Source of the DNA: Octopus bimaculoides
Lineage: Eukaryota
NCBI RefSeq assembly: GCF_001194135.2
Contig: NC_068986.1
Span: 30,869,068 to 30,933,067 of the forward strand
Direction of reading: 5' to 3'
DNA: 64,000 nucleotides
Of the stretch, positions 1-64,000 are shown one piece after another (position 1 is the first letter of the stretch; the number at the start of each line of letters is the position of its first letter). The notes below the pieces were generated by a model. The model ran no database searches. It was not told where the DNA came from and saw only the letters and a program-made list of their open reading frames with translations. Position numbers and translations under genes: made by a program.

Positions 1-36
<36 letters not shown>
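1..36. repeat. (TG)n microsatellite
   Basis: Direct reading. Confidence 0.95.
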
Positions 37-39
<3 letters not shown>

Positions 40-535
40 GCATGGCTTTGCCCAATCTAATGTTTTTTTCTCTCTCACTTCCCCTTGTCAAAAGGAGTAA
101 CTTTTATTTTCTTAATGAGATTTAATAATATTTGCACAAGATTGTTGTTTTGTTAAATCATGAGTTTTTGAGTTATAGAATTGGGGTTTAAATTCTGTTT
201 TTTTTGTTTTTGCTAACTCTTTATGTGGTTACCTTGCTCTACACCTTTATAGAATTTATGCTGTGCAACAAGTGGATCAAAATGCAGTCCAACTTTTGAT
301 TATTTAATACTTTTGCCTATGTTTCATTACCAAATGCTGTCTAATACATACATTTCTCTTGGTCATTTTTGTTTCTTTTTTTTTATTATATTGAGAAAAT
401 ATTTTTGTCTAGAGTATATGTGCTTTTAATTCCATTTTTTAAAAATTGTAAACACAAATGCTTGGAGATTGTCTTTAAAATATCTTGTGCTAGAAAAGTA
501 CTAAATATTTTCAAGACTATCAGCAGGTAGGAGAT

Positions 536-1812
536 GTGTTGGCTTCATTTCTTTCAAGCCTACACATGTCCTCTGCTGTCACAGCCCATGTTTCACTGCC
601 ATGTAGCACAGCTGTTTGCACACAGGCATCATACAATCTGCTTTTCACTCTGAGCAAGAGGCCCTTTGTTGCCAGCAGAGGTAGGACGTCTGTGAATTTT
701 GTCCAGCCTGATCTTTATTCTCACAGCTACACTCTCAGAGCACCCCACCTCCACTACAAACTTGGTCACCAAGATAATGGAAGCTATCTATTACCTCCAG
801 CATGCCCTCCTGGCAGTTGATGGAGTCTATTTTCTGCCTATTTTCAGCATTTATTGTACTTGTGCATCTTCCGCCTACAAAAGCTAGTTTCCCTGTTAAC
901 CTTCCTCTGATATTGCTACATCTTTTGTGTGTCCAAAACTTACACCAGGTGCATCTTATGGAGTTTTTACCTACGCCTTTTCTACAGATCAAGCAGGGAT
1001 TTGTGATTTGTCTACTTTCCTACTTACCAAGACTTTGGTTCTTGCTAGGTTAGCTCTAAGGCCCTTAGATTCTAGACCTTGTTTCCATACCCGGAACTTC
1101 TTTAGTTCTGGTAGTGATGTCATCAGCATAAAGGAGCTCCCAGGAGCAGCCTGTCTTAAATTCTTCTGTTCTTGCCTGAAGGACTGTTATTGCATGCAGA
1201 ACGGTTTTGTCGTTCTGCATGCATCTTGGGCAGGTCCGTCTGACAGCACTTCTGTGCCTGTAGAGTTTATCTCGAACTGGTAGTGCCAACCAGTAGCACT
1301 GTCAAGCAAGGGTCTTTCTGGAAGTTATCCATTGTCCCAAACTTGAAAGTCCTCTGGAGTAGACTGGTCAGTTCGATTTTGTTGACACCCAGCATCTCTT
1401 CAAGTGTGTCGTCGCACTTTCCCACCACTAACCCTTCATAGAACTCAAAAGTAGATGTTCCACTGACTGATTTTCCCATCTAGTAGAGGACAGTGAGTGC
1501 CTGGCAGCATTCCAAATGCCACTCACCCTGTCTGGGTCTCTTCTTGACCCAGGACTGCAGCTCAGTGAAGAAGACAAGCTAGGGAAAGGCCTGTTTGACA
1601 AATAGCAACCACACCTCTTCACCGTTTAGACAGAATATCTGGAGATGCCACGACCTCGTTGCATGTCTATGCATCATTAGCCATGGCATGCCCAGCCCTC
1701 CACGTAGAGGGTGCTGGCAGCAGATGGACCACCTCACCAACGGAACCTGTCCCTTCCACAAGAATTTGAAGAGGTGCTCCAACTTGGCAAGGTGTGAACA
1801 GAGGCAAGGCAT
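536..1812 (-). mobile_element. Decayed RTE-clade LINE fragment (reverse transcriptase, with PHD-like Cys/His finger)
   Basis: Minus-strand pieces: EEFKTGCSWELLYADD (YADD motif), GLESKGLRANLARTKVL, LEVIDSFHYLGDQ, and LYDACVQTAVLHGSETWAVTAED; broken by frameshifts. Confidence 0.85.
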
Positions 1813-3487
1813 GACAGATATATTATTATATATACATTATATTGTAGTGTAATATGATGACCCATCAGTGCATTATGTTATATTGTAAATGATGCTTTTC
1901 CATAAGACAAGCGAGTAGAATCCACAAAAAACTATTTTGAATTCTCTTTTCTTTTTTAAAGGTGGTGGTGAAAGTGTGTGTGGTGGTGGTGGTGGTAGGG
2001 GGGGGGGTTGAANNNNNNNNNNNNNNGGGGGGGGGGGTTGAATGCTTCAGCTTCTGATTTCCTCTCCCTTACAAATTCATTATTTAATATTATTTTTTAT
2101 GTTTGTTTATTTATTGACTTTATTTACTTTTTCCTATAGAAGGTGTGCTAAAGATCCACTCACTTGTATATTGTGTTCATTGTCCAAAAATTTCAATCAA
2201 CTGATCTTATTGGAGTTATCTACCTTATTGATTTTAGTGTCCAAATTACTTGGATAATATCAGTTAATTGAAATTTTCCAACCAGCTATTTTAAAATAGC
2301 AGTGGGAAATCCTTCTGTATTCAGTGTGTAAAATGCTCCCTAGAGTTATCTTTCCCTCTTTTGTATTGCTATTGTATTACACTTTATTTCTCATTTGTAT
2401 AAAGATAGTAATTTTTTTTTCCAGATTTATTTTTATCCTTTGGCATTGAGGGAATTATTTCGATAGCTTAATAATTTATACTTATTTTATTGTAGCTGTA
2501 TTGTAGCTGCTTACTGTTCAGCCTTTTTATTTGTTTTATTTTATTTTATTTTTGATTATATTTATTCTCAGTACACATTGAACCAAAGCAGATAATGGCA
2601 TTAGACTAAGTTGGCTTCGACAAATTAGCTACTAGTGTTACTTCAGTTTGTGACAATAAAACTATTGATTATCCAGCTAATAGAATATCAAATTGACACC
2701 TGACCTTGATATTTAGTTAGCTAGTAGATTGTGATCTTGAATTTGTCTCATTGATAAGGCTCATGCTATTTTCTGGCTAACTAGGTCTATGATATTTAAT
2801 CCAATGTCCTATATTTTGGTATTTATGTCTTAAAAGAAATCAACATATGAATAATAGATTTATATTGATAATGTTTCATATAGTTTGATCTTGTTCTTCC
2901 TCTAAGCTAAGAACTGATGTTTAAGAACTACTTCACACAAACATTTTTTAATGAATTTAACTGTATACTAACTTAAACCTTAATAGTATGATAGCAATAT
3001 TCTACAAATTATAGCTAATTGCTAATTCAGTAAAATATTTATTTTTCTTCCTATATTTGATTTAACAATTAAATCATTAGATTAACCTTTTTGTAAACCA
3101 TATTTCTAACTGAATATACTGTCTACATGTTTCAATTTTGAATATAATAAAAAATTTTGGATGGCTATAATAAAATAACTAACTTCTCCAGTGTTAAGCT
3201 TGTGTTTGAAGCATAACTTAAAATTCTGACATAAAATCACAAAGGAATGTTTTAATTTAAAGACAAAGAAAACTTTAAAATATAAAATAAGTTTTGTATC
3301 ATAGATAAGAGATTGTCTGGAGTGGGGTGGTGCGGTTAAATCTCCCCCCCCCCTCTCTCCAAGGACTCTCCCCTCGTTACTTTAGAATAATTTTTCTGCA
3401 TTGAGGTTCTTCATGGCTTGAATACTTCTTAAAATATACAAGTACTTGCCTTATTGATGTTTTATGGTCATTACACCTGGCTTCCAG

Positions 3488-3592
3488 GTACAATACCACA
3501 TGGACTTTGAGAAAAACAAGGACAAGTACACAGTTGTAGCAGACAACCCTGATATGCAACGGTGTTTGATGGCTTCAAAGAATGCAAGTTTG
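3488..3592 (+). CDS. Lasp: Nebulin-repeat exon 1 (105 nt, phase 0-0): VQYHMDFEKNKDKYTVVADNPDMQRCLMASKNASL
   Basis: cttccag|GTACAA...AGTTTG|gtatga; open frame of exactly 35 codons with nebulin repeat pattern. Confidence 0.9.
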
Positions 3593-3724
3593 GTATGAGA
3601 TGCCTACCTATCTGTTCTTGATGCCCCAAGTTATTGTTTTGCATGGTTTAGAGTTTACTTACCATGGGAACAGACCAGTTCAGTTTTACCAAAGTGTGCA
3701 TACTGTTTACATGCACAAAATAAT

Positions 3725-3738
3725 GCTCTCTCTCGCTT

Positions 3739-3799
<61 letters not shown>

Positions 3800-3800
3800 G

Positions 3801-3833
<33 letters not shown>

Positions 3834-3837
3834 TTCT
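3725..3837. repeat. (CT)n microsatellite
   Basis: Direct reading; source of spurious RERE/LSLS ORFs. Confidence 0.95.
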
Positions 3838-4405
3838 CATGTTTGTTCAGTCTCTCCCTCACACACACCATACACTGAAAAATACAATTAATGAATGAGA
3901 AAACAAATTATCAAACAGACCTCTTCGAAATGTAAATTGATTTTCAACAAATGACTGTATAACCTAATGTCTTATATCATACATTTGTACAGTCTCTACT
4001 TCGGAAATTTGACATTGAAGTGGTTGCCTTTAACATCAACAGACCTTTTTGATTGTCCTAAGTTGACAAATTTGCTTACCAATGGAAACAACAGCTATCT
4101 TCTTGCTGAAAACTTCCAAAACTAAATTTACTCTTCAAGTTGCTGACATCAGCATCCACTTCATTCTCACTTTGTATACATAGGCTTTATTCAGACGTTT
4201 TTGATGGACCTTTCATGAACAATCATCTCCAAAACATCTCACAACTGGTGATAGAACAATTTAGTTTTATTCAAAACTCCACACACTGTATATCTGATCA
4301 TATTGAATACAGAGGTTACTAGTGCCTCAAACATTAGATTCTGAGACACCTAGTAACAATCTCTAATTACCTTTATGAGAATATTTCTCCTTGTCTTTCA
4401 TATTT

Positions 4406-4640
4406 GAGGTGGTGAATCAGCATAGGCTGTAAATTGGCAGTCATTTGAGTGTTGGATAAACCTACCTTGTGGTATTTGTTCTGACTCTGTAGGCTCTTAG
4501 TTCAAATCCTGCTGAGGTCAACTTTTCTTTAATCCTTTTGGAGTACCAATTCAAGATGGCGAAGTGGTGGAACAAGATGCCTTGCCATATTTGTTCTGGC
4601 TTTTTGCATTCTGAGTTCAAATCCCGCCATGGTCTACTTA
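4406..4640 (+). mobile_element. Two decayed heads of a tRNA-derived SINE (family C: GGTGGTGAGCTGGCAG...GAGTTCAAAT)
   Basis: B-box-like GTTCAAATCC twice; similar to copies at 9298, 29920 and 48892. Confidence 0.55.
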
Positions 4641-6599
4641 GGTAGTAGACTTAACCCATTTCCAGTTTAACACCACCACCTGGAACCTTGGCTTTAGCAG
4701 AGTCTATTCTGTTGCAAAGGTTCAAGCTAGGTCTTTGATTTGAAGATGCCTTCTCTCCACCAGTCTTGGAGACTGTATGGCCTTCTCTTCTGGCTAAAAA
4801 ACCCAAAAAAGTTTCTATGACTTTACAAAGTAAAGTTTTAAAAATATGCCCTTCATTCATATATTATTCAGACATTGTAATAGGTGGAATGGACACGGAC
4901 ACACACACACATGCACAAAACATCAGATATAAAGAAACAAGGCTAGTAAGCTTAATACTTTTTTTTGCGGTGGGGGTGGAGTTTAGTCAAGAGAAAAAGT
5001 CAGCACCCATGACTGGTAGGAGGAAGTTATCCTTGATTGGAGACCTGGACTCAACACTTGCCAAGAATGTATGCTAAAGGGAGCCAAGAAGTGATATTAA
5101 ACTGGGTGACAAATTAAGTTTATCACTCAACAGGAATGGTTTCTCCATCAGGATTTCACACAGTTTCCATGTAGCAAATTTCATTCACAAAGTTTGCCCA
5201 AAACTACATAGTTGCAAGTGAACTTCTTAATCCCACCATTATGTCCACACACATTTCACTTCAAGGCTTTGGTTAGTATGGGGCTATTGGTCCAACTCTG
5301 AGTTGTGTTTTTTCTCTTGTTTCTTAATATTTCCTTTACTATGGTTTCCATTCTGTTGAACATGTTGATTGTATATCAAATTCACCCCAAACATATTCAG
5401 TGCACAAGCTTCTGTTCTTTCTGTGACCCACACCGTTTCTTGCCTCCTAGACCCTGTTACTAAACATTTTTCCAGTTCTTTAGTATTACTCTCTACCCCT
5501 CTGGAACCCCTTTTCCATTCACATATTCTATCCATATACCCAACCTAGTTACCCTGGTTATGATCACTGCCACACCACCTCACACTAATAAATTAAAAAA
5601 AAAAGTTTTGTATAATTCTTGGTTAATTTTAAAGGTAAAATATTATGATGATAGTTGTTTAAAGCATTTCACAGTAGGTGTGACTGCAATAGTGTATTTT
5701 GTTAAAGTATATTTGGAATGTTGATAACTAACAATATGGAATGCTACAATATAGTGTGGAATTACATCACTTAAAGGTTTGGTTTTTGTGTGAATTTCTG
5801 CACTTGCAAATTTAATATAAACATTCCAACCAATGCCAACACGAAAAAAATATATATAAAAAAATATTAATAAATATAAAAAATGTGGTATGTAAAAGAA
5901 TATAGTTTTTGTAAAGAATAGCTTTTTTTCTTAATATACTGATTTTTAACTTCACCTTTGTTAAAGTAAGTTGAGTAGGTCTGTAAAATATATTTTATCA
6001 GTTCTTTGAAGCAATGCAGGAAAACTTTCATGTGGAAAGAAAACATAGAATTAGTTATTAACTGTCATTTAATGCCTAATGTAGTGTTAATGTCTGTTTT
6101 TTTCTTCTTCTCCTTTTTCTTAAGAAAATGTGTGAAATTACGAAAAATATTTTAGCTAAATCAGTAAAAAAAAATTATTAAAAAATAAAGAATTATATAC
6201 TTAACAGTAATGTATTATTAAAGCTTTTGCCCATTTTTACCCCAAACTCTTGATCTTGCCCAAACTTATATCTGTGACAAAAATATATTCTTATGTGAAA
6301 TCTTGTAAGAGCTTTCCTTGTTTATTGAAGTCAATTCTACCAAAAACTTCAACAGCTTTATTATGAACATAACATTCTTTTATTATTCTGTTTTATCTTT
6401 TTTTTATTCTATTAATACTGTTGAATTGTAAAAATCATCCAGTTATCTCCTTAACTAATTCTGTTAAAAAAGGGCTCGAATCATCTCTCATTTTAGATTT
6501 CTGTGTCTTACTTTTCTATCTTTGCACAAATAGTATATAAATATTGACTTGTCCTATATTCCTTCTAATACTTTGTGAAATTCTATCAATATCAGACAG

Positions 6600-6810
6600 A
6601 CATATGCATATATTGCATAGGAATGATGATATTGATGATAATGAAACATAGCTACCTGAATTGTATCAGGAAGAGAACTGACAAATTTATCCTCATCAGG
6701 AAATACATGGAAAGATTCCAAGGATCTGTAAATGCCAACAATATCTCATCAGAAATGTCTTATCAGCAATATTCTATGGAAAGCTTTGCACCACATTTGA
6801 ACTAGATTTA
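6600..6810 (+). pseudogene. Possible piggyBac-type transposase remnant
   Basis: Across frames reads ILHRNDD and RKRTDKFILIRKYMERF, reminiscent of the piggyBac LHFNDN...DKFxxIR segment; multiple stops, weak. Confidence 0.3.
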
Positions 6811-7339
6811 AACAGTCTTGCTTACCAATTGAAGATATCTTCTCTCTCCTTTATTTAGTACTTGTTTACCTTTTGCTTTTATATTGTTATATTTTATAAC
6901 TTTTTTAGCTTCTGAATTTTATTTTTAAATGCAATTACCCATTGGTGTCTGCATTTTGATGGGAGGAGGAGGAGACTCTCCCACTAATTTTTTTAATGTT
7001 TACTTTGCTCAGTGGGTTGGCAACGTTGATGGAATGTTAGATTGTAGGCTTTGTGATATTGAGATAAATACTTCTGTTCTGAATTGAATTATCCCTTCAT
7101 CTCTGACAATGTTGTTGTTGTTGGTTAGCCCAAGATCAGTGCTGATCAAGTAAGCCTATCATCAAAGGCATTCCAGCTATAACCAGCTTGTCTTTTTTTT
7201 TTTTTTTCTCTCTTCAAGATAATATAGTCTGAGTGTACCTCAGACTATATCATCAAATGTTTCCTTTTTAAGATGATAGGCTGAAGCTTCACAGATTTTG
7301 GCTGTTGTTTCAAGCAGGTTGAGTGACCATGCACTCCGT

Positions 7340-7704
7340 TGCTTACGACGTCGAGGGTTCCAGTTGATCTGATCAACGGAACAGCCTGCTCGTGAAATTA
7401 ACGTGCAAGTGGCTGAGCACTCCACAGACACGTGTACCCTTAACGTAGTTCTCAGGGATATACCGTGTGACACAGAGTGACAAAGCTGACCCTTTGAATT
7501 ACAGGCACAACAGAAACAGGAAGTAAGAGTGAGAGACAGTTGTGAAAGAGTACAGCAGGGTTCGCCAACATCCCCTGCCGGAGCCTTGTGGAGCTTTAGG
7601 TGTTTTCGCTCAATAAACACTCACAGCGCCCGGTCTGGGAATCGAAACCACGATCTTATGACCGCGAGTCTGCTGCCCTAACCACTGGACCATTGCGCCT
7701 CCAC
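7340..7704 (-). mobile_element. Near-complete, CpG-rich tRNA-derived SINE (family B), inserted into an older dispersed repeat
   Basis: Reverse complement begins GTGGAGGCGCAATGGTCCAGTGGTTAGGG (A box) ... GGTTTCGATTCCCAGACC (B box); related heads at 37840 and 59495. Confidence 0.8.
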
Positions 7705-8045
7705 ATTTAGGGACCTATAAGACTGATTTTAATGCAGTGTGTTCCTTCTTTTCCCAAGACCGCGGAGTATGATTTGAAGGGGGTTTGGCTTCCTCATTCA
7801 TTTCCTCAAATGAATGAATGATTTCATTTGGGAAACAGATGTTAGCTTAATGATGACAGTGGTTAAAAAATCTAGAACTCTCTAGGTTTCATTTGTTGTA
7901 ATTGGTACAATATGTACAAACAGTCTATTTTAGAGTGTTTGTATGTTTTGTTTTCCAATTCCATATTTATCTAACTTAGTTCTGAATTACTCTATTTGTG
8001 TTCCTTTTGGATCTGCATCAGATTTTCTAAAATTTACTTCCTTCA

Positions 8046-8102
8046 ACACACACACACATGCACACACACACACAATCACTCTCTCTCTCTCTCTCTCTCT
8101 CT

Positions 8103-8156
<54 letters not shown>
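8046..8156. repeat. (CA)n + (CT)n compound microsatellite
   Basis: Direct reading. Confidence 0.95.
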
Positions 8157-8159
<3 letters not shown>

Positions 8160-9297
8160 TGTCTGTCTTTCCATTTTAGCATAGGTGTGGAGGGGAGTAT
8201 AATTGAATATTTTGGTTGGTTATGGTCAGTTTAAATGTTACAGGGTTAAACAAAAGTCAAAGTTACAATATAGGAATACTCATATTATGGAAGCATTGTT
8301 TCTGAAAATCTTGCCATGATGCTGAATTCCATAATACAAAACCTATTTTCCAGTTGACTTGCAAAATGAAATCAGTGGGGAAACAAGTTATAGAATTCCA
8401 TATTGTATTAAGATTTTCAACAACACAAATACAGGAGATATCTGAATTCAGATTGCTTGCTGTTTTTTTTTTTAATTCTATTTAATAAATAGGTCTTTTA
8501 GCTTCGTAGTTGTCTCCCCCCCCCCCCATGCACACACATCAAGTTATATGTACATAGCCATTTCTGTGTGTTTGTTTGAGAAATCAGTTGTAAAAATTTC
8601 TATTTCTTGTGGGTAAAGAACTCAAAATGTATTATAGTTAGGGTTCTTTACTTTTCTTGAAGTAGCCAGAATTATATTCTCCATTCTTTTTTCTCTTTTC
8701 TCATACACACAAGCTCACAAATGCTTTTGCCTATTTGAAGGGATGGGTAGGCAGGTGGAGACAGTGACAGACTTTCACATTATGTCAAGAGGAAATAGCT
8801 GCCAGATTTTTGTTGACCTTATTAGATGTCATTGCGAACTCATTAGTAACTTTTGTTCTGCAGGATTTTGTAACTGGTTTCATTTACATATGCCTTATGT
8901 AAAACTATTTCAACTAGATAACTGGTATTGTTTCAACCCTTCCTGCTAATTAAGCAGTTTCAGTACATGTATGCTGTCTGAAACCTTGTGAAACAATGTT
9001 TTCTTTTTTTCTAAAATACACAAGCTTTCAATTTGAAACTTCAATTGGGTCATGTTCACGTTTTTTGCTATTTCTTATATAGAAGTAAAACTAGGTGATC
9101 TCTTCATTATTTTGCATTGAGTTAAGTTTACTTGGTGGTTATTTAGTTTTCCTTAACCATTTCACCAACAACATTATCATTTTATCAGATTGTTATTAAT
9201 GGAAGTAATGAGAACCAAGGCAATATAGTAAACTCTGCATAACTTGTAATGTTGTGTTTGGAAACTGAGTCTGTAAAGTATAATTCTTTCAATTATA

Positions 9298-9497
9298 GGC
9301 ACAATGCCTGAAATTTGTGGGTAGGAAACTAGTAGATAACATCAACATCAGTGCTTAACTGGTATTATTTTATCAATCCTGAAAGCATGAAAAGTGAAGT
9401 CAACTATGGCAGCGTTTTATCTCAGGACATACAACTGGAAAAACTGCTGCTAAGCATTTTGTCCAGCAGGGCTAATGATTCTGCCAGCTTACCACCA
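9298..9497 (-). mobile_element. SINE family C copy
   Basis: Reverse complement starts GGTGGTAAGCTGGCAGAATCATTAGC...AAAATGCTTAGCAGC, as in the copy at 48892. Confidence 0.7.
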
Positions 9498-10180
9498 TCA
9501 ACTATGTAAAATATATTGACAAGAGATATGACATCCAGTATTTGTAGTATTAATATAATTAACAGATTTTGCCATTATTAGCAGATTAAACAACTTTTTA
9601 AAGATCTTTCTTGTGGGCATGATTAGCTTTTTGTTCAGCAATCATGTGACATGAAGCTAAGTGAACTGTTGGCAATTACCAATTTTGAACTATTTTTCCT
9701 AAGAGCATTTCCTGTTATTTTACAACTTAATAACAAAACATTAAGTAAAATTAAATGCTGAGTGTTCATCGTGATTTAGTGTCACTTAAGTGCTAGGTAG
9801 TGTAATTGGAAACCTGGTTGTCCAGCAAGCAATAGGCCTGCTGTATTCATGGCTCTGCTCCAGCATGGTCACCGCTGAGTGGCTGAAACCTGTAAAAGAG
9901 TGTGTAATTATGAGCAATATAATATATTCTCATAATGAGTATATATTGTGAGCATTGTGATCCCATGGAGATACAAATAAACTGAAAAAAAATAATAAGG
10001 TGTAACTTAGAAGAATTAGCATTTTGAATTTAAATTGGTTTTGGGGGAACTCAGTACGTCCATTAATGCAACACACTTGGGACCTGGGTAGTTCTGAATT
10101 ATGAAATATGGTGGTTTATTAGAACTTAATCTTGACAAACAATAAAATCTTGTTTTTTTTTAAAACCAGGTCATAAAATA

Positions 10181-11425
10181 TTGGGTCATCCCATAAATAA
10201 TGCCTTTTTTTTCATACTTCTTTTATTTTTCAAAATTAAGATAATCACAGTTCTTTTTTAATCTAAAATATACCCTCTTTCATTTTCTACAATATTTTTC
10301 CATCTGTCTGGTAGACTTGTAAGGACCCTCTTCCAAAATTTCCTTGTCCGTGATGAAAAATACTCCTCCAGTACTGTTCTGACCTCATCTGCGGAATCAA
10401 TGATAATCAGATGGGGCAATGTCTGGTGAATATGGTGGGTGGGGCATTGTTTCCTCTTCAAAGTGCTCCAACTTTTGGAATGTCGTCCACACTGTATGTG
10501 GCCGAGCATTATTCTGATAGAACACCTTTTGTCTTGAAACCAAATATGATCGTTTTTTTTCTTTCTTTCTAGCACTGGCTTAAGCTGCTCACAGTAGATC
10601 TCCTTTGTTATTGATTGGTTTGTGCTTAAAAGTTCAAAGTGGACTAAACCTTTCATATCCCACCAAACAGATAACAACACCTTATGTGGGTGAAGCCCTT
10701 CTTTAGCCTGGGGTGCTGGTGTTTCTTCTTTCCCTACCCACTGTCTTTGGCACTTGACTTTTTTTATAGAGAACCCATTTCTCATCACCAGTTGCTATTC
10801 AGTTAAAAAAAGCTTCATTCGTGAGACATGACAGCAAAGAATAGCACACATTCACTCTCTGTGTGTGATTAGACTCAGAAAGTTTGTGAGGAACCCATTG
10901 ACCCAATTTGCTGACTTTTCCAATGGCACGCAAGTGTTGATGAATAGTTGAATGACCAAATCCAAGCTTCTCTGCTAGTTTCTCAACAGTTATGATTGGA
11001 TTTTGTTATACCAAGGTTTGCAGGACATCCTCATCAAGCTCTACAGATCTTTCAGGACAACGCTTATCTTCTAGGTTGTAGTTTCTGGCTCAGAATTTCT
11101 GAAACCACTGTTGATACTGTCTTACACTTATTGTCCAGTCCCTGTATATTGCATTAATATTCCTCACACTTACTGTTGCATTGTTGCCTTTATTGAATTC
11201 ATAAAGCAAAATATGCTGAACATGCACCTTTGTCATTTCCATTATAGCTTTGAGAAAATAACTTTTAAAATCAAACTGCACTCTTCAAAACTTGCACTGA
11301 AAATAAGTACAAGGTAAAATTACTGCTTGTTTTTATAACAAGTTGATGCAGGTAGTTTATCCCGTCTCTCTCTGAATTTTAATTCATGCAATTGAAAAAA
11401 CTGCATTATTTATGGGATGACCCAA
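10181..11425 (-). mobile_element. Full-length but pseudogenised mariner (Tc1/mariner) DNA transposon
   Basis: Perfect 23-bp TIRs TTGGGTCATCCCATAAATAATGC flanked by TA on both sides; transposase pieces HILLYEFNKGNNA...WFQKF, LGQWVPHKL, LLSVWWDMKG, PPYSPDIAPSDY with frameshifts and a deletion. Confidence 0.95.
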
Positions 11426-11617
11426 TATTTAACTGCATTTGTTAGTAACCTCAATATCTGCTGACTTCTTTTCACCATTAAAATTTATTTTGTAAATGCC
11501 ATGCTATATTTCAAAATCTCTAATTGCCACCACCAACAACAACTATAAGCACATTCAAGTCTTAGCCATATCTTTACAAAAGAAAATACAATATGAATGT
11601 TTAACTTGAAGCATTAA

Positions 11618-11813
11618 CACTTTTGTTACCATATTTCTGTGTATTTCAATTAATTTTGAAAATAATGGAGAATTTAATGAAATAACTTCATTATTAAGAT
11701 GGTGTTTGAAACAAATTAACATGAAATTTTAATGGGAAGTTTTAAGTTAATTTTAAACAGAAAGTTTGTCTTACAGAACCAGTGGTGTTCTAGGCAGGTT
11801 GGTTTCAGAAGGG
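11618..11813. mobile_element. TTAA-flanked MITE (family 1)
   Basis: TTAA|CACTTTTGTTACCA...GGTTTCAGAAGGG|TTAA; internal similarity to 31656-31874. Confidence 0.7.
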
Positions 11814-14179
11814 TTAAATCTTCAACACTTAACAAAATAACTGCTACAAACTTACCTCAATCTCCTTAGTTTTAAAACTTTGTGAAAAGCATTATTTTTC
11901 TAACAACATCAATTCTAAAAATAGATCAGATTGTTTTCTAATTCACTTAACCTTTAGCATGCTGAAGGCAAATCATGTTGCCATATGAGTTTTCTCCCCT
12001 CTCAATGCAACACATTGTGCCTGCAGATGCAGGGAAGAAAACTCATGTGGCAACATCAAATTGCTTTCAGCATGGTAAAGTTTAACTGTACAGTGTCTTG
12101 TTACATTTTCCTCAAACTGATCTAAACAAAAGGTCATTATCATTTCTAGGGATTTTAGAAATAGAGTGCATGGACAAAGTGTAGATGTGTGATAGAGTAA
12201 GGTAGACAGAGAGTGCATGTGTGATTGAGTAATTAGTTGAAGTCATTAAACTGACCCACACATTAACTGGTATGTTCCCCTTTCAGTATTGATTTACTCT
12301 TCTACCACCAGCATAGCTCTATCTATATCAGTTTATAGAAACCATTATTATTGACTCTCTCTCAATCTTTCACACAAAGTGTTTGCTTAATTCATTCCAT
12401 ACTCAAACACTATCATTTTTTATATGTACTACATTAGTTTGTAGGTGTGTGCGTGTGTTTGTATGTATGTGTGCATCAGAGGATTTTCCAATAAATTGGT
12501 GCATAAAAAAAAAGTACTTTGTTGCATTTAATCCATCAGTTATGCCCTTTGATGCTAAGGTGAACTTAGCCATTTGGTAAATAGGAATTGATAAAATAAG
12601 TTCTGGTCTCTTTACACAAGTGTATCAACATCATTGCAGTTTAAAAACTGAAACAAGTAAAAGAATACTTGTATCGAAGCTTTTCTGATTCCACAAGAAT
12701 TTCTGTTTTTCTCCAATATCCTTTTTACTTCTTGCACAATTATTTACTGCTGTTTTTTAACTGCACTGTTAGAATTGTCAGACAATCTGTATTTGCCTGT
12801 AATATAGCCTCTCTTGATGGAATGATTCATAACTGTTGTACTACTATTATTTAAAGTCAACCATGGAAAGTCTGTGTGATCACTCTGAATTCTCTTAACT
12901 GAATACAAATAATAGAGATATTGGGCAGGAGTTGATCTTCTCAATTGAAATACTATCCTTTTCCAGAAAATTGATATATTTGTCCAGATCAAAGTGTTTC
13001 TATTGATTTGTGAATGGTTAATTTTGCTAAAATGCTGCTCTCATTGAAAATTATCTATCTCCTTCAATAACCAAATATGTAATGTATGAATTCATCCCAG
13101 CAGTTATTATTATTATTATTATTCTCTTCTCTGTCATTTCCCCCTATGCCTACCCCTCCCAAATCATCTTTTATTGATTTTTGGCATTAATAAAAATAAC
13201 AAAATTTCTATAACATCTCTACAACAATGTTTTGTCAGCTAGTTGCAATTGGTTTTAACCAAACTGCTTGTAATCAATATCTCTCTCTAACACAGTATAA
13301 CTCCAGCAGTCCAATCATTGTCATCAGTGAAATTATGACCACCATCTCTAAATATCTGTTTGGTATTTAAGTAGATTACAATGTGTAGCTTTTTGGGTAA
13401 CCGTGGCTTTTTTTATATGTGTAAAAAATTTTTTTTGCCATGTAAATGTTCATAATGTCCACATTATAAGTCTGGCAGTTTTGACGTCTGCACCAAACCA
13501 GTTATGGGTAAATATTTTGTGAGTTACTGATGGTCATATAGAGTGTTTATATACTTAGATCAGACGCTGCTTTGAATATAAATTCAAGCTAGTTCCTTGT
13601 GTAATAGATTATAGATTTTACAGACACACAGGTTAACTCAAACCATGTCCGTTTTTTAATGTGAAAGAGCAGTGTTGAAGCTGAAAGAAGAAATTTTTAA
13701 ACACTACCCTGCATTTTCTCACATTTTCTAACTCAAACTTATGTTAAGAAAGAGTAATACATGTATTCTTCAGATAACTTAGATTTTTATACACACATGT
13801 ACACGCATGCATATTTGTGTTATAGATGCATGTACTGTAATAGTTTTATCATCAAAGATTAAGAAGCCTATAAGAAATATTTTTTTGGTATAATTCTTCA
13901 ACCTGGGGAAGCAGTTTGCCAATGCTGCATCCTCTCTCCACACCTTTTCAACATCTACCCTGAGATGATAATGAGACTGATATTAAAATAGAAGAGACAG
14001 CAGTAACTTGAGACATGCAGTTGACACAGATCTGCTAGCTGCTACACAAAAATTACAAGTCCTATTTCAAGTTACAGAAGTCCTGTGCTGAGTTTAGTTG
14101 GCTGATAAAAGAGTGGGATGATAAAGAAAATTACAATTCAAGCTGACATCTATACTAGAAGCATTGAGATTGTATGTGT

Positions 14180-14723
14180 CCTGATGCAGATGAATGCAAC
14201 AAAGAAATAAGGCAAAGGCTGGCTAGTAATGGCATGTACAAGCATTACCAATCTCTGAGGAAGATAGACTTGTTAGCTTTAAATGCTAATGCACCTTCTT
14301 AAGGGTCTTGTCCATCCTGTGTCTTTATATAGCTGTGAAACATGAACCCTTATAGTAGCTGACAAGAAGTTTAGGGCATTTGAGAGACAGATGGGCTCTT
14401 AGAGTATTGTACATTAGAAGTAGATATGACAATTTAGTCCTAGAAAAGATTGGCATGAAATGAATATTTCTGGAAACCATTATCCAATGGAAATTCTGCT
14501 GCCTGCACCCCACAAGAACTAATGATGCACCAGAACATACTGTGCTTAAAGGCTGAGTAGAAAGAAGCCACACCTAGAGTAAACAAAGGACAACCTGAAT
14601 TAACAACATTAAGATGTGGATCAGCAACATTGCCAGAGATACAAGAGGTTTCACTGCCAATAGATTACAATGGAAGAAAGAGGTTGAGAATCCAAGAGAA
14701 TGGTATATGGTGATGATGACGAG
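14180..14723 (+). mobile_element. Decayed RTE-like LINE 3' fragment
   Basis: Remnant DECNKEIRQRLA, LVHPVSLYSCET*TL, KKFRAFE; ends in GATGATGAC tail. Confidence 0.7.
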
Positions 14724-15477
14724 TGAAACATGTACTTTGTACCATTACATAAGCTTCACCATTAAGAAATAATTGGTTCTGTATTTAGTTAACTATCAAA
14801 TTTAGATTATTCTATACACTACTATCATTTTCACTACTGAGTGGTGGGAGGTGGACATGTATTTATATAAAAGGAAGTGTCAATAATACAGATCAGTTGA
14901 TGCTAATTTAGGTGAAGTGAACGAAAAAAAAAATAATAGTGAAGATCCTGGACTATAAATTATCCATGGAATAATTTGCTATGTTCAGTTTAAGGTTATG
15001 TCATTATTTCAGTAATAAGATTTGTTAGACACCTCTCATAACCTGCTTTATGTTTGCTTTCAAACGTGTATGTTTTAACTTCTTCGTGGTTCAAAGATCA
15101 AAGATCAGTTTGTAATCTTTTGATCTGATTATTTGTAAATTTATATTTTCAATCTTATCTGAACTAAATATCACTTTATAAATGACCTATGAACTTAAGG
15201 TAAACATTTATCTTCGCCAAAGCTAATATTTAAATTTAGTGCTACATAATTTAAGTGGTTATGTTTTGAGTATACAAATCAGAAAGCTATATAAGTCTCT
15301 GAAATGTTTGTTTTAAACTGTTTGGTGAAGATATTGTTCATTGTTTGCAACAGGCTTTTTGTTTGTTGTATTCTGTTAGCTAATTACACAATCTTGCAGT
15401 ATATTCAGATACTTTTGATTAATAAATTCTTTATTTCTTTATATGTTGAAAATATTTCTTGATAACTTCGACTTCAA

Positions 15478-15628
15478 TTAAAATCTTCTACCAAACCTCA
15501 GTCACAATTTATGTTCCTAACACCAGCTTAATGATAACTAAGTTATTTTACTAAATTTTTTGTTGTATTTAAAATGAATTGAAAGAAACACAAAGCATCT
15601 CAAAATAAATAAGGTAATGAAAGGGTTA
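15478..15628. mobile_element. Partial inverted copy of TTAA MITE family 1
   Basis: Reverse-complement match to interior of 31656-31874; ends GAAAGGG|TTAA. Confidence 0.65.
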
Positions 15629-18571
15629 ATATTTTTTATGCTTCATACTGTTAGAATTAGCGTTTATCTAAAACTTTATTCTTGATATTTTTACTATAGT
15701 TCAAGCAAATACTATTCAATTCCAAATGATTATACTGTGTTTATATTTGCTTCATTAAAATATTCTAAATTTCCTTGACATTCATTTAACCTATCTTTCA
15801 AGTTCACCTTTACATCTGATCTAGATTTTATTTGTCATTTATTGAACAGTATTCTTTAGCCACCAGGATTCACTAACATATAATAAAACAGATTTTTCAG
15901 AGAAGTTTTCCAACAGAGCAACCTCTCATTGCCTTCAAACTCTTTTATATTGTCACTCATTAATGTCTAAAACAAAAGCTATTTTAAAGAAAAATATCTA
16001 CTTACCATAAGGGTGATTTCATTTCTTTAAAGCTCTTTTCTGTGTAAATATTTCTTATACAGATAGGATTATATTGGGTAATTATTGAATGTCCATATAT
16101 GTTTTTCTTTCCTTCGTCCCATTTCATTGTTAATAATACATAGCATATCATTGAACACATGATCTGTTTTCTGATATTTTACTCCACTCTACTCCCCGCC
16201 ACCAACTGAAGTACATCAGTTTCTACTTTCATCAAATCTCTTAACTTTCAAATATAAGATTGAATTACTCTCTCTTTAATTCATTCATTCATTCATTCAA
16301 ATCAAATAAAATGAATACTCATTAGAGTGTATTGTATAGCTTTGAATCTGAAAGCATTGCTACATTTACTCAGGTACTCAGAGTTTGATAAGTGTTATAC
16401 ATGGAACTCAAGTATCTAAGTAGCAACCGATATGGTTTTAGTTTATAATCCCTTTCCCTCATTACCATTATTCCCTCCCTTTCATAACCTTGTTTCCTTC
16501 TTATCACTTCCTCTTCCCCTATTACATTGCTCATGATTAACATGTAACTGCCTATCAATGTATCTTTTCCATTACTCCCTCTTACTTCTGTCACTCTATT
16601 TCCTTTATCATACTCATACTATCTCTTCAGCCATCCACTTGGTAATGTTTGCCTTGAACAGATGAAGGCAATTAGAAGTGAGAAGGCTCTAGTGTTAGAG
16701 CTATTATAAAATAAACTCAGTACATTCTGTAAAGTAGTTGGCATTAGGAAGGGTATCCAATGGACTGTATAAATAAAATGTGGCCCTCTGATCCATCTAG
16801 GTGGGCAGTAACTCCAAATAGACATTCACTTAGACTGTGATGACCCTAGAAAAAGGTCATAAAATAAATGGTGTGTGTGTATCCACACACACTGTATTGT
16901 TTATATGTATTCCATGTTTTAGAAATAGAAACAATAATTGAAAGGGCTTTTAAGTGGTAGTATTCAATTTTAGAAGAATTGAATTTTATTTTTTTCATTG
17001 CCTTGTTTCATTTTATGTTCATTTTTCTTTTAATGGTTTAATGGTTGTTGAAATCGGATAAATAAATAACCAATTTAAAGATACCCTTGTTTCAGGGATA
17101 AGATTACATTATGACTGAATACAATCCATAATATTATACAATGATTTCAACAGAACTTATTCAATCAATATTTACCTCACAATAGTGTAACAAAGAGATC
17201 CAATTTTTTTGACTTTTCCTAACCAGAATTCAATCTAAATGATTGATTGATGTTGTTGGCTTCACTAGAGGCTAATAGTTGTGGCATTTTTGTAGCATTC
17301 TTGTCTGTCTTAGTAGCATCTAAAAATTCAAGTTAAAATATAATTTTAACTAAGATTTAATGTTGCTACTTTCTGTACCTAATCTAATTTGAAGCAAAAT
17401 AATGATAGCTTCTCTATGGTTTTGTGGATAGATCATGTTACTTTTATTATTATTATTATTATTATATAATGTTAGCGTGTTTAAATGATGAAGTACAAAT
17501 GAGCTCTGTAAATAAGCTGGTATAAGAGGACTCAAATGTCATGTGCAGGAAAGAAGTTACTGCTATGCTATGTGATGTATGTAGATGGTATAAGTTGTAT
17601 AAAGAAGGGTCAAATGTTTGAATTGGATGAAAGCTGTGTACACCCTTTCCCTTTCACATTAGTACACTAGAAAAGTAACTTTAAACCTCTACATACTTTT
17701 ACACTTTTAACCACTTCTTTCCTTTCAGTCACGTATACAATCACACCTACTGCTGCAAGATATTTCTAACTTCTTGGATTTTAAATTGGCTTACAATAAA
17801 CAATGTTGTTACTGTAACAGTTTATCTTCATTTATTATGTGTTTTACACTGAATTTGTTGAATTCATTCACTTCCCTTCAACCTAGAATGAGATAGTGGT
17901 TGTTTTTTTTTTTGTTTAAAGCACATGCTTGACAGTAACTATTGCACAGAGGTATTTGATTGATAAAACGGCTGGTGTAACTTCTGATACTATATTTCAT
18001 GATGGATTTATTAGGCTAGTGTCATTAATAAAAGAAATATATTGGTTATATTAAGTATACAATTTATAGACAGAAGACCATTTTATGATTCATTAATGTT
18101 AGCTTGACTAAAATTTATAGTGAATTGCCTGGAGAGAAATAAAACACCATACATTATTAGTTAAACAGTTGGAATAGTTGATAAGGCATGTTACTATTTT
18201 ATTACAGTACGGCATGTTATTGCTCTTGTCGTCTGGTGTGTTTTCTTGATATATAGCATGTCTTATTCTTAGTATGACCAATGTGGAAAATATATTTTCT
18301 TAGGAGGTCTTAAGCTGATAATAGTGTGTTTACTCTAAAGTTTTAGTATTTTAGGTATTGTTGTTTTATTGCCGAATGTCATAAATCCCGAGATTCTTAT
18401 TTCTCTTGTTGATGACATTTAAATACTTCAATAAATAAATAAATAAATGAATTGAGAGTATATGGATGCTATTGGTCTTCATTTCATACCATTTGGGATG
18501 AAACCTACAGATGCTTCCACTCTAAAGCAAAATGGAGCTGTTTTGCTAAATTTCAAGACGTGTGTGTGTGA

Positions 18572-18668
18572 GTGCAGGCATGGCTTTGTGGTAAGAAGTT
18601 TGCTTCCCAACCATAGTTCCAGGTTCAGTCCCACTGTATAACACCTTGGGAAAATGTTTTCTACTATA
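18572..18668 (+). mobile_element. 5' fragment of SINE family A
   Basis: GTGCAGGCATGGCTTTGTGGTAAG...CAGGTTCAGTCCCACTG; matches heads at 54531 and 61839. Confidence 0.7.
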
Positions 18669-19892
18669 ATTTGTGTTAATAGTTTTCTTAGCTAATTAAG
18701 CATTCTACAAAACAAAACATTAAAATAACTGTCTAAAGGACACAAGTTGAACTTAATTTTTGGTTTGCTTATGACATCTAAAATAGTTATAAGATTATGC
18801 TAATGCTGCCGTCCAACACTAGTTTCTTTAGATTCTACTGTTTTATTATTAGTATAAATAGGTCTTCTGATGAATCAGTCTTTGTAGTAAAGATTGTTTG
18901 CCAACATAACATGGCAGTCCTGGTTTAGGATGAATGTTGCTGTAATTGAGCCCCAGGAGACATCATCTCCAGCTGGCTATATGACACGATCTGTGTCCTT
19001 GTGTTTTTGAACAAGGAAATCTAGCACTCCCACTCAGCTCCAAACAATATCTGTGTATCGCGATTTCCAGATTATTTGCCTTCATCAGCACAGAATAATT
19101 GTTCAGCTAGAAGTGGTGGTGCCAAATTCCCATTCGAAATATATCTCATTGTGAGATTTAAAAATAGTAATTTTTGAATCAGTCTTTGTTTTGATTTTTC
19201 TGTTTTCAATAACCATTTACTTACTTAACATTGCAATTGTTTATAACTAATCAATTACTCTTTTAGTTTTGTTCCAAAAGTATTTCCTTAATTTAAAATT
19301 TCTTTACCTGTAAATGCTTGCACATACTGCAAAAATTAAGAAAAATGAACCTGTTATGTTTCCATTCTTGTTTCATATGAGATTATATGTAAAAAAAAAA
19401 AGGCGAGAAAGAAATGATAACAAATGTTTGTTTTAAATTTAAATTATTTGATAAGTAAATTTTCAAATAATTTACTTATCAAATTATTATGATGTAGTGA
19501 TGTATACCTCACATCATAATATTAAGATAGTGTTTATGTTTTGAGTGAAAAAATTGTTTTGTATTAATATTTGTAATTAAAATATTTCGAAAATTTTCTT
19601 TACATCTGGGGCCGTTCTAGCCTAATTTTACCTTGTATACATATATTTAACTTCAAAAATATAAAATAGCTTTTTTTTTTTTTTTTTTTGAAAAAATATA
19701 ATTCTTTTGGCTTTCTTGTTTTATTTTAAGCTGCTATATTCGCAATTAATTATTTTTGGTGAATTTATAGGTTTACTATATTTGAACTTATTAAAGTTTT
19801 ACACTTTCATCTTTACTACCAAATATTATGGTATGTGGTACTTTTTTTCCGTTTTGGTTTTTGTACAGCTGCTTATATTTGTACTTGATTAG

Positions 19893-19997
19893 GTCAACTA
19901 CCACAGTGACTTTGAAAAACAAAAGGGTACTTACACTGCTGTAGCTGAACCTATTGAATTGAAACAACATTTGGAAAACACAAAGAACATGAGTTTG
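19893..19997 (+). CDS. Lasp: Nebulin-repeat exon 2 (105 nt): VNYHSDFEKQKGTYTAVAEPIELKQHLENTKNMSL
   Basis: cttgattag|GTCAAC...AGTTTG|gtataa; 35 codons, no stop. Confidence 0.9.
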
Positions 19998-20403
19998 GTA
20001 TAAATTGTGAAAATTGATACCCTTTTTTTTTTTTTTTTTTTTAAATATATTGTAAGAAAGATAATTTTAACATTTATTTTGTTAATTTTGAAAAAAACTT
20101 TGTAAAGTATAGCTGCAATTGGATATATGAATAATTGTGAAGTCATGAAAGCTTTTGAATTATGTGCAGAGATTTTATTAAGATTTAGTTTTTATAATTG
20201 ACATTTTAATATCGATTGCAATTTCTATTTAACTATTTAAAAGTTTTTTTTTTCTTCAAATAATCAGTAATCTGTATTTTTAGTCAATAAGCTTCCATAT
20301 ATTACACATACTCACACATATACATACATACATAAATATATATTCACTATAATAGTGGTAGAGAAAAAACAAAATTATTAAGTCCTCCTTGATCCATTAA
20401 CAG

Positions 20404-20508
20404 GTAAACTACCACAGTGATTTTGAGAAACAGAAGGGTTCCTATACTGCTGTTGCAGAACCTATGGATGTAAAGCGACACTTGGAAAACACAAAAAACA
20501 TCAGTCTG
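20404..20508 (+). CDS. Lasp: Nebulin-repeat exon 3 (105 nt): VNYHSDFEKQKGSYTAVAEPMDVKRHLENTKNISL
   Basis: ccattaacag|GTAAAC...AGTCTG|gtatat; 35 codons. Confidence 0.9.
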
Positions 20509-21430
20509 GTATATTAAGTTATGATGCATGATTAAGATAATTATCCCATGTGTGCCTACTCTATTTTTGTTTTCCTATTATGACATGGGAGTTATTATCA
20601 ATATATTTTCAAGATAAGATTTTCTCTAAATTTAGGCATTATTGAAGTAATGGTCTGCATTAAATTTTTTTTTTATTTATATTAAGACCTTAATGTAACT
20701 CAGGGAAAATAAGTTACATTTGTAGATTCATAATTATAGTTGCAAAGGATAGTGTTATAGTATTGTAATAAACTTTTTTTTTTTGTATAGACTTACAAAA
20801 ATATTGGAGCAAGACATATTCCTGTAAAGCATCTTTGATGTGAATGGGGTGGGGGCTGGAACGTTGACTAAATTTTAAGTTTTAACTCAAAAGATTGTGA
20901 GCTCACTGTCTACTGTTTAAAAATCTTTATTTCTATCAGTTTGTCTTAGGTGGGGGCAAATGAAATCTCCAGGTATTCTGGAAACCATGACTTTAGTGTT
21001 AGAGTAATCAGTACCAAGATGTTTATGGTGCTTGACTACTCGTGTTTAAGATCTGGAACAGGTTCCACGCTCAAATTTTTCTGACATGAGGAATATAAAT
21101 TATATTTCTTATACATGTAGATAACAATTTTAATTGTGGGGGAATGAAATCTGTTTGATTATAATATACTAAAAGGGCTCCTCCAATCCATTAGAACATT
21201 CTTCAAGAATTGATCCACCACATCAAGGGCATGTCATTTAATGGTTCCAACTGAGAATCAAAACTTGACATAGCTCACTAAAAGCTTATGCTCTAATGCA
21301 TTTTGTATCTAATGTGGTACATAAACCAAAAGTTCAGTGGAGAAATAATTTGTTTGACAACTCACTATATCACTATATTGATCATATTTGTAAGTATAAG
21401 AAATAAAAAATTCTTTTGATCCATTGATAG

Positions 21431-21535
21431 GTAAACTACCACAGTGATTTTGAGAAACAGAAAGGTTGCTATACAATGGTTGCAGAACCTATGGATATAA
21501 AACAACATTTGGAAAACACCAAAAATATCAGTCTG
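21431..21535 (+). CDS. Lasp: Nebulin-repeat exon 4 (105 nt): VNYHSDFEKQKGCYTMVAEPMDIKQHLENTKNISL
   Basis: ccattgatag|GTAAAC...AGTCTG|gtatat; 35 codons. Confidence 0.9.
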
Positions 21536-23209
21536 GTATATTTAGTTGTGATGCATGGAAGGGTTGTTTGTTGCCATTTGGTGTTGACTAGTTTTCTGAA
21601 ATCCATTGATTCTGCTGCACAACAAATAATGAAAATATTAATCCCTTTTTTTTTTTTTTTTTTGGGGTGATATTTTTTTTATTGTGAAATTAATAAGAGC
21701 ATTATATATTTGACATGATTGTAGCATATTTAGTTTCAACTTTTAATATTTGGATAATATTCTTGAGTTTGGCTCCATTAGTAACAAAGATTTATATTCC
21801 TCATGTGATGTTAGGTGATGTAGAGTCAATTTTAAGAATATAAGGTTCTATCAAGACACAATGGAAATTTTAGAAAAACCATTTTCAATATTTTTTTTTT
21901 TTTGTAACACTTCATTTCAAAAATATTTTACTCTTAAAAATAGTGTTTGTTTTCTGACCCCAGTTTTTTTAAAAATCATAAGTGTGCCTGTTTCTGTTTT
22001 CTACTCTAAATTAACTAATATTTTTGAAAAATAGCTAGTCATCAGTGTTCATTTATTTTTAATAGTGTAAAATCTGAAAATTTTTCTCACTTGTTGGAAA
22101 AAAAAAAANNNNNNNNNNTTAAGGGCCGATTTTGAGTTGCTAAGTCATATTAAAAAACAAGTGAAAGAGAATTTAATTATAGATATTTAATACTTCATCT
22201 ATGATAAACAATAGTGTGATGTTTTGTAATTAGGGAGGGATCCATAAACAGGTGCCTTCAACACTATATACTACAATGAATTATGATGTTCTGATTTTTT
22301 TGAAAGATCTTAACATGGAGTTTGCATGCCAGGAATTGAAACTGGGAATCAAAATCACTTCTGTGGTGCTTACCTTTTATTTTATAGAAATATTTTCATT
22401 TTCAGTCACCACTTTTCATAATCTTTGAGCAATTTCTTTTGCATACCAACATTTTATAAGAATATTGCTATAAATTAACTCATAGCTCAACATGTTTTAA
22501 ACATTGTTATTTTACATTATCTATTGATGATGTTAGATGCTTTTCTCAGTATCATCTTATTTTTGTTTATATTATGCATATTACTGAAGAAGTGAATATA
22601 ATTTTAGGATGATATTGTACTAGTGCTTTAGGCCAGTTTGATTGAGCAAACCATGTCAATTGTTTCTTTTTTCATATATAGTATATCTGAAACCACATTA
22701 TTTAATGTGTTCTTTCTTTGACAGTAGGGCATGATTTGAGTGAGATTTAGCTGCTATTTTTAACATGTCAGGCAATCCTGTAGGCTCAAGTTGTAGTCAA
22801 GTATATCGACTGTGTTGACTCAATTATTGCTCCAATATATTGATTATGTGGGTGTAGGACAATGTAGTTATAGGTTGTATTTTGACCAGGAATTACACTT
22901 GTATTTATCCACAGGAACTGAATAATGTCCTAAAGTTGGACATAGGAAATGATTAGTGTTCCAAGATTAATGTAATAAATAAAATATTTATTCTCTTAAC
23001 TGCACAGAACCATAATTAGGAACTCCAGACAACTATGAAATCTATGATTATCTGTTTTTCTGTAAAGTTTTGTCTTACATTAGTTTTACTAATCTCACTA
23101 AATGTAGAAATAGGTTTTCTTTCCCCCTTTTTTTAATAACTTATTTCTAAAAAAATTTCTTCTTACAAATAAATGCACAACCTACTTACATGTGTGTATG
23201 TATGAATAT

Positions 23210-23247
<38 letters not shown>

Positions 23248-23357
23248 GTACATGCTTATACACACATGTATATACATATAAACAAATATATATACATGTA
23301 TACACACAAATGTATATTTTCATATACACGTATGTATATGCATTTATATATAGTAGT

Positions 23358-23867
23358 NNNNNNNNNNNNNNNNNNNNNNNNNNNNNNNNNNNNNNNNNNN
23401 NNNNNNNNNNNNNNNNNNNNNNNNNNNNNNNNNNNNNNNNNNNNNNNNNNNNNNNNNNNNNNNNNNNNNNNNNNNNNNNNNNNNNNNNNNNNNNNNNNNN
23501 NNNNNNNNNNNNNNNNNNNNNNNNNNNNNNNNNNNNNNNNNNNNNNNNNNNNNNNNNNNNNNNNNNNNNNNNNNNNNNNNNNNNNNNNNNNNNNNNNNNN
23601 NNNNNNNNNNNNNNNNNNNNNNNNNNNNNNNNNNNNNNNNNNNNNNNNNNNNNNNNNNNNNNNNNNNNNNNNNNNNNNNNNNNNNNNNNNNNNNNNNNNN
23701 NNNNNNNNNNNNNNNNNNNNNNNNNNNNNNNNNNNNNNNNNNNNNNNNNNNNNNNNNNNNNNNNNNNNNNNNNNNNNNNNNNNNNNNNNNNNNNNNNNNN
23801 NNNNNNNNNNNNNNNNNNNNNNNNNNNNNNNNNNNNNNNNNNNNNNNNNNNNNNNNNNNNNNNNNNN
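23358..23867. other. Assembly gap (N run) inside the repeat-exon array
   Basis: 510 N. Confidence 0.98.
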
Positions 23868-24169
23868 TGTAGAACATCTGTCGTGTTTAGAAAAGATGTG
23901 AGTTCAAGTCCCACAGGCAGCCTATGACTTTTTCCATCCCAAGGTTTTTTTTAAACCCAATATTTTACACTTTACTATTTATAACTTTATTTACTTCGAA
24001 TTCAAATATCAAAAACATATATATATATATAGTAATTAGAAATGATTTTGTTTGATGCTCTCTACATGTAAATTTTAGAAATGCTTCTTAATCAGATTAG
24101 CAATGTTTCTCTCTTCCTTTCTTAATGATGATGATGATAATTTATTTGCTGTGAAATTACCTATGACAG

Positions 24170-24274
24170 ATTCAGTACCACAGTGATTTCGAAAAGCAGA
24201 AAGGTAACGTCACACCCGTTGCTGACACTTTGGAAATGAAGCGTCATACAGAAAATGCAAAGAACATTAGTTTG
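24170..24274 (+). CDS. Lasp: Nebulin-repeat exon 5 (105 nt): IQYHSDFEKQKGNVTPVADTLEMKRHTENAKNISL
   Basis: ctatgacag|ATTCAG...AGTTTG|gtacaa; 35 codons. Confidence 0.9.
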
Positions 24275-25659
24275 GTACAAATTATATATTTGTATAGCAT
24301 GAAATTATCAATTGCCTGTTGGCATTACAATTTTGTGCTACTAACCATCTTCTCCACCCAGTTTTTATCCCTTACCCTTGATCACTTTACTGTTGTTTAC
24401 AATGATTGACTTCGCCTTCAATCAATACAGCATGTCTTGTTGAAAAGGCACACACTGAGTATTTGTGTTATTTGTAACTCACTTTGATACTCAACCAGCT
24501 TTTGCTCCACCACTTCTTCTTATATCACTTCCTTTTATTTAGCTAATCTAGTTTTAGTTTGTGAAACTAGATATACTATTGATACATATACATACTTAGA
24601 GGTAAGTATAATTGTAATAAAACTCCTTCAAATCCTTCAATATCTAGTAACATTTAAGTGTTAAAAGAATTTATTATTTTGGTGTGTGTTGTTTTTCTTA
24701 AAGTATTAAACATGTTCAATATTTTATCACTTTAGCATGTATTAAAGTTCCTATTTCCAGTTTAATATAACCATCCGTGTTTGTTGTTTCTAATAATATT
24801 TGGTATCTACATGCAATTTGGTCAGTTTTTTAACAGAAGAATGAAATGCTGATTTTTCCATTTTAGCCACTTCTATTCATCTACTCTTTTATTCATTCTA
24901 CAACTGAAGCTAGTCAGTGAAATCAGACTAGGCTTTTATTTTTTCTGGTTACTGAAACCAGTACAGTTTTATGATACAGTTCTATTGAACCAATTGTATG
25001 GGTTTCTAGTGTGTGTGTATCTCCATTATTCTCTCTTTCATGTCTGTGGACAATATTTGATACCTAGCTTTTGGCTAGATCTCTTTATACAATGTTTTAG
25101 ATGAAATGTTTTCTATAGTGCTACATGACAAAACCCAGATTGTAAGAAGTAGATGCAGGTTTGTCTATTGATATTTATCCTTCAGTCAGTATATTTACTG
25201 TAAATTGTTACACTAGTGAATGCATAGAAAATAAAGGGATATTTGAATTGTTCATTGGATTCTTCTTGTCTGAGCATGTAACTATGTCGTTTGAGCATAG
25301 CCTATTGTATATGAGACTATATCTATCTCTGTAGAGATTAGCTACAGAGATTTCAGATAACCTCTAATTTGATATTGTTAATGAGCTATAATGTCTGAAA
25401 CCTTTACAGCCATTATATATATATATATGTGATTTTTATTCTAATAAATATTCTACCTTTTATCTCATACCAAATACCTGCTGTTTGCATATATGTGTGA
25501 GTGCACACCTATTTTTGCACATATGAATTATAAGAAATGATATGAAATTCACTTGATATAAATTTTTTTTTTATACAGAAAGTTTTTAAAATAATGTACA
25601 TTGAATGTATATTTATAAATATATATGCACACTCAAACACATATGCTGTTTTTTCCCCC

Positions 25660-25972
25660 NNNNNNNNNNNNNNNNNNNNNNNNNNNNNNNNNNNNNNNNN
25701 NNNNNNNNNNNNNNNNNNNNNNNNNNNNNNNNNNNNNNNNNNNNNNNNNNNNNNNNNNNNNNNNNNNNNNNNNNNNNNNNNNNNNNNNNNNNNNNNNNNN
25801 NNNNNNNNNNNNNNNNNNNNNNNNNNNNNNNNNNNNNNNNNNNNNNNNNNNNNNNNNNNNNNNNNNNNNNNNNNNNNNNNNNNNNNNNNNNNNNNNNNNN
25901 NNNNNNNNNNNNNNNNNNNNNNNNNNNNNNNNNNNNNNNNNNNNNNNNNNNNNNNNNNNNNNNNNNNNNNNN
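25660..25972. other. Assembly gap (N run) inside the repeat-exon array
   Basis: 313 N. Confidence 0.98.
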
Positions 25973-26095
25973 CTTCTCCAAATGTCAATACAATGTAATG
26001 TTAAGTTGAATTGTTTGAAATGTGGTTCTCTGTATTTGTTGATGTGCTTCTGACTTATTTAATGAAAATAAATTGTTTTAGTCTTCCTTGTCCTA

Positions 26096-26096
<1 letters not shown>

Positions 26097-26134
<38 letters not shown>
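26097..26134. repeat. (TA)n microsatellite 70 nt upstream of nebulin exon 6
   Basis: Direct reading. Confidence 0.95.
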
Positions 26135-26137
<3 letters not shown>

Positions 26138-26204
26138 CTGTATTCTGTTTACCAAAGAAACTGATTAGTTTCATGTCTGTGGAAATTACTATTAACATTC
26201 ACAG

Positions 26205-26312
26205 ATGCATTATCGAAGTGATTTTACTAAACTGAAAGGGACAGCCACTCAAGTGACTGTGGAGTCTCTTGAAATGAAAAGACATGCTGAAAATGCCAAG
26301 AACCTCAGTGCG
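26205..26312 (+). CDS. Lasp: Nebulin-repeat exon 6 (108 nt): MHYRSDFTKLKGTATQVTVESLEMKRHAENAKNLSA
   Basis: aacattcacag|ATGCAT...AGTGCG|gtacta; 36 codons, most divergent repeat. Confidence 0.85.
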
Positions 26313-26659
26313 GTACTAACTCACTTAGTTTGGCTTGGTTGCTCCAGTTAGTCGTCTATTTTTTTTTTTTATCCCTCCCTTTCTGGTTTATCAAGATGCT
26401 AAATATTGATTACTCGAATTAAATTGATTACTTGAATTAAATTATCTAGAAACTTGACTAATTTTTTAATACATTAGCTTTCCTTAAAAATACACTTGAT
26501 TTCAAAATGAATAAAAATAAAACCTATTACAAACCTTTTCCTCAACAATAAATCTGTTTTTGGTACAGTACTTCGAAATGTACCAGATAATGGAAACTGT
26601 ACAGTTCTCTAGGGTTATTTATGAAATTAAGTTATTGGTAGAATCTAAAGGTTTTCTGG

Positions 26660-26751
26660 GTCTCTATAGATTGCTGGTAGGATTGGCTGCACAGTTCATT
26701 GTTTACTGAGTCTCTATAGATTGCTGGTAAGATTGACTGTATAATTCATTG
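26660..26751. repeat. Two-copy direct repeat, period 50 nt
   Basis: GTCTCTATAGATTGCTGGTAGGATTGGCTG / GTCTCTATAGATTGCTGGTAAGATTGACTG. Confidence 0.85.
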
Positions 26752-29168
26752 AAGCCCTTTCATTATCAGAATGGGTCAGTTAACTGCTGTAATCTTTGAT
26801 TGTTCACATGGCGAGACTCTATCAAGAGATTCATAGTTCATTTCCATTTGAATGCATTTCTTCAATCTAACTATAGTCATTTAGTGAAGACATGAATAAG
26901 TTTTCAATGTCATTCCTGTCCAGTATTAACTACTTTATCGTTTGAAGCATCAGTCATTTTTTCTAATTGAAAATTTTCCTCCCACGGAATATTTTTGTAG
27001 GATGTTTGTGTGTGGATATATAGCATTATAAAGGCTTTACAAAAGCATAGCCTTTACTTACAATGTGGTGAGTTATAGTCAAGTAGGCCAATTTGATCTA
27101 GGCAAATGTGGATAAACAGCCATTTACATACATATTGATGAAACTCTAAACTCTCTTTAAAACAAGGAAAACATTGACTTATGTGTTAAAAAAAGAAAGA
27201 ACTGAAGCATCTGAATATTTTTAGTACTGATGTTAAACTTATCTTCTAACCGGAGGAAAGTAAATGTACCATTACTACAATTTCATTTACTAAGCTGATA
27301 TCAGTCTAGCTTTGTTGCTATGGTATCAAAGGAGGCTGAACTGCTATAAAAATTTTGGAATTTCGAGAGATGGAGATGCTCTTAGTACAGTTCTTGTAAT
27401 CATCTAATGAAGTATTTTTTTGAAAAATAGCTTATCAAGACAAGTTTTAAATGTTGTAGACTAAAAAAGATCAATTTGAATTTTATCAAGTAAATATCAT
27501 TTGTAACCTTTTCAAAAGGCTTTCACTTTATTACATTACTATATGGTGTACTTAACTTAGTATCCCCTGAAATCTAGTGTATTTTTCCCCCTTTAAGCTC
27601 ATTTTTCAAACATAACCAAAGTTTTATGTGATAAAACGAATCTGCAGAAAACACTTAGGTTGCCGTGTTAAAAAATGTTTGAAATCTATTTTAGCATCAA
27701 TTAGAAACTGCAGCAACTGAGCTGGACATCTATCCACCTAGAATCATGTTCTATTTGTAGAAATTGGTCTTAAAACAGCAGCTTCACATGTCTCAATGTT
27801 TAGTTTAACTTCTGTTTTTTTGACTGGTTTAGCTTTTTTCCAACATTTGTTTTTACTTTTTAGTTTTATTTATTGTACACATCCTTAATTTTAGCATTTG
27901 ATGATTGGTATCATCTGTGAAAATAGGCAGACTCTAACATATTTGATTGTTTTAAAAGTTATTACCTGTTGGTCTCAATTTAATGAGGTACATACAGTTA
28001 TTAGAATGTTCAAAGATCTATCACCAGTAGACAAATTGACAGTATTAGAGTACCTTCCTACCATCTTGAATGCAGATACTTGAGTTTTGTTTAATTGCTA
28101 AATTAATAGTTGTTTGTTCTTTATTTTGTTGCTGTGTGAGCTTATACTAGAATTTAAACAAAAATTTTTAATCTCTTTTCTCAATCTCTGCATGACTGTG
28201 TTGTGCTGGGAAGCAAATTACACTTAAGTCCACTATCAAACAACCAACTCGTTTCATAGAAGAGAACAGAGTATAATAATGTGTGGTAGTAAATGATTTC
28301 AATCTGGGATAGAAGTTCGTTAATTTCCAGAGGATATTAGGAATATACATGAACTGTTAAACCAAAGCCTTCAAAAATTAGATCCATTCAACAGTTAGTA
28401 ATAATTTTTTTTATATTAGGCCTTAGAATTCTAGAGGGGAGCAAGTGAAATATATTTCAAGCGCATTAGCTACGTATTTGAAATGATTCCAAATAGAAAT
28501 CCAATCTAGGATGTGCTCTTGATTCATCAAGTCTCCTGTATCACATTAAAATGGTCACTCCCCACCACATAGAGAGTAGCTGTTTTCAACAACCACTAGT
28601 ATTAGCAACAATAAATAACACCTGGAAAATTTTCAGGTAGAAAAATTCCCATGGCTAAAGTGTTAAATGGTAAGTTGTTGTTGATTTGTTATCCCAGAGT
28701 TGCTTGATTCCTTAAATGTTTTAAAAGCTTTTGCAAACTTTGAATGTTTGGTTGAAGTATTACCAGTGCTAGCAGAGATCTGCACTTATTTCCTTGCAGT
28801 TGCAAAACTCATGTCATTTGCACAATAACCAAACAAATGCACTATTTATATTAAATTTCTTTATATAATTAAAATATTTTTGTATGAAAGTTTTCGTTAC
28901 AAATACAAATATATTAATATATGTTTTTAAAAATAAAAACTAATTTTCTTTTTAAAAAAATTCCACTTAAAGAATGTAATTTTAACGGATCAGAATTTCC
29001 TTATACAGAGTTTTACAATTTTTTATAAAATGAAAAATAAATACAAAAGCAAACGTGCTCATTAAAAAAAAAAGAAAAAAAAGAAAACCTTGTAATTTCA
29101 AAATTAAAGTTGCCTAAATGTTTTGAATCTTGGGATAGGGTTAAAGTTAAATTTATTGACTTCTGCAG

Positions 29169-29276
29169 ATTCAGTATCACAGTGACTTTGAAAAGCAGAA
29201 AGGGTCTGCAGCGAAATTGACAGCAGATTCTATGGAGATGAAGAGACATCTGGAAAATGCCAAGAATGCCAGCATG
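29169..29276 (+). CDS. Lasp: Nebulin-repeat exon 7 (108 nt): IQYHSDFEKQKGSAAKLTADSMEMKRHLENAKNASM
   Basis: gacttctgcag|ATTCAG...AGCATG|gtactg; 36 codons. Confidence 0.9.
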
Positions 29277-29828
29277 GTACTGAGTGTTGTCTTGCTCACT
29301 CAGCTTCATTACTGTCCATTCATCATCATTTCCATCTTAATTTAGCATACATACAACAGGAGCTAAGTTTAGACTTCTAATTTTCAAATATAGTAATTTA
29401 GCCCTTCTCATTTTGAAGTTTGATTTGTTTTTTTCCCCCCCTTTCAAAGTGTCTTCTTGCATAATTTATTTTTATTTTAGGAATAATTTTCTTCAAAACC
29501 AAAAGGGATTATCTAATAATTTTATGATCTTATTTAATGCTACTTGGATTATTTTAAATCTTTTATAACTTGATTCTTAGGTTCATGATTTCATAAAAAA
29601 ATTGACCATGTGATTGAGAAGTTGTGACTTTGTAGTTGTGACCCCCCTCCTCTCTCCATTGTGTGATACTTTGAGCAAAGTATCTTCTATTACGATCAGA
29701 ACCATATGAAGTAAGTTTGGTAGTGAAAAACTGTGAAGCCTACTAGGTTACTGTGTGTGCATGCAAGATGGTCAAAATTAGTACATCAAATGAAAATACT
29801 TCACGATATTAGTTCCACCCTGTTAGAA

Positions 29829-29900
29829 ACCACTTAGCTTAATAGTACAGAGCACTCAGCTGGTATCTGAGAGGTGACAGGGTTTGATTCTCTATAGCCA
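29829..29900 (+). pseudogene. tRNA-like remnant (SINE head or tRNA pseudogene), anticodon loop CTGGTAT
   Basis: TAGCTTAATAG...AGAGCA, anticodon stem CTCAG/CTGAG with 7-nt loop, GGTTTGATTC T-loop; acceptor stem degraded. Confidence 0.35.
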
Positions 29901-29919
29901 CCTGCTGGCAACTTTTTAA

Positions 29920-30112
29920 GACACTGAGCTGGCAAAATGCTTAGTGGTATTTTGGCCATTTTCACATTTTGAGTTTAAATTCTGTAGATGTCAGTTTTGC
30001 CTTTCATTCTTTCAGGGTTGATAAAATAAGTACCAGTTGAGCACTGGGGTTGAGTAATTGACTATCTCCATCCCCTAAAACTTAAGGCATTGTGCCTATA
30101 GTAGAAAGGAAT
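29920..30112 (+). mobile_element. SINE family C copy
   Basis: GAGCTGGCAAAATGCTTAGTGG...GATAAAATAAGTACCAGTTGAGCACTGGGG...TTGTGCC. Confidence 0.7.
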
Positions 30113-31655
30113 ATTAGTTCCTCTCAAGTTATGCCCCTTCGTGCCAAGGTCAGTTTGTCTTTTGATTCTCTCCAAGGTCAGTAAAAATAAGCATCAGATA
30201 AAATATTGGAAACTAAAACCCTTGAAAGTGGTACCATAGTACAACTGCAGTTCAGTAACCAAAACTAATAATAAAAAAAATTAACAGCTCCTGTTGTTAG
30301 ATTACATGTTCATTTTTTTTGTTTTAGTCATCATTCTTTTGTAAAAACTCTGATGAAAATTAAAAAAAAAAATATAGCAATAAAAAAGAAAGAAAAAATA
30401 AGTTAGTGGGAAACCAATTTCTTCTAGATTTCATTCCTTATTATATTATAGGACCAATAATGTATTGGAAAAGCTAAACTCAATGGCTGCAAACAATGTC
30501 TGGTTTCATTTAAGATCATTAGATTGTCACTAAGTATGTTTTAAGAGCTGAAACTGACATTGACCGTAATAATCTGGAGTCAGTTATGACCTCAAGGTCA
30601 GCATCTCCATGACATAACTGATGAGGTTTTCTACTTAAGTGAAACCTTTTGACAGTAAAGGGAGAGAGATGAGAATCTTATATTATGCAAGTGGTAATAG
30701 CTATCCAAGTGATAGTAATACACATCAGACATGTATGTATACAAGTATAGTGCTAATATCCATGTATTTTGTATATTTATGGAAAAGGAGGGTAGGTGGG
30801 AGACAACTAGGTATCTGCCAGTTGATGAGCAATATTGTTTTTTTTTCTCTTTGTTCCTTAGTGGCAGTTCATATCTTGGTTTATTTTATGTACATATTTA
30901 TTCTGAGTGGGCCAATCCATCAATTTGCCATTTTTGTACTAGAAAGAAGATTCTACTTCAAGGATATATATAATTTGCAGACACAAATGCAGCCAGTTGA
31001 AAGCTCCGCCTATTGGATACTGGTAGCACTTTGTATTTGATATGATATGATGTGTCTTGCTATGTTTTAAAATTCAGGCTTCCCTTTTTAAATAGTATTT
31101 TAAATAATCACTCTTGTTATTTTTGTTCCTTATTAAGATGGTTTTGTTTCCTTTAGTGTAAAACAGTATGTGGCTTTGACTCCAAAGAGTTAATCCTATT
31201 TTAACTATTTCATTTGATTAATCTCTGTGATTAAATAGACAGGTATTTATTTTAATGTTCAGATTTAGAAGCATTATCTTTGTTCAATTTAAAGTCGCTT
31301 TAGACTATATTTAATTTAATTGAATTAATATCTATTTCAAAAGAATTACATTTTCTATTAAGATGAAGTCGTTTTAAGAAAACCATCACATATTTTTGAT
31401 GAAGAGTATCTTGATTGCCATTTATGTATTGTGGTTGGTGGGGGATATTTCCCAGTTCTCATTAAAAATCTGTTGGGTATCGTCTACTTGTAAGCCAGTC
31501 AGCTATATATCTCCAGTGTTTATGTATCTCAAATTATAACTACAGTTTTTAAGAATAACTGGATCATTGTTCTATTCTCTCATTTCAAGAAGTTTATTAG
31601 TAGTTTTATAAACTTGAAAGTGTTAAATTAATTACTTACTTCAGTATGGGATTAA

Positions 31656-31874
31656 CCCTTTTGTTACCATATTTCTGTTGAGATGCTCCGTGTTTCTTTC
31701 AATTAATTTTAAATATAACAAAGAATTTAGTAAAATAACTTAGTTATTAAGCTAGTGTCAGGAACATAAACTGGGACTAAGGTTTGGTGGAAGATTTTAA
31801 TTCAAAACTTTTGAAAACAAGACATTTGTACTATAGAGCCAGTGGCGGTTTCAGGCGGGTTGGTATCAAAAGGG
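31656..31874. mobile_element. TTAA-flanked MITE (family 1), intact ends
   Basis: TTAA|CCCTTTTGTTACCA...TGGTATCAAAAGGG|TTAA; 13/14 TIR match; piggyBac-type target site. Confidence 0.85.
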
Positions 31875-32334
31875 TTAATTTCAGAAACCACATTGCTTCT
31901 CCGCCACCAAATAATTAATAGAATGCCGGTGTTGTTTAGATAAGCTCTTGTATGTTGTAAGTCCAAATCCTGTCTGGATTGATTTTTACCTGTCACTCTT
32001 CTAAGGTCAGTGAAATAAAAATTCATTTGATTAAATTTAAAGACACCTTCAAATTTGGGGTTTGTGCTGATGTTAGAAATGAGTGTTATTGTTTCGATGG
32101 AGGAAAAAGGGTGTCATCTAAGACCATTGCAGAACCTTCCCTAGCCTGCTGGGGGTTGGCATGGGTAAGTTTTGGCTTGAATTTCTGTTATCTGGAGATG
32201 AGTGAAGGATTTTTAGGTATGAGACAGTAGGGATGATAAGAGGGGTAAAGGCGTCTACTTGAGGTAGATTTGAGGAGTGGTAATATGGAGAATGTTAGTT
32301 CAGAGAAGTAGAGGTCATTGTAGTAGTAGATAGT

Positions 32335-32560
32335 TATCTCTGTATGTCATGAGGCCTCACCAGAATCTCTCGAACCAGCTCTGTTTTCTGCCATTGTTCT
32401 GGTCTCATTCCAGCTTCTTCACCCTGTTTGTCTCCTTTCTTTGTCAGTAGTCCTTTGCCATGTGGTTTTAGGGCACCCTGTTGCTCTTTTTTTCCACAGG
32501 ATATCACTTTGGTGCCACCATACAATCACTTTCTTTATCTTGTCTGAGGACATGTCTAAC
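32335..32560 (-). mobile_element. LINE (RTE-like) C-terminal remnant
   Basis: Minus strand KKRATGCPKTTWQRTTDKERRQTG*RSWNETRTMAENR resembles the GRPKTTWRRT...DRxxW end of RTE ORFs. Confidence 0.6.
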
Positions 32561-34441
32561 CTAGTTCCAGTGTATGTATGATAGGTAAACAGTTCTAGTT
32601 TACTGCCAGTCAATCAGATTACCTTTAAGGTGGGGTATGGCCCTGTATATATTGTAGCATCATCATCTTGCAGATAGGAGCAATGAGTCTTTGCTAATCT
32701 GCCAACTACTGGATATCATATTTTTTCCTAATTATTGAAATATTTCTGACTTTATAGTGGTTCAATTCTTGAATCCTACTGATTTTTATTTATAAAGGTG
32801 CTGAATTAATGTTTGAGTTTGGAGTCTGTAGCAAGGCTAAGCTTATGACTTTATTTGTGCTCATTCAGCACTCATTCAATCCAACCATTTGTGAGGTACA
32901 AATAACTTTAGACTCTAAAGCTACCATAAAGAAACAACAACAGCATACAAACAAACCATTCTTGGTACAAGACTTTAACAATAAATGAAAATCAAGAACA
33001 TTTTCATGGAGATCTAATTTGTCCAACATCGAGGTAAAATGGAAAATACACAGCTGGTGGTATTATAAACTAATGACTCGGTAAAGATGCTTAGTAATGA
33101 AATTTCTAATCTTATCAGAAAAGAATGACATAGCAGTTACTATTTTTATATATCTTAATTTCTTGAGAGCTGGGATTTTATTTTTGTGGCTGAATTTTTG
33201 CAGATGGGAAGTCAAACTGCAAATTCAAGCTGATTCAATTTTCCATTAGAAATTTTAGAAGAAAGTAAACTTGTGTTTGTGGTTAGTTGAATATGATGTA
33301 TAGTAACAAATTTTATTGAAATAAATTGCAGCATCTTAGATAATTGGTCTTCTGGTTTATATTAAGTTTAAAACTTGAATTTGTAGTGAGTTAATTTTTG
33401 TTGGTTGTTTTTTCTTATGGTTATTATTAATATTTATTGACATTATCTGATTACTAGACAAGTGTAAAATGGGGTCTTAGAACCAAACATATACATTAGC
33501 TTTACTTAATTCAGTTCATTTTTAGTAATATATTTATTGGGATTAGATTCAAGTGTTGTTAATTAGTCCACGGTCAGCTCTGATCAAGTAGAACTACAAT
33601 CAAAAATATTCCAACTGTGACTTGTTTATGTGTGTATATATCTATATATATATATATTTATCTCCAGAATTACATTGTTCCATATATCCTATTCTTAATA
33701 TTCTAGGGTGATATTTAAGGGAATTTAGCTGCTATTACTTGCAGGTTGAATGACTCGTAGTGCTTACCTCATTGGCTCATAGATTCTAGTGTAGAGACAT
33801 TTTATATTGTTTTCATAATGTAATAAATTGAAATTTTTGTTACAGGTATTCCTGAAGAACTCTAGTTAAAATAATTCTTTTAATGACTCTGCCTATCTGC
33901 ATATCTCATTGCAAATCCTGTCAGTTTTATTTGATACTCCACTTAGACAGAGGCATTGCTGTGTGGCTAAGAGTAGGTTCTGTCCCACTCTGCAACATCT
34001 TGGGCTGGTACCTTCTTCAGTTGCCTTGGGCTGGCCAATCTCTTATGAGTGAATTTCACTGATGGAAACTATTGATTCCATTGTGTGTGAAAGAGAGTGT
34101 TGATATTGACATTTCTTGTTGACACTATTATCCATTACTTTATGCTTTTAAAGACCTGTGGAGTATAAAAATCCCTTACCCCAAAATAGGTGAGGGTTGG
34201 TGACAGGAAGAGCATCTGGTTGTAAAATCCTGTGTTAAGAGCGAGTCGTGTCGAGGTCATGTTAGCATGGAAAAATGGACACTAAAATTGAACAAGCCAT
34301 GTAATCAGTTTAAATCTTTATTACAGGTATTCCTGAACTTTCATAGCTGAAGTAACTCTATCACCAATTCTGCCCATCTACATAGCTTTATTGTAAACCA
34401 TATTCTGTATTTTATTGAGTACTTCCTTATTTACCTTTCAG

Positions 34442-34616
34442 ATTAAATATCATGAAGATTTTGAGAAATCGAAAGGAAAATTCATCACCATTGCTGATGA
34501 TCCAGAATTGCAACGCATCAAGCAGAATACTCAGATTCAGAGTGAGATCAGCTATAAGGGTATCAAACAAACCCGGGATTTTATGGAACAACGACGACCA
34601 GATCAAGCTGCTCAGG
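34442..34616 (+). CDS. Lasp: Canonical Lasp-type repeat exon plus start of linker (175 nt, phase 0-1): IKYHEDFEKSKGKFITIADDPELQRIKQNTQIQSEISYKGIKQTRDFMEQRRPDQAAQ
   Basis: ttacctttcag|ATTAAA...CAGG|gtaaca; lies in ORF 34415..34678; resembles the Lasp repeat KYHEEFEK...VADTPELQRIK. Confidence 0.92.
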
Positions 34617-37170
34617 GTAACATATACCATTTCTTCTTGTTTTCAATGATGCACTTTTCGTTTTTAATATCTAAATAATCCTGTTTAATTTTGAGGGAGT
34701 TTTCTTATGGTGAGCAATAATATTGAATGGTTTAACATTGCTGACTTGCAATAAACAGGGCTTTGTTCAAGTTCTTATTTCAATTTTATTATAACTCTAT
34801 CAGACAAGCAAATAAAACTGAATAGTTTATCAAAACTCACAGTTTACGCCTATCTACATCTTATGCACTATTCTGTCCAGTTTTGTTTGTTTGTTTGATA
34901 ATGGAGAATAAAAAAATAAAAACACATTTTCTCTAAACTAAGAAAGTTAAATAATTTTTCTTTACACTGCACCAGCATAGATTGTAGCCCACTGGTAGCA
35001 GCTAGTAAAAGTGTAAGTTTATATGTTGAGATGTGGACACTCATGTAACATTTCGCTGCAGCACCTCCTGTATATTTTCTGCAACTCTGCACAGTTGCCA
35101 AGTTATCTGTTTTGGTAGATTAAACCCTTATCTGTGTAGGTTTGGAAGAAGAAAAAAATTGACACTAAATGAAATGAAGTTGGTATCAATTTACAATTAT
35201 ACATTTCGTATTAATACTAATAGTCTTATATTAGCATGAAGCCTAAGGCTTTTAGAGGAACTAAAAGGGAAGCTGTGATATTCATGTTCTTTCCTAAACA
35301 TTAAGTAGAGAAATTGTTCCAACCAGTTTTGTAAAGCTAAATCATGGACTTGGTATCTGTTTGCTATCAACTGTGGTATATAAATGTGTTATTCACCTCT
35401 AAAATGGATTGAACTATTGAATCTTCCATAAATAACCCTTTGACATTGAGGTTACTCTCTGAAATGTAATACTCATTTGTTCACATTGATTTAAATCATA
35501 CGTTATCTTGTAGCTTGAGATTTTGACAATGTGATTGTTAATTTTTAGAATGACATTATAGGATATGTGTGAGAGGCCAGATCTGGGCTTTTTGAACATT
35601 AAACAGAATATATAGGCAAGATATGGCCTGTTTAAATGCTAAAGGGATAAGCTGTAGCCTCTACTATAGCTGAAACAATAACCCAACTTTCAGTGACATA
35701 ATCACAGTTGTAGCTTGCAATAAACCTTTCCGTCATATATGAATTATAACAAACCAACGAAATATTTCTCTTTAATAAACCTGTTAAGAAATTTCCAATA
35801 TTTATAAAAATTCAAAATATTTTGAACACTGTTCTGTATTTAACCCTTTCATATCCTAGAATACCTCAATTAAATCAAAACTTCAGTTTAAATAACCTTT
35901 TTATATTTTTACTCCACGCCATGGTCTGCTTTTTTAACTGCTACCTCTAAACAAGATCTGTCTTACAAGAGGTAATTTGGCTATGAAGGGGTTACTTTAG
36001 TTAAATGTTGACCTCTGTTTCCTTTTTGGCACTTGTGTGTTTCAACACTAATTCCTATATAACCTGATATTATTTTACTGTTTATATATTGGAGCAAGCT
36101 TATTTTGTCTATATTTCGCTTTAAAATACTGTTATTATTTTGCCATACTCAACACCCAAATGACAATAATTTTGATTTTATTTCAATTAAAAAACAAAAA
36201 AAAAAAACTGAAACAAATATTATTTTCAGTTTTCCGTCAAAAATAATTTTTCTGATTTTTGTTTTTTTTGTAAATTAAATTCATAAAGAATATTTTCTTT
36301 TTTGATATTTCAATTTAATTTTTTTTCATCTTTGTTTATATTTTCGAAATTCAGACTAACAAATTTGGGTGTTGATATTCTTTGCCAATAAAGCTCAATT
36401 CATTGTCAGTGTGATGTTAGTTGCATGTGTTACCTTCACCCCCTCCCCCATTGTTTTAAGTACTCTCTTAAGCTTAATGTTATCCCAAATCAAAAGATAA
36501 ATTGCTACATTTCCATTGTTTGATCATAGTACTTTACTCTTCCTTCTGCTTATTAGTAATTACTGGTAGCCTTGAATTAACATGTTTAGCTTTATAGTTG
36601 GACTTAATTAATACTCTTGACTTGTATGTGGCCTGGCCTTGTCTCCCCTTCTCTCTCTCTGTCTCGCACGTTCTCTAGCTAACACATCCAGTGACTCGTA
36701 GTGTGGTTTTCTTCCCTTCTATTTCAGAAGCTATTAGATATTGTTTTAGGTAAAGTACAGCTTATAGCTTAGCAATTTGAAAGCAAGTTAGTGTGTGTTT
36801 GTGTCTGTCTCTCTTATCTTTTGGACATTTCTTAAGTGTTACAGCCTTCAAACATAGATTTAGAAAAGGTTATTATTAGAAGATTAAAATGCAGCTCATT
36901 GTGTGTGTGTGTGATAACTCACAAATTATCTAATGCATTAAATAATTGCAAGGAACATTGCATTCTTTTACTTTTTGCAATCATTGGACTGGTGCCATGT
37001 TGTGGTGCCATTTTCAAGGATCTTGGTCAATCGTATCAACACTAGTACTTCAGCTTGGGACTTATTTTATTGATCTTTTTCTATCAAATGGCTGAATTGC
37101 CTTTCTGACATAAAGGGATGCAGCTTAACACACCAGTTTACATAAGTAAGCTTAAAATGGTTGGTAGGAG

Positions 37171-37206
<36 letters not shown>

Positions 37207-38536
37207 CCACCCACCCACACACACGTGTATGTGCACATGCATGCACACACGTTTCCCTCCACACATACACATGACAGGTTTTTGTACAGTTTCTATCTAC
37301 CGAATTTCACTCACATGGCATTTATACAAAGACAGGATGGTCATAGCTGGAATATCTTTGATCATAAGTCTTCTGTATTTGGACTGAGGAGAAGCTAAAT
37401 ATAATCAACAAGAATATACCCTCCTGGTTTTTTTTTTTTTTTTAATATTTTTGCTCCTATGCTCTTTTGTTAGTTCTTGAGATTGATTTATCTTGTCCAA
37501 GAAGAAAGTGACTTAGAGCTAGCTGATCAAATAGAATATTTACAAATTGGTAAATCCTCTGGAACTTGATATCAGTTTCCAGAAACAGTTCTGTACCATT
37601 GCCAACAAGATTGGTTTATTCTACTTTAAGACTTGGCATTCATTTTCTGTTGGAAAACAGTGGTTTGAAACAACAGTTCTGTCTGCTAACCAGTCTCTTC
37701 ATAATTAAAACAGTTTGTTGGTTCTTCTTTCATCTTCAATGGATGTATTTAATAATAGTTGAAAGTAACAAGCACTCTTCTAAAGAAACAAAACTTTTAT
37801 TTATTTATATGGAGGCATAGACATTGTGTGGTGGAGGTATATGGCTTAGTGGTTATGGTGTTTGACTCATGATCATACAATTATGGTTTCAATTCCTGAA
37901 CTGGGAGATGCATTGTGTTCTTTAATAAAATGCTTCATTTCATGTCCTTTTTAGGAAGGGGTATATATGGCGGAGAAACCAGGAAACTAGTTCTGTGCTC
38001 CTTACTGAGTAATCTGGACTAACCAATGTCTTGAATAATTTTAATAAACAGAAACTAAACAGACGCCTGTTATAGTGTGTGTGTGTGTGTGTGTGTGTCT
38101 CCATTTGATTGCCAGTGTTGTCTTGTTTACATCCCTTTAGCTTAGTGGATTAGTAAAAAAGGGCATGACACAATGTGCACTAGATTTTGAAAAAAGGTGC
38201 TGAGCTCAGTTTGATTGACTTGCTATATGAAAGTGGTTCTCCAGAAGGACCAGTAAAAGAACAAAAGAATATTTTGTTCTATTTTTGAGTATCTTATATT
38301 CTTTGTAATAATTTTGACTTGTAGTCACTGAAATTTAGTTCTTTAAAAACTTCTGGGAAGAATGTCCATATGTTACTTTTTACTTGTTTCAATTATTGGA
38401 CTGTGGCCATGCTGGGGCACAGCCTTGAAGGGTTTAATTGAACAAATGAATTCCAGTGCATCTATTGGTTTCTTATACTGAACCACTTTGTTACAGGATG
38501 CGAACAAACACCAGTTGTCAAGTGGAGGCAGAGGTG

Positions 38537-38571
<35 letters not shown>

Positions 38572-38780
38572 TTATTTAATATTCATGTTGCTGTGGGTTG
38601 GATGGTTTGACAGGGTCTAATGTGTCTAATGACTGCATCAAACTCCAATATCTGCTTTGGCATGGTGATTTAAAGGCTGGATGCCCTTCCTAATGCCAAC
38701 CACTTTACAACATTTGTGTGTGTGTATACACACGCATGTTGTAAAGTGGTTGACATTAGAAAGGGTATCGCATGCACACA

Positions 38781-38823
<43 letters not shown>

Positions 38824-38827
38824 ATCA

Positions 38828-38968
38828 TCTTCCAAATTCACTCATAAGGCATTGGTCAGCCCAGGGCTATAGTAGAAAATACTTGACCAAGGTGCTGCAC
38901 AGTGGGACTGAACTTGAAACAACATGGTTGCAGTATAAGCGTCTTAGCCTGAAGCTGTGCCTCCATGT
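38828..38968 (-). mobile_element. SINE family A 5' fragment
   Basis: Reverse complement contains GTTCAGTCCCACTGTGCAGCACCTTGG...CTACTATAGCCCTGGGCTGACCAATGCC. Confidence 0.7.
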
Positions 38969-39660
38969 ATGGTAATTATTTCTTTTTACTGTAGGATTTA
39001 GTTTTAAATATGCTGGATATAATGCCCCTCTGTTTTATCTCTGTAGCAAAGTCAGAATATAGATAAGCATACTACTCTGAAGAATTTAATCTCAGCTTGT
39101 TCAGTTTAGATCTGTTTTATTATTATTATTTATTATTTTTACTGTTATTTTATCTTATTTTGTGGTACAGTTCTTTTTTTCTTCTTCTTCTTTTCACTTT
39201 TCTTTTTTAAATAATGCATATCTCTCTCTCATTGGATGATATTCTTAGAAGGAAACACTATCTGCACATCATTTCAGCCATTAAAGGGTGTAGATTATTG
39301 ATTTCAATGTGGTTTTCTGATAGCAAGCTGAACATAATATACACTGTGTCTGCAAAGGAGTTAATGTTTGGTCTTGTAGTAATTTATCTTATTCACATTT
39401 AACTTAATAATTTTATAACCAAGCAATAAATCCTTATGTAAGCCCCCACCTCCGTCACACCCCACTCCAGAATCAGATCATCATGAATTAATATCAACTA
39501 TACATCACTGTGCCACTGATAGAAAGCTTTGTATGCAGTTCTCTTCACATTGTTTTCTTTTTTTTTTTTAAATCTTGGAGAGACTTTTCATTTGCATGCA
39601 GCCTAATTGCCTTACCAATGTTAGCTTGACTTTGTTCTGTTGCATTGACCTCTTTGGTAG

Positions 39661-39867
39661 ATGGTCTTCCTCCTCCTCCTCCTATGTCTTCTACTACTAC
39701 TACTGCTGCAGCTGGTGGAGGTGGTAGTGGGGTCCCCACAATTGGCAGCATTGGGCGACCTGGTAGGATCAGTGACTACGACCCCTACCAAGAGAATTCA
39801 TCCTTCAACTCCCCATACTCTGCTAAGTCCCAGGCCACTACCATTTATGATTCTAGAATTGGACAAG
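39661..39867 (+). CDS. Lasp: Linker exon (207 nt, phase 1-1): DGLPPPPPMSSTTTTAAAGGGGSGVPTIGSIGRPGRISDYDPYQENSSFNSPYSAKSQATTIYDSRIGQ
   Basis: ctctttggtag|ATGG...CAAG|gtgagt; in frame with the phase-1 end of exon 34442; ORF 39645..39899. Confidence 0.85.
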
Positions 39868-41450
39868 GTGAGTCTGGAAACCAAACATTTATCAGTTAAA
39901 TATTTTAATAAATCTCAATGTTGGTTGTCAGTAAGTTTCTTTTGAATTCTGTTATAGAATATTGTCAGCAATATTCTATTTGTATGATACACACATTCAC
40001 ACACAACAGCAAATTATAAACTCTTCTGTAAACTTTATTGTTCTGAATATAACAACACAGAATTCATTGACAATTCACTGTATTTAAAAAACAAGATTTT
40101 CTGGGGGGAAAAAGGAAAAAAACTTTTATCTTTCCATAAATATATAAAACAGTTTCTATTCTAAGTCAAATGTGTAGAAGAATAGCTAATATATAAAATT
40201 AGTTTTAGAATGGCTAACTAAGAATGAAGTCAAAATGTTGCCATTAAAATATTTTTTTTTCTTTTATTTCTTCAAGTTAACAGAAATCCATTTAGCTGGC
40301 ATTTTCTATTTTTTATCACTGAAATGTTTTAAGACTGCTCTTGTCGAGATTTAATGTCAAAGAAACGCAGACAATGAATATGCTGAACTTGAAGCAGTTC
40401 TTAAGAATGTTAAATCTCGATGAGACAGTGACAATAATTTGTTGCATTTGTGGGATTTATTCCAAGATATACTGTAAAATGATTGCCTTAACCCCATTCA
40501 CCTTCTCTGGATTTTTACTCAGGGCAACTGAGAAAGTGTAGTGAGCTGAATATGGCGCATTGCAATACCTGCTTTTCTCTATCCTCCATAACAGTCCTGC
40601 CATAATCAATTTTGTCAATCTCACCAGGGTTGATACCACAAGCATTAAGCAAACTAAAGTCATGTTGACTCACCCCTTCCTCTCATATAAATCAATTGAC
40701 CCTATATATAAACATTTTGGTAGCCTTTTATGTGTTACGAATAATGGAGCTGCTGCCATTTTGTTAATGATAAATGGGGTAAGATGAGAAAAGGGCATCT
40801 ACATGCTTTTAGTAAACATTGTCTACTCAAAGAGTGTCTCTTTTGTATCAGTGTTGTGTTCCTTTACTGCACTGACAGAACCTGCCTATCACTTAGCACT
40901 ACCTTTCCATGCATTTCTTCTGCAATATGCACTTGGTGGTATTTGGGGTTTTTGTATTTTCATATTTTGTTCCTAATTACTTTTCATTGGTGAAAAATCT
41001 TCATTTCACTGTACTTAAAATTTTCTAATTATTATTAATATGTAACACTATATGTTAGAAATAACTTTTAAAATTTACTGCTCTGTATCTTATAAATCTA
41101 TTTATAATTGGCAAAAAGAAAAAAAAAAATGTGGAGATTTTGTAATTCAAATTGCTATAAAAACATGCTATTAAATACTACCCTAGAATTCTGTAATATA
41201 GAATATATGTACATATTAACTGAAAGCCTTTAAGCAGTTGCTTGACTTGCTAGAAATAACAACTAAATGTCCCTAAAGCCACAAACCCTGCTGTCTTATG
41301 TGGTCCTAAATTTACTGTCTATGAAAAAACTTTGAGATTGTTATGACTGGATTGCCTTTGATCATAGTTCTATCTGATCAGGACCAAGCTGGAAGTAAAC
41401 AGCAACACTTATTTCAGAGTTATTTCATTGTTGCATACTTAATTCACTTT

Positions 41451-41481
<31 letters not shown>

Positions 41482-42661
41482 GATAACCCAAATTAATAAA
41501 TTAAATTAATTTAGCATATACTAAATTAACCATTTTGGGATTATAAAGAAATATCTATTATTCATAAAAATGTATTCATTCTACACTAAAACATCTATTC
41601 TAGCACTAATGAATTAAACTTTATTATACTTACAAATGGAATATTATTTAATAGATCTTCTATTACAACTATGTGTATCATACAATGTTCATATAAATAT
41701 GTAGCATTTTATGTTTAATGTCTGTGGTTTGAGACAAAAAGTTGCATCTTTGATAAGTTTTTTATAGTTTTTTAGAAAATATACACTGTCTGATAAAAAT
41801 GTATACGCACTTCTTTTATTTGTTAATTGTGAGATCCTTGGTAGGATCTTATTTATAAGTTGATTTTGAATCCTTTGTGATTATCATATATAAAGAATAT
41901 GAAAGAACCCATCAATCCCTCTGGTCATTATTGGATAGCTCTGGCCAGCTCTAACTGAGCAGTCAATTGACACAGATATTTTATTGAATGCTGAAGGCCA
42001 GCCTATAGGTTTTGTACACTAAGTATTTTGAGCTTCTGTCTATATATTGCCATTAAGAATTGCTTATATTCTGTTTACCTAGTTTAGGTGCAGATTAGCA
42101 GTCAGGACACTTACATCTACTCTGTCTACTTTTGACATGATTGAAGACTGTTGATGACTTCTGAAACAGGGATGGGCAAGCGATGGTCAGACTCAGTACA
42201 CAAGTTTTTAATAACTTGAGATTTAATGCAAGTAGCTGTCTAACACTCAACTTAAAACTAGTTTAGTATTGTTGCTCAGTTCTTGGATTTTGAAATAGCT
42301 CTGTTGTAGTTTTATCTATGTAAAGCTGTCGCACAATTTATTCATGATAAATATTCAAAAAATTTGAATAAACTTTCAGTTGTATACATCCTAAAGTTTA
42401 TCTTTCAACCAAGTGTGTATACATGTTTATAGACTGTATAGTATTAGAAAGCTTAAATTTCTTGACTTATCTCTGATGCCTGTCTAAATTGCATTATATA
42501 TTCTTTTGATATGGTGATGTTTTGTTTGATTCCTAACATAACAAACAATTGTTTCTTTGATTTGATTTTTTTTTTTATTTTTAAATTTTCTATTCAGTAA
42601 GTAAATTAACTTTTGATTAAACTTAAATTGTTTATATATATTGTTCTAAATGTTTTTAAAG

Positions 42662-42670
42662 AGGACCTGG
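42662..42670 (+). CDS. Lasp: Candidate 9-nt microexon (phase 1-1), encodes EDL
   Basis: tgtttttaaag|AGGACCTGG|gtaagt; consensus donor, frame-preserving. Confidence 0.55.
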
Positions 42671-42783
42671 GTAAGTAATAATTTTTTTCCCTTCCAAACT
42701 TTCATTGTTGGATATCATAATAGATTTCATCTGTCTTAAAATATCAGCTCATGTTTAATTATTTAGCTTTTTGGTTTTTTTAG

Positions 42784-42819
42784 TGGACAAATCCAAAAAT
42801 ACTTCAGCAGCTAAGACAG
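42784..42819 (+). CDS. Lasp: Candidate 36-nt mini-exon (phase 1-1): VDKSKNTSAAKT
   Basis: ttggtttttttag|TGGAC...GACAG|gttggt; open in linker frame. Confidence 0.62.
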
Positions 42820-43841
42820 GTTGGTTTAGCACATGCAGTCTGCCTCCTGGCTTCTTTTTTTCTCTCCCCACAAATGCTTAGCTAGCTCTTCAAATTGACT
42901 TTTGTAATAATGATTCACTGCATTTAGCAAATTTAATATTATATGTGATTAATTTCACTTGTTCAAGCTGTCAGTTTGACAAGAAGTTTTTAATGTTTAG
43001 GTGTAATAGTTTGCAGTACTTGATAAATTTAATCTAGTTCAAACTTCATTTTCACTTAGCACTGAATTTTTAAATTATATAGATTGAAAAAAAAATGTCT
43101 GATAGATTCCCAAATATGTTAGATACCTTTCTTTCCTTTTAATGTCATAATTATGTTTAAAATTATCATTAAAGCAAATATTTTTTCCTTGCAATCTGGC
43201 TGTTTTCACTAGTTGAGTAGTAATATTTCACTGGCACTTAAAAATCAAAAACTACTAAAGTAAATTCAATAATGAGGGACAGATATTACTTAGCATAGAA
43301 CTTTGCACATCCTATTCATTTCTGCTTTGTGATAATGGTGTGAGACATCTTTTGACAAACTGTTATAATAATACTTCATGTAGGTATATAATATCTGAAT
43401 CACAGATAAGGAACAAAAAAGCAAATATTTGTGCAAGTGGCCTTCTTGGCACCTTAAGAGGCCAACAACATCAAAGAGTTGAAAAATATTTTTGCTGAGA
43501 GAATGTTTGCATATGAAAGGTTTAGATCATATCTAAGTACGGATGTGGTCGATATCTGGCAAATTAATCATAGTTATTTCATAATCTGTTGCGAGAACAT
43601 TATTTTATGGTTTAACATTAGTAACGATGTAAATAAATTGGTTCACCAATGACTTTTTGTGCCAGAAAGTAAACAACTTTTTGAAGGAGAGAAGGATAAT
43701 ATTCTAATCTTCGTAGTATAAATAATTTGAATTGAATTTCAAACTAGTTTGGCCATGTCTGAAATTAGAATTATTTTATTTTTGTCATTCAAATGGCAGA
43801 AATGATAACCAGTGCTGGAATAAATGCTTTTTAGTCTTTAA

Positions 43842-44013
43842 CCCTTTAGCATTCAGATTTCATTGTCAAATGTAATGCAAGCTTCAAAATTTCAATGATG
43901 TAATGGTTTATTTTTAGAATGGCATTGTAAGGTAGGTATGAGGTTGGATCTAGCCAGTTTGAACACGAAACAGAATGTTCAGACCTCATATGGCCAGTTT
44001 AAATGTTAAAGGG
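43842..44013. mobile_element. TTAA-flanked MITE (family 2)
   Basis: TTAA|CCCTTTAGCATT...AATGTTAAAGGG|TTAA; 11/12 TIR match; right-end remnants also near 8230 and 35630. Confidence 0.8.
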
Positions 44014-44315
44014 TTAATGTTTTCTATGTTCAACATTCAAATCTTGCCACACATATTCAAGGTTGTAAGTATGTTCGGTTATGTATTGGAATCAATTCAA
44101 CTGATGATGGACTACACAAATTTATGGTGTGATTCCAATAATAGAAATCAATCGTGTTTGAAACCAATAATTAGTAATTAAAATCATTGACTTTAAGTAT
44201 ATGGGTAAATTAGTTAGAATTTTTTTTCTTTTATTTACATTGTAATCATGTATAAAATATTTGATCCATGTGATCCTGCTGATTTCATCCTTATTTTGAT
44301 TTGAACTGTTTCTAG

Positions 44316-44363
44316 TTGAAAAAGTAGCCAAAAGCAAAGAAAGTTCTAAGTCATCTAAGAAAG
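44316..44363 (+). CDS. Lasp: Candidate 48-nt mini-exon (phase 1-1): VEKVAKSKESSKSSKK
   Basis: gaactgtttctag|TTGAA...AGAAAG|gttggt; open in linker frame; flank homologous to that of 42784. Confidence 0.68.
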
Positions 44364-45047
44364 GTTGGTTAGCACTTGCACACTGCTGGGAAAACTGTGT
44401 TGTCTTGATTGCTGCTTCATGGCATTTTTCTGCTTCTGTTTAGACTTCCCGAACATTTCTCCCAGTAGCATAAAAGGAAACAAAAAAAAAAAAAAANNNN
44501 NNNNNNAAAAAAAAAAAAAAAAAAAGAAATTGTGTTGAATTAGTTGGTGTTAATATTTCACTAGTGGTATGCCCAATAGATTTTTGTGTAATAAACATGG
44601 TCACATGTATACATACATACATTCATTCATTCATACATATATATTCTGTATGTAAAAACCTTAGTTGACTCAAGTATCTGCCCCTCTCCCCCCAATATTT
44701 GTTGCTGCTGATGCTATTGTTCATTCAACTGCTTTCAAGTGAAATAGAAATAGATGTTAGATAATTAGAGAAATTAAATAACCCATTAGTTTTCTAGATT
44801 TCCCTCCGTTCATTAGCTGTTGTTGCTCTCTAATGTTTCTGATGTTTGGTAGCAGTTCAAATAATCATGTTTGTTTTTAGCTCTTAATGAATTTACTTTC
44901 ATTTTCAGAATGTGTGTGTGTATGTGTTTGTGTGCAATATATACACACATGATAAAATAATATATATATATATATTTGATTTTGAATGCTTTTTATTTTT
45001 ACCATTTACTATGTTTTTTTCATTTTTTTTTTTCTTGTGCTACCCAG

Positions 45048-45059
45048 TTAGATCTACAG
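45048..45059 (+). CDS. Lasp: Candidate 12-nt microexon (phase 1-1): VRST
   Basis: long U-rich tract, ttcttgTGCtacccag|TTAGATCTACAG|gttcgt. Confidence 0.58.
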
Positions 45060-45724
45060 GTTCGTGACTGTTCTTCCCTATGTATCATTTTTATTTTACT
45101 TCTCTTTTATATGAAATCTAATATTAAGTTCATATTACTAGGGGAAAAAAAGTAAATTTTTTTTTTCTTTTTAGAGAAATACAATAGATTGCTCTCATAC
45201 ACACACACACACATATACATGCACAAATTGTAGATGTTGATTAAAGATTGGTTTCTTTTGATTATTCTTAATTAATGTGATTATCATCTCAATTTCTTCT
45301 AATTATACTAACAGTACATTCTCTATAACAAAATTTACTTCTGTTTTTCATTGTTTTGAATATTGATTATTTTGAAATGTTTTTTTTTTAATTCTTTCAA
45401 ATATTGTTTTTACATGTGCAACAGTTTTAATATTATATATATTAATATATTTAATGAGTTCAAGATGTTAACTCTGATATTTCTCCAAGTGTCATTTGAA
45501 GGATACTGTTTGACAGTAATATAGCAGCCATATTGTTATTTTGTTGAAGCTGTTTATTAATGAGCATTATTAAAATGTTATCAATTATATATGCATAGAA
45601 ATGAAATGCCAAATGCATAGAGTGGGCTGTCATATAGACATAAACTAGTTTGAAAACTGGTTTTATTATCCAAATATATTAAATCGATGATAGTAGTTCT
45701 CTCTCTTCCTTTCTCTTTCTGTTT

Positions 45725-45769
<45 letters not shown>

Positions 45770-48325
45770 ATTTGTAAAGCTGAACTTGAGTTGTTTCTTT
45801 TTAAATCTTATAATGTGTTGTCTTGTATGTGTTTGCATGCTTGTTTTGTCATAATTTTTCTTTAGCCTAATTATGAATATTTGTCCACTGAAACCTTTTA
45901 TAATCACAAGCAGAATCTGCTAATTGGAGAATAACAGTTTTGATAAATTTTTGTACAAACTAATCCAAATAAATTAACTATTAATCTGCTGTTTGTAAAA
46001 TACATATTTTGTTTTAGTTGTTGTCATAGAAAAATTCTATAAAAGTAGATGTTCATAAGGACATTCTCGATCCTTTTATTAGTTATTCATTGACCAGTTA
46101 TTGTAAATGTTATTATCAATAGCATACTTCACAGTAAGTCTATTTTTATTGTTGTCCATTCAGTATATATATATGCGAAATATATATTTATATATGTCCA
46201 TATACATGTGTGTGCTGTCTGTGTTTATGTTGTTTCATTGTGTCCCTTACTCTGTACTCTCTTGCAAGTGAAGTCAAACCTGAACTGTAGCTATCATTAT
46301 AGCATATTCTAATTCAATGAAAGATTGAATACCTCTTTTATTTCTAATCTCTTCAATGTTTTATTGAATATTCTGGTTCAGTTTAGTTGTTATCATTGAG
46401 CAGGCTGTTTTCCAGTTTGTTATTGTGCAATTCAGGTGTGCTGTTCAATATTGTAAGCTAATTTTAGCCTAACCAGACCCCTGTATAGAAATGTTGTATG
46501 GCCTGGCTTTATATATTTTATTTTACCATGGCTTAGTATAATTTCAGTGAAGTTATTTGATGCTAGACATGGCATGAGCAGTTTGTGTTGTGGCCAGTTT
46601 TTGTTTGTATATTTATATGATGGTGTTTTTTTCTTTGTCTATTCAATAAGTTTCTTAAACTAGACTTCCAGACCTGTCCATTATCTGGAAGTAGTGGAAT
46701 AGTCTGCCAATCTTTCTGTTCATTGTTTGTTATTCATCAAGATTTTAAGTGAACTATATTTTGTGACATTTTGAAGGAATTGTTTAATTAATTCACCTTT
46801 AAAATGGATAGTATTGAGCTGTTGAATTTTGCTGTGAAGATATTTGACTGTAGTCAGGCCAAAATCATGTCAAGCCAAATTTCAAGATTTTTTTTTTTTT
46901 TTTTTTTGTGCATAAGATGAACATTTAATCAATGTTGAGCACTTGGTAGTAATTGTTAGTTTTACCCTAAAAGTTGTCCACTGGTAGTTATAGTGTAGTA
47001 ACCTTGTTAAAAATAATATAATTGTCCTGTGAGCATTCTAATATTTGACACTCAAACCTCATGTACTTACTGATACAGCACACCAAATGTATGTTTCTCA
47101 TTAAATTAGCTCCTGTAAATCACCAATTGCTGTCCCTCACTTTTTTATATTTAGGAAGAATTTGTTGATTTTATTAGAATTTCTGTTCCTTTGCCTTCAA
47201 GATTCAGCATAATCAACTGAATTATGTACTTCACTGCTTCACAAAGCAAATATGATGTTTCACAGTTATGTCACTGTTGATTGATTGTGTTAATTTACTC
47301 CTGTTGTTTAATTTCAATTTAAAATAGATTTAGATGTTCTTGTATCTATGAAAAATAAAATTTTTGTCGACTTGTATGTCAGAAACGCACAAAAAATTAA
47401 AGATTCTCTGCTCCCCCTTAAAGTTTTGTATAGTGTTATGTGTGTGTGTGTGTGTGTTTATATATATATATATAATCTTAATTTAAACATAAGAGTATTA
47501 TGTCAAATATATAGAAATATTTTCTGTATATATTTCTACTTCTTTTAAAAAAAACTAATTATCTAACAGACAAAAGGAACTTTCATTTCTTTCATAACCT
47601 AACTAATTAATCAGTCAGCCTATTTTAATTTATTTTGCTTTTCCTCATTCTATTAACATTACCAGTGTGTTTTACTAAATCGTTTACATTCTTTATCAGT
47701 TCTCTGATAGGAAGAAATAAATATCTTTGTTATAACTATCTTATTAAAAAAAGATATTAGAATTGGCAAGATGTATGAACTAGTCTAATTCTTGTTGTCT
47801 GTCTGTGCAGCTTTACTATCAAAATGGTATTGCACGATCTCTTGTTCCAATGAATGCATCTTTATTAATTTTGTTAAAAAAAGATTCATTTGGAACCAAC
47901 AGAATGTGTCAATTTGAGAAGTTCTCTGAACAGATTTACTTTGAAAACTTAAACTGATGACTAATTTGTCAGATTATTTTATGCAGTTATGTGTACATTT
48001 GTTAAATTAAATATTTTTTGCTGCTTATAATCAGAAATGGAACCCCTTCAAAAGTTTTCTATGTGTATACATTTGTCTCTCATCAGGGATATGAAATTGG
48101 AGTGCAGTTATAAACCATAATCTTTGTCGGCAGATTTGGCTAATGTTAAGCCTCAAAGAAAATAATTTGTGCAATAACTGTTAAAATCCACTTAATCAGT
48201 TTAATTCATTAATAATGGCCTTAGCTTTCTGCACACACCTTTTTAATTCTTTTTGTTTTAAATTGCTTGTTTGAGCTATAATCTGAAAGTGATAGGAAGA
48301 CAGTTCTCCCTACATGCATTTCTTT

Positions 48326-48338
48326 CATTCATTCTCTC

Positions 48339-48400
<62 letters not shown>
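48326..48400. repeat. (CT)n microsatellite
   Basis: Direct reading. Confidence 0.95.
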
Positions 48401-48405
<5 letters not shown>

Positions 48406-48726
48406 CACATATACACTAATATGTACCCACTCTCTCACATACTATATTTTCAGAGATTATCTGCTGTTAATAAATTTGATGCTAAATGATTTAGTCAATA
48501 TAGTTGACACTTGCTACATTATTAAAAGCTCAATGTAGTCTGAGGGAGAAACAATCTCTAATGAAAATCAAGGAGTTATTCATTACTCACTTTGTAAACA
48601 ATATTGTAAAAAAAAAAACAAGCGAACATTGAAAGTAAAAACTATATTAATATTAATTAACTAGATTTACTACATTAAGGTCTGTATTAATTTTACATTC
48701 CTAGTTCTATGCTGGATAAAACTATC

Positions 48727-48862
48727 GTGTGTGTGTGCGTGTGTGTGTGTGCGTGTGCGTGTGTGCGTGTGTGAGAGAGAGAGAGAGTGAGAGTGAGAGA
48801 GAGAGTGAGAGAGAGAGTGAGAGAGAGAGAGTGTGAGAGAGAGAGAGAGAGAGAGTGTGTGT
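48727..48862. repeat. (GT/GC)n + (GA)n compound microsatellite
   Basis: Direct reading. Confidence 0.95.
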
Positions 48863-48891
48863 GATCAAATGTCAATCTTCTATGATTTCAA

Positions 48892-49077
48892 GGTGGTGAG
48901 CTGGCAGTCCTATTAGTACACTGAGCTAAATGCTTAGCAGTATTTCATGAGTCTTTTCGTTCGTAGTTCAAATTCTGCCATGATAAAATAAGTCCCAATC
49001 GAACACTGGGGTTGATGTAATTGACTTATTGCCTCCCTCGAAATTGCTGGCCTTGTGCCAAAATTTGAAATTGATAT
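48892..49077 (+). mobile_element. SINE family C copy with internal deletion
   Basis: GGTGGTGAGCTGGCAG...AAATGCTTAGCAG...GTTCAAATTCTGCC...ACTGGGGTTGATGTAATTGAC. Confidence 0.75.
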
Positions 49078-49574
49078 TCTATGACTTTGATTGTCATTAC
49101 CTGAGTAAAACAGTGCTATGATGTTTGCATTGTTTGCTGGCATTATGATCTGTGATTCTGTGTGTTCAAAAAAAAAAAAGAAAAAAAGTGAAATCCTTAC
49201 TTGAGAAACAGATGAGTTAGCAACAAGAAGAGAATCTGACTGTAAAATGCTATCAATTTTCAACTCATTTAATTTATTAAAAGAGTCTATTTGAGTGTCA
49301 TTTTAGATATAAATTACAAGTAGTGACTTTATATTTAATGTTGGTTGCTAATCCAGCTTATGACACTAAAACCATTGTAACTCATAAACTCCCTAGCAAT
49401 TTAATCATGCTCGGTATCTGTGTTGGATTAGTAATTTAGAGTCAGGAATGTTTATCAATAAAATAAGTTTGCTGGCATTTTATCCTCACAACAATTATAA
49501 AGTTTCTAGAAAGTAGGATTTTATTATTTGTGTTTTGTGACAGATACACAAACTGTAGCAGTAGAAGAGAGCTC

Positions 49575-50318
49575 AGTTGAATATTTAACTGATCTTGACT
49601 TTGCTGATGATCTTGCTTTGATATCCCCTTGTATTAAAGATGCAGAATCTTTGTTACAAGCACCGGAGAAAGCACCAAACCAGGTTAGCCATTACTGCAA
49701 TGAGAGTAAGATAGAGTTTATCACGATCTCCTCCAAGTTAACTGAATTTAAATTGCTCAGTAATATATCCATCAAAAGCGTTGACGACTTAAAATGTCTT
49801 GGATCACATAAAGTAGACTCCCAAAAGGACTTTCGCATCCGCAAAGCTCTTGCTTGGGATGCATGTAACAGACTTGATAAGATCTGATACTCAAATCTTT
49901 CATCCATGTTAAAAGTTAAAATATTTAGAACACTAATTAAGCCAGTCCTTCGTTATGGATCAAAGACCTGGACCTTATCAGCTCTCTTAGAAAAACAACT
50001 AGATTGAACATATACCAACCTGCTCAGAAAGATACAGAATATCAGTTGGAATAACATCTATGGAAATCTGATACCAATATCCCTCGGGCTAAAACAGAAG
50101 TGCCTACAATCTGCTGGCCACTGTCATTGAGCAGAGAAAGAGGTTATCTCATCCCTGCTCCTATGGCATCCCTCTAGAAGTGTTTTCTCCAGGAAACTGA
50201 CATTTCCAGATGCTATATTTCTGGACTCAGGGCTGGATGTTAGAGATCTGAACACAGCAATGCAAGACCATGTAGTGTGGAAAGGGATTGTCAATGGAAT
50301 TCCAAAGGATGACGATGA
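49575..50318 (+). mobile_element. 5'-truncated RTE-clade LINE (RT motif FADD to C-terminus)
   Basis: YLTDLDFADDLALIS...RIRKALAWDACNRLDKI*...VKIFRTLIKPVLRYGSKTWTL; frame largely conserved with stops; GATGACGAT tail. Confidence 0.88.
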
Positions 50319-52217
50319 GAGGAAAGCTATTAAATATTACTGTTTGCTAGATGTTCAGAGCCATTGTGGCTATCACAGATTGAAAAATCTGAACAGGCCT
50401 GAACACATATCTTTTCCTGACTGAGAAAGTAAAACTGTTTTTCTTTTTGTTGTCTGTTCCAGTCTTTCTCCTTTTCACAAACTACATCTTACTTATGTAG
50501 ATAACTGATCTACAATTGGGTAGATGATGGATTTAATGTAGATAACTACAGAACTTCTGTAGCTTACATAGCAGTTAGCTGATCTATTTAGCTCTGGTTG
50601 TTTTTTGAAGCATCTGTTTTTGGCAAGTTAGCTTCTGCATAGTTACTACTACCTTTTAGAAGGAGAATCACCCATTAAAAAGCCGAAATGATATTAGGAC
50701 AACACATCCATGATAATGACAAGGCAACTTTGGTTTGACCTTTAATTTAACTAATAGTAGAACTGTTTGCTTAATGTTAACATATTTAATGTTGGAAACA
50801 TTAAAAAGCTAGCTAGAAATAATTATGTATAGAGTAAACAACAATTTTAGTCAATGGCTCGTAGTATTTTAATTTTGGCAAGTATGGGAAGTAACTCCAT
50901 ACATGTTTCAGTTTCATAATCTCATCAGTGACAGATTTTAACTATATTTGTTAAAGAATCACTAAGTAAACATACAAGATTGTCTACTGGTTAGTGTGGA
51001 AAAATAGAATTGTTTAGAGAATATACATAGAAGATTAAAAAGAAGCTGATAACATTACTTAGTAATAAATTCACAATTGCTAATAATAGATAAACCAAAC
51101 AGTTTAATTATGGCTTTTATTGTTATATTACATAAAACAGCGTGTGTGTTCATGTGCATGTGGGTTTGTATATGTGTTTATGTGTAATAGAAAATTCTGA
51201 AAGAGTTAAGAAACTTAAAAATTATAGGGTTTTGTTGTTACTAATTGTGAGAATATGGTGCTTATCTCTTTCAAACAATATAACTGATTATGAAATTCTC
51301 ACTATTCAGACAGGAACATAATATAAAACATGATTTGAACAAAAATCTTTAGCTTTATTATAGGTGAGGAAGAAAAGGTATGATATTATGAAAGGCAATT
51401 TCCTTAAATTGTAGTGTGTGTGTGTGTGTGTGTATGCACACACACACACACACACACACACAACTGCTCAATACGGCCTTGCATTCATACATTTATTATG
51501 CGTGAGATAAATGGGGTTTAGTCCTAAACCACAGTTTTGCTCGGTCAGCCTCTGGTTAATTGTACATGTTAGTGTATTGAAAGAAATGACCAAAGGACTG
51601 ATTGAATGAAACTATAGACTGGGAATGTAATTCCTGTTTGCTTCCCATATAAATAAACATGTGTGTGTAAACTAGCAATTACACAAGTTACACAATAATG
51701 TCAGAACGATGTTGTTTCATCACCTAGAAACTAACAAACTATTTTATTAATATTTTAGTCCCGTTACACTTGTATTTATTTTGCGAAGACATTCATCAAA
51801 GTAATTCTTGATTGTATGTTGGGCCTTGCTAACAGATTTTATTATGAAATTTTAACCACATGACTTTGTCATCCTACATCTCTAGCTTTTGTTGCTCTTT
51901 GTTGAACTTTACCACCGTGCATCAAGCAGTAACTTATGCATGACATCATACGCAGCACACTGCACAATCAGTAATAATCATCTCATCCTAGGTGTAGGGC
52001 AGGAGTGAGGGTAAGGCAGGTGGTCGGTGACACACTTGCTTCAAATTGATCTTGGATCTACTTTTATAGTTTCCCTGAAATGCTGCAACACTACTAATTC
52101 TAACCGATAAATCTAGGATAACCAATTTAGCATTTTAAAATACAACTAACCTGTTATGAAGTGATGCTACTTCAGCCAATTATTTCTTTCTTCTTACTTA
52201 ATTTATAACTTGCTTAG

Positions 52218-52250
52218 GAGGAAGATGGAAGAGTTCAGTATGTAACTCAA
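52218..52250 (+). CDS. Lasp: Candidate 33-nt mini-exon; GGRWKSSVCNS in linker phase 1 (EEDGRVQYVTQ in phase 0)
   Basis: ttcttacttaatttataactTGCttag|GAGGAA...ACTCAA|gtacgt; length divisible by 3. Confidence 0.45.
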
Positions 52251-53059
52251 GTACGTAATATATAGTAATGTCATCAATGAAGTATGATTCTCCTTATTCT
52301 TCATTCAAGAACCAACTTTTGATCTATTTGGCAATTATTATTCTGTATATTGCAATATAGATGTTTAGGTTAATGTAACCCTTTTTTTATACTAATCTAG
52401 TTAGCTTCACAACGTAGTATTAAGTGATATTGCTAAGTGTTTCTAGCAGTTATGACAGTTATATTCTGAAAGTGAACATCTGTGTTATTGTTATTGATTA
52501 ATTTGGACAAGTTACATATAAGAACTTAGACTGGTTTGGTGACAATAGAGGAAATACAGCTGCTGTTAGCTGGGAAATGACTTTTGTTTTAACAACGATA
52601 AATCCACATGAAAATAGAAATAAAGGAAATGTTGTCTGCCAGCTTGGTGTGAAATAGGCCAAGAAAGACTGTCACTCAGAAGATTTATGCTATCACAATA
52701 AACTGAGTGGGATGTGATGCTTTGATGACCACTGTGGCTTAAAAACCCAGACTAATTGACAAGGAGCAAAGTCAGAGATAAATTGCTCATTTATCTATGT
52801 AGAAGCTATAACTTGTCTGAGAGCAGCGCTACACTTGATATTCCTTCTAATGTCAAGGTTATCAATCAAGCTCCATTTCAGGGTCAGGTGTCATTCCCAT
52901 TGCAATCTGTGAAGAAGAAAAAAAAAAAAAATTTTAATAAAAACAGGAGATAATATGCTGTAGATGTTGCTAATTTATTTATTGTTGCTAATTTATTTCT
53001 TCTCTGCTTTATAGTCACAAAGAATTGTCTCACAAGATAAAGTGTCTATATAGTTTTCT

Positions 53060-53155
53060 TGAACAAGTGCAGAGGAAATTGCCTATCTTATGACAGACTC
53101 AAAGGAATTTGCCTTTTGTCTGTTGCTGCCAAAACACTTGCCTGCATTATTGTCT
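53060..53155 (+). mobile_element. Short LINE RT N-terminal remnant
   Basis: GNCLSYDRLKGICLLSVAAKTLACII resembles CxNYRGISLLSVAGKILARII. Confidence 0.5.
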
Positions 53156-53650
53156 CTTCAAACCTAGAGACTGCAATGTGTTTGCTGCAAGACAACTATT
53201 ATACACATAACAAGTATTCCTTTAGTGACTTAAAAGCCTTGCAAATTATTTGGCACAGACAACTGTAAAATTAAGGTTAAGTTTGGTTACTCAGAAAAAT
53301 GCATTGCTTTTGTTATAATTAATGTTATAACAGTATGAGTCGCCAAATGTCTTTGCCCTAAATTTAGTCACTCAGGTTTTTAAAATTCTCGTTACAGTTT
53401 GGATGTTTTCTTTGGTATTATAGCAAGTGTACTTGAGAGAAAAAAAGAACAAAACTGCAAAACCTTAGTGCAAGAACTTGTGTGGATATATTTCTTACTG
53501 CTCCTGATAAAACCAGCAACAAAATGAGTGTTGTAAAAATTGAAGTCACATTCCAGCCTGTTCATAGAAAACAGTCTCAGAAAATCAAAGGACAGAGCTT
53601 GGAAACAGTAGAGACTTCTTTTATTTATCTTGCCTGTATTTTCTCAATAG

Positions 53651-53653
53651 CTT
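53651..53653 (+). CDS. Lasp: Candidate 3-nt microexon (CTT)
   Basis: cttcttttatttatctTGCctgtattttctcaatag|CTT|gtgagt; long pyrimidine tract and consensus donor 3 nt apart. Confidence 0.42.
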
Positions 53654-54462
53654 GTGAGTATTTTTGTTGAGGTCAGCTACTAGATTTCCAAAAGTAACTT
53701 GTAGTCTGTGAGAAGGTGTGGGATTGCTGAGGAATTGGTTATACATCACTGAAATAAAGAGGATTGTGCTGTTGTTCTTACAACCTATCATCTGTCTGCT
53801 GAAAAATGGACTATGCAGAGCAGACATACCAATCAGGACACTCATTTATATATTTCCTGTCTCTGAAAAAACAAAGTTATGTTGCACAACAAGATGACAG
53901 GAACCTTAAGACTAAAGTCATTGTTTTAGAGGTCATCCTACATACTGCTTCATCTTGCTTGAGATTTTATTAGGCTTATCCTTCACATAAGTCGAGTGGT
54001 GTCTGCCAAAACAATTGCTGCACAATGACATGTGCACTGGAAAGAGAATAGGAGAACCAATTCAAAGATGCATTAGCATTAATATTGCTTCTAGGAGGGA
54101 AGGTGGGGAGGGATTCATGGCATTCTCCTCCTGCCAAAAGAAAATGGAATGCATCTAAATTTATCTTAGCTATTTATTTTGATTGTGATATTTCATTACA
54201 AAGGGGCATATAATAGCATCACTTAAAGATAATGCACTGATGATTAAACGTTAATTACTTCTGTTTATTTAATCACTTGCAATTCAGATATGTGTGCATA
54301 TGAATAGAAAGAGATCTTTAAATTAGCCTAATACAGTAATTGACAGTATCATTAATGCCACATTTATTGAAGAATATTTAAAGTATATCTATTTTAACAA
54401 AACGAAATGTGTGCATTAAAGATCATATAGCACTAGCACCAAAATTTTTTAATATGGAATCG

Positions 54463-54464
<2 letters not shown>

Positions 54465-54493
<29 letters not shown>

Positions 54494-54530
54494 ATATATA
54501 TATATATATATATATATAGATATAGATATA
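54465..54530. repeat. (TATC)n + (TA)n microsatellite
   Basis: Direct reading. Confidence 0.9.
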
Positions 54531-54689
54531 GGTGCAGGAGTGGCTGTATGGTAAGAAGCTTGCTTCTCCTCACATGGTTCTGGGTTCAGTCCCACTGTGT
54601 GGAATCTTGGGCAAGTGTCTTCTATTATGACTTCAGGCTGACCAAAGCCTTATGAGTGGATTTGGCAGATGGAAACTGAAAGAAGCCTG

Positions 54690-54742
<53 letters not shown>

Positions 54743-54922
54743 CCCACCATCACTTGACAACCGATGTTGGTGTGTTTACCTACCCGTAACTTAGCAGTCT
54801 GGCAAAAGAGACCAGTAGAATAAGTCCTAGGTTTACAAAGAATAAGTCCTGGGGTCGATTTGTTTGACTAAAGGTGATGCACTATCATGGCTGCAGTCAA
54901 ATGACTGAAACGAGTAAAAGAA
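54531..54922 (+). mobile_element. Full-length SINE family A (tRNA-derived head, internal (GT)n, ends GACTGAAACGAGTAAAAG)
   Basis: Colinear with copy at 61839-62222; candidate member of the octopus OK/OR SINE families (name not verified). Confidence 0.85.
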
Positions 54923-56227
54923 TATAAAAAAAGAGTAAAAGAATTTATATAATAGATCACTTAAAGCTGGAAATATGACAAACAGAACTTCTGGAGTTGT
55001 TGAAGTTCAATTTTTAATCAGAAATGGTCAGTGCAAGAAGTATTTAAGTACTGTACTGGGTGTGTGCCAATCTTGAATGAACTGGCTCTAGTTTTAAGTC
55101 TTGCATCTGCCAATGCCAAAGCAACTTTTTAAAATCTAATTCATATATTCACGGCCTCTGTAATAGAAAAGCTAAAGGAATCACTGTTCTCAATTTGAAA
55201 TTCATGTAGGGTATCTGATATTGTGGAGAGAGACGTGAAACATTTCAGAGTTAAGTATGTTGCCTGTTTCCTCATTGGTTAATATTTTTAGAGTGACTAT
55301 AAATTACATTTTGCAGCAATCTGCATTGAATCAAGGATTTTTTTAATATGAAAAGAAAGAAATCAATAAGAAACCCAAATAAAACCAAGGGCACTTATTA
55401 TTTTATATATATATATCTTAACTTTTTTTTTTAAGGTTTACAATCTTTATGTAACTTTATTTCTGGTGAAATCTACTGTCTTTGTTTTAAGAAAAATTTT
55501 TTAATGAGGAATTTAGTAAAATAGCTGGTTATCTGAAACATAAACAAACAAGGCATTTTGATGGAATAAAAGAAGTTTGCATGATAGAACCAGGTGTGGT
55601 CTCAGGCATGTTGGTATCAAAAGGGTTAATGGTCTTAATCTAAACGTGCATGTAATGTAAGAAGAGACATTTTTCTCAGCCATTTTCTAGTTATTGACTT
55701 GTAAAAAATGGTCTTTTAACCTGAGGCTGAAAATAAATTCTCATAAAACTGCAGTTATAAGTTTCAAGTTAACTTTAACAATGTGTTGCACATTATGATT
55801 TATATAACTTTACTTAAAATGTGTTAAACTATTGAAATAGTCTGTTCAAGTATTCTAGGATTTTAGCATTAATTTTTCTTAGATATAAAATAATTCAGTT
55901 TTTCTGTACCTCAATCATCAAATACCTAATTTAAAAAAAAAAAAATTTTGTTTTAATTTGTTTGTTGTTTTTACTCCCCTCCCCATGCACTCAATCCTCC
56001 TTCACCACAAAACTCACTTGTTTGTTGGTTTATCCTCAGTGTTATATCACAGCAATAAACTTTAATATATTGTTTTTGTTGTTTTTGTTCCACACATTTT
56101 AAAGAATTTTGATTGTGAATCATTAATGAATGAAAAAACTAAAAACTGCTGCTTTAACATCTCTCTACTGAGCAGCTTGAGGTTGGCTTGGCTTGATTTT
56201 TGCTTGATTACTGCATTTCTCTTCCAG

Positions 56228-56341
56228 TTGAGAATGGTTCTTCTCGTCGCATTGGATCAATTGCTGATTATGACCCTATGAATAACCAATATGGCTCCCT
56301 TGTAGCAGACCAGGAGCAGACAGGTAGAGTGTATGATCCAG
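56228..56341 (+). CDS. Lasp: Linker exon (96 or 114 nt, phase 1-1): VENGSSRRIGSIADYDPMNNQYGSLVADQEQT(GRVYDP)
   Basis: catttctcttccag|TTGAG; two in-phase donors, ACAG|gtagag (end 56323) and CCAG|gtacca (end 56341); second DYDP motif. Confidence 0.82.
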
Positions 56342-57127
56342 GTACCAATTGCTGAGCACGGGAACATTTCCAAGTGCTTTTTTCTCAACATCTTTATATA
56401 GATAAACAAGTATTTTGAGCTTCAGCAATCTATTCTGCTTTCTTAGTTTAGAGAGTGAATCTTTTCCTTTGTCTTCAAAATACATCAAATCTGAGAATAT
56501 TTCTGAAGCATTTTAATACCTTTGGAAACAACTTGATTTGAGGATCCATCAAATCTTATTCTATGAAGACTTGGTTTTTTTTTTAGAGAATCAAACCACT
56601 GGCAGCATACTGCATCATGCATCACTAAACAATCTTAGATATGACTACCGTTTCATTTTCATTTGTTTTTTTGGCTTAAAACCACTCTTAATTCTGTTTA
56701 CACCCTTTTTTTTTTTGCTGGCATTTATTGGATTTTAAAAAAATATTTATTAAATTTTTCTTATTTGGTTTGTTTTTATAAATATTTTTTATGCTTCATG
56801 GCTTTCTCCAATTTTCTTTTTGCTCTCCTGGAAACTATAAACATAGGAAGGAAAAAAAAGTCTTGATTTTTGTCTGAGGAATTTAATATCCAACATATTT
56901 CAACATCTTCTCCAACTGTCAGGAGTAAACTCATTAACAATTTTGAGCACAGACAAGTTTTTTAAACTTGTGTGTCCTGAAGCAAATGTCAAATTAACAA
57001 ATACTTCACAAATCTTTAACAGCTTGCTTTAATATGCACCACTTCCTTGCTAACAGTTTAACCTTGGTACTTTACACATAACTAACGAATTCCTGAATAA
57101 ATCTTAACAACTCAACCAATTATGTAA

Positions 57128-57163
<36 letters not shown>

Positions 57164-57369
57164 AGACATCTACAAAGTAATTAGACACCATTTTCGAAAG
57201 ATTTTTTGTTTCCTAGAAACAAAATAATGTTATTTGATGCACTTAAAATACTTAATCTGGTATTTAGTAGACATGCCCATGTGCAGTTTTTATTAATTTA
57301 ACTCACTTGGGCTTTAAACAGTAAGATGGGGGGTGTTTATTGACTTTTGAAATGTCTGTGTATAGCATT

Positions 57370-57545
57370 GTCGTCATCATCATTTAACATCTGCTCTCCA
57401 TGCTGGCATGGGTTAGACGGTTTGACTGGAGCTGATGAGCCGGAGAGCAGCACCAAGTTCCAGTCTTATTTGTCATGGTTTCTTCAGCTGGATGCCCTTC
57501 CTAACACCAACCACTCCAGGAGTGTAATGGGTGCTTTTACATGCC
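57370..57545 (-). mobile_element. RTE-type 3' tail repeat (GGATGCCCTTCCTAA family) ending in (GAT)n
   Basis: CATCATCATTTAACATCTGCTCTCCATGCTGGCATGGGTT...GGATGCCCTTCCTAACACCAACCAC; related pieces at 16720, 34190, 38575, 57783 and 59625. Confidence 0.7.
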
Positions 57546-59176
57546 ATTTTTTAAATGACACTGGCAACGACCACGACTATGATTCATGAGTGGGTGCTGT
57601 TTACATGGCACTGGCAGCAACTCCAACCATTCATGGGTGCCATTTGCATGGTATTGGCCATGGTGATTCACAGGTGCCAATATACATGGCACCATTGATG
57701 ACCATGTCTGTGATGCACAGGTCTCATTTACATGGCACCAGCAGTGAACGACCAGGACTACAATGCATAGGTATCATGTGCGTCATTATTATCATTTTTA
57801 TGGCCACTTTCCATGCCAGCATGGGTTGGAAGTGTCCTTATGATCCAAGTCATTTCTTACTAGAAGCTGCAGCTCTCAGAATTGGTGTGGCACCATGTTG
57901 TATGGCCTGGTTTCTATAACTGGATATTCCCTTTTTATTGCCATCCCTTTTACAGACTGTTCTAGATGTTTTCTTTTCCTTGTGGTTTCAACTTTGGAAA
58001 AGTTGAATAAAAGGGACCTCAGGGACCCCATGCATTCTCTACTCATTTGCCATCTACTTTACAGTGTGTACTGGGTGAATTTTTGTTTTTGTATTGCTAG
58101 CATTCGAGAGATTGTCTCACTCACCTGTGAAGGAGCATGATTTATTAGCTTTGTGGCACCGGTACAGGAAGGATGCCGAGTCCTCAGTGAGCTAAGACAT
58201 GTTGACCAAGGAGGAGAAATAGAAGGTGGGGTACAGTGTCAGAAGTGGTTGAGAGGAGCAAATGGCTGACAGTACTTGGTAACATAGGACACGTTCATCT
58301 ACTCAGGTGACCAAAGCAGGAGCTAAAAGAGAACACACATTTGTACATGTGTGTGTGTGTTGTATATTTATGTACAATATCCATGCTGGCGTGAGTTGGG
58401 TAGTGTGACAGGATGTGAAAGGTTAAAGGCTCATACCTTGCTCCATTACCTCAGTTTCCATCTGGATTCTGCTGCTGGATGCTCTTATACTGAGTGCATC
58501 ATAGAGATTATTTTTCCCCCACTGATCTCTACATGGTTTCTGATTGATTCACCAACCACTTTACAGAGTATATTGCTTACTCTGGTTACTCCCCACCTCC
58601 TGTGGTACGAGCATTAGTAAGGTTGCTTTATAGCTCTCAAGATTAAAGGGCCTCTGTGACAAATAGGAAGGGAGAATAGAAGAGAGAGTGAGATGACTAT
58701 AGGTGAGGTATTGAGAGAAGTGGCATTCCTTTGATGAAAGTAGAAAAAGGGTCAAAATTAACATCTGATTAATATCTATTTGTTCAGCAATTTCCATAAA
58801 GGTTTTTTTATTTATTTGCTTTTGTTTTCATATCCTGTTGAAGTTAACATTTGCGTTTCAAGTCTGAAAGTGAGCTGAAAAGTGAAAAACATGCTTGCAC
58901 TTGAGTGCACACATACACACAAACATACACCCATTGACTTTCATGTCTTTAAGTTGAATAGTGAAACACACACACAAAGCTGAACATGCTCTCACACACA
59001 CACACGCTCACACAAGAACACACACATACGTATGTCCATTTTCTTTGATATACACAGATTTATACATACACAAATCTACACACAGATACAAACAAAAAAT
59101 ATGCATATGTATTTATGCATATATGAAAGATAATGGATGTATGTGTGTGTATTTTTGTGCAAGTGTTCAGCTTTAT

Positions 59177-59209
<33 letters not shown>

Positions 59210-59494
59210 TGAGTGAAGGTGTGTGCGCAATGTGTTTCGCTATTTAACTTATTGACATAAAAGTCAATGAGCACGTGTGTGTATTTGTATATGCGTACGA
59301 GCACACATGAGTGTGTATTTCACTTTTCAGCTCTTTTTCAGACGGGGCAAATGTTGGCTTTAACAGGACATAAAAACAAAAGTAAATAGATAAAAATTCT
59401 TTACAGAAATTGCTGAACAAATAGGCCTTAATCAGCTGTTAATTTTCACACTCTTGCTACTGTCATCGAAAGAATGCCAGAGGAGTTATGAAAG

Positions 59495-59830
59495 TGTGTG
59501 GCCTAGTGGTTAAAGTGTTGCACTCACAACCTAGTTATCGTGGGTTTGATTCTCAAACTGGCCAGCATGTAGTGTTCTTGAGCAAAATGCTTCATTTCAC
59601 ATTCCTCCAGTCCACTCAGTTCATCATCATCGTTTAACGTCTGCTTTCCATGCTAGCATGGGTTGGACGATTTGACTGAGGACTGGTGAACCAGATGGCT
59701 GCACCAGGCTCCAATCTGATTTGGCAGAGTTGTAAATGTATAACCCTGTGATGGACTAACCTTCTGTTCAGGGTGAATGTTGGCCTGTTCACCTAGCTAA
59801 TGGGGTAGTATCATATGAAGGCTAAAACAA
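59495..59830 (+). mobile_element. Decayed SINE (family-B-like head) interrupted by an inverted RTE-type tail
   Basis: GTGGCCTAGTGGTTA...GGGTTTGATTCTC...GTGTTCTTGAGCAAAATGCTTCATTTCAC, insert 59622-59720, resumes GTAAATG...AACCCTGTGATGGAC. Confidence 0.6.
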
Positions 59831-60179
59831 TGCAAAGTGTATTGTGACTAGTGAGGTATAACATCTGTTCAGTGACATGATAAAAAGAGGTTGCACTATG
59901 AAAGGGATTAACAGATTTAGTATTGTGAAAGTGTGGTAATGGAGGGTTGCAGAAGAAATCGTGTTGGGAAGATTAATGGAAAGGGCAAAGGAAAAAGTAG
60001 TGTAAAGGACTTGGGAGAAAATAAGGACAGAGTGGTAAGGATGATGAGGTGTGTTGAATGGGGGGTAGGAGTATTGAGTGGTCTGTCACCTTGTAAGAGT
60101 GAACATTGCAGTTGGGATGGATGGAGAGGTGCGTGAGATAGTTGAATGTGATAGGAAGCCAGAGAACCTGTGGAAAAGG

Positions 60180-60312
60180 GGTCAGTGAAAGAGATGCATT
60201 GGTTGACCTGAGGCTGTAGTAGAAGACATTTGCTTGAGGTGACATGCTGTAGGGCTGAACCTGAAGCCACCTGGTTACAAAGTGAGCTTCTTAACTACAC
60301 CATCATAGCTGT
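60180..60312 (-). mobile_element. Decayed SINE family A head
   Basis: Reverse complement of GTTGACCTGAGGCTGTAGTAGAAGAC...GGGCTGAACC matches the family A 5' part. Confidence 0.6.
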
Positions 60313-61360
60313 GCCTTATTTTAATTGCTCAAATGTGTGTGTGTGTGTAAAACTTTTTTTTTTTCCTTCTGGCAATTTCTAAAGCTCTCATCCACTGGTC
60401 ATAGATTTTTTTAAAATTTTTTTTACCAAACATTTTCTTTTCTTTCTATGCAACTTTTTCTTCTTTTTTTAATTTCAATGTTTAAGAAAGTTTCTTCTTT
60501 TTAGTTGTGTATCCCCGATGTAGCAACAGACATTGAATGAATTACATTGACATTGTTTTAAAATTAATATTTGAAAAATAGAGTCTGATCAACATTGAAA
60601 CAAAGGAAATGGTACCAAAACATGTTTTCATTGTCACCAGTTTATTATGGAAGACCATTTACAAAAAAACAAAAAAGAGTTACCTCCCTTACATTTATTG
60701 ACCTATTTCATTTCATTAATAATTATTTTCAAACTACGTTCAAGACTAAGAGCATAATTTAAATAAAATATCTAGCATATTTCCGATAGGAAACACTCTG
60801 GAAAATGAATACTACTTCATAATCTAGTTCTTTTGATAATTATTATTTTTTTTCTTTTTAATTTTACCAACTAACTATTATTACCAGCCAGCATGTACTG
60901 CTCTCTCTGCAGTAGAATTTTCTTTGTGTTTGTCTTGTACATTTTTGTCAATAGAGGTATGTTGTTGTTGTTGTTGTTGTTGTTATTGTTGCTATTATTT
61001 TCTTCTCTCTCTCCTCCTTGTTACATTTGATGTTTATTTATGTTGTTATCAAGAAAGAAAAAAAAATGTATTCCTTTTTCCAGAACATACAGAGGGAAAC
61101 AACACAACTGTGGCTTTCTCAATTTCAGGAAAAACAAAACATCAAAACAAAAACTGCATCACTTCATTGTTTTATGTAGTCTGTTTTTTTCTTTTATACT
61201 TTTTACTGTTTTATTAGTTCTCCTTTTCTGTTTTCTACACTCTGATAACTACATAGCTATCACTGAAATATTCCAGAATTGAAGTTTTACTCTTATTAAA
61301 ACATTTTCTTTAATGTATGCTCAATTTTAACTGTTTTCCTCCTTGTTTTTCAATTTTTAG

Positions 61361-61398
61361 CTCCTGCACACCCACAGAATCCGTATGCTGGAAAAGGG
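61361..61398 (+). CDS. Lasp: Pre-SH3 linker exon (38 nt, phase 1-0): APAHPQNPYAGKG
   Basis: ttcctccttgtttttcaatttttag|CTCCTG...AAAGGG|gtaagt; ends in AGKG, resembling the residues just before Lasp/nebulin SH3 domains (recalled). Confidence 0.75.
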
Positions 61399-61744
61399 GT
61401 AAGTGTTGAATTTGTAATATCTTGTAAGGCTATCTTAACGAAACATACTGACTCTTGTTGACGTCAACATGTTTGCATTCTGTTTTCTCATGTTTATATA
61501 TAAAAAGGTCTCAAAGCACCTTCTCTCTTCTTGTGGATGTTTTTATTCAAACATCCTTGACGAGAGAAGGTGCTTTGCACTATGGTAACATATATTGGCT
61601 TTATCTTTTTTTTTTGTTTGTTAGAGTGGAGAGCATGGTTTTTACTTCTAGTTCTCTAAACCCCAACCACTTTTCAGTGTAGGCTGGGTGCATTTAATCA
61701 TCCCACTGACAGTAGAGAAGTTGTTTCTGAAAAGGACCACAGAG

Positions 61745-62359
61745 CAGTGGTTTCTCAACCAGGGTCCACATAAGATTTTGTTAAAATTTATGTGCAATAA
61801 AGTTAGTTACACTTCCACAACACAAAATATTTCTCCCTCAGGAGTGGCTGTGTGGTAAGTAGCTTGCTTACCAACCACATGGTGCCAGGTTCAGTCCCAC
61901 TGCGTGGCACCTTGGGCAAGTGCCTTCTACTATAGACTCGGGCCGACCAAAGCCTTGTGAGTGGATTTGGTAGACGGAAACTGAAAGAAGCCAGTCGTAT
62001 ATATGTGTGTATATATAATATGTTTGTGTGTCTGTTTGTCCCCCAACTTCGCTTGACAACCGATGCTGGTGTGTTTACGTCCCCCTAACTTAGCCGTTCG
62101 GCAGAAATAGACCAATAGGATAAGTACTAGGCTTGCAAAGAATAAGTCCTGGGGTCGATTTTCTCGACCAAAGGTGGTGCTCCAGCATAGCCGCAGTCAA
62201 ATGACTGAAACAAGTAAAAGAATATATAATTCTTAATAATATTTAATTATAAAGATATAATAAAAGATTTTTTAAACCTGGAATGGTTATGAATGTCCAC
62301 CTGGGTAAAGTAGGAATCAAAGGAGCCTACAGGTAAAAAAAAATGGTTGAGAATCACTG
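61745..62359. mobile_element. hAT-type MITE with nested SINE
   Basis: CAGTGGTTTCTCAACCA...TGGTTGAGAATCACTG inverted termini; degraded 8-bp flanks CCACAGAG / CTATAGAT. Confidence 0.7.
61839..62222 (+). mobile_element. Full-length SINE family A
   Basis: CAGGAGTGGCTGTGTGGTAAG...GGTTCAGTCCCACTGCG...GACTGAAACAAGTAAAAG; CpG-rich, inserted inside the hAT MITE. Confidence 0.88.
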
Positions 62360-62713
62360 CTATAGATTTTCCTTTATCTGTATCAGTTCTTATTTGGATT
62401 TACTGCTCTCTTCATTGAGTTGTCTCTGCAATGCAGTGTATGGAGATCACATCCGTCATTCTTTTTACTACTGTTAAAAGTTGGACCAGGTGTCTTGTGG
62501 TATATGTGGTATCCTGCCTGGGCATAACTTGGATGATAGACTTAATCCATTGCCCAGCCATTTAATATCACCACATGGTTACTTTGGATGCTTTTGGTGG
62601 AGTTGACTCTGTTGCAAGCATTCAGAATAGGATGTCTTTCCCACCTCTATCTCCCACCAATCTGGCAAACTTAGTATAGGGTTATGGGTACTGCATTCCA
62701 TCCTGACAAAAAG

Positions 62714-62753
<40 letters not shown>

Positions 62754-62947
62754 CTAAAGGGTTAATAGTTTTAAAGCTATTTAATGCTTTAGAATTTAAA
62801 AGGTAGACAAGATCTGTAACATAAAAAAGAAAGTGTTTGTGTGTGTGGCTGGTTTAAACTAAGAGACAGCCATTATCAAAATGGCCAGTATTGATATGAA
62901 GCTGAAGTAAAATGTTTTGTTTTTTTTTTCTTTGATACCTTATGTTT

Positions 62948-63227
62948 NNNNNNNNNNNNNNNNNNNNNNNNNNNNNNNNNNNNNNNNNNNNNNNNNNNNN
63001 NNNNNNNNNNNNNNNNNNNNNNNNNNNNNNNNNNNNNNNNNNNNNNNNNNNNNNNNNNNNNNNNNNNNNNNNNNNNNNNNNNNNNNNNNNNNNNNNNNNN
63101 NNNNNNNNNNNNNNNNNNNNNNNNNNNNNNNNNNNNNNNNNNNNNNNNNNNNNNNNNNNNNNNNNNNNNNNNNNNNNNNNNNNNNNNNNNNNNNNNNNNN
63201 NNNNNNNNNNNNNNNNNNNNNNNNNNN
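62948..63227. other. Assembly gap (N run)
   Basis: 280 N; smaller gaps at 2013-2026, 22109-22118 and 44497-44506. Confidence 0.98.
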
Positions 63228-64000
63228 TCGATACACATATACCTATATAGTTGATAATGTTTTGTGAAAACTTTCTTGTAGTTCAACATCTCTACTAATT
63301 ATTAGTTATTTACTGTTGCACCTATTTCCTTCGTTATTTATTTAATTTTTTTTCATGTCTTTTTTTTTTTTTTTTTTTCCTTCTTGAATGAGTATTTAAT
63401 CCTCTTTAGATTTTTTTTTTTTAAATGCTTTGGAAACAGTCCTGCCACCCGCCCCCTTCTCATGAGAATAACTTCCTCTGTGCCTCCTTTTGTTATTTTG
63501 CTCTGATTTGTTTTTGCTTGTCTTGTTAAACACTTTGCATTTTGAGTGTTTACACATTGACTTTGGCACAGCTCCTTCTTGAAGCACTGCAGCCACTCAG
63601 TCAGTTCCACTCGAGTGCTGTCTAACATTATCTTCCTTGGTTTAAAAATTATTTGATCAGTTACTTTAGAATTTTCAAAGACACTGACCTGCTTCATATT
63701 ATTTTTCCTTTTATTTGCAGTAATTTTAGACTATGAAATAGAATATTGTTATTAAGTTTTGTATTTAAAAATGACTTTTCATTAACTAATTAATAAGGAA
63801 ATCTAATAAACTGACCTCAAACTACAATAACTGTTTTAGGAGTCCAGTACGCTGCATATTTTCTTCATTCATGCATAAAAAAACAGAAACTGTTTGATGG
63901 ATCAAATGCTTATTGGAACATAAGCTCGCATACCATCAGATGATCAGAAACTCCTTAGCACAATATAAAACTGATTAAACTGGTCTTTAATATTTGCAAC

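What the first reader, a model, noticed from the sequence alone, without database searches (positions are those of the whole stretch)
3488..34616. Lasp gene expanded into a modular mini-nebulin by one-repeat-per-exon tandem duplication
Seen: seven phase-0 exons of 105/108 nt, each one nebulin repeat, ahead of the canonical Lasp repeat exon, giving at least 8 repeat units in the window. Established: vertebrate LASP1 and Drosophila Lasp have 2 repeats and LASP2 has 3, while long arrays are characteristic of chordate nebulin/nebulette. Inference: a cephalopod lineage independently built a nebulin-like actin-binding array whose length can be set by cassette splicing, possibly a tunable thin-filament ruler or scaffold in muscle. 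The ORF track hides it because most exons are under 60 codons.
Basis: partly seen in the sequence, partly recalled or inferred. Interest (0 to 1): 0.85.

Follow-up and report, generated by a model that had tools for sequence, protein, structure and literature searches.

The report
Octopus Lasp gene with eight nebulin-repeat exons
This is the middle of the octopus Lasp gene, whose actin-binding repeats are each coded by one small exon; the gene is already annotated, oysters, mussels, scallops and snails share the design, so it is a real but fairly ordinary feature that the literature seems not to have described.

Summary
The + strand carries seven AG..GT, phase-0 exons of 105 or 108 nt, followed by the 175-nt canonical Lasp exon. 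Each codes one 35/36-aa nebulin repeat (Pfam PF00880 E=8e-51, 8 stretches). A six-frame profile scan finds exactly these 8 units (E<=2.4e-20; next best 0.79).

Spliced with five downstream linker exons, they reproduce residues 84-520 of RefSeq XP_052824630.1, [quoted passage not shown], at 100%. So the gene is already annotated. The three assembly gaps lie in introns that this model splices across in frame.

- The array is not a cephalopod invention. Oysters, mussels, scallops, a pearl oyster and Gigantopelta have 5-6 units, and Patella has at least 9. An oyster locus shows the same 105-nt phase-0 cassettes in the same intron slot.
- Only E2-E4 look like an octopod-lineage duplication, and an old one.
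- Annotated isoform models use 11 cassette combinations (2 to 8 units), so length-by-splicing is plausible, but the window itself cannot show it.
- Nine units span about 50 nm, so a thin-filament ruler is unlikely. A variable-footprint actin scaffold like a mini-nebulette fits better.

I found no paper describing multi-repeat mollusc Lasp.

The parts
3488..3592 (+). E1, cassette exon, 105 nt, phase 0-0, one nebulin unit (VQYHMDFEKNKDKYTVVADNPDMQRCLMASKNASL)
   Evidence: AG/GT ends. Profile E=3.6e-23. Residues 84-118 of XP_052824630.1. Best cross-species match is the first extra unit of Gigantopelta and oysters, 60-63%.
19893..19997 (+). E2, cassette exon, 105 nt, phase 0-0, one nebulin unit
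   Evidence: 83% aa identity to both E3 and E4. dN/dS to E3 is 0.05.
20404..20508 (+). E3, cassette exon, 105 nt, phase 0-0, one nebulin unit
   Evidence: 89% aa and 88.7% nt identity to E4. The DNA match stops about 15-22 nt beyond the exon.
21431..21535 (+). E4, cassette exon, 105 nt, phase 0-0, one nebulin unit
   Evidence: Skipped in O. sinensis X9 and X20 models.
24170..24274 (+). E5, cassette exon, 105 nt, phase 0-0, one nebulin unit
   Evidence: 86% identical to the first extra unit of the cuttlefish-like transcript, dN/dS 0.07.
26205..26312 (+). E6, cassette exon, 108 nt, phase 0-0, one nebulin unit (MHYRSDFTKLKG...). Left out of the main RefSeq isoforms.
   Evidence: Used in O. sinensis X28 and Argonauta X8 as LIM-E6-E7-E8, and in the old O. 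bimaculoides fragment model as E4-E5-E6.
29169..29276 (+). E7, cassette exon, 108 nt, phase 0-0, one nebulin unit
   Evidence: 72% identical to the third extra unit of the cuttlefish-like transcript.
34442..34616 (+). E8, constitutive canonical Lasp repeat exon, 175 nt, starts in phase 0 and ends in phase 1. Holds a full unit plus the start of the linker.
   Evidence: Present in every isoform model that reaches the 3' part of the gene; the one model without it is the truncated fragment P0008. The oyster homologue has the same length and phases.
39661..39867 (+). Linker exon A (DGLPPPPP...DSRIGQ), 207 nt, phase 1-1, alternatively used
   Evidence: tblastn E=5.7e-41. AG/GT ends and exact fit to XP_052824630.1.
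42784..42819 (+). Linker micro-exon B (VDKSKNTSAAKT), 36 nt, phase 1-1
44316..44363 (+). Linker micro-exon C (VEKVAKSKESSKSSKK), 48 nt, phase 1-1
56228..56341 (+). Linker exon D (VENGSSRRIGSIADYDP...), 114 nt, phase 1-1
   Evidence: tblastn E=6e-22
61361..61398 (+). Exon just before the SH3 domain (APAHPQNPYAGKG). The RefSeq X1 model reads through its donor to a stop at 61461.
   Evidence: The SH3 body is not found in 61399-64000.
22109..25972 (.). Stretch holding the three assembly gaps (22109-22118, 23358-23867, 25660-25972). All are intronic. E5 lies between the second and the third.

Best explanation
The window is about 61 kb from the middle of the roughly 153-kb Lasp gene of Octopus bimaculoides. 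In Drosophila Lasp is the only nebulin-family gene; whether that holds for molluscs was not tested here.

Architecture. An ancient phase-0 intron separates the LIM-adjacent nebulin unit from the canonical second unit. In this gene that intron holds seven cassette exons, and each codes exactly one 35/36-aa nebulin repeat. Every cassette is phase 0-0 and a multiple of 3 nt. Each ends in ..S-x and starts x-x-Y-H, so any combination stays in frame and rebuilds the SxxxY(H/K) actin-contact motif at each junction. Splicing can therefore yield LIM-(2 to 9 units)-linker-SH3 proteins.

Origin. The cassette design is shared with bivalves and gastropods and so predates cephalopods. E5-E7 predate the octopus-cuttlefish split. 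E2-E4 are an old tandem exon duplication in the octopod lineage, and each copy has been kept under purifying selection.

Inferred function. Each unit binds one actin subunit, as in nebulin. Isoforms would then differ in footprint (about 11 to 50 nm) and in avidity on actin filaments. The LIM and SH3 ends would tie the protein to Z-disc, dense-body or adhesion partners. That makes it a short, nebulette-like stabiliser and scaffold, not a ruler for the whole filament.

Shown here: exons, phases, family, identity with the RefSeq protein, spread across molluscs, selection. Inferred: actual cassette usage in tissues, actin stoichiometry, cellular role.
For: - Exon map and splice sites.
- Pfam Nebulin E=8.1e-51 with 8 stretches.
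- Exactly 8 profile hits, all far from noise.
- 100% match of the spliced window exons to residues 84-520 of XP_052824630.1. The gene range is 153 kb and the product carries LIM and Nebulin hits.
- O. sinensis orthologue has LIM (E=2.4e-12), 8 Nebulin stretches and SH3 (E=2.9e-13).
- 11 cassette combinations among 35 octopod isoform models.
- Intronless RNA-derived contig from SRR9970006 with LIM, 5 units and SH3.
- My unit counter returns 2 for LASP1-type and 3 for LASP2-type proteins, as published. It returns 5-6 for oysters, mussels, scallops, Pinctada and Gigantopelta, and 9 for Patella.
- The Ostrea locus has four 105-nt AG..GT phase-0 cassettes and a 174(+1)-nt last exon.
- The same intron slot exists in Capitella and in fish LASP1, and the fish's middle unit is a 108-nt phase 0-0 exon.
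- Paralogue dN/dS is 0.05-0.14, with most changes at third codon positions, and the introns no longer align.
- Literature: 1:1 nebulin-repeat:actin binding through SDxxYK, and nebulette confined to the I-Z-I region (PMC9140763). Two-repeat Drosophila Lasp acts at the Z-disc and the A-band (PMC4137052).
Against: - No RNA data for this species were available here. Cassette use rests on RefSeq and other annotation models, plus one transcript contig from another cephalopod.
- The LIM exons and the SH3 exon are not in the window. The O. bimaculoides X1 model even ends without SH3, by read-through.
- Most O. sinensis models (21 of 35 octopod models) carry the same E1-E5,E7,E8 set. Repeat number may therefore vary less in vivo than the exon design allows; most modelled diversity lies in the linker exons.
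- No model joins all 7 cassettes, so the 9-unit form is hypothetical.
- Actin binding by these units was not tested, and a PDB sequence search gave no hit.
Confidence: 0.82

Rival explanations
1. One reading: a cephalopod lineage built the array on its own, as a lineage-specific novelty.
For: Octopods have the most LIM-linked units seen here (8 in one model, 9 coded), and E2-E4 are 83-89% identical to each other. The literature states that invertebrate Lasp has 2 repeats (PMC4137052, PMC3305314).
Against: Bivalves and gastropods have 5-9 units. The oyster locus has the same cassette structure in the same intron. E1 pairs best with the first extra unit of Gigantopelta and oysters, and E5-E7 pair with cuttlefish-like units.
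Confidence: 0.05
2. The array is a tunable thin-filament ruler that sets filament length, as nebulin is thought to do.
For: Same repeat family. Drosophila Lasp loss shortens thin filaments by about 12% (PMC4137052, PMC9140763). Invertebrate sarcomere lengths vary widely (PMC11285827).
Against: At most 9 units. At one actin subunit per unit (about 5.5 nm, established for nebulin, PMC9140763) that spans about 50 nm, far below micrometre-scale filaments. There is no seven-unit super-repeat pattern. No tropomodulin-end region was seen.
Confidence: 0.05
3. The cassettes are decaying or non-functional duplicate exons that gene predictors include by homology. The real protein is the 2-unit Lasp.
For: Four O. 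vulgaris models are plain 2-unit Lasp. No expression data for this species were seen here.
Against: All 7 cassettes keep open frames, AG/GT sites and phase. dN/dS is 0.05-0.40 against paralogues or cuttlefish-like orthologues, while the introns have diverged beyond alignment. Identity to O. sinensis is 92-100% at the protein level. A transcript contig carries three such units.
Confidence: 0.03
4. The multi-cassette Lasp locus is ancestral to bilaterians and homologous to the vertebrate NEBL locus (LASP2 plus nebulette), not a mollusc-side expansion.
For: The phase-0 slot and the single-unit 105/108-nt exon in the same register occur in fish LASP1, an annelid and molluscs. LIM-less models named 'nebulette' exist in Patella. 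A nemertean isoform has 3 units.
Against: Capitella and Strigamia models have 2 units, and Drosophila is reported to have 2 (PMC4137052). Units of 35 aa are too short for a firm tree. Extra mollusc units resemble each other more than they resemble vertebrate units.
Confidence: 0.12

Closest known systems
Drosophila Lasp / C. elegans F42H10.3 (invertebrate LASP class)
   Same: Same gene family and order of parts: LIM, nebulin units, a linker with two ..S(I/D)xDYDP motifs, SH3. RefSeq names the octopus gene after them. The first and last units are the canonical pair.
   Different: Those proteins are described with 2 nebulin repeats (PMC4137052, PMC3305314). The octopus gene codes 9 units, and up to 8 are joined in one model.
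Vertebrate NEBL locus: LASP2 (LIM-nebulette, 3 repeats) and nebulette (over 20 repeats, no LIM)
   Same: One gene gives products with different numbers of nebulin repeats and a shared SH3 end. The products are short relative to the filament and, for nebulette, sit near the Z-disc. LIM-less models also exist in O. vulgaris and Patella.
   Different: In NEBL the long and short forms use different promoters and exon blocks. Here the models vary by cassette skipping within one LIM-to-SH3 transcript. The array is much shorter (at most 9 units). Orthology of the extra units is unproven.
Nebulin (NEB)
   Same: 35-aa repeat with the SxxxY(K/H) motif, and many single-repeat exons of about 105 nt (the latter from my own knowledge, not tested here).
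   Different: Nebulin has about 185 repeats in seven-unit super-repeats that span the whole thin filament, and no LIM. None of that holds here.
Bivalve and gastropod Lasp models (Ostrea edulis XP_048780657.2, Mytilus, Pecten 'nebulin-like', Gigantopelta, Patella 'nebulette')
   Same: Same slot, same 105-nt phase-0 cassettes, same last repeat exon (shown for the Ostrea locus), 5-9 units.
   Different: Octopods have three further copies (E2-E4) and two 108-nt cassettes.

Membership tests
Nebulin repeat (Pfam PF00880) | Profile match above the curated cut-off | tested here: met
   169 bits against a cut-off of 20.1, E=8.1e-51, 8 stretches
Nebulin repeat (Pfam PF00880) | About 35-aa period with an SxxxY(K) motif | tested here: met
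   Units are 35 or 36 aa. Every junction reads S-x | x-x-Y-H/R, for example ..NMSL|VNYH. H or R replaces K, as in canonical Lasp (IKYH).
LASP class (LIM and SH3 protein) | N-terminal LIM domain in the same product | tested here: met
   Not in the window. XP_052824630.1, whose residues 84-520 the window encodes exactly, carries a LIM hit. The O. sinensis orthologue has LIM at E=2.4e-12.
LASP class (LIM and SH3 protein) | C-terminal SH3 domain in the same product | tested here: inconclusive
   The SH3 body is absent from 61399-64000, and the O. bimaculoides X1 model ends by read-through. O. sinensis, O. vulgaris and Argonauta orthologues and the cuttlefish-like transcript do have SH3. The gap at 62948-63227 or sequence beyond the window may hold it.
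LASP class (LIM and SH3 protein) | Two (LASP1, invertebrate Lasp) or three (LASP2) nebulin repeats, as described in the literature | tested here: not met
   8 units in the main models and 9 coded. The same counter gives 2 and 3 for LASP1-type and LASP2-type proteins.
Nebulette / nebulin | Long array (over 20 units in nebulette, about 185 in nebulin) with seven-unit super-repeats in nebulin | tested here: not met
   Only 8 units in the window. The identity matrix shows a local E2-E4 cluster and no periodicity.
Nebulette / nebulin | No LIM domain; separate N-terminal region | tested here: inconclusive
   Main models start with LIM. One O. vulgaris model (P0006) and the Patella models lack LIM, but they may be truncated predictions.
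Alternatively spliced cassette array | Transcripts that differ in cassette content in this species | not testable with these tools
   Only annotation models and one foreign transcript contig. No read-level data.

The most novel reading that the evidence does not exclude
Molluscs use cassette splicing of Lasp to make a graded series of 2- to 9-unit actin-binding proteins that differ between muscle types or tissues. That would be a protostome counterpart of the LASP2/nebulette pair. It would have arisen by repeated duplication of an ancestral single-repeat exon that also seeded the chordate nebulin family, with a separate expansion in ctenophores.
Probability: 0.3. Interest if true: 0.5.

Novelty: new variant of a known kind. 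Interest (0 to 1): 0.3.

Why it matters
Reviews and the key functional paper treat invertebrate Lasp as a two-repeat protein, the minimal ancestor of the nebulin family. The mollusc genes show that the family's single-repeat exon has also been multiplied outside chordates, giving 5 to 9 units, apparently with splice-selectable length.

That offers a small natural series for asking how the number of nebulin repeats changes actin binding, Z-disc or dense-body architecture and filament stability. It also adds a data point on how nebulin-type arrays arise.

The gene itself is not a discovery, since it is in RefSeq. The cephalopod-specific story is wrong.

Tried and rejected
Neither was found; only the short exon before SH3 turned up.
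- Pfam per-stretch counts under-count the divergent bivalve and gastropod units. I therefore built a 35-aa unit profile and checked it on LASP1-type (2 units) and LASP2-type (3 units) proteins.
- Tried to fetch gap-free octopus loci. O. sinensis X21, O. vulgaris P0002 and P0006 and Ostrea X7 were not on record. The O. bimaculoides gene range of 153 kb was too long for DNA to be returned. The gap check therefore rests on protein models.
- Looked for recent segmental duplication around E2-E4. DNA similarity ends about 20 nt outside the exons, so the duplication is old.
- A PDB sequence search with the array gave no hit.
- One literature query was badly framed and returned nothing useful. Seven further searches found no paper on multi-repeat mollusc Lasp or only incidental mentions.
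- I did not predict a structure, because isolated nebulin repeats are not expected to give an informative model.


Full report
**What is in the sequence**

The window is AT-rich animal DNA with six runs of N. tblastn with the two repeat peptides visible in the ORF list found eight collinear + strand matches. Reading their borders gave eight exons, each with an AG acceptor and a GT donor:
- E1 3488-3592, E2 19893-19997, E3 20404-20508, E4 21431-21535 and E5 24170-24274, each 105 nt.
- E6 26205-26312 and E7 29169-29276, each 108 nt.
- E8 34442-34616, 175 nt.

E1-E7 are phase 0 at both ends. E8 starts in phase 0 and ends in phase 1. The spliced 305 aa match Pfam Nebulin at E=8.1e-51 in 8 stretches. 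A profile of the units run over all 2846 six-frame fragments finds only these eight, at E 8.7e-26 to 2.4e-20; the next best hit is 0.79.

**The gaps**

Gaps 22109-22118 and 23358-23867 lie in the E4-E5 intron. Gap 25660-25972 lies in the E5-E6 intron. No exon touches a gap, so frame across the gaps is not an issue. The only open question is whether a gap hides another cassette. The RefSeq model for the same species joins E4 to E5 and E5 to E7. None of the 35 octopod isoform models holds a unit type other than E1-E8. A hidden exon is therefore not indicated. I could not read a gap-free assembly to exclude it.

**Which gene**

The array retrieves LIM-nebulin-SH3 proteins of Octopus sinensis, O. 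vulgaris and Argonauta, and a 99%-identical O. bimaculoides fragment. A later cluster look-up listed XP_052824630.1, [quoted passage not shown].

I spliced E1-E5, E7 and E8 with five further exons that I mapped downstream:
- 39661-39867
- 42784-42819
- 44316-44363
- 56228-56341
- 61361-61398, plus read-through to a stop at 61461

The product equals residues 84-520 of that protein at 100%. Residues 1-83 hold the LIM domain and the first nebulin unit, and they lie upstream of the window. The gene spans 153 kb on GCA_001194135.2. The SH3 body is not in 61399-64000. The X1 model itself lacks it, whereas O. sinensis orthologues have LIM, 8 Nebulin stretches and SH3.

**Is it cephalopod-specific?**

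No. I counted units with a 35-aa profile. It returns the published 2 for LASP1-type proteins and 3 for LASP2-type proteins. The counts were:

| Taxon | Units |
|---|---|
| O. sinensis main isoforms | 8 |
| Cuttlefish-like transcript | 5 |
| Ostrea edulis | 6 |
| Crassostrea, Mytilus, Pinctada, Argopecten, Pecten ('nebulin-like'), Gigantopelta | 5 |
| Patella vulgata and P. caerulea ('nebulette', no LIM) | 9 |
| Nemertean isoform | 3 |

In the Ostrea locus the four extra units are each a 105-nt AG..GT phase-0 exon. They sit between the LIM-adjacent unit and a 174(+1)-nt last repeat exon, exactly as in octopus.

The same phase-0 slot exists in Capitella and in a fish LASP1. The fish's middle unit is a 108-nt phase 0-0 exon in the same register.

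**What is octopod-specific**

Unit comparisons:
- E5, E6 and E7 pair with the three extra units of the cuttlefish-like transcript (86, 67 and 72%).
- E1 pairs with the first extra unit of Gigantopelta and oysters (60-63%).
- E2, E3 and E4 are 83-89% identical to each other.

E2-E4 are thus a tandem exon duplication in the octopod lineage. It is not recent. O. sinensis has one-to-one orthologues of each copy. Synonymous divergence between copies ranges from 0.47 to saturation. DNA similarity ends about 20 nt outside the exons. dN/dS of 0.05-0.14 between copies, and 0.05-0.40 against the cuttlefish-like orthologues, shows that every cassette is held as coding sequence.

**Splicing**

All cassettes are symmetric phase-0 exons. 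Each ends ..S-x and begins x-x-Y-H/R, so any combination keeps the frame and rebuilds the SxxxY(H/K) motif at the junction. Among 35 octopod models there are 11 cassette combinations, ranging from E8 alone to E1-E5,E7,E8. E6 appears only as LIM-E6-E7-E8 or E4-E5-E6, and no model joins all seven.

Twenty-one models share the full E1-E5,E7,E8 set and differ only in linker exons. The models therefore suggest more variation in the linker than in the array. These are predictions. The only direct transcript I could inspect is an intronless 1339-nt contig from SRR9970006 with LIM, 5 units and SH3.

**How it most likely works**

In nebulin, each repeat binds one actin subunit through the SDxxYK motif. 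Nebulette, with about 23 repeats, stays in the I-Z-I region (PMC9140763). Two-repeat Drosophila Lasp binds actin, alpha-actinin and myosin and tunes thin-filament length and spacing (PMC4137052).

By inference, the octopus isoforms would cover 2 to 9 actin subunits, roughly 11 to 50 nm. Avidity would rise with length, and the LIM and SH3 ends would anchor the protein to Z-line, dense-body or adhesion partners. That is a scaffold or stabiliser of variable footprint. A ruler for micrometre-long filaments is not compatible with the length.

**Comparison and novelty**

The gene is a member of the LASP class by domain order and sequence, but it fails the literature's 'two or three repeats' description. 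It resembles the vertebrate NEBL locus in giving products of different repeat number. It is not a nebulette or nebulin by length, super-repeats or absence of LIM.

I found no paper on multi-repeat mollusc Lasp. Koch et al. and Fernandes & Schock describe non-vertebrate Lasp with two repeats. The feature is thus annotated but apparently undescribed: a new variant of a known kind, of modest interest.

**Other expansions seen**

The exhaustive profile search found long arrays outside molluscs only in chordates: nebulin, nebulette, NRAP, amphioxus C3ZH63 and the tunicate Clavelina. It also found a small group that a follow-up search tied to the ctenophore Mnemiopsis LASP-class protein, with about 4-5 units.

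Noticed in passing
window 10258-11281, - strand (intron between E1 and E2): Remnant of a mariner/Mos1-type transposon. ORF 10258-10788 matches Transposase_1 (PF01359, E=3.6e-21) and ORF 11090-11281 matches the Mos1 HTH domain (PF17906, E=1.1e-15). The reading frame is broken into separate pieces.
   Followed up: partly
window 61361-61461 and gap 62948-63227: The RefSeq X1 model of O. bimaculoides reads through the donor at 61398 to a stop at 61461 and so lacks SH3. No SH3-coding sequence is found up to 64000. The exon may lie in the 280-letter gap or beyond the window.
   Followed up: partly
proteins P0348 (Mnemiopsis leidyi ML038835b), P0346, P0345; locus L003 (SRR25005450) 121-1164: Ctenophore LASP-class proteins show about 4-5 nebulin-like units after the LIM domain. 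This is more than the two repeats reported for Mnemiopsis in PMC3305314, and no SH3 is evident in these models.
   Followed up: partly
proteins P0103, P0030 (Patella vulgata 'nebulette' X10, X11) and P0204 (Patella caerulea): Limpet models with 9 or more units, an SH3 end and no LIM. They are the longest mollusc arrays seen and could be LIM-less, nebulette-like isoforms in a gastropod. Longer isoforms X1-X9 were not seen.
   Followed up: partly
locus L006 18278-18385 (fish Aplochiton LASP1) and L005 4383 (Capitella Lasp): The phase-0 intron just before the x-x-Y-H/K start of the second unit is shared by a fish, an annelid and molluscs. In the fish the middle unit is a 108-nt phase 0-0 exon, the same module as the octopus cassettes.
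   Followed up: yes
window exon junctions E1-E8: The SxxxY(H/R) motif straddles every exon junction. Each exon ends ..S-x and the next starts x-x-Y-H, so the motif is restored whichever cassettes are joined.
   Followed up: yes
window 39661-39867 and 56228-56341: The two larger linker exons are weak paralogues of each other. Both carry G-S-I-x-D-Y-D-P followed by a ..Y-D motif (tblastn E=0.001-0.002). All four linker exons are phase 1-1, so they too can be skipped freely.
   Followed up: no
window 3700-3870, 8058-8160, 23190-23357: Long dinucleotide microsatellites: (CT/GA)n in intron 1 and (CA/TG)n directly next to the 510-letter gap. The latter probably explains that assembly gap.
   Followed up: no

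What the first reader, a model, noticed from the sequence alone, without database searches (positions are those of the whole stretch)
42662..53653. Cluster of frame-preserving microexons (9, 36, 48, 12, 33, 3 nt) in the Lasp linker
Seen: in the 16-kb intron between two phase-1 exons, six short segments have a pyrimidine tract/AG and a GT donor, and all have lengths divisible by 3. Including all six gives an open frame: RIGQ-EDL-VDKSKNTSAAKT-VEKVAKSKESSKSSKK-VRST-GGRWKSSVCNS-TF-ENGSSRRIGSIADYDP. Three have a TGC just upstream of the 3' splice site. Established: UGC motifs there mediate eMIC/Srrm3/4 neural microexon inclusion in bilaterians. Inference: combinatorial, probably neural, tuning of the spacing and charge between the two DYDP motifs. 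Caveat: I picked candidates partly on frame, so some may be chance.
Basis: partly seen in the sequence, partly recalled or inferred. Interest (0 to 1): 0.8.

Follow-up and report, generated by a model that had tools for sequence, protein, structure and literature searches.

The report
Three real Lasp microexons, three chance
Three of the six proposed tiny exons in this octopus Lasp/nebulette gene (36, 48 and 12 nt) are real, alternatively used exons already annotated in two sister octopus species. The other three (9, 33 and 3 nt) look no better than chance matches.

Summary
All six segments exist as described: AG acceptor, GT donor, lengths divisible by 3, and an open frame when all are chained. 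That pattern alone is not beyond chance. With thresholds set at the weakest candidate, the intron has 8-9 such open phase-1 segments. The antisense strand has 5, other introns have similar numbers per kb, and 3n lengths are not enriched (13/9/15).

Independent evidence divides the six.
- **Supported:** e36 (42784-42819, VDKSKNTSAAKT), e48 (44316-44363, VEKVAKSKESSKSSKK) and e12 (45048-45059, VRST). All three occur in Octopus sinensis RefSeq isoforms and in transcript-based O. vulgaris models.
- **Combinatorial use:** 16 different combinations appear, and the two flanking DYDP exons are themselves optional.
- **Deeper conservation:** a cuttlefish-like transcript carries homologous Lys/Ser-rich cassettes.
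- **Origin:** e36 and e48 look like an old tandem exon duplication that still shares its donor and a 24-nt intronic block.
- **Unsupported:** e9, e33 and e3 appear in none of 279 proteins retrieved.

The assembly gap (44497-44506) lies in the intron between e48 and e12 and does not affect the frame.

Neural, eMIC-type regulation was not tested. Only e12 has that sequence architecture. The real exons are already in public annotation.

The parts
34442..34616 (+). Last nebulin-repeat exon (IKYHEDF...RRPDQAAQ + G). It ends in phase 1, is present in every retrieved isoform, and serves as upstream splice partner for all linker modules.
   Evidence: 97% identical to O. sinensis; Nebulin Pfam repeats.
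39661..39867 (+). Module A: 207-nt phase 1-1 cassette exon carrying the first DYDP motif (DGLPPPPP...ISDYDP...DSRIGQ). It is skipped in many isoforms.
   Evidence: skipped in P0004, P0153 and X17-X27.
42662..42670 (+). e9 candidate (AGGACCTGG, EDL): unsupported and probably chance.
   Evidence: The sites exist, but the 3' splice site is only at the 71st percentile of intronic AGs. It is absent from all 279 retrieved proteins. The background gives about 5 such segments per strand.
42784..42819 (+). e36: real 36-nt phase 1-1 cassette microexon (VDKSKNTSAAKT).
   Evidence: 100% identical peptide at exact AG/GT boundaries in O. sinensis X17, X19, X23, X26, X27, X28 and in O. vulgaris P0004. Paralogous to e48.
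42820..42845 (+). Weak donor GUUGGU plus a conserved downstream intronic block (GUUGGUUUAGCACAUGCAGUCUGC) shared with e48.
   Evidence: Unique in the window. No significant RNA structure.
44316..44363 (+). e48: real 48-nt phase 1-1 cassette microexon (VEKVAKSKESSKSSKK).
   Evidence: 15/16 residues identical to O. sinensis X17, X19, X21, X22, X26, X27, X28 and O. vulgaris P0004 and P0273. AG exclusion zone of 96 nt.
44364..44388 (+). Weak donor GUUGGU plus the conserved downstream intronic block (GUUGGUUAGCACUUGCACACUGC), the paralogue of the block after e36.
44497..44506 (.). Assembly gap (10 N) inside a poly-A run, in the intron between e48 and e12. It has no bearing on the frame.
   Evidence: Orthologous isoforms join e48 directly to e12.
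45048..45059 (+). e12: real 12-nt phase 1-1 cassette microexon (TTAGATCTACAG, VRST), with eMIC-like acceptor architecture.
   Evidence: VRST sits at this junction in O. sinensis X17, X21, X24, X26, X28 and O. vulgaris P0159 and P0160. It is the only AG-N12-GT in the window that encodes VRST. The 3' splice site is at the 99.6th percentile. AG exclusion zone 137 nt, UGC at -10.
52218..52250 (+). e33 candidate (GGRWKSSVCNS): unsupported and probably chance.
   Evidence: The sites exist. It is absent from all retrieved isoforms, although 33 nt is easily annotated. It ends in A (CAA|gtacgt), unlike every validated module.
53651..53653 (+). e3 candidate (CTT): unsupported and probably chance.
   Evidence: The sites exist. 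A second, equally good 3-nt candidate lies at 48893-48895. No isoform has the predicted ..TF-ENG junction.
56228..56341 (+). Module B: 114-nt phase 1-1 cassette exon carrying the second DYDP motif (VENGSSRRIGSIADYDP...VYDP). It is skipped in several isoforms.
   Evidence: skipped in P0004, P0160, P0161, X26 and X27.
61361..61398 (+). Exon C: 38-nt exon (APAHPQNPYAGKG), phase 1 to phase 0. It is present in every full-length octopus isoform and is the downstream splice partner for all linker modules.

Best explanation
**The gene.** The window holds the middle of an octopus Lasp/nebulette-type gene: a LIM domain, nebulin repeats, a linker and an SH3 domain.

**The modular linker.** Five consecutive cassette exons lie between the last nebulin-repeat exon (34442-34616) and the 38-nt exon 61361-61398. 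All five begin and end in phase 1.
- A: 207 nt, first DYDP motif.
- e36.
- e48.
- e12.
- B: 114 nt, second DYDP motif.

All five exons, and the upstream constitutive exon, end in G. Any subset can therefore be spliced together without breaking the frame.

**The real microexons.** e36, e48 and e12 are included or skipped independently.
- Together they add 0 to 32 residues of Lys/Ser/Thr-rich, positively charged sequence to the disordered linker between the actin-binding repeats and the SH3 domain.
- e36 and e48 look like an ancient tandem duplication of one cassette. They keep the same reading frame, the same weak GUUGGU donor and a shared 24-nt intronic block, which is probably a common splicing-regulatory element.

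**The false candidates.** The 9-, 33- and 3-nt segments are most likely chance AG...GT pairs.

**Shown and inferred.** Shown: that the three exons exist, are conserved and are used combinatorially in relatives. Inferred: their effect on linker charge and phosphorylation, the role of the intronic block, and any tissue specificity.
For: **Exons present in relatives.**
- The exhaustive representative search found O. vulgaris CAI9724167.1 (P0004), which reads ...DQAAQ-VDKSKNTSAAKT-VEKVAKGKESSKSSKK-APAHH....
- and the cluster listing gave 10 O. sinensis RefSeq isoforms and about 12 O. vulgaris models.
- The module table shows 16 different combinations of A, e36, e48, e12 and B. Among them is X28 (XP_036359953.1) with RIGQ-VDKSKNTSAAKT-VEKVAKGKESSKSSKK-VRST-VENGSS.

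**Transcript support.** O. vulgaris alternative forms were added by PASA from Iso-Seq and RNA-seq assemblies (PMC10700109).

**Mapping to the window.** The peptides land on exact AG/GT boundaries, in the right order and on the right strand.

**Conservation.**
- Only 1 of 32 residues differs between the window and O. sinensis.
- Intron DNA of another octopod is only 85.7% identical to the window.
- Neutral simulation gives P of about 0.004 at 10% divergence and 0.00015 at 14.3%.

**Deeper homology.** An intronless cuttlefish-like transcript (L002) has QAAQ-ADKSKVASSPSPKK-AESPKETRTASTK-APAGG at the same position.

**Duplication of e36 and e48.**
- blastn gives 75% identity over 65 nt, confined to the exon 3' half, the donor and about 24 intronic nt.
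- The exonic indel is 3 nt and both copies are read in the same frame.
- The pair ranks 19th of 23,476 donor-context pairs. The five highest-scoring pairs inspected are SINEs, microsatellites and a dispersed repeat.
- There is no third copy.

**Chance background for the other three.**
Against: - There is no transcript evidence from the window's own species, and no genomic DNA of any relative could be fetched. Conservation of e9, e33 and e3 was therefore never tested directly.
- RefSeq 'X' isoforms are computational combinations of supported junctions. The number of real full-length combinations is unknown.
- Only isoforms X17, X19 and X21-X28 of O. sinensis were retrieved. X1-X16, X18 and X20 were not seen and could contain other exons.
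- Exons of 3 and 9 nt are routinely missed by standard aligners and annotation pipelines. Their absence from annotation is weak evidence against e3 and e9.
- The functional reading (charge, phosphorylation, spacing) is inference only.
Confidence: 0.85

Rival explanations
1. All six segments are real microexons. The 9-, 33- and 3-nt exons are simply missing from annotation because they are tiny or rarely used.
For: - All six have AG/GT sites and donor scores at or above the 96th percentile of intronic GTs.
- Aligners often miss exons of 3-9 nt.
- A cuttlefish-like transcript does carry a 9-nt microexon (AGACCACAG, ETT) right after RIGQ, so very small exons exist at this junction in cephalopods.
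Against: - The background yields about 5 equally good open phase-1 segments per strand per 16 kb. Once the three validated exons are removed, 6 remain on the + strand.
- A 33-nt exon would normally be annotated, yet it is in none of the roughly 22 octopus isoforms.
- e33 and e3 end in A and T, unlike all validated modules, which end in G.
- The acceptors of e9 and e33 are mediocre, at the 71st and 82nd percentiles.
- The e33 peptide (GGRWKSSVCNS, with Trp and Cys) is unlike the Lys/Ser-rich real cassettes.
Confidence: 0.05
2. e12, and possibly e48, is a neuron-specific microexon dependent on the eMIC domain of Srrm3/4 (Srrm234).
For: - e12 has a 137-nt AG exclusion zone (above the 99th percentile of AG spacing in this intron), 86% pyrimidines at -25..-4, and UGC at -10.
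- e48 has a 96-nt AG exclusion zone.
- These are the features reported for eMIC-dependent exons in flies and mammals (PMC8797185).
Against: - No tissue data were available.
- e36 has none of these features, and the UGC of e48 is at -39.
- One UGC in a 15-nt window is expected about 11% of the time at this base composition (my estimate).
- The acceptor of e12 is strong rather than weak.
- Lasp is a broadly expressed cytoskeletal gene with strong muscle roles (from memory).
Confidence: 0.25
3. The Lys/Ser-rich cassettes e36 and e48 are regulated with the muscle-type, nebulin-repeat-rich (nebulette-like) isoforms rather than neurally. In those forms they partly replace the DYDP modules as an alternative linker.
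For: - In the retrieved O. sinensis models, e36 and e48 occur mostly in isoforms with 7 nebulin repeats that lack module A (X17-X27).
- The cuttlefish-like transcript L002 combines 5 nebulin repeats with the Lys/Ser cassettes and lacks both DYDP modules.
Against: - X28 and O. vulgaris P0273 combine short Lasp-type forms and module A with e36 and/or e48.
- RefSeq combinations are computational.
- No tissue information was available.
Confidence: 0.3
4. The three 'validated' exons are annotation artefacts carried from one annotation to the next, and are not truly expressed.
For: O. vulgaris product names were copied from O. sinensis by similarity search, and protein evidence from other cephalopods was used in that annotation.
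Against: - O. vulgaris alternative forms come from PASA transcript assemblies.
- An independent Logan RNA assembly from a cuttlefish-like species carries homologous cassettes in an intronless contig.
- The peptides are conserved far beyond neutral expectation.
- Paralogous conservation is restricted to the exon and donor region.
Confidence: 0.03

Closest known systems
Octopus sinensis RefSeq isoforms of 'LIM and SH3 domain protein F42H10.3 / Nebulette' (X17-X28, e.g. XP_036359953.1, XP_036359944.1) and O. vulgaris models CAI9724167-76
   Same: This is the same gene. The exon order matches, and the 36-, 48- and 12-nt exon peptides are the same (32 residues, 1 substitution). The optional DYDP exons match too.
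   Different: The window comes from another octopus species, with a few substitutions per exon. No transcript evidence for that species was available here.
Vertebrate NEBL locus (nebulette and LASP2 isoforms) and LASP1
   Same: The architecture is the same: LIM, nebulin repeats, linker and SH3 (Pfam). Nebulin-repeat cassette exons and alternative linker exons generate short Lasp-type and longer nebulette-type products. From memory, the LASP1 linker carries regulatory phosphosites (Ser146, Tyr171).
   Different: The linker sequence is not alignable to vertebrates. The Lys/Ser-rich microexon cassettes and the DYDP modules were found only in cephalopods (DYDP more widely in invertebrates). Here a single gene does both jobs.
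eMIC (Srrm3/4, Srrm234)-dependent neural microexons
   Same: The exons are short, frame-preserving cassettes in a disordered region. e12 has a long AG exclusion zone, a long pyrimidine tract and a UGC close to the 3' splice site.
   Different: Neural specificity and Srrm dependence were not tested. e36 lacks the architecture. e36 and e48 have an unusual shared donor-proximal intronic block instead.
Tandemly duplicated cassette exons with conserved flanking intronic elements
   Same: e36 and e48 are paralogous in the same frame, and similarity is confined to the exon 3' half, the donor and about 24 nt of intron.
   Different: They are not mutually exclusive, since both are included in many isoforms. 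No competing RNA-pairing 'docking' site was found.

Membership tests
Alternative frame-preserving cassette microexon (51 nt or less) | Length of 51 nt or less and divisible by 3, with canonical AG/GT boundaries | tested here: met
   All six candidates meet this. On its own it does not exceed chance.
Alternative frame-preserving cassette microexon (51 nt or less) | Both inclusion and skipping are seen in expressed or annotated isoforms | tested here: met
   Met for e36, e48 and e12 in O. sinensis and O. vulgaris isoforms, with PASA transcript-based forms in O. vulgaris. Not met for e9, e33 and e3, which appear in 0 of 279 proteins. Not tested in the window's own species.
Alternative frame-preserving cassette microexon (51 nt or less) | Conservation above the neutral intron background in related species | tested here: met
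   For e36, e48 and e12 there is 1 amino-acid change in 32 codons, against 7-10 expected neutrally. A homologous cassette occurs in a cuttlefish-like transcript. e9, e33 and e3 could not be tested because no relative's intron DNA was obtainable.
eMIC / Srrm3/4-dependent neural microexon | UGC motif close to the 3' splice site, a long AG exclusion zone and a long pyrimidine tract | tested here: inconclusive
   - e12: met (AG exclusion zone 137 nt, UGC at -10, pyrimidines 0.86).
- e48: partly met (AG exclusion zone 96 nt, UGC at -39).
- e36: not met (AG exclusion zone 15 nt, no UGC).

Values are; the feature list is from PMC8797185.
eMIC / Srrm3/4-dependent neural microexon | Neuron-enriched inclusion | not testable with these tools
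   No tissue-resolved RNA-seq was available. The run accessions of the Logan contigs are not mentioned in the searchable literature.
eMIC / Srrm3/4-dependent neural microexon | Inclusion depends on the eMIC domain of Srrm234 | not testable with these tools
   This needs knock-down or ectopic-expression experiments.
Lasp / nebulette family (LIM-nebulin-SH3) | Nebulin repeats followed by a linker, with an N-terminal LIM domain and a C-terminal SH3 domain | tested here: met
   The spliced window exons give 7 Nebulin Pfam repeats (E = 8.6e-46). The orthologue P0155, whose exons map onto the window at 86-100% identity, has LIM, Nebulin and SH3 domains. The LIM and SH3 exons themselves lie outside the window.
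Mutually exclusive tandem-duplicated exons (docking/selector RNA pairing) | Only one duplicate is included per transcript, and selector sequences share a complementary docking site | tested here: not met
   e36 and e48 are co-included in X17, X19, X26, X27, X28 and P0004. The best duplex partners of the two conserved blocks differ.

The most novel reading that the evidence does not exclude
The 12-nt exon e12 (VRST) would be a neuron-specific, Srrm234/eMIC-dependent microexon in a lophotrochozoan cytoskeletal adaptor. It might be homologous to the 9-nt ETT microexon of cuttlefish. At least one of the ultra-short candidates (e9 or e3) would also be real but invisible to standard annotation. That would make the cephalopod Lasp linker a dense, tissue-programmed microexon cluster.
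Probability: 0.15. Interest if true: 0.5.

Novelty: already known. Interest (0 to 1): 0.3.

Why it matters
This is a useful calibration case. A reader working from raw sequence alone recovered three genuine microexons as short as 12 nt. Frame preservation plus AG/GT was not enough, though, and half of the calls are probably false.

Biologically, the locus shows a very modular design. Five consecutive phase-1 cassettes, plus an upstream array of 105-108-nt nebulin-repeat cassettes, let one cephalopod gene produce Lasp-like and nebulette-like proteins with linkers of different length and charge.

The exons are already in public annotation, so the discovery value is modest. The open questions are tissue regulation and the factor that binds the conserved block after the e36 and e48 donors.

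Tried and rejected
1. **First protein search.** A search with the all-six linker peptide returned only a genomic intron-read-through ORF and a cuttlefish Lasp with the direct junction. It missed close homologues that later found, so its negative result is not informative.
2. **ORF bait search.** I concatenated 18 intronic ORF translations around the six candidates to fish for Logan genomic contigs of related octopods. Nothing came back.
3. **Genomic DNA of relatives.** None could be fetched.
   - The cuttlefish and Argonauta genes span more than 100 kb, so no DNA was returned.
   - The O. vulgaris and O. sinensis isoforms are not on record as the longest product.
   - Conservation of e9, e33 and e3 could therefore not be tested.
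4. **Third paralogue of e36/e48.** An nhmmer profile search of the window found none.
5. **Transposon origin of e36/e48.** Rejected: the block is unique in the window, although an unrelated repeat shares an 11-nt GGTTGGTTT core.
6. **Docking/selector RNA pairing for mutually exclusive splicing.** The best duplex partners differ for the two blocks, and the exons are co-included anyway.
7. **Local RNA structure around the two donors.** Not significant (z = +1.2 and +0.7).
8. **Rbfox GCAUG in the conserved block.** Absent on direct reading.
9. **Literature.**
   - No paper on cephalopod Lasp splicing.
   - A 2026 preprint covers O. bimaculoides tissue-specific splicing but does not mention Lasp, and no supplements are held.
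   - The SRR accessions were not found in any paper.

Full report
**1. What is in the sequence**

- Exon 39661-39867 ends ...DSRIGQ plus one G, with donor gtgagt.
- Exon 56228-56341 begins TT GAG AAT...
- Joining them directly gives RIGQ-V-ENGSSRRIGSIADYDP in frame. Cuttlefish Lasp has the same junction.
- The intron between them is 16,360 nt.

All six candidate segments are present, each with AG before and GT after:

| Name | Coordinates | Length |
|---|---|---|
| e9 | 42662-42670 | 9 nt |
| e36 | 42784-42819 | 36 nt |
| e48 | 44316-44363 | 48 nt |
| e12 | 45048-45059 | 12 nt |
| e33 | 52218-52250 | 33 nt |
| e3 | 53651-53653 | 3 nt |

The flagged assembly gap (44497-44506) sits inside a poly-A run, 134 nt after e48 and 541 nt before e12. 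It is therefore intronic. Orthologous proteins join the e48 peptide directly to the e12 peptide. The gap affects neither the frame nor the exon content.

**2. Is the pattern more than chance? No.**

I scored every AG and GT with generic splice-site matrices. The matrices are approximate and from memory, so I used them only for ranking within this window.
- Candidate donors rank at the 96th-99th percentile of intronic GTs.
- Candidate acceptors range from the 71st percentile (e9) to the 99.6th (e12).

I then set thresholds at the weakest candidate.
- The intron's + strand has 37 AG..GT pairs of 51 nt or less.
- Their lengths fall 13/9/15 into the three residue classes, so 3n lengths are not enriched.
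- Eight pairs are open in phase 1, or nine with e48, which fell just under the donor cut-off.
- The antisense strand, which cannot encode this gene, gives 5. Another 16-kb intron gives 5 on each strand.

Six frame-preserving candidates is about the number expected from sequence composition.

**3. Outside evidence divides the six**

An exhaustive HMMER search with the spliced window product found O. vulgaris CAI9724167.1 (P0004). It reads ...EQRRPDQAAQ-VDKSKNTSAAKT-VEKVAKGKESSKSSKK-APAHHQNPYAGKG...

Searching with that protein and listing cluster members produced 10 O. sinensis RefSeq isoforms (X17, X19, X21-X28) and about a dozen O. vulgaris models.

In the module table, A is 39661-39867, B is 56228-56341 and C is 61361-61398. 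The combinations seen are:
- A+e36+e48+e12+B (X28, XP_036359953.1, exactly RIGQ-VDKSKNTSAAKT-VEKVAKGKESSKSSKK-VRST-VENGSS)
- e36+e48+e12+B
- e36+e48+B
- e48+e12+B
- e48+B
- e36+B
- e12+B
- B alone
- e36+e48+e12
- e36+e48
- A+e12+B
- A+e48+B
- A+B
- A+e12
- A alone
- none

The peptides map to the window at the exact AG/GT boundaries. The only AG-N12-GT in the whole window that encodes VRST is e12.

The O. vulgaris alternative forms were added by PASA from Iso-Seq and RNA-seq assemblies (PMC10700109). They are therefore transcript-based.

None of the 279 proteins fetched contains the junction peptides of e9 (EDL after GQ), e33 (GGRWKSSVCNS) or e3 (TF-ENG).

**4. Conservation**
- Across e36, e48 and e12, one residue in 32 differs between the window and O. 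sinensis.
- Intron DNA of another octopod (Logan contig L001) is only 85.7% identical to the window.
- Under neutral substitution, one change or fewer with no stop has P = 0.004 at 10% divergence and 0.00015 at 14.3%.

There is deeper conservation too.
- An intronless 1,339-nt RNA-derived Logan contig from a cuttlefish-like species (L002) has QAAQ-ADKSKVASSPSPKK-AESPKETRTASTK-APAGG at the same position. Its two parts start like e36 (xDKSK) and e48 (xE..K).
- A second such transcript (L003) has a 9-nt insert, AGACCACAG (ETT), after RIGQ. Its 3' half resembles e12 (..CTACAG). Nine bases are too few to assign homology to e12 or e9.

**5. e36 and e48 are paralogues**
- Similarity runs over 42782-42843 and 44323-44386 (75% over 65 nt).
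- It covers the 3' two-thirds of e36, the matching part of e48, the identical weak donor GUUGGU, and about 24 nt of intron (UUAGCACNUGCANNCUGC). It then disappears.
- The one exonic indel is 3 nt, and both copies are read in the same frame: V-D-K-S-K-N-T-S-.-A-A-K-T against V-A-K-S-K-E-S-S-K-S-S-K-K.
- Among 23,476 pairs of good donors in the window, this pair ranks 19th. The five highest-scoring pairs, which I inspected, are SINEs, microsatellites and a dispersed repeat.
- There is no third copy.
- Similarity confined to the exon plus a donor-proximal block is what selection on a duplicated, regulated cassette would leave.
- I found no RNA structure, no shared complementary site and no Rbfox motif. 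What reads the block is unknown.

**6. How it most likely works**

The window encodes seven nebulin repeats and the linker of a LIM-nebulin-SH3 protein. Five cassettes lie between constitutive exon 34442-34616 and constitutive exon 61361-61398: A, e36, e48, e12 and B.
- All five are phase 1-1.
- All five, and the upstream constitutive exon, end in G.
- Every subset therefore keeps the frame and gives a Val, Asp or Ala junction codon.

Effect of including each microexon (direct count):

| Exon | Residues added | Net charge |
|---|---|---|
| e36 | 12 | +2 |
| e48 | 16 | +4 |
| e12 | 4 | +1 |

Together they add 10 Ser/Thr.

My inference is that they tune the length, charge and phosphorylation potential of the disordered linker between the actin-binding repeats and the SH3 domain. 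This would parallel the regulatory phosphosites in the vertebrate LASP1 linker, which I recall from memory and did not test.

Both DYDP exons are optional, and many isoforms carry the microexons without one or both of them.

**7. Neural, eMIC-type regulation**

Reported features of eMIC-dependent exons are a long AG exclusion zone, a UGC close to the 3' splice site and a long pyrimidine tract (PMC8797185). Measured values:

| Exon | AG exclusion zone | UGC position | Other |
|---|---|---|---|
| e12 | 137 nt (above the 99th percentile of AG spacing here) | -10 | 86% pyrimidines |
| e48 | 96 nt | -39 | |
| e36 | 15 nt | none | |

e12 is therefore a reasonable eMIC-type candidate. Nothing about tissue or factor dependence could be tested.

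**8. The three unsupported candidates**
- e33 is large enough to be annotated, yet it is absent from every retrieved isoform. It ends in A, and it encodes a Trp- and Cys-containing peptide unlike the real cassettes.
- e3 ends in T, and an equally good 3-nt rival lies at 48893.
- e9 has a mediocre acceptor.
- After the three validated exons are removed, six open phase-1 candidates remain on the + strand, against about five expected.
- Caveats: I could not obtain any relative's intron DNA. Exons of 3-9 nt are easily missed by annotation. Isoforms X1-X16, X18 and X20 were not retrieved.
- I put each at roughly 5-10% likely to be real.

**9. Novelty and verdict**

The real exons are already in RefSeq (O. 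sinensis) and ENA (O. vulgaris) annotation. I found no paper that discusses them. Novelty is low. The remaining open points are tissue regulation, especially of e12, and the conserved donor-proximal block of e36 and e48.

Noticed in passing
window 3488-3592, 19893-19997, 20404-20508, 21431-21535, 24170-24274, ~26205-26309, 29169-29276: An array of 105-108-nt phase-0 exons, each encoding one nebulin repeat. Three of them (19893, 20404, 21431) are recent tandem duplicates, 83-89% identical at protein level. Different O. sinensis and O. vulgaris isoforms use different subsets, so the repeat number is also set by splicing.
   Followed up: partly
window 42820-42845 and 44364-44388: A conserved intronic block of about 24 nt directly after the identical weak donors (GUUGGU) of e36 and e48. 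No RNA structure, docking site or known motif was found, so its reader is unknown.
   Followed up: yes
L003 (Logan SRR8281662) CDS, junction after RIGQ: A cuttlefish-like transcript carries a 9-nt insert, AGACCACAG (ETT), between the first DYDP exon and the APAGG exon. It may be the decapodiform counterpart of e12 (TTAGATCTACAG), but it is too short to decide.
   Followed up: partly
L002 (Logan SRR9970006) nt 916-996: A cuttlefish-like intronless transcript has 81 nt of Lys/Ser/Pro-rich cassette (ADKSKVASSPSPKK-AESPKETRTASTK) in place of both DYDP exons. It is probably two exons, of 42 and 39 nt, homologous to e36 and e48.
   Followed up: partly
window 61361-61398: A 38-nt exon (APAHPQNPYAGKG), phase 1 to phase 0, is present in every full-length octopus isoform retrieved. 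It is a constitutive exon of microexon size.
   Followed up: partly
window ~54520-54590 and ~61820-61890 (+); reverse-complement positions ~2130 and ~9428: Copies of a tRNA-like SINE (..GGAGTGGCTGTGTGGTAAGTAGCTTGCTTACC.. / ..GGGACTGAACC..) contain strong-looking GT donors. They top the list of similar donor contexts and are a source of false exon candidates.
   Followed up: no
window 11798, 31859, ~55606-55656: A second dispersed repeat has the core GGTTGGTWTCARAAGGGTTAA. One copy generates a spurious 51-nt AG..GT candidate inside the intron.
   Followed up: no
window 2013-2026, 22109-22118, 23358-23867, 25660-25972, 62948-63227: Five further assembly gaps. The one at 25660-25972 lies just upstream of the nebulin-repeat exon at about 26205.
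   Followed up: no
P0001, P0008, P0022, P0275 (database proteins): Several database 'proteins' are ORFs that read from a Lasp exon into the following intron, for example RIGQGESGNQTFIS. They come from genomic Logan contigs or intron-retaining models and can look like novel isoforms.
   Followed up: yes
tool behaviour: The word-indexed protein search with the linker query returned 2 hits. It missed more than 10 octopus isoforms with over 90% identity to the same exons, which a later query found. Negative results from that tool are weak evidence.
   Followed up: yes
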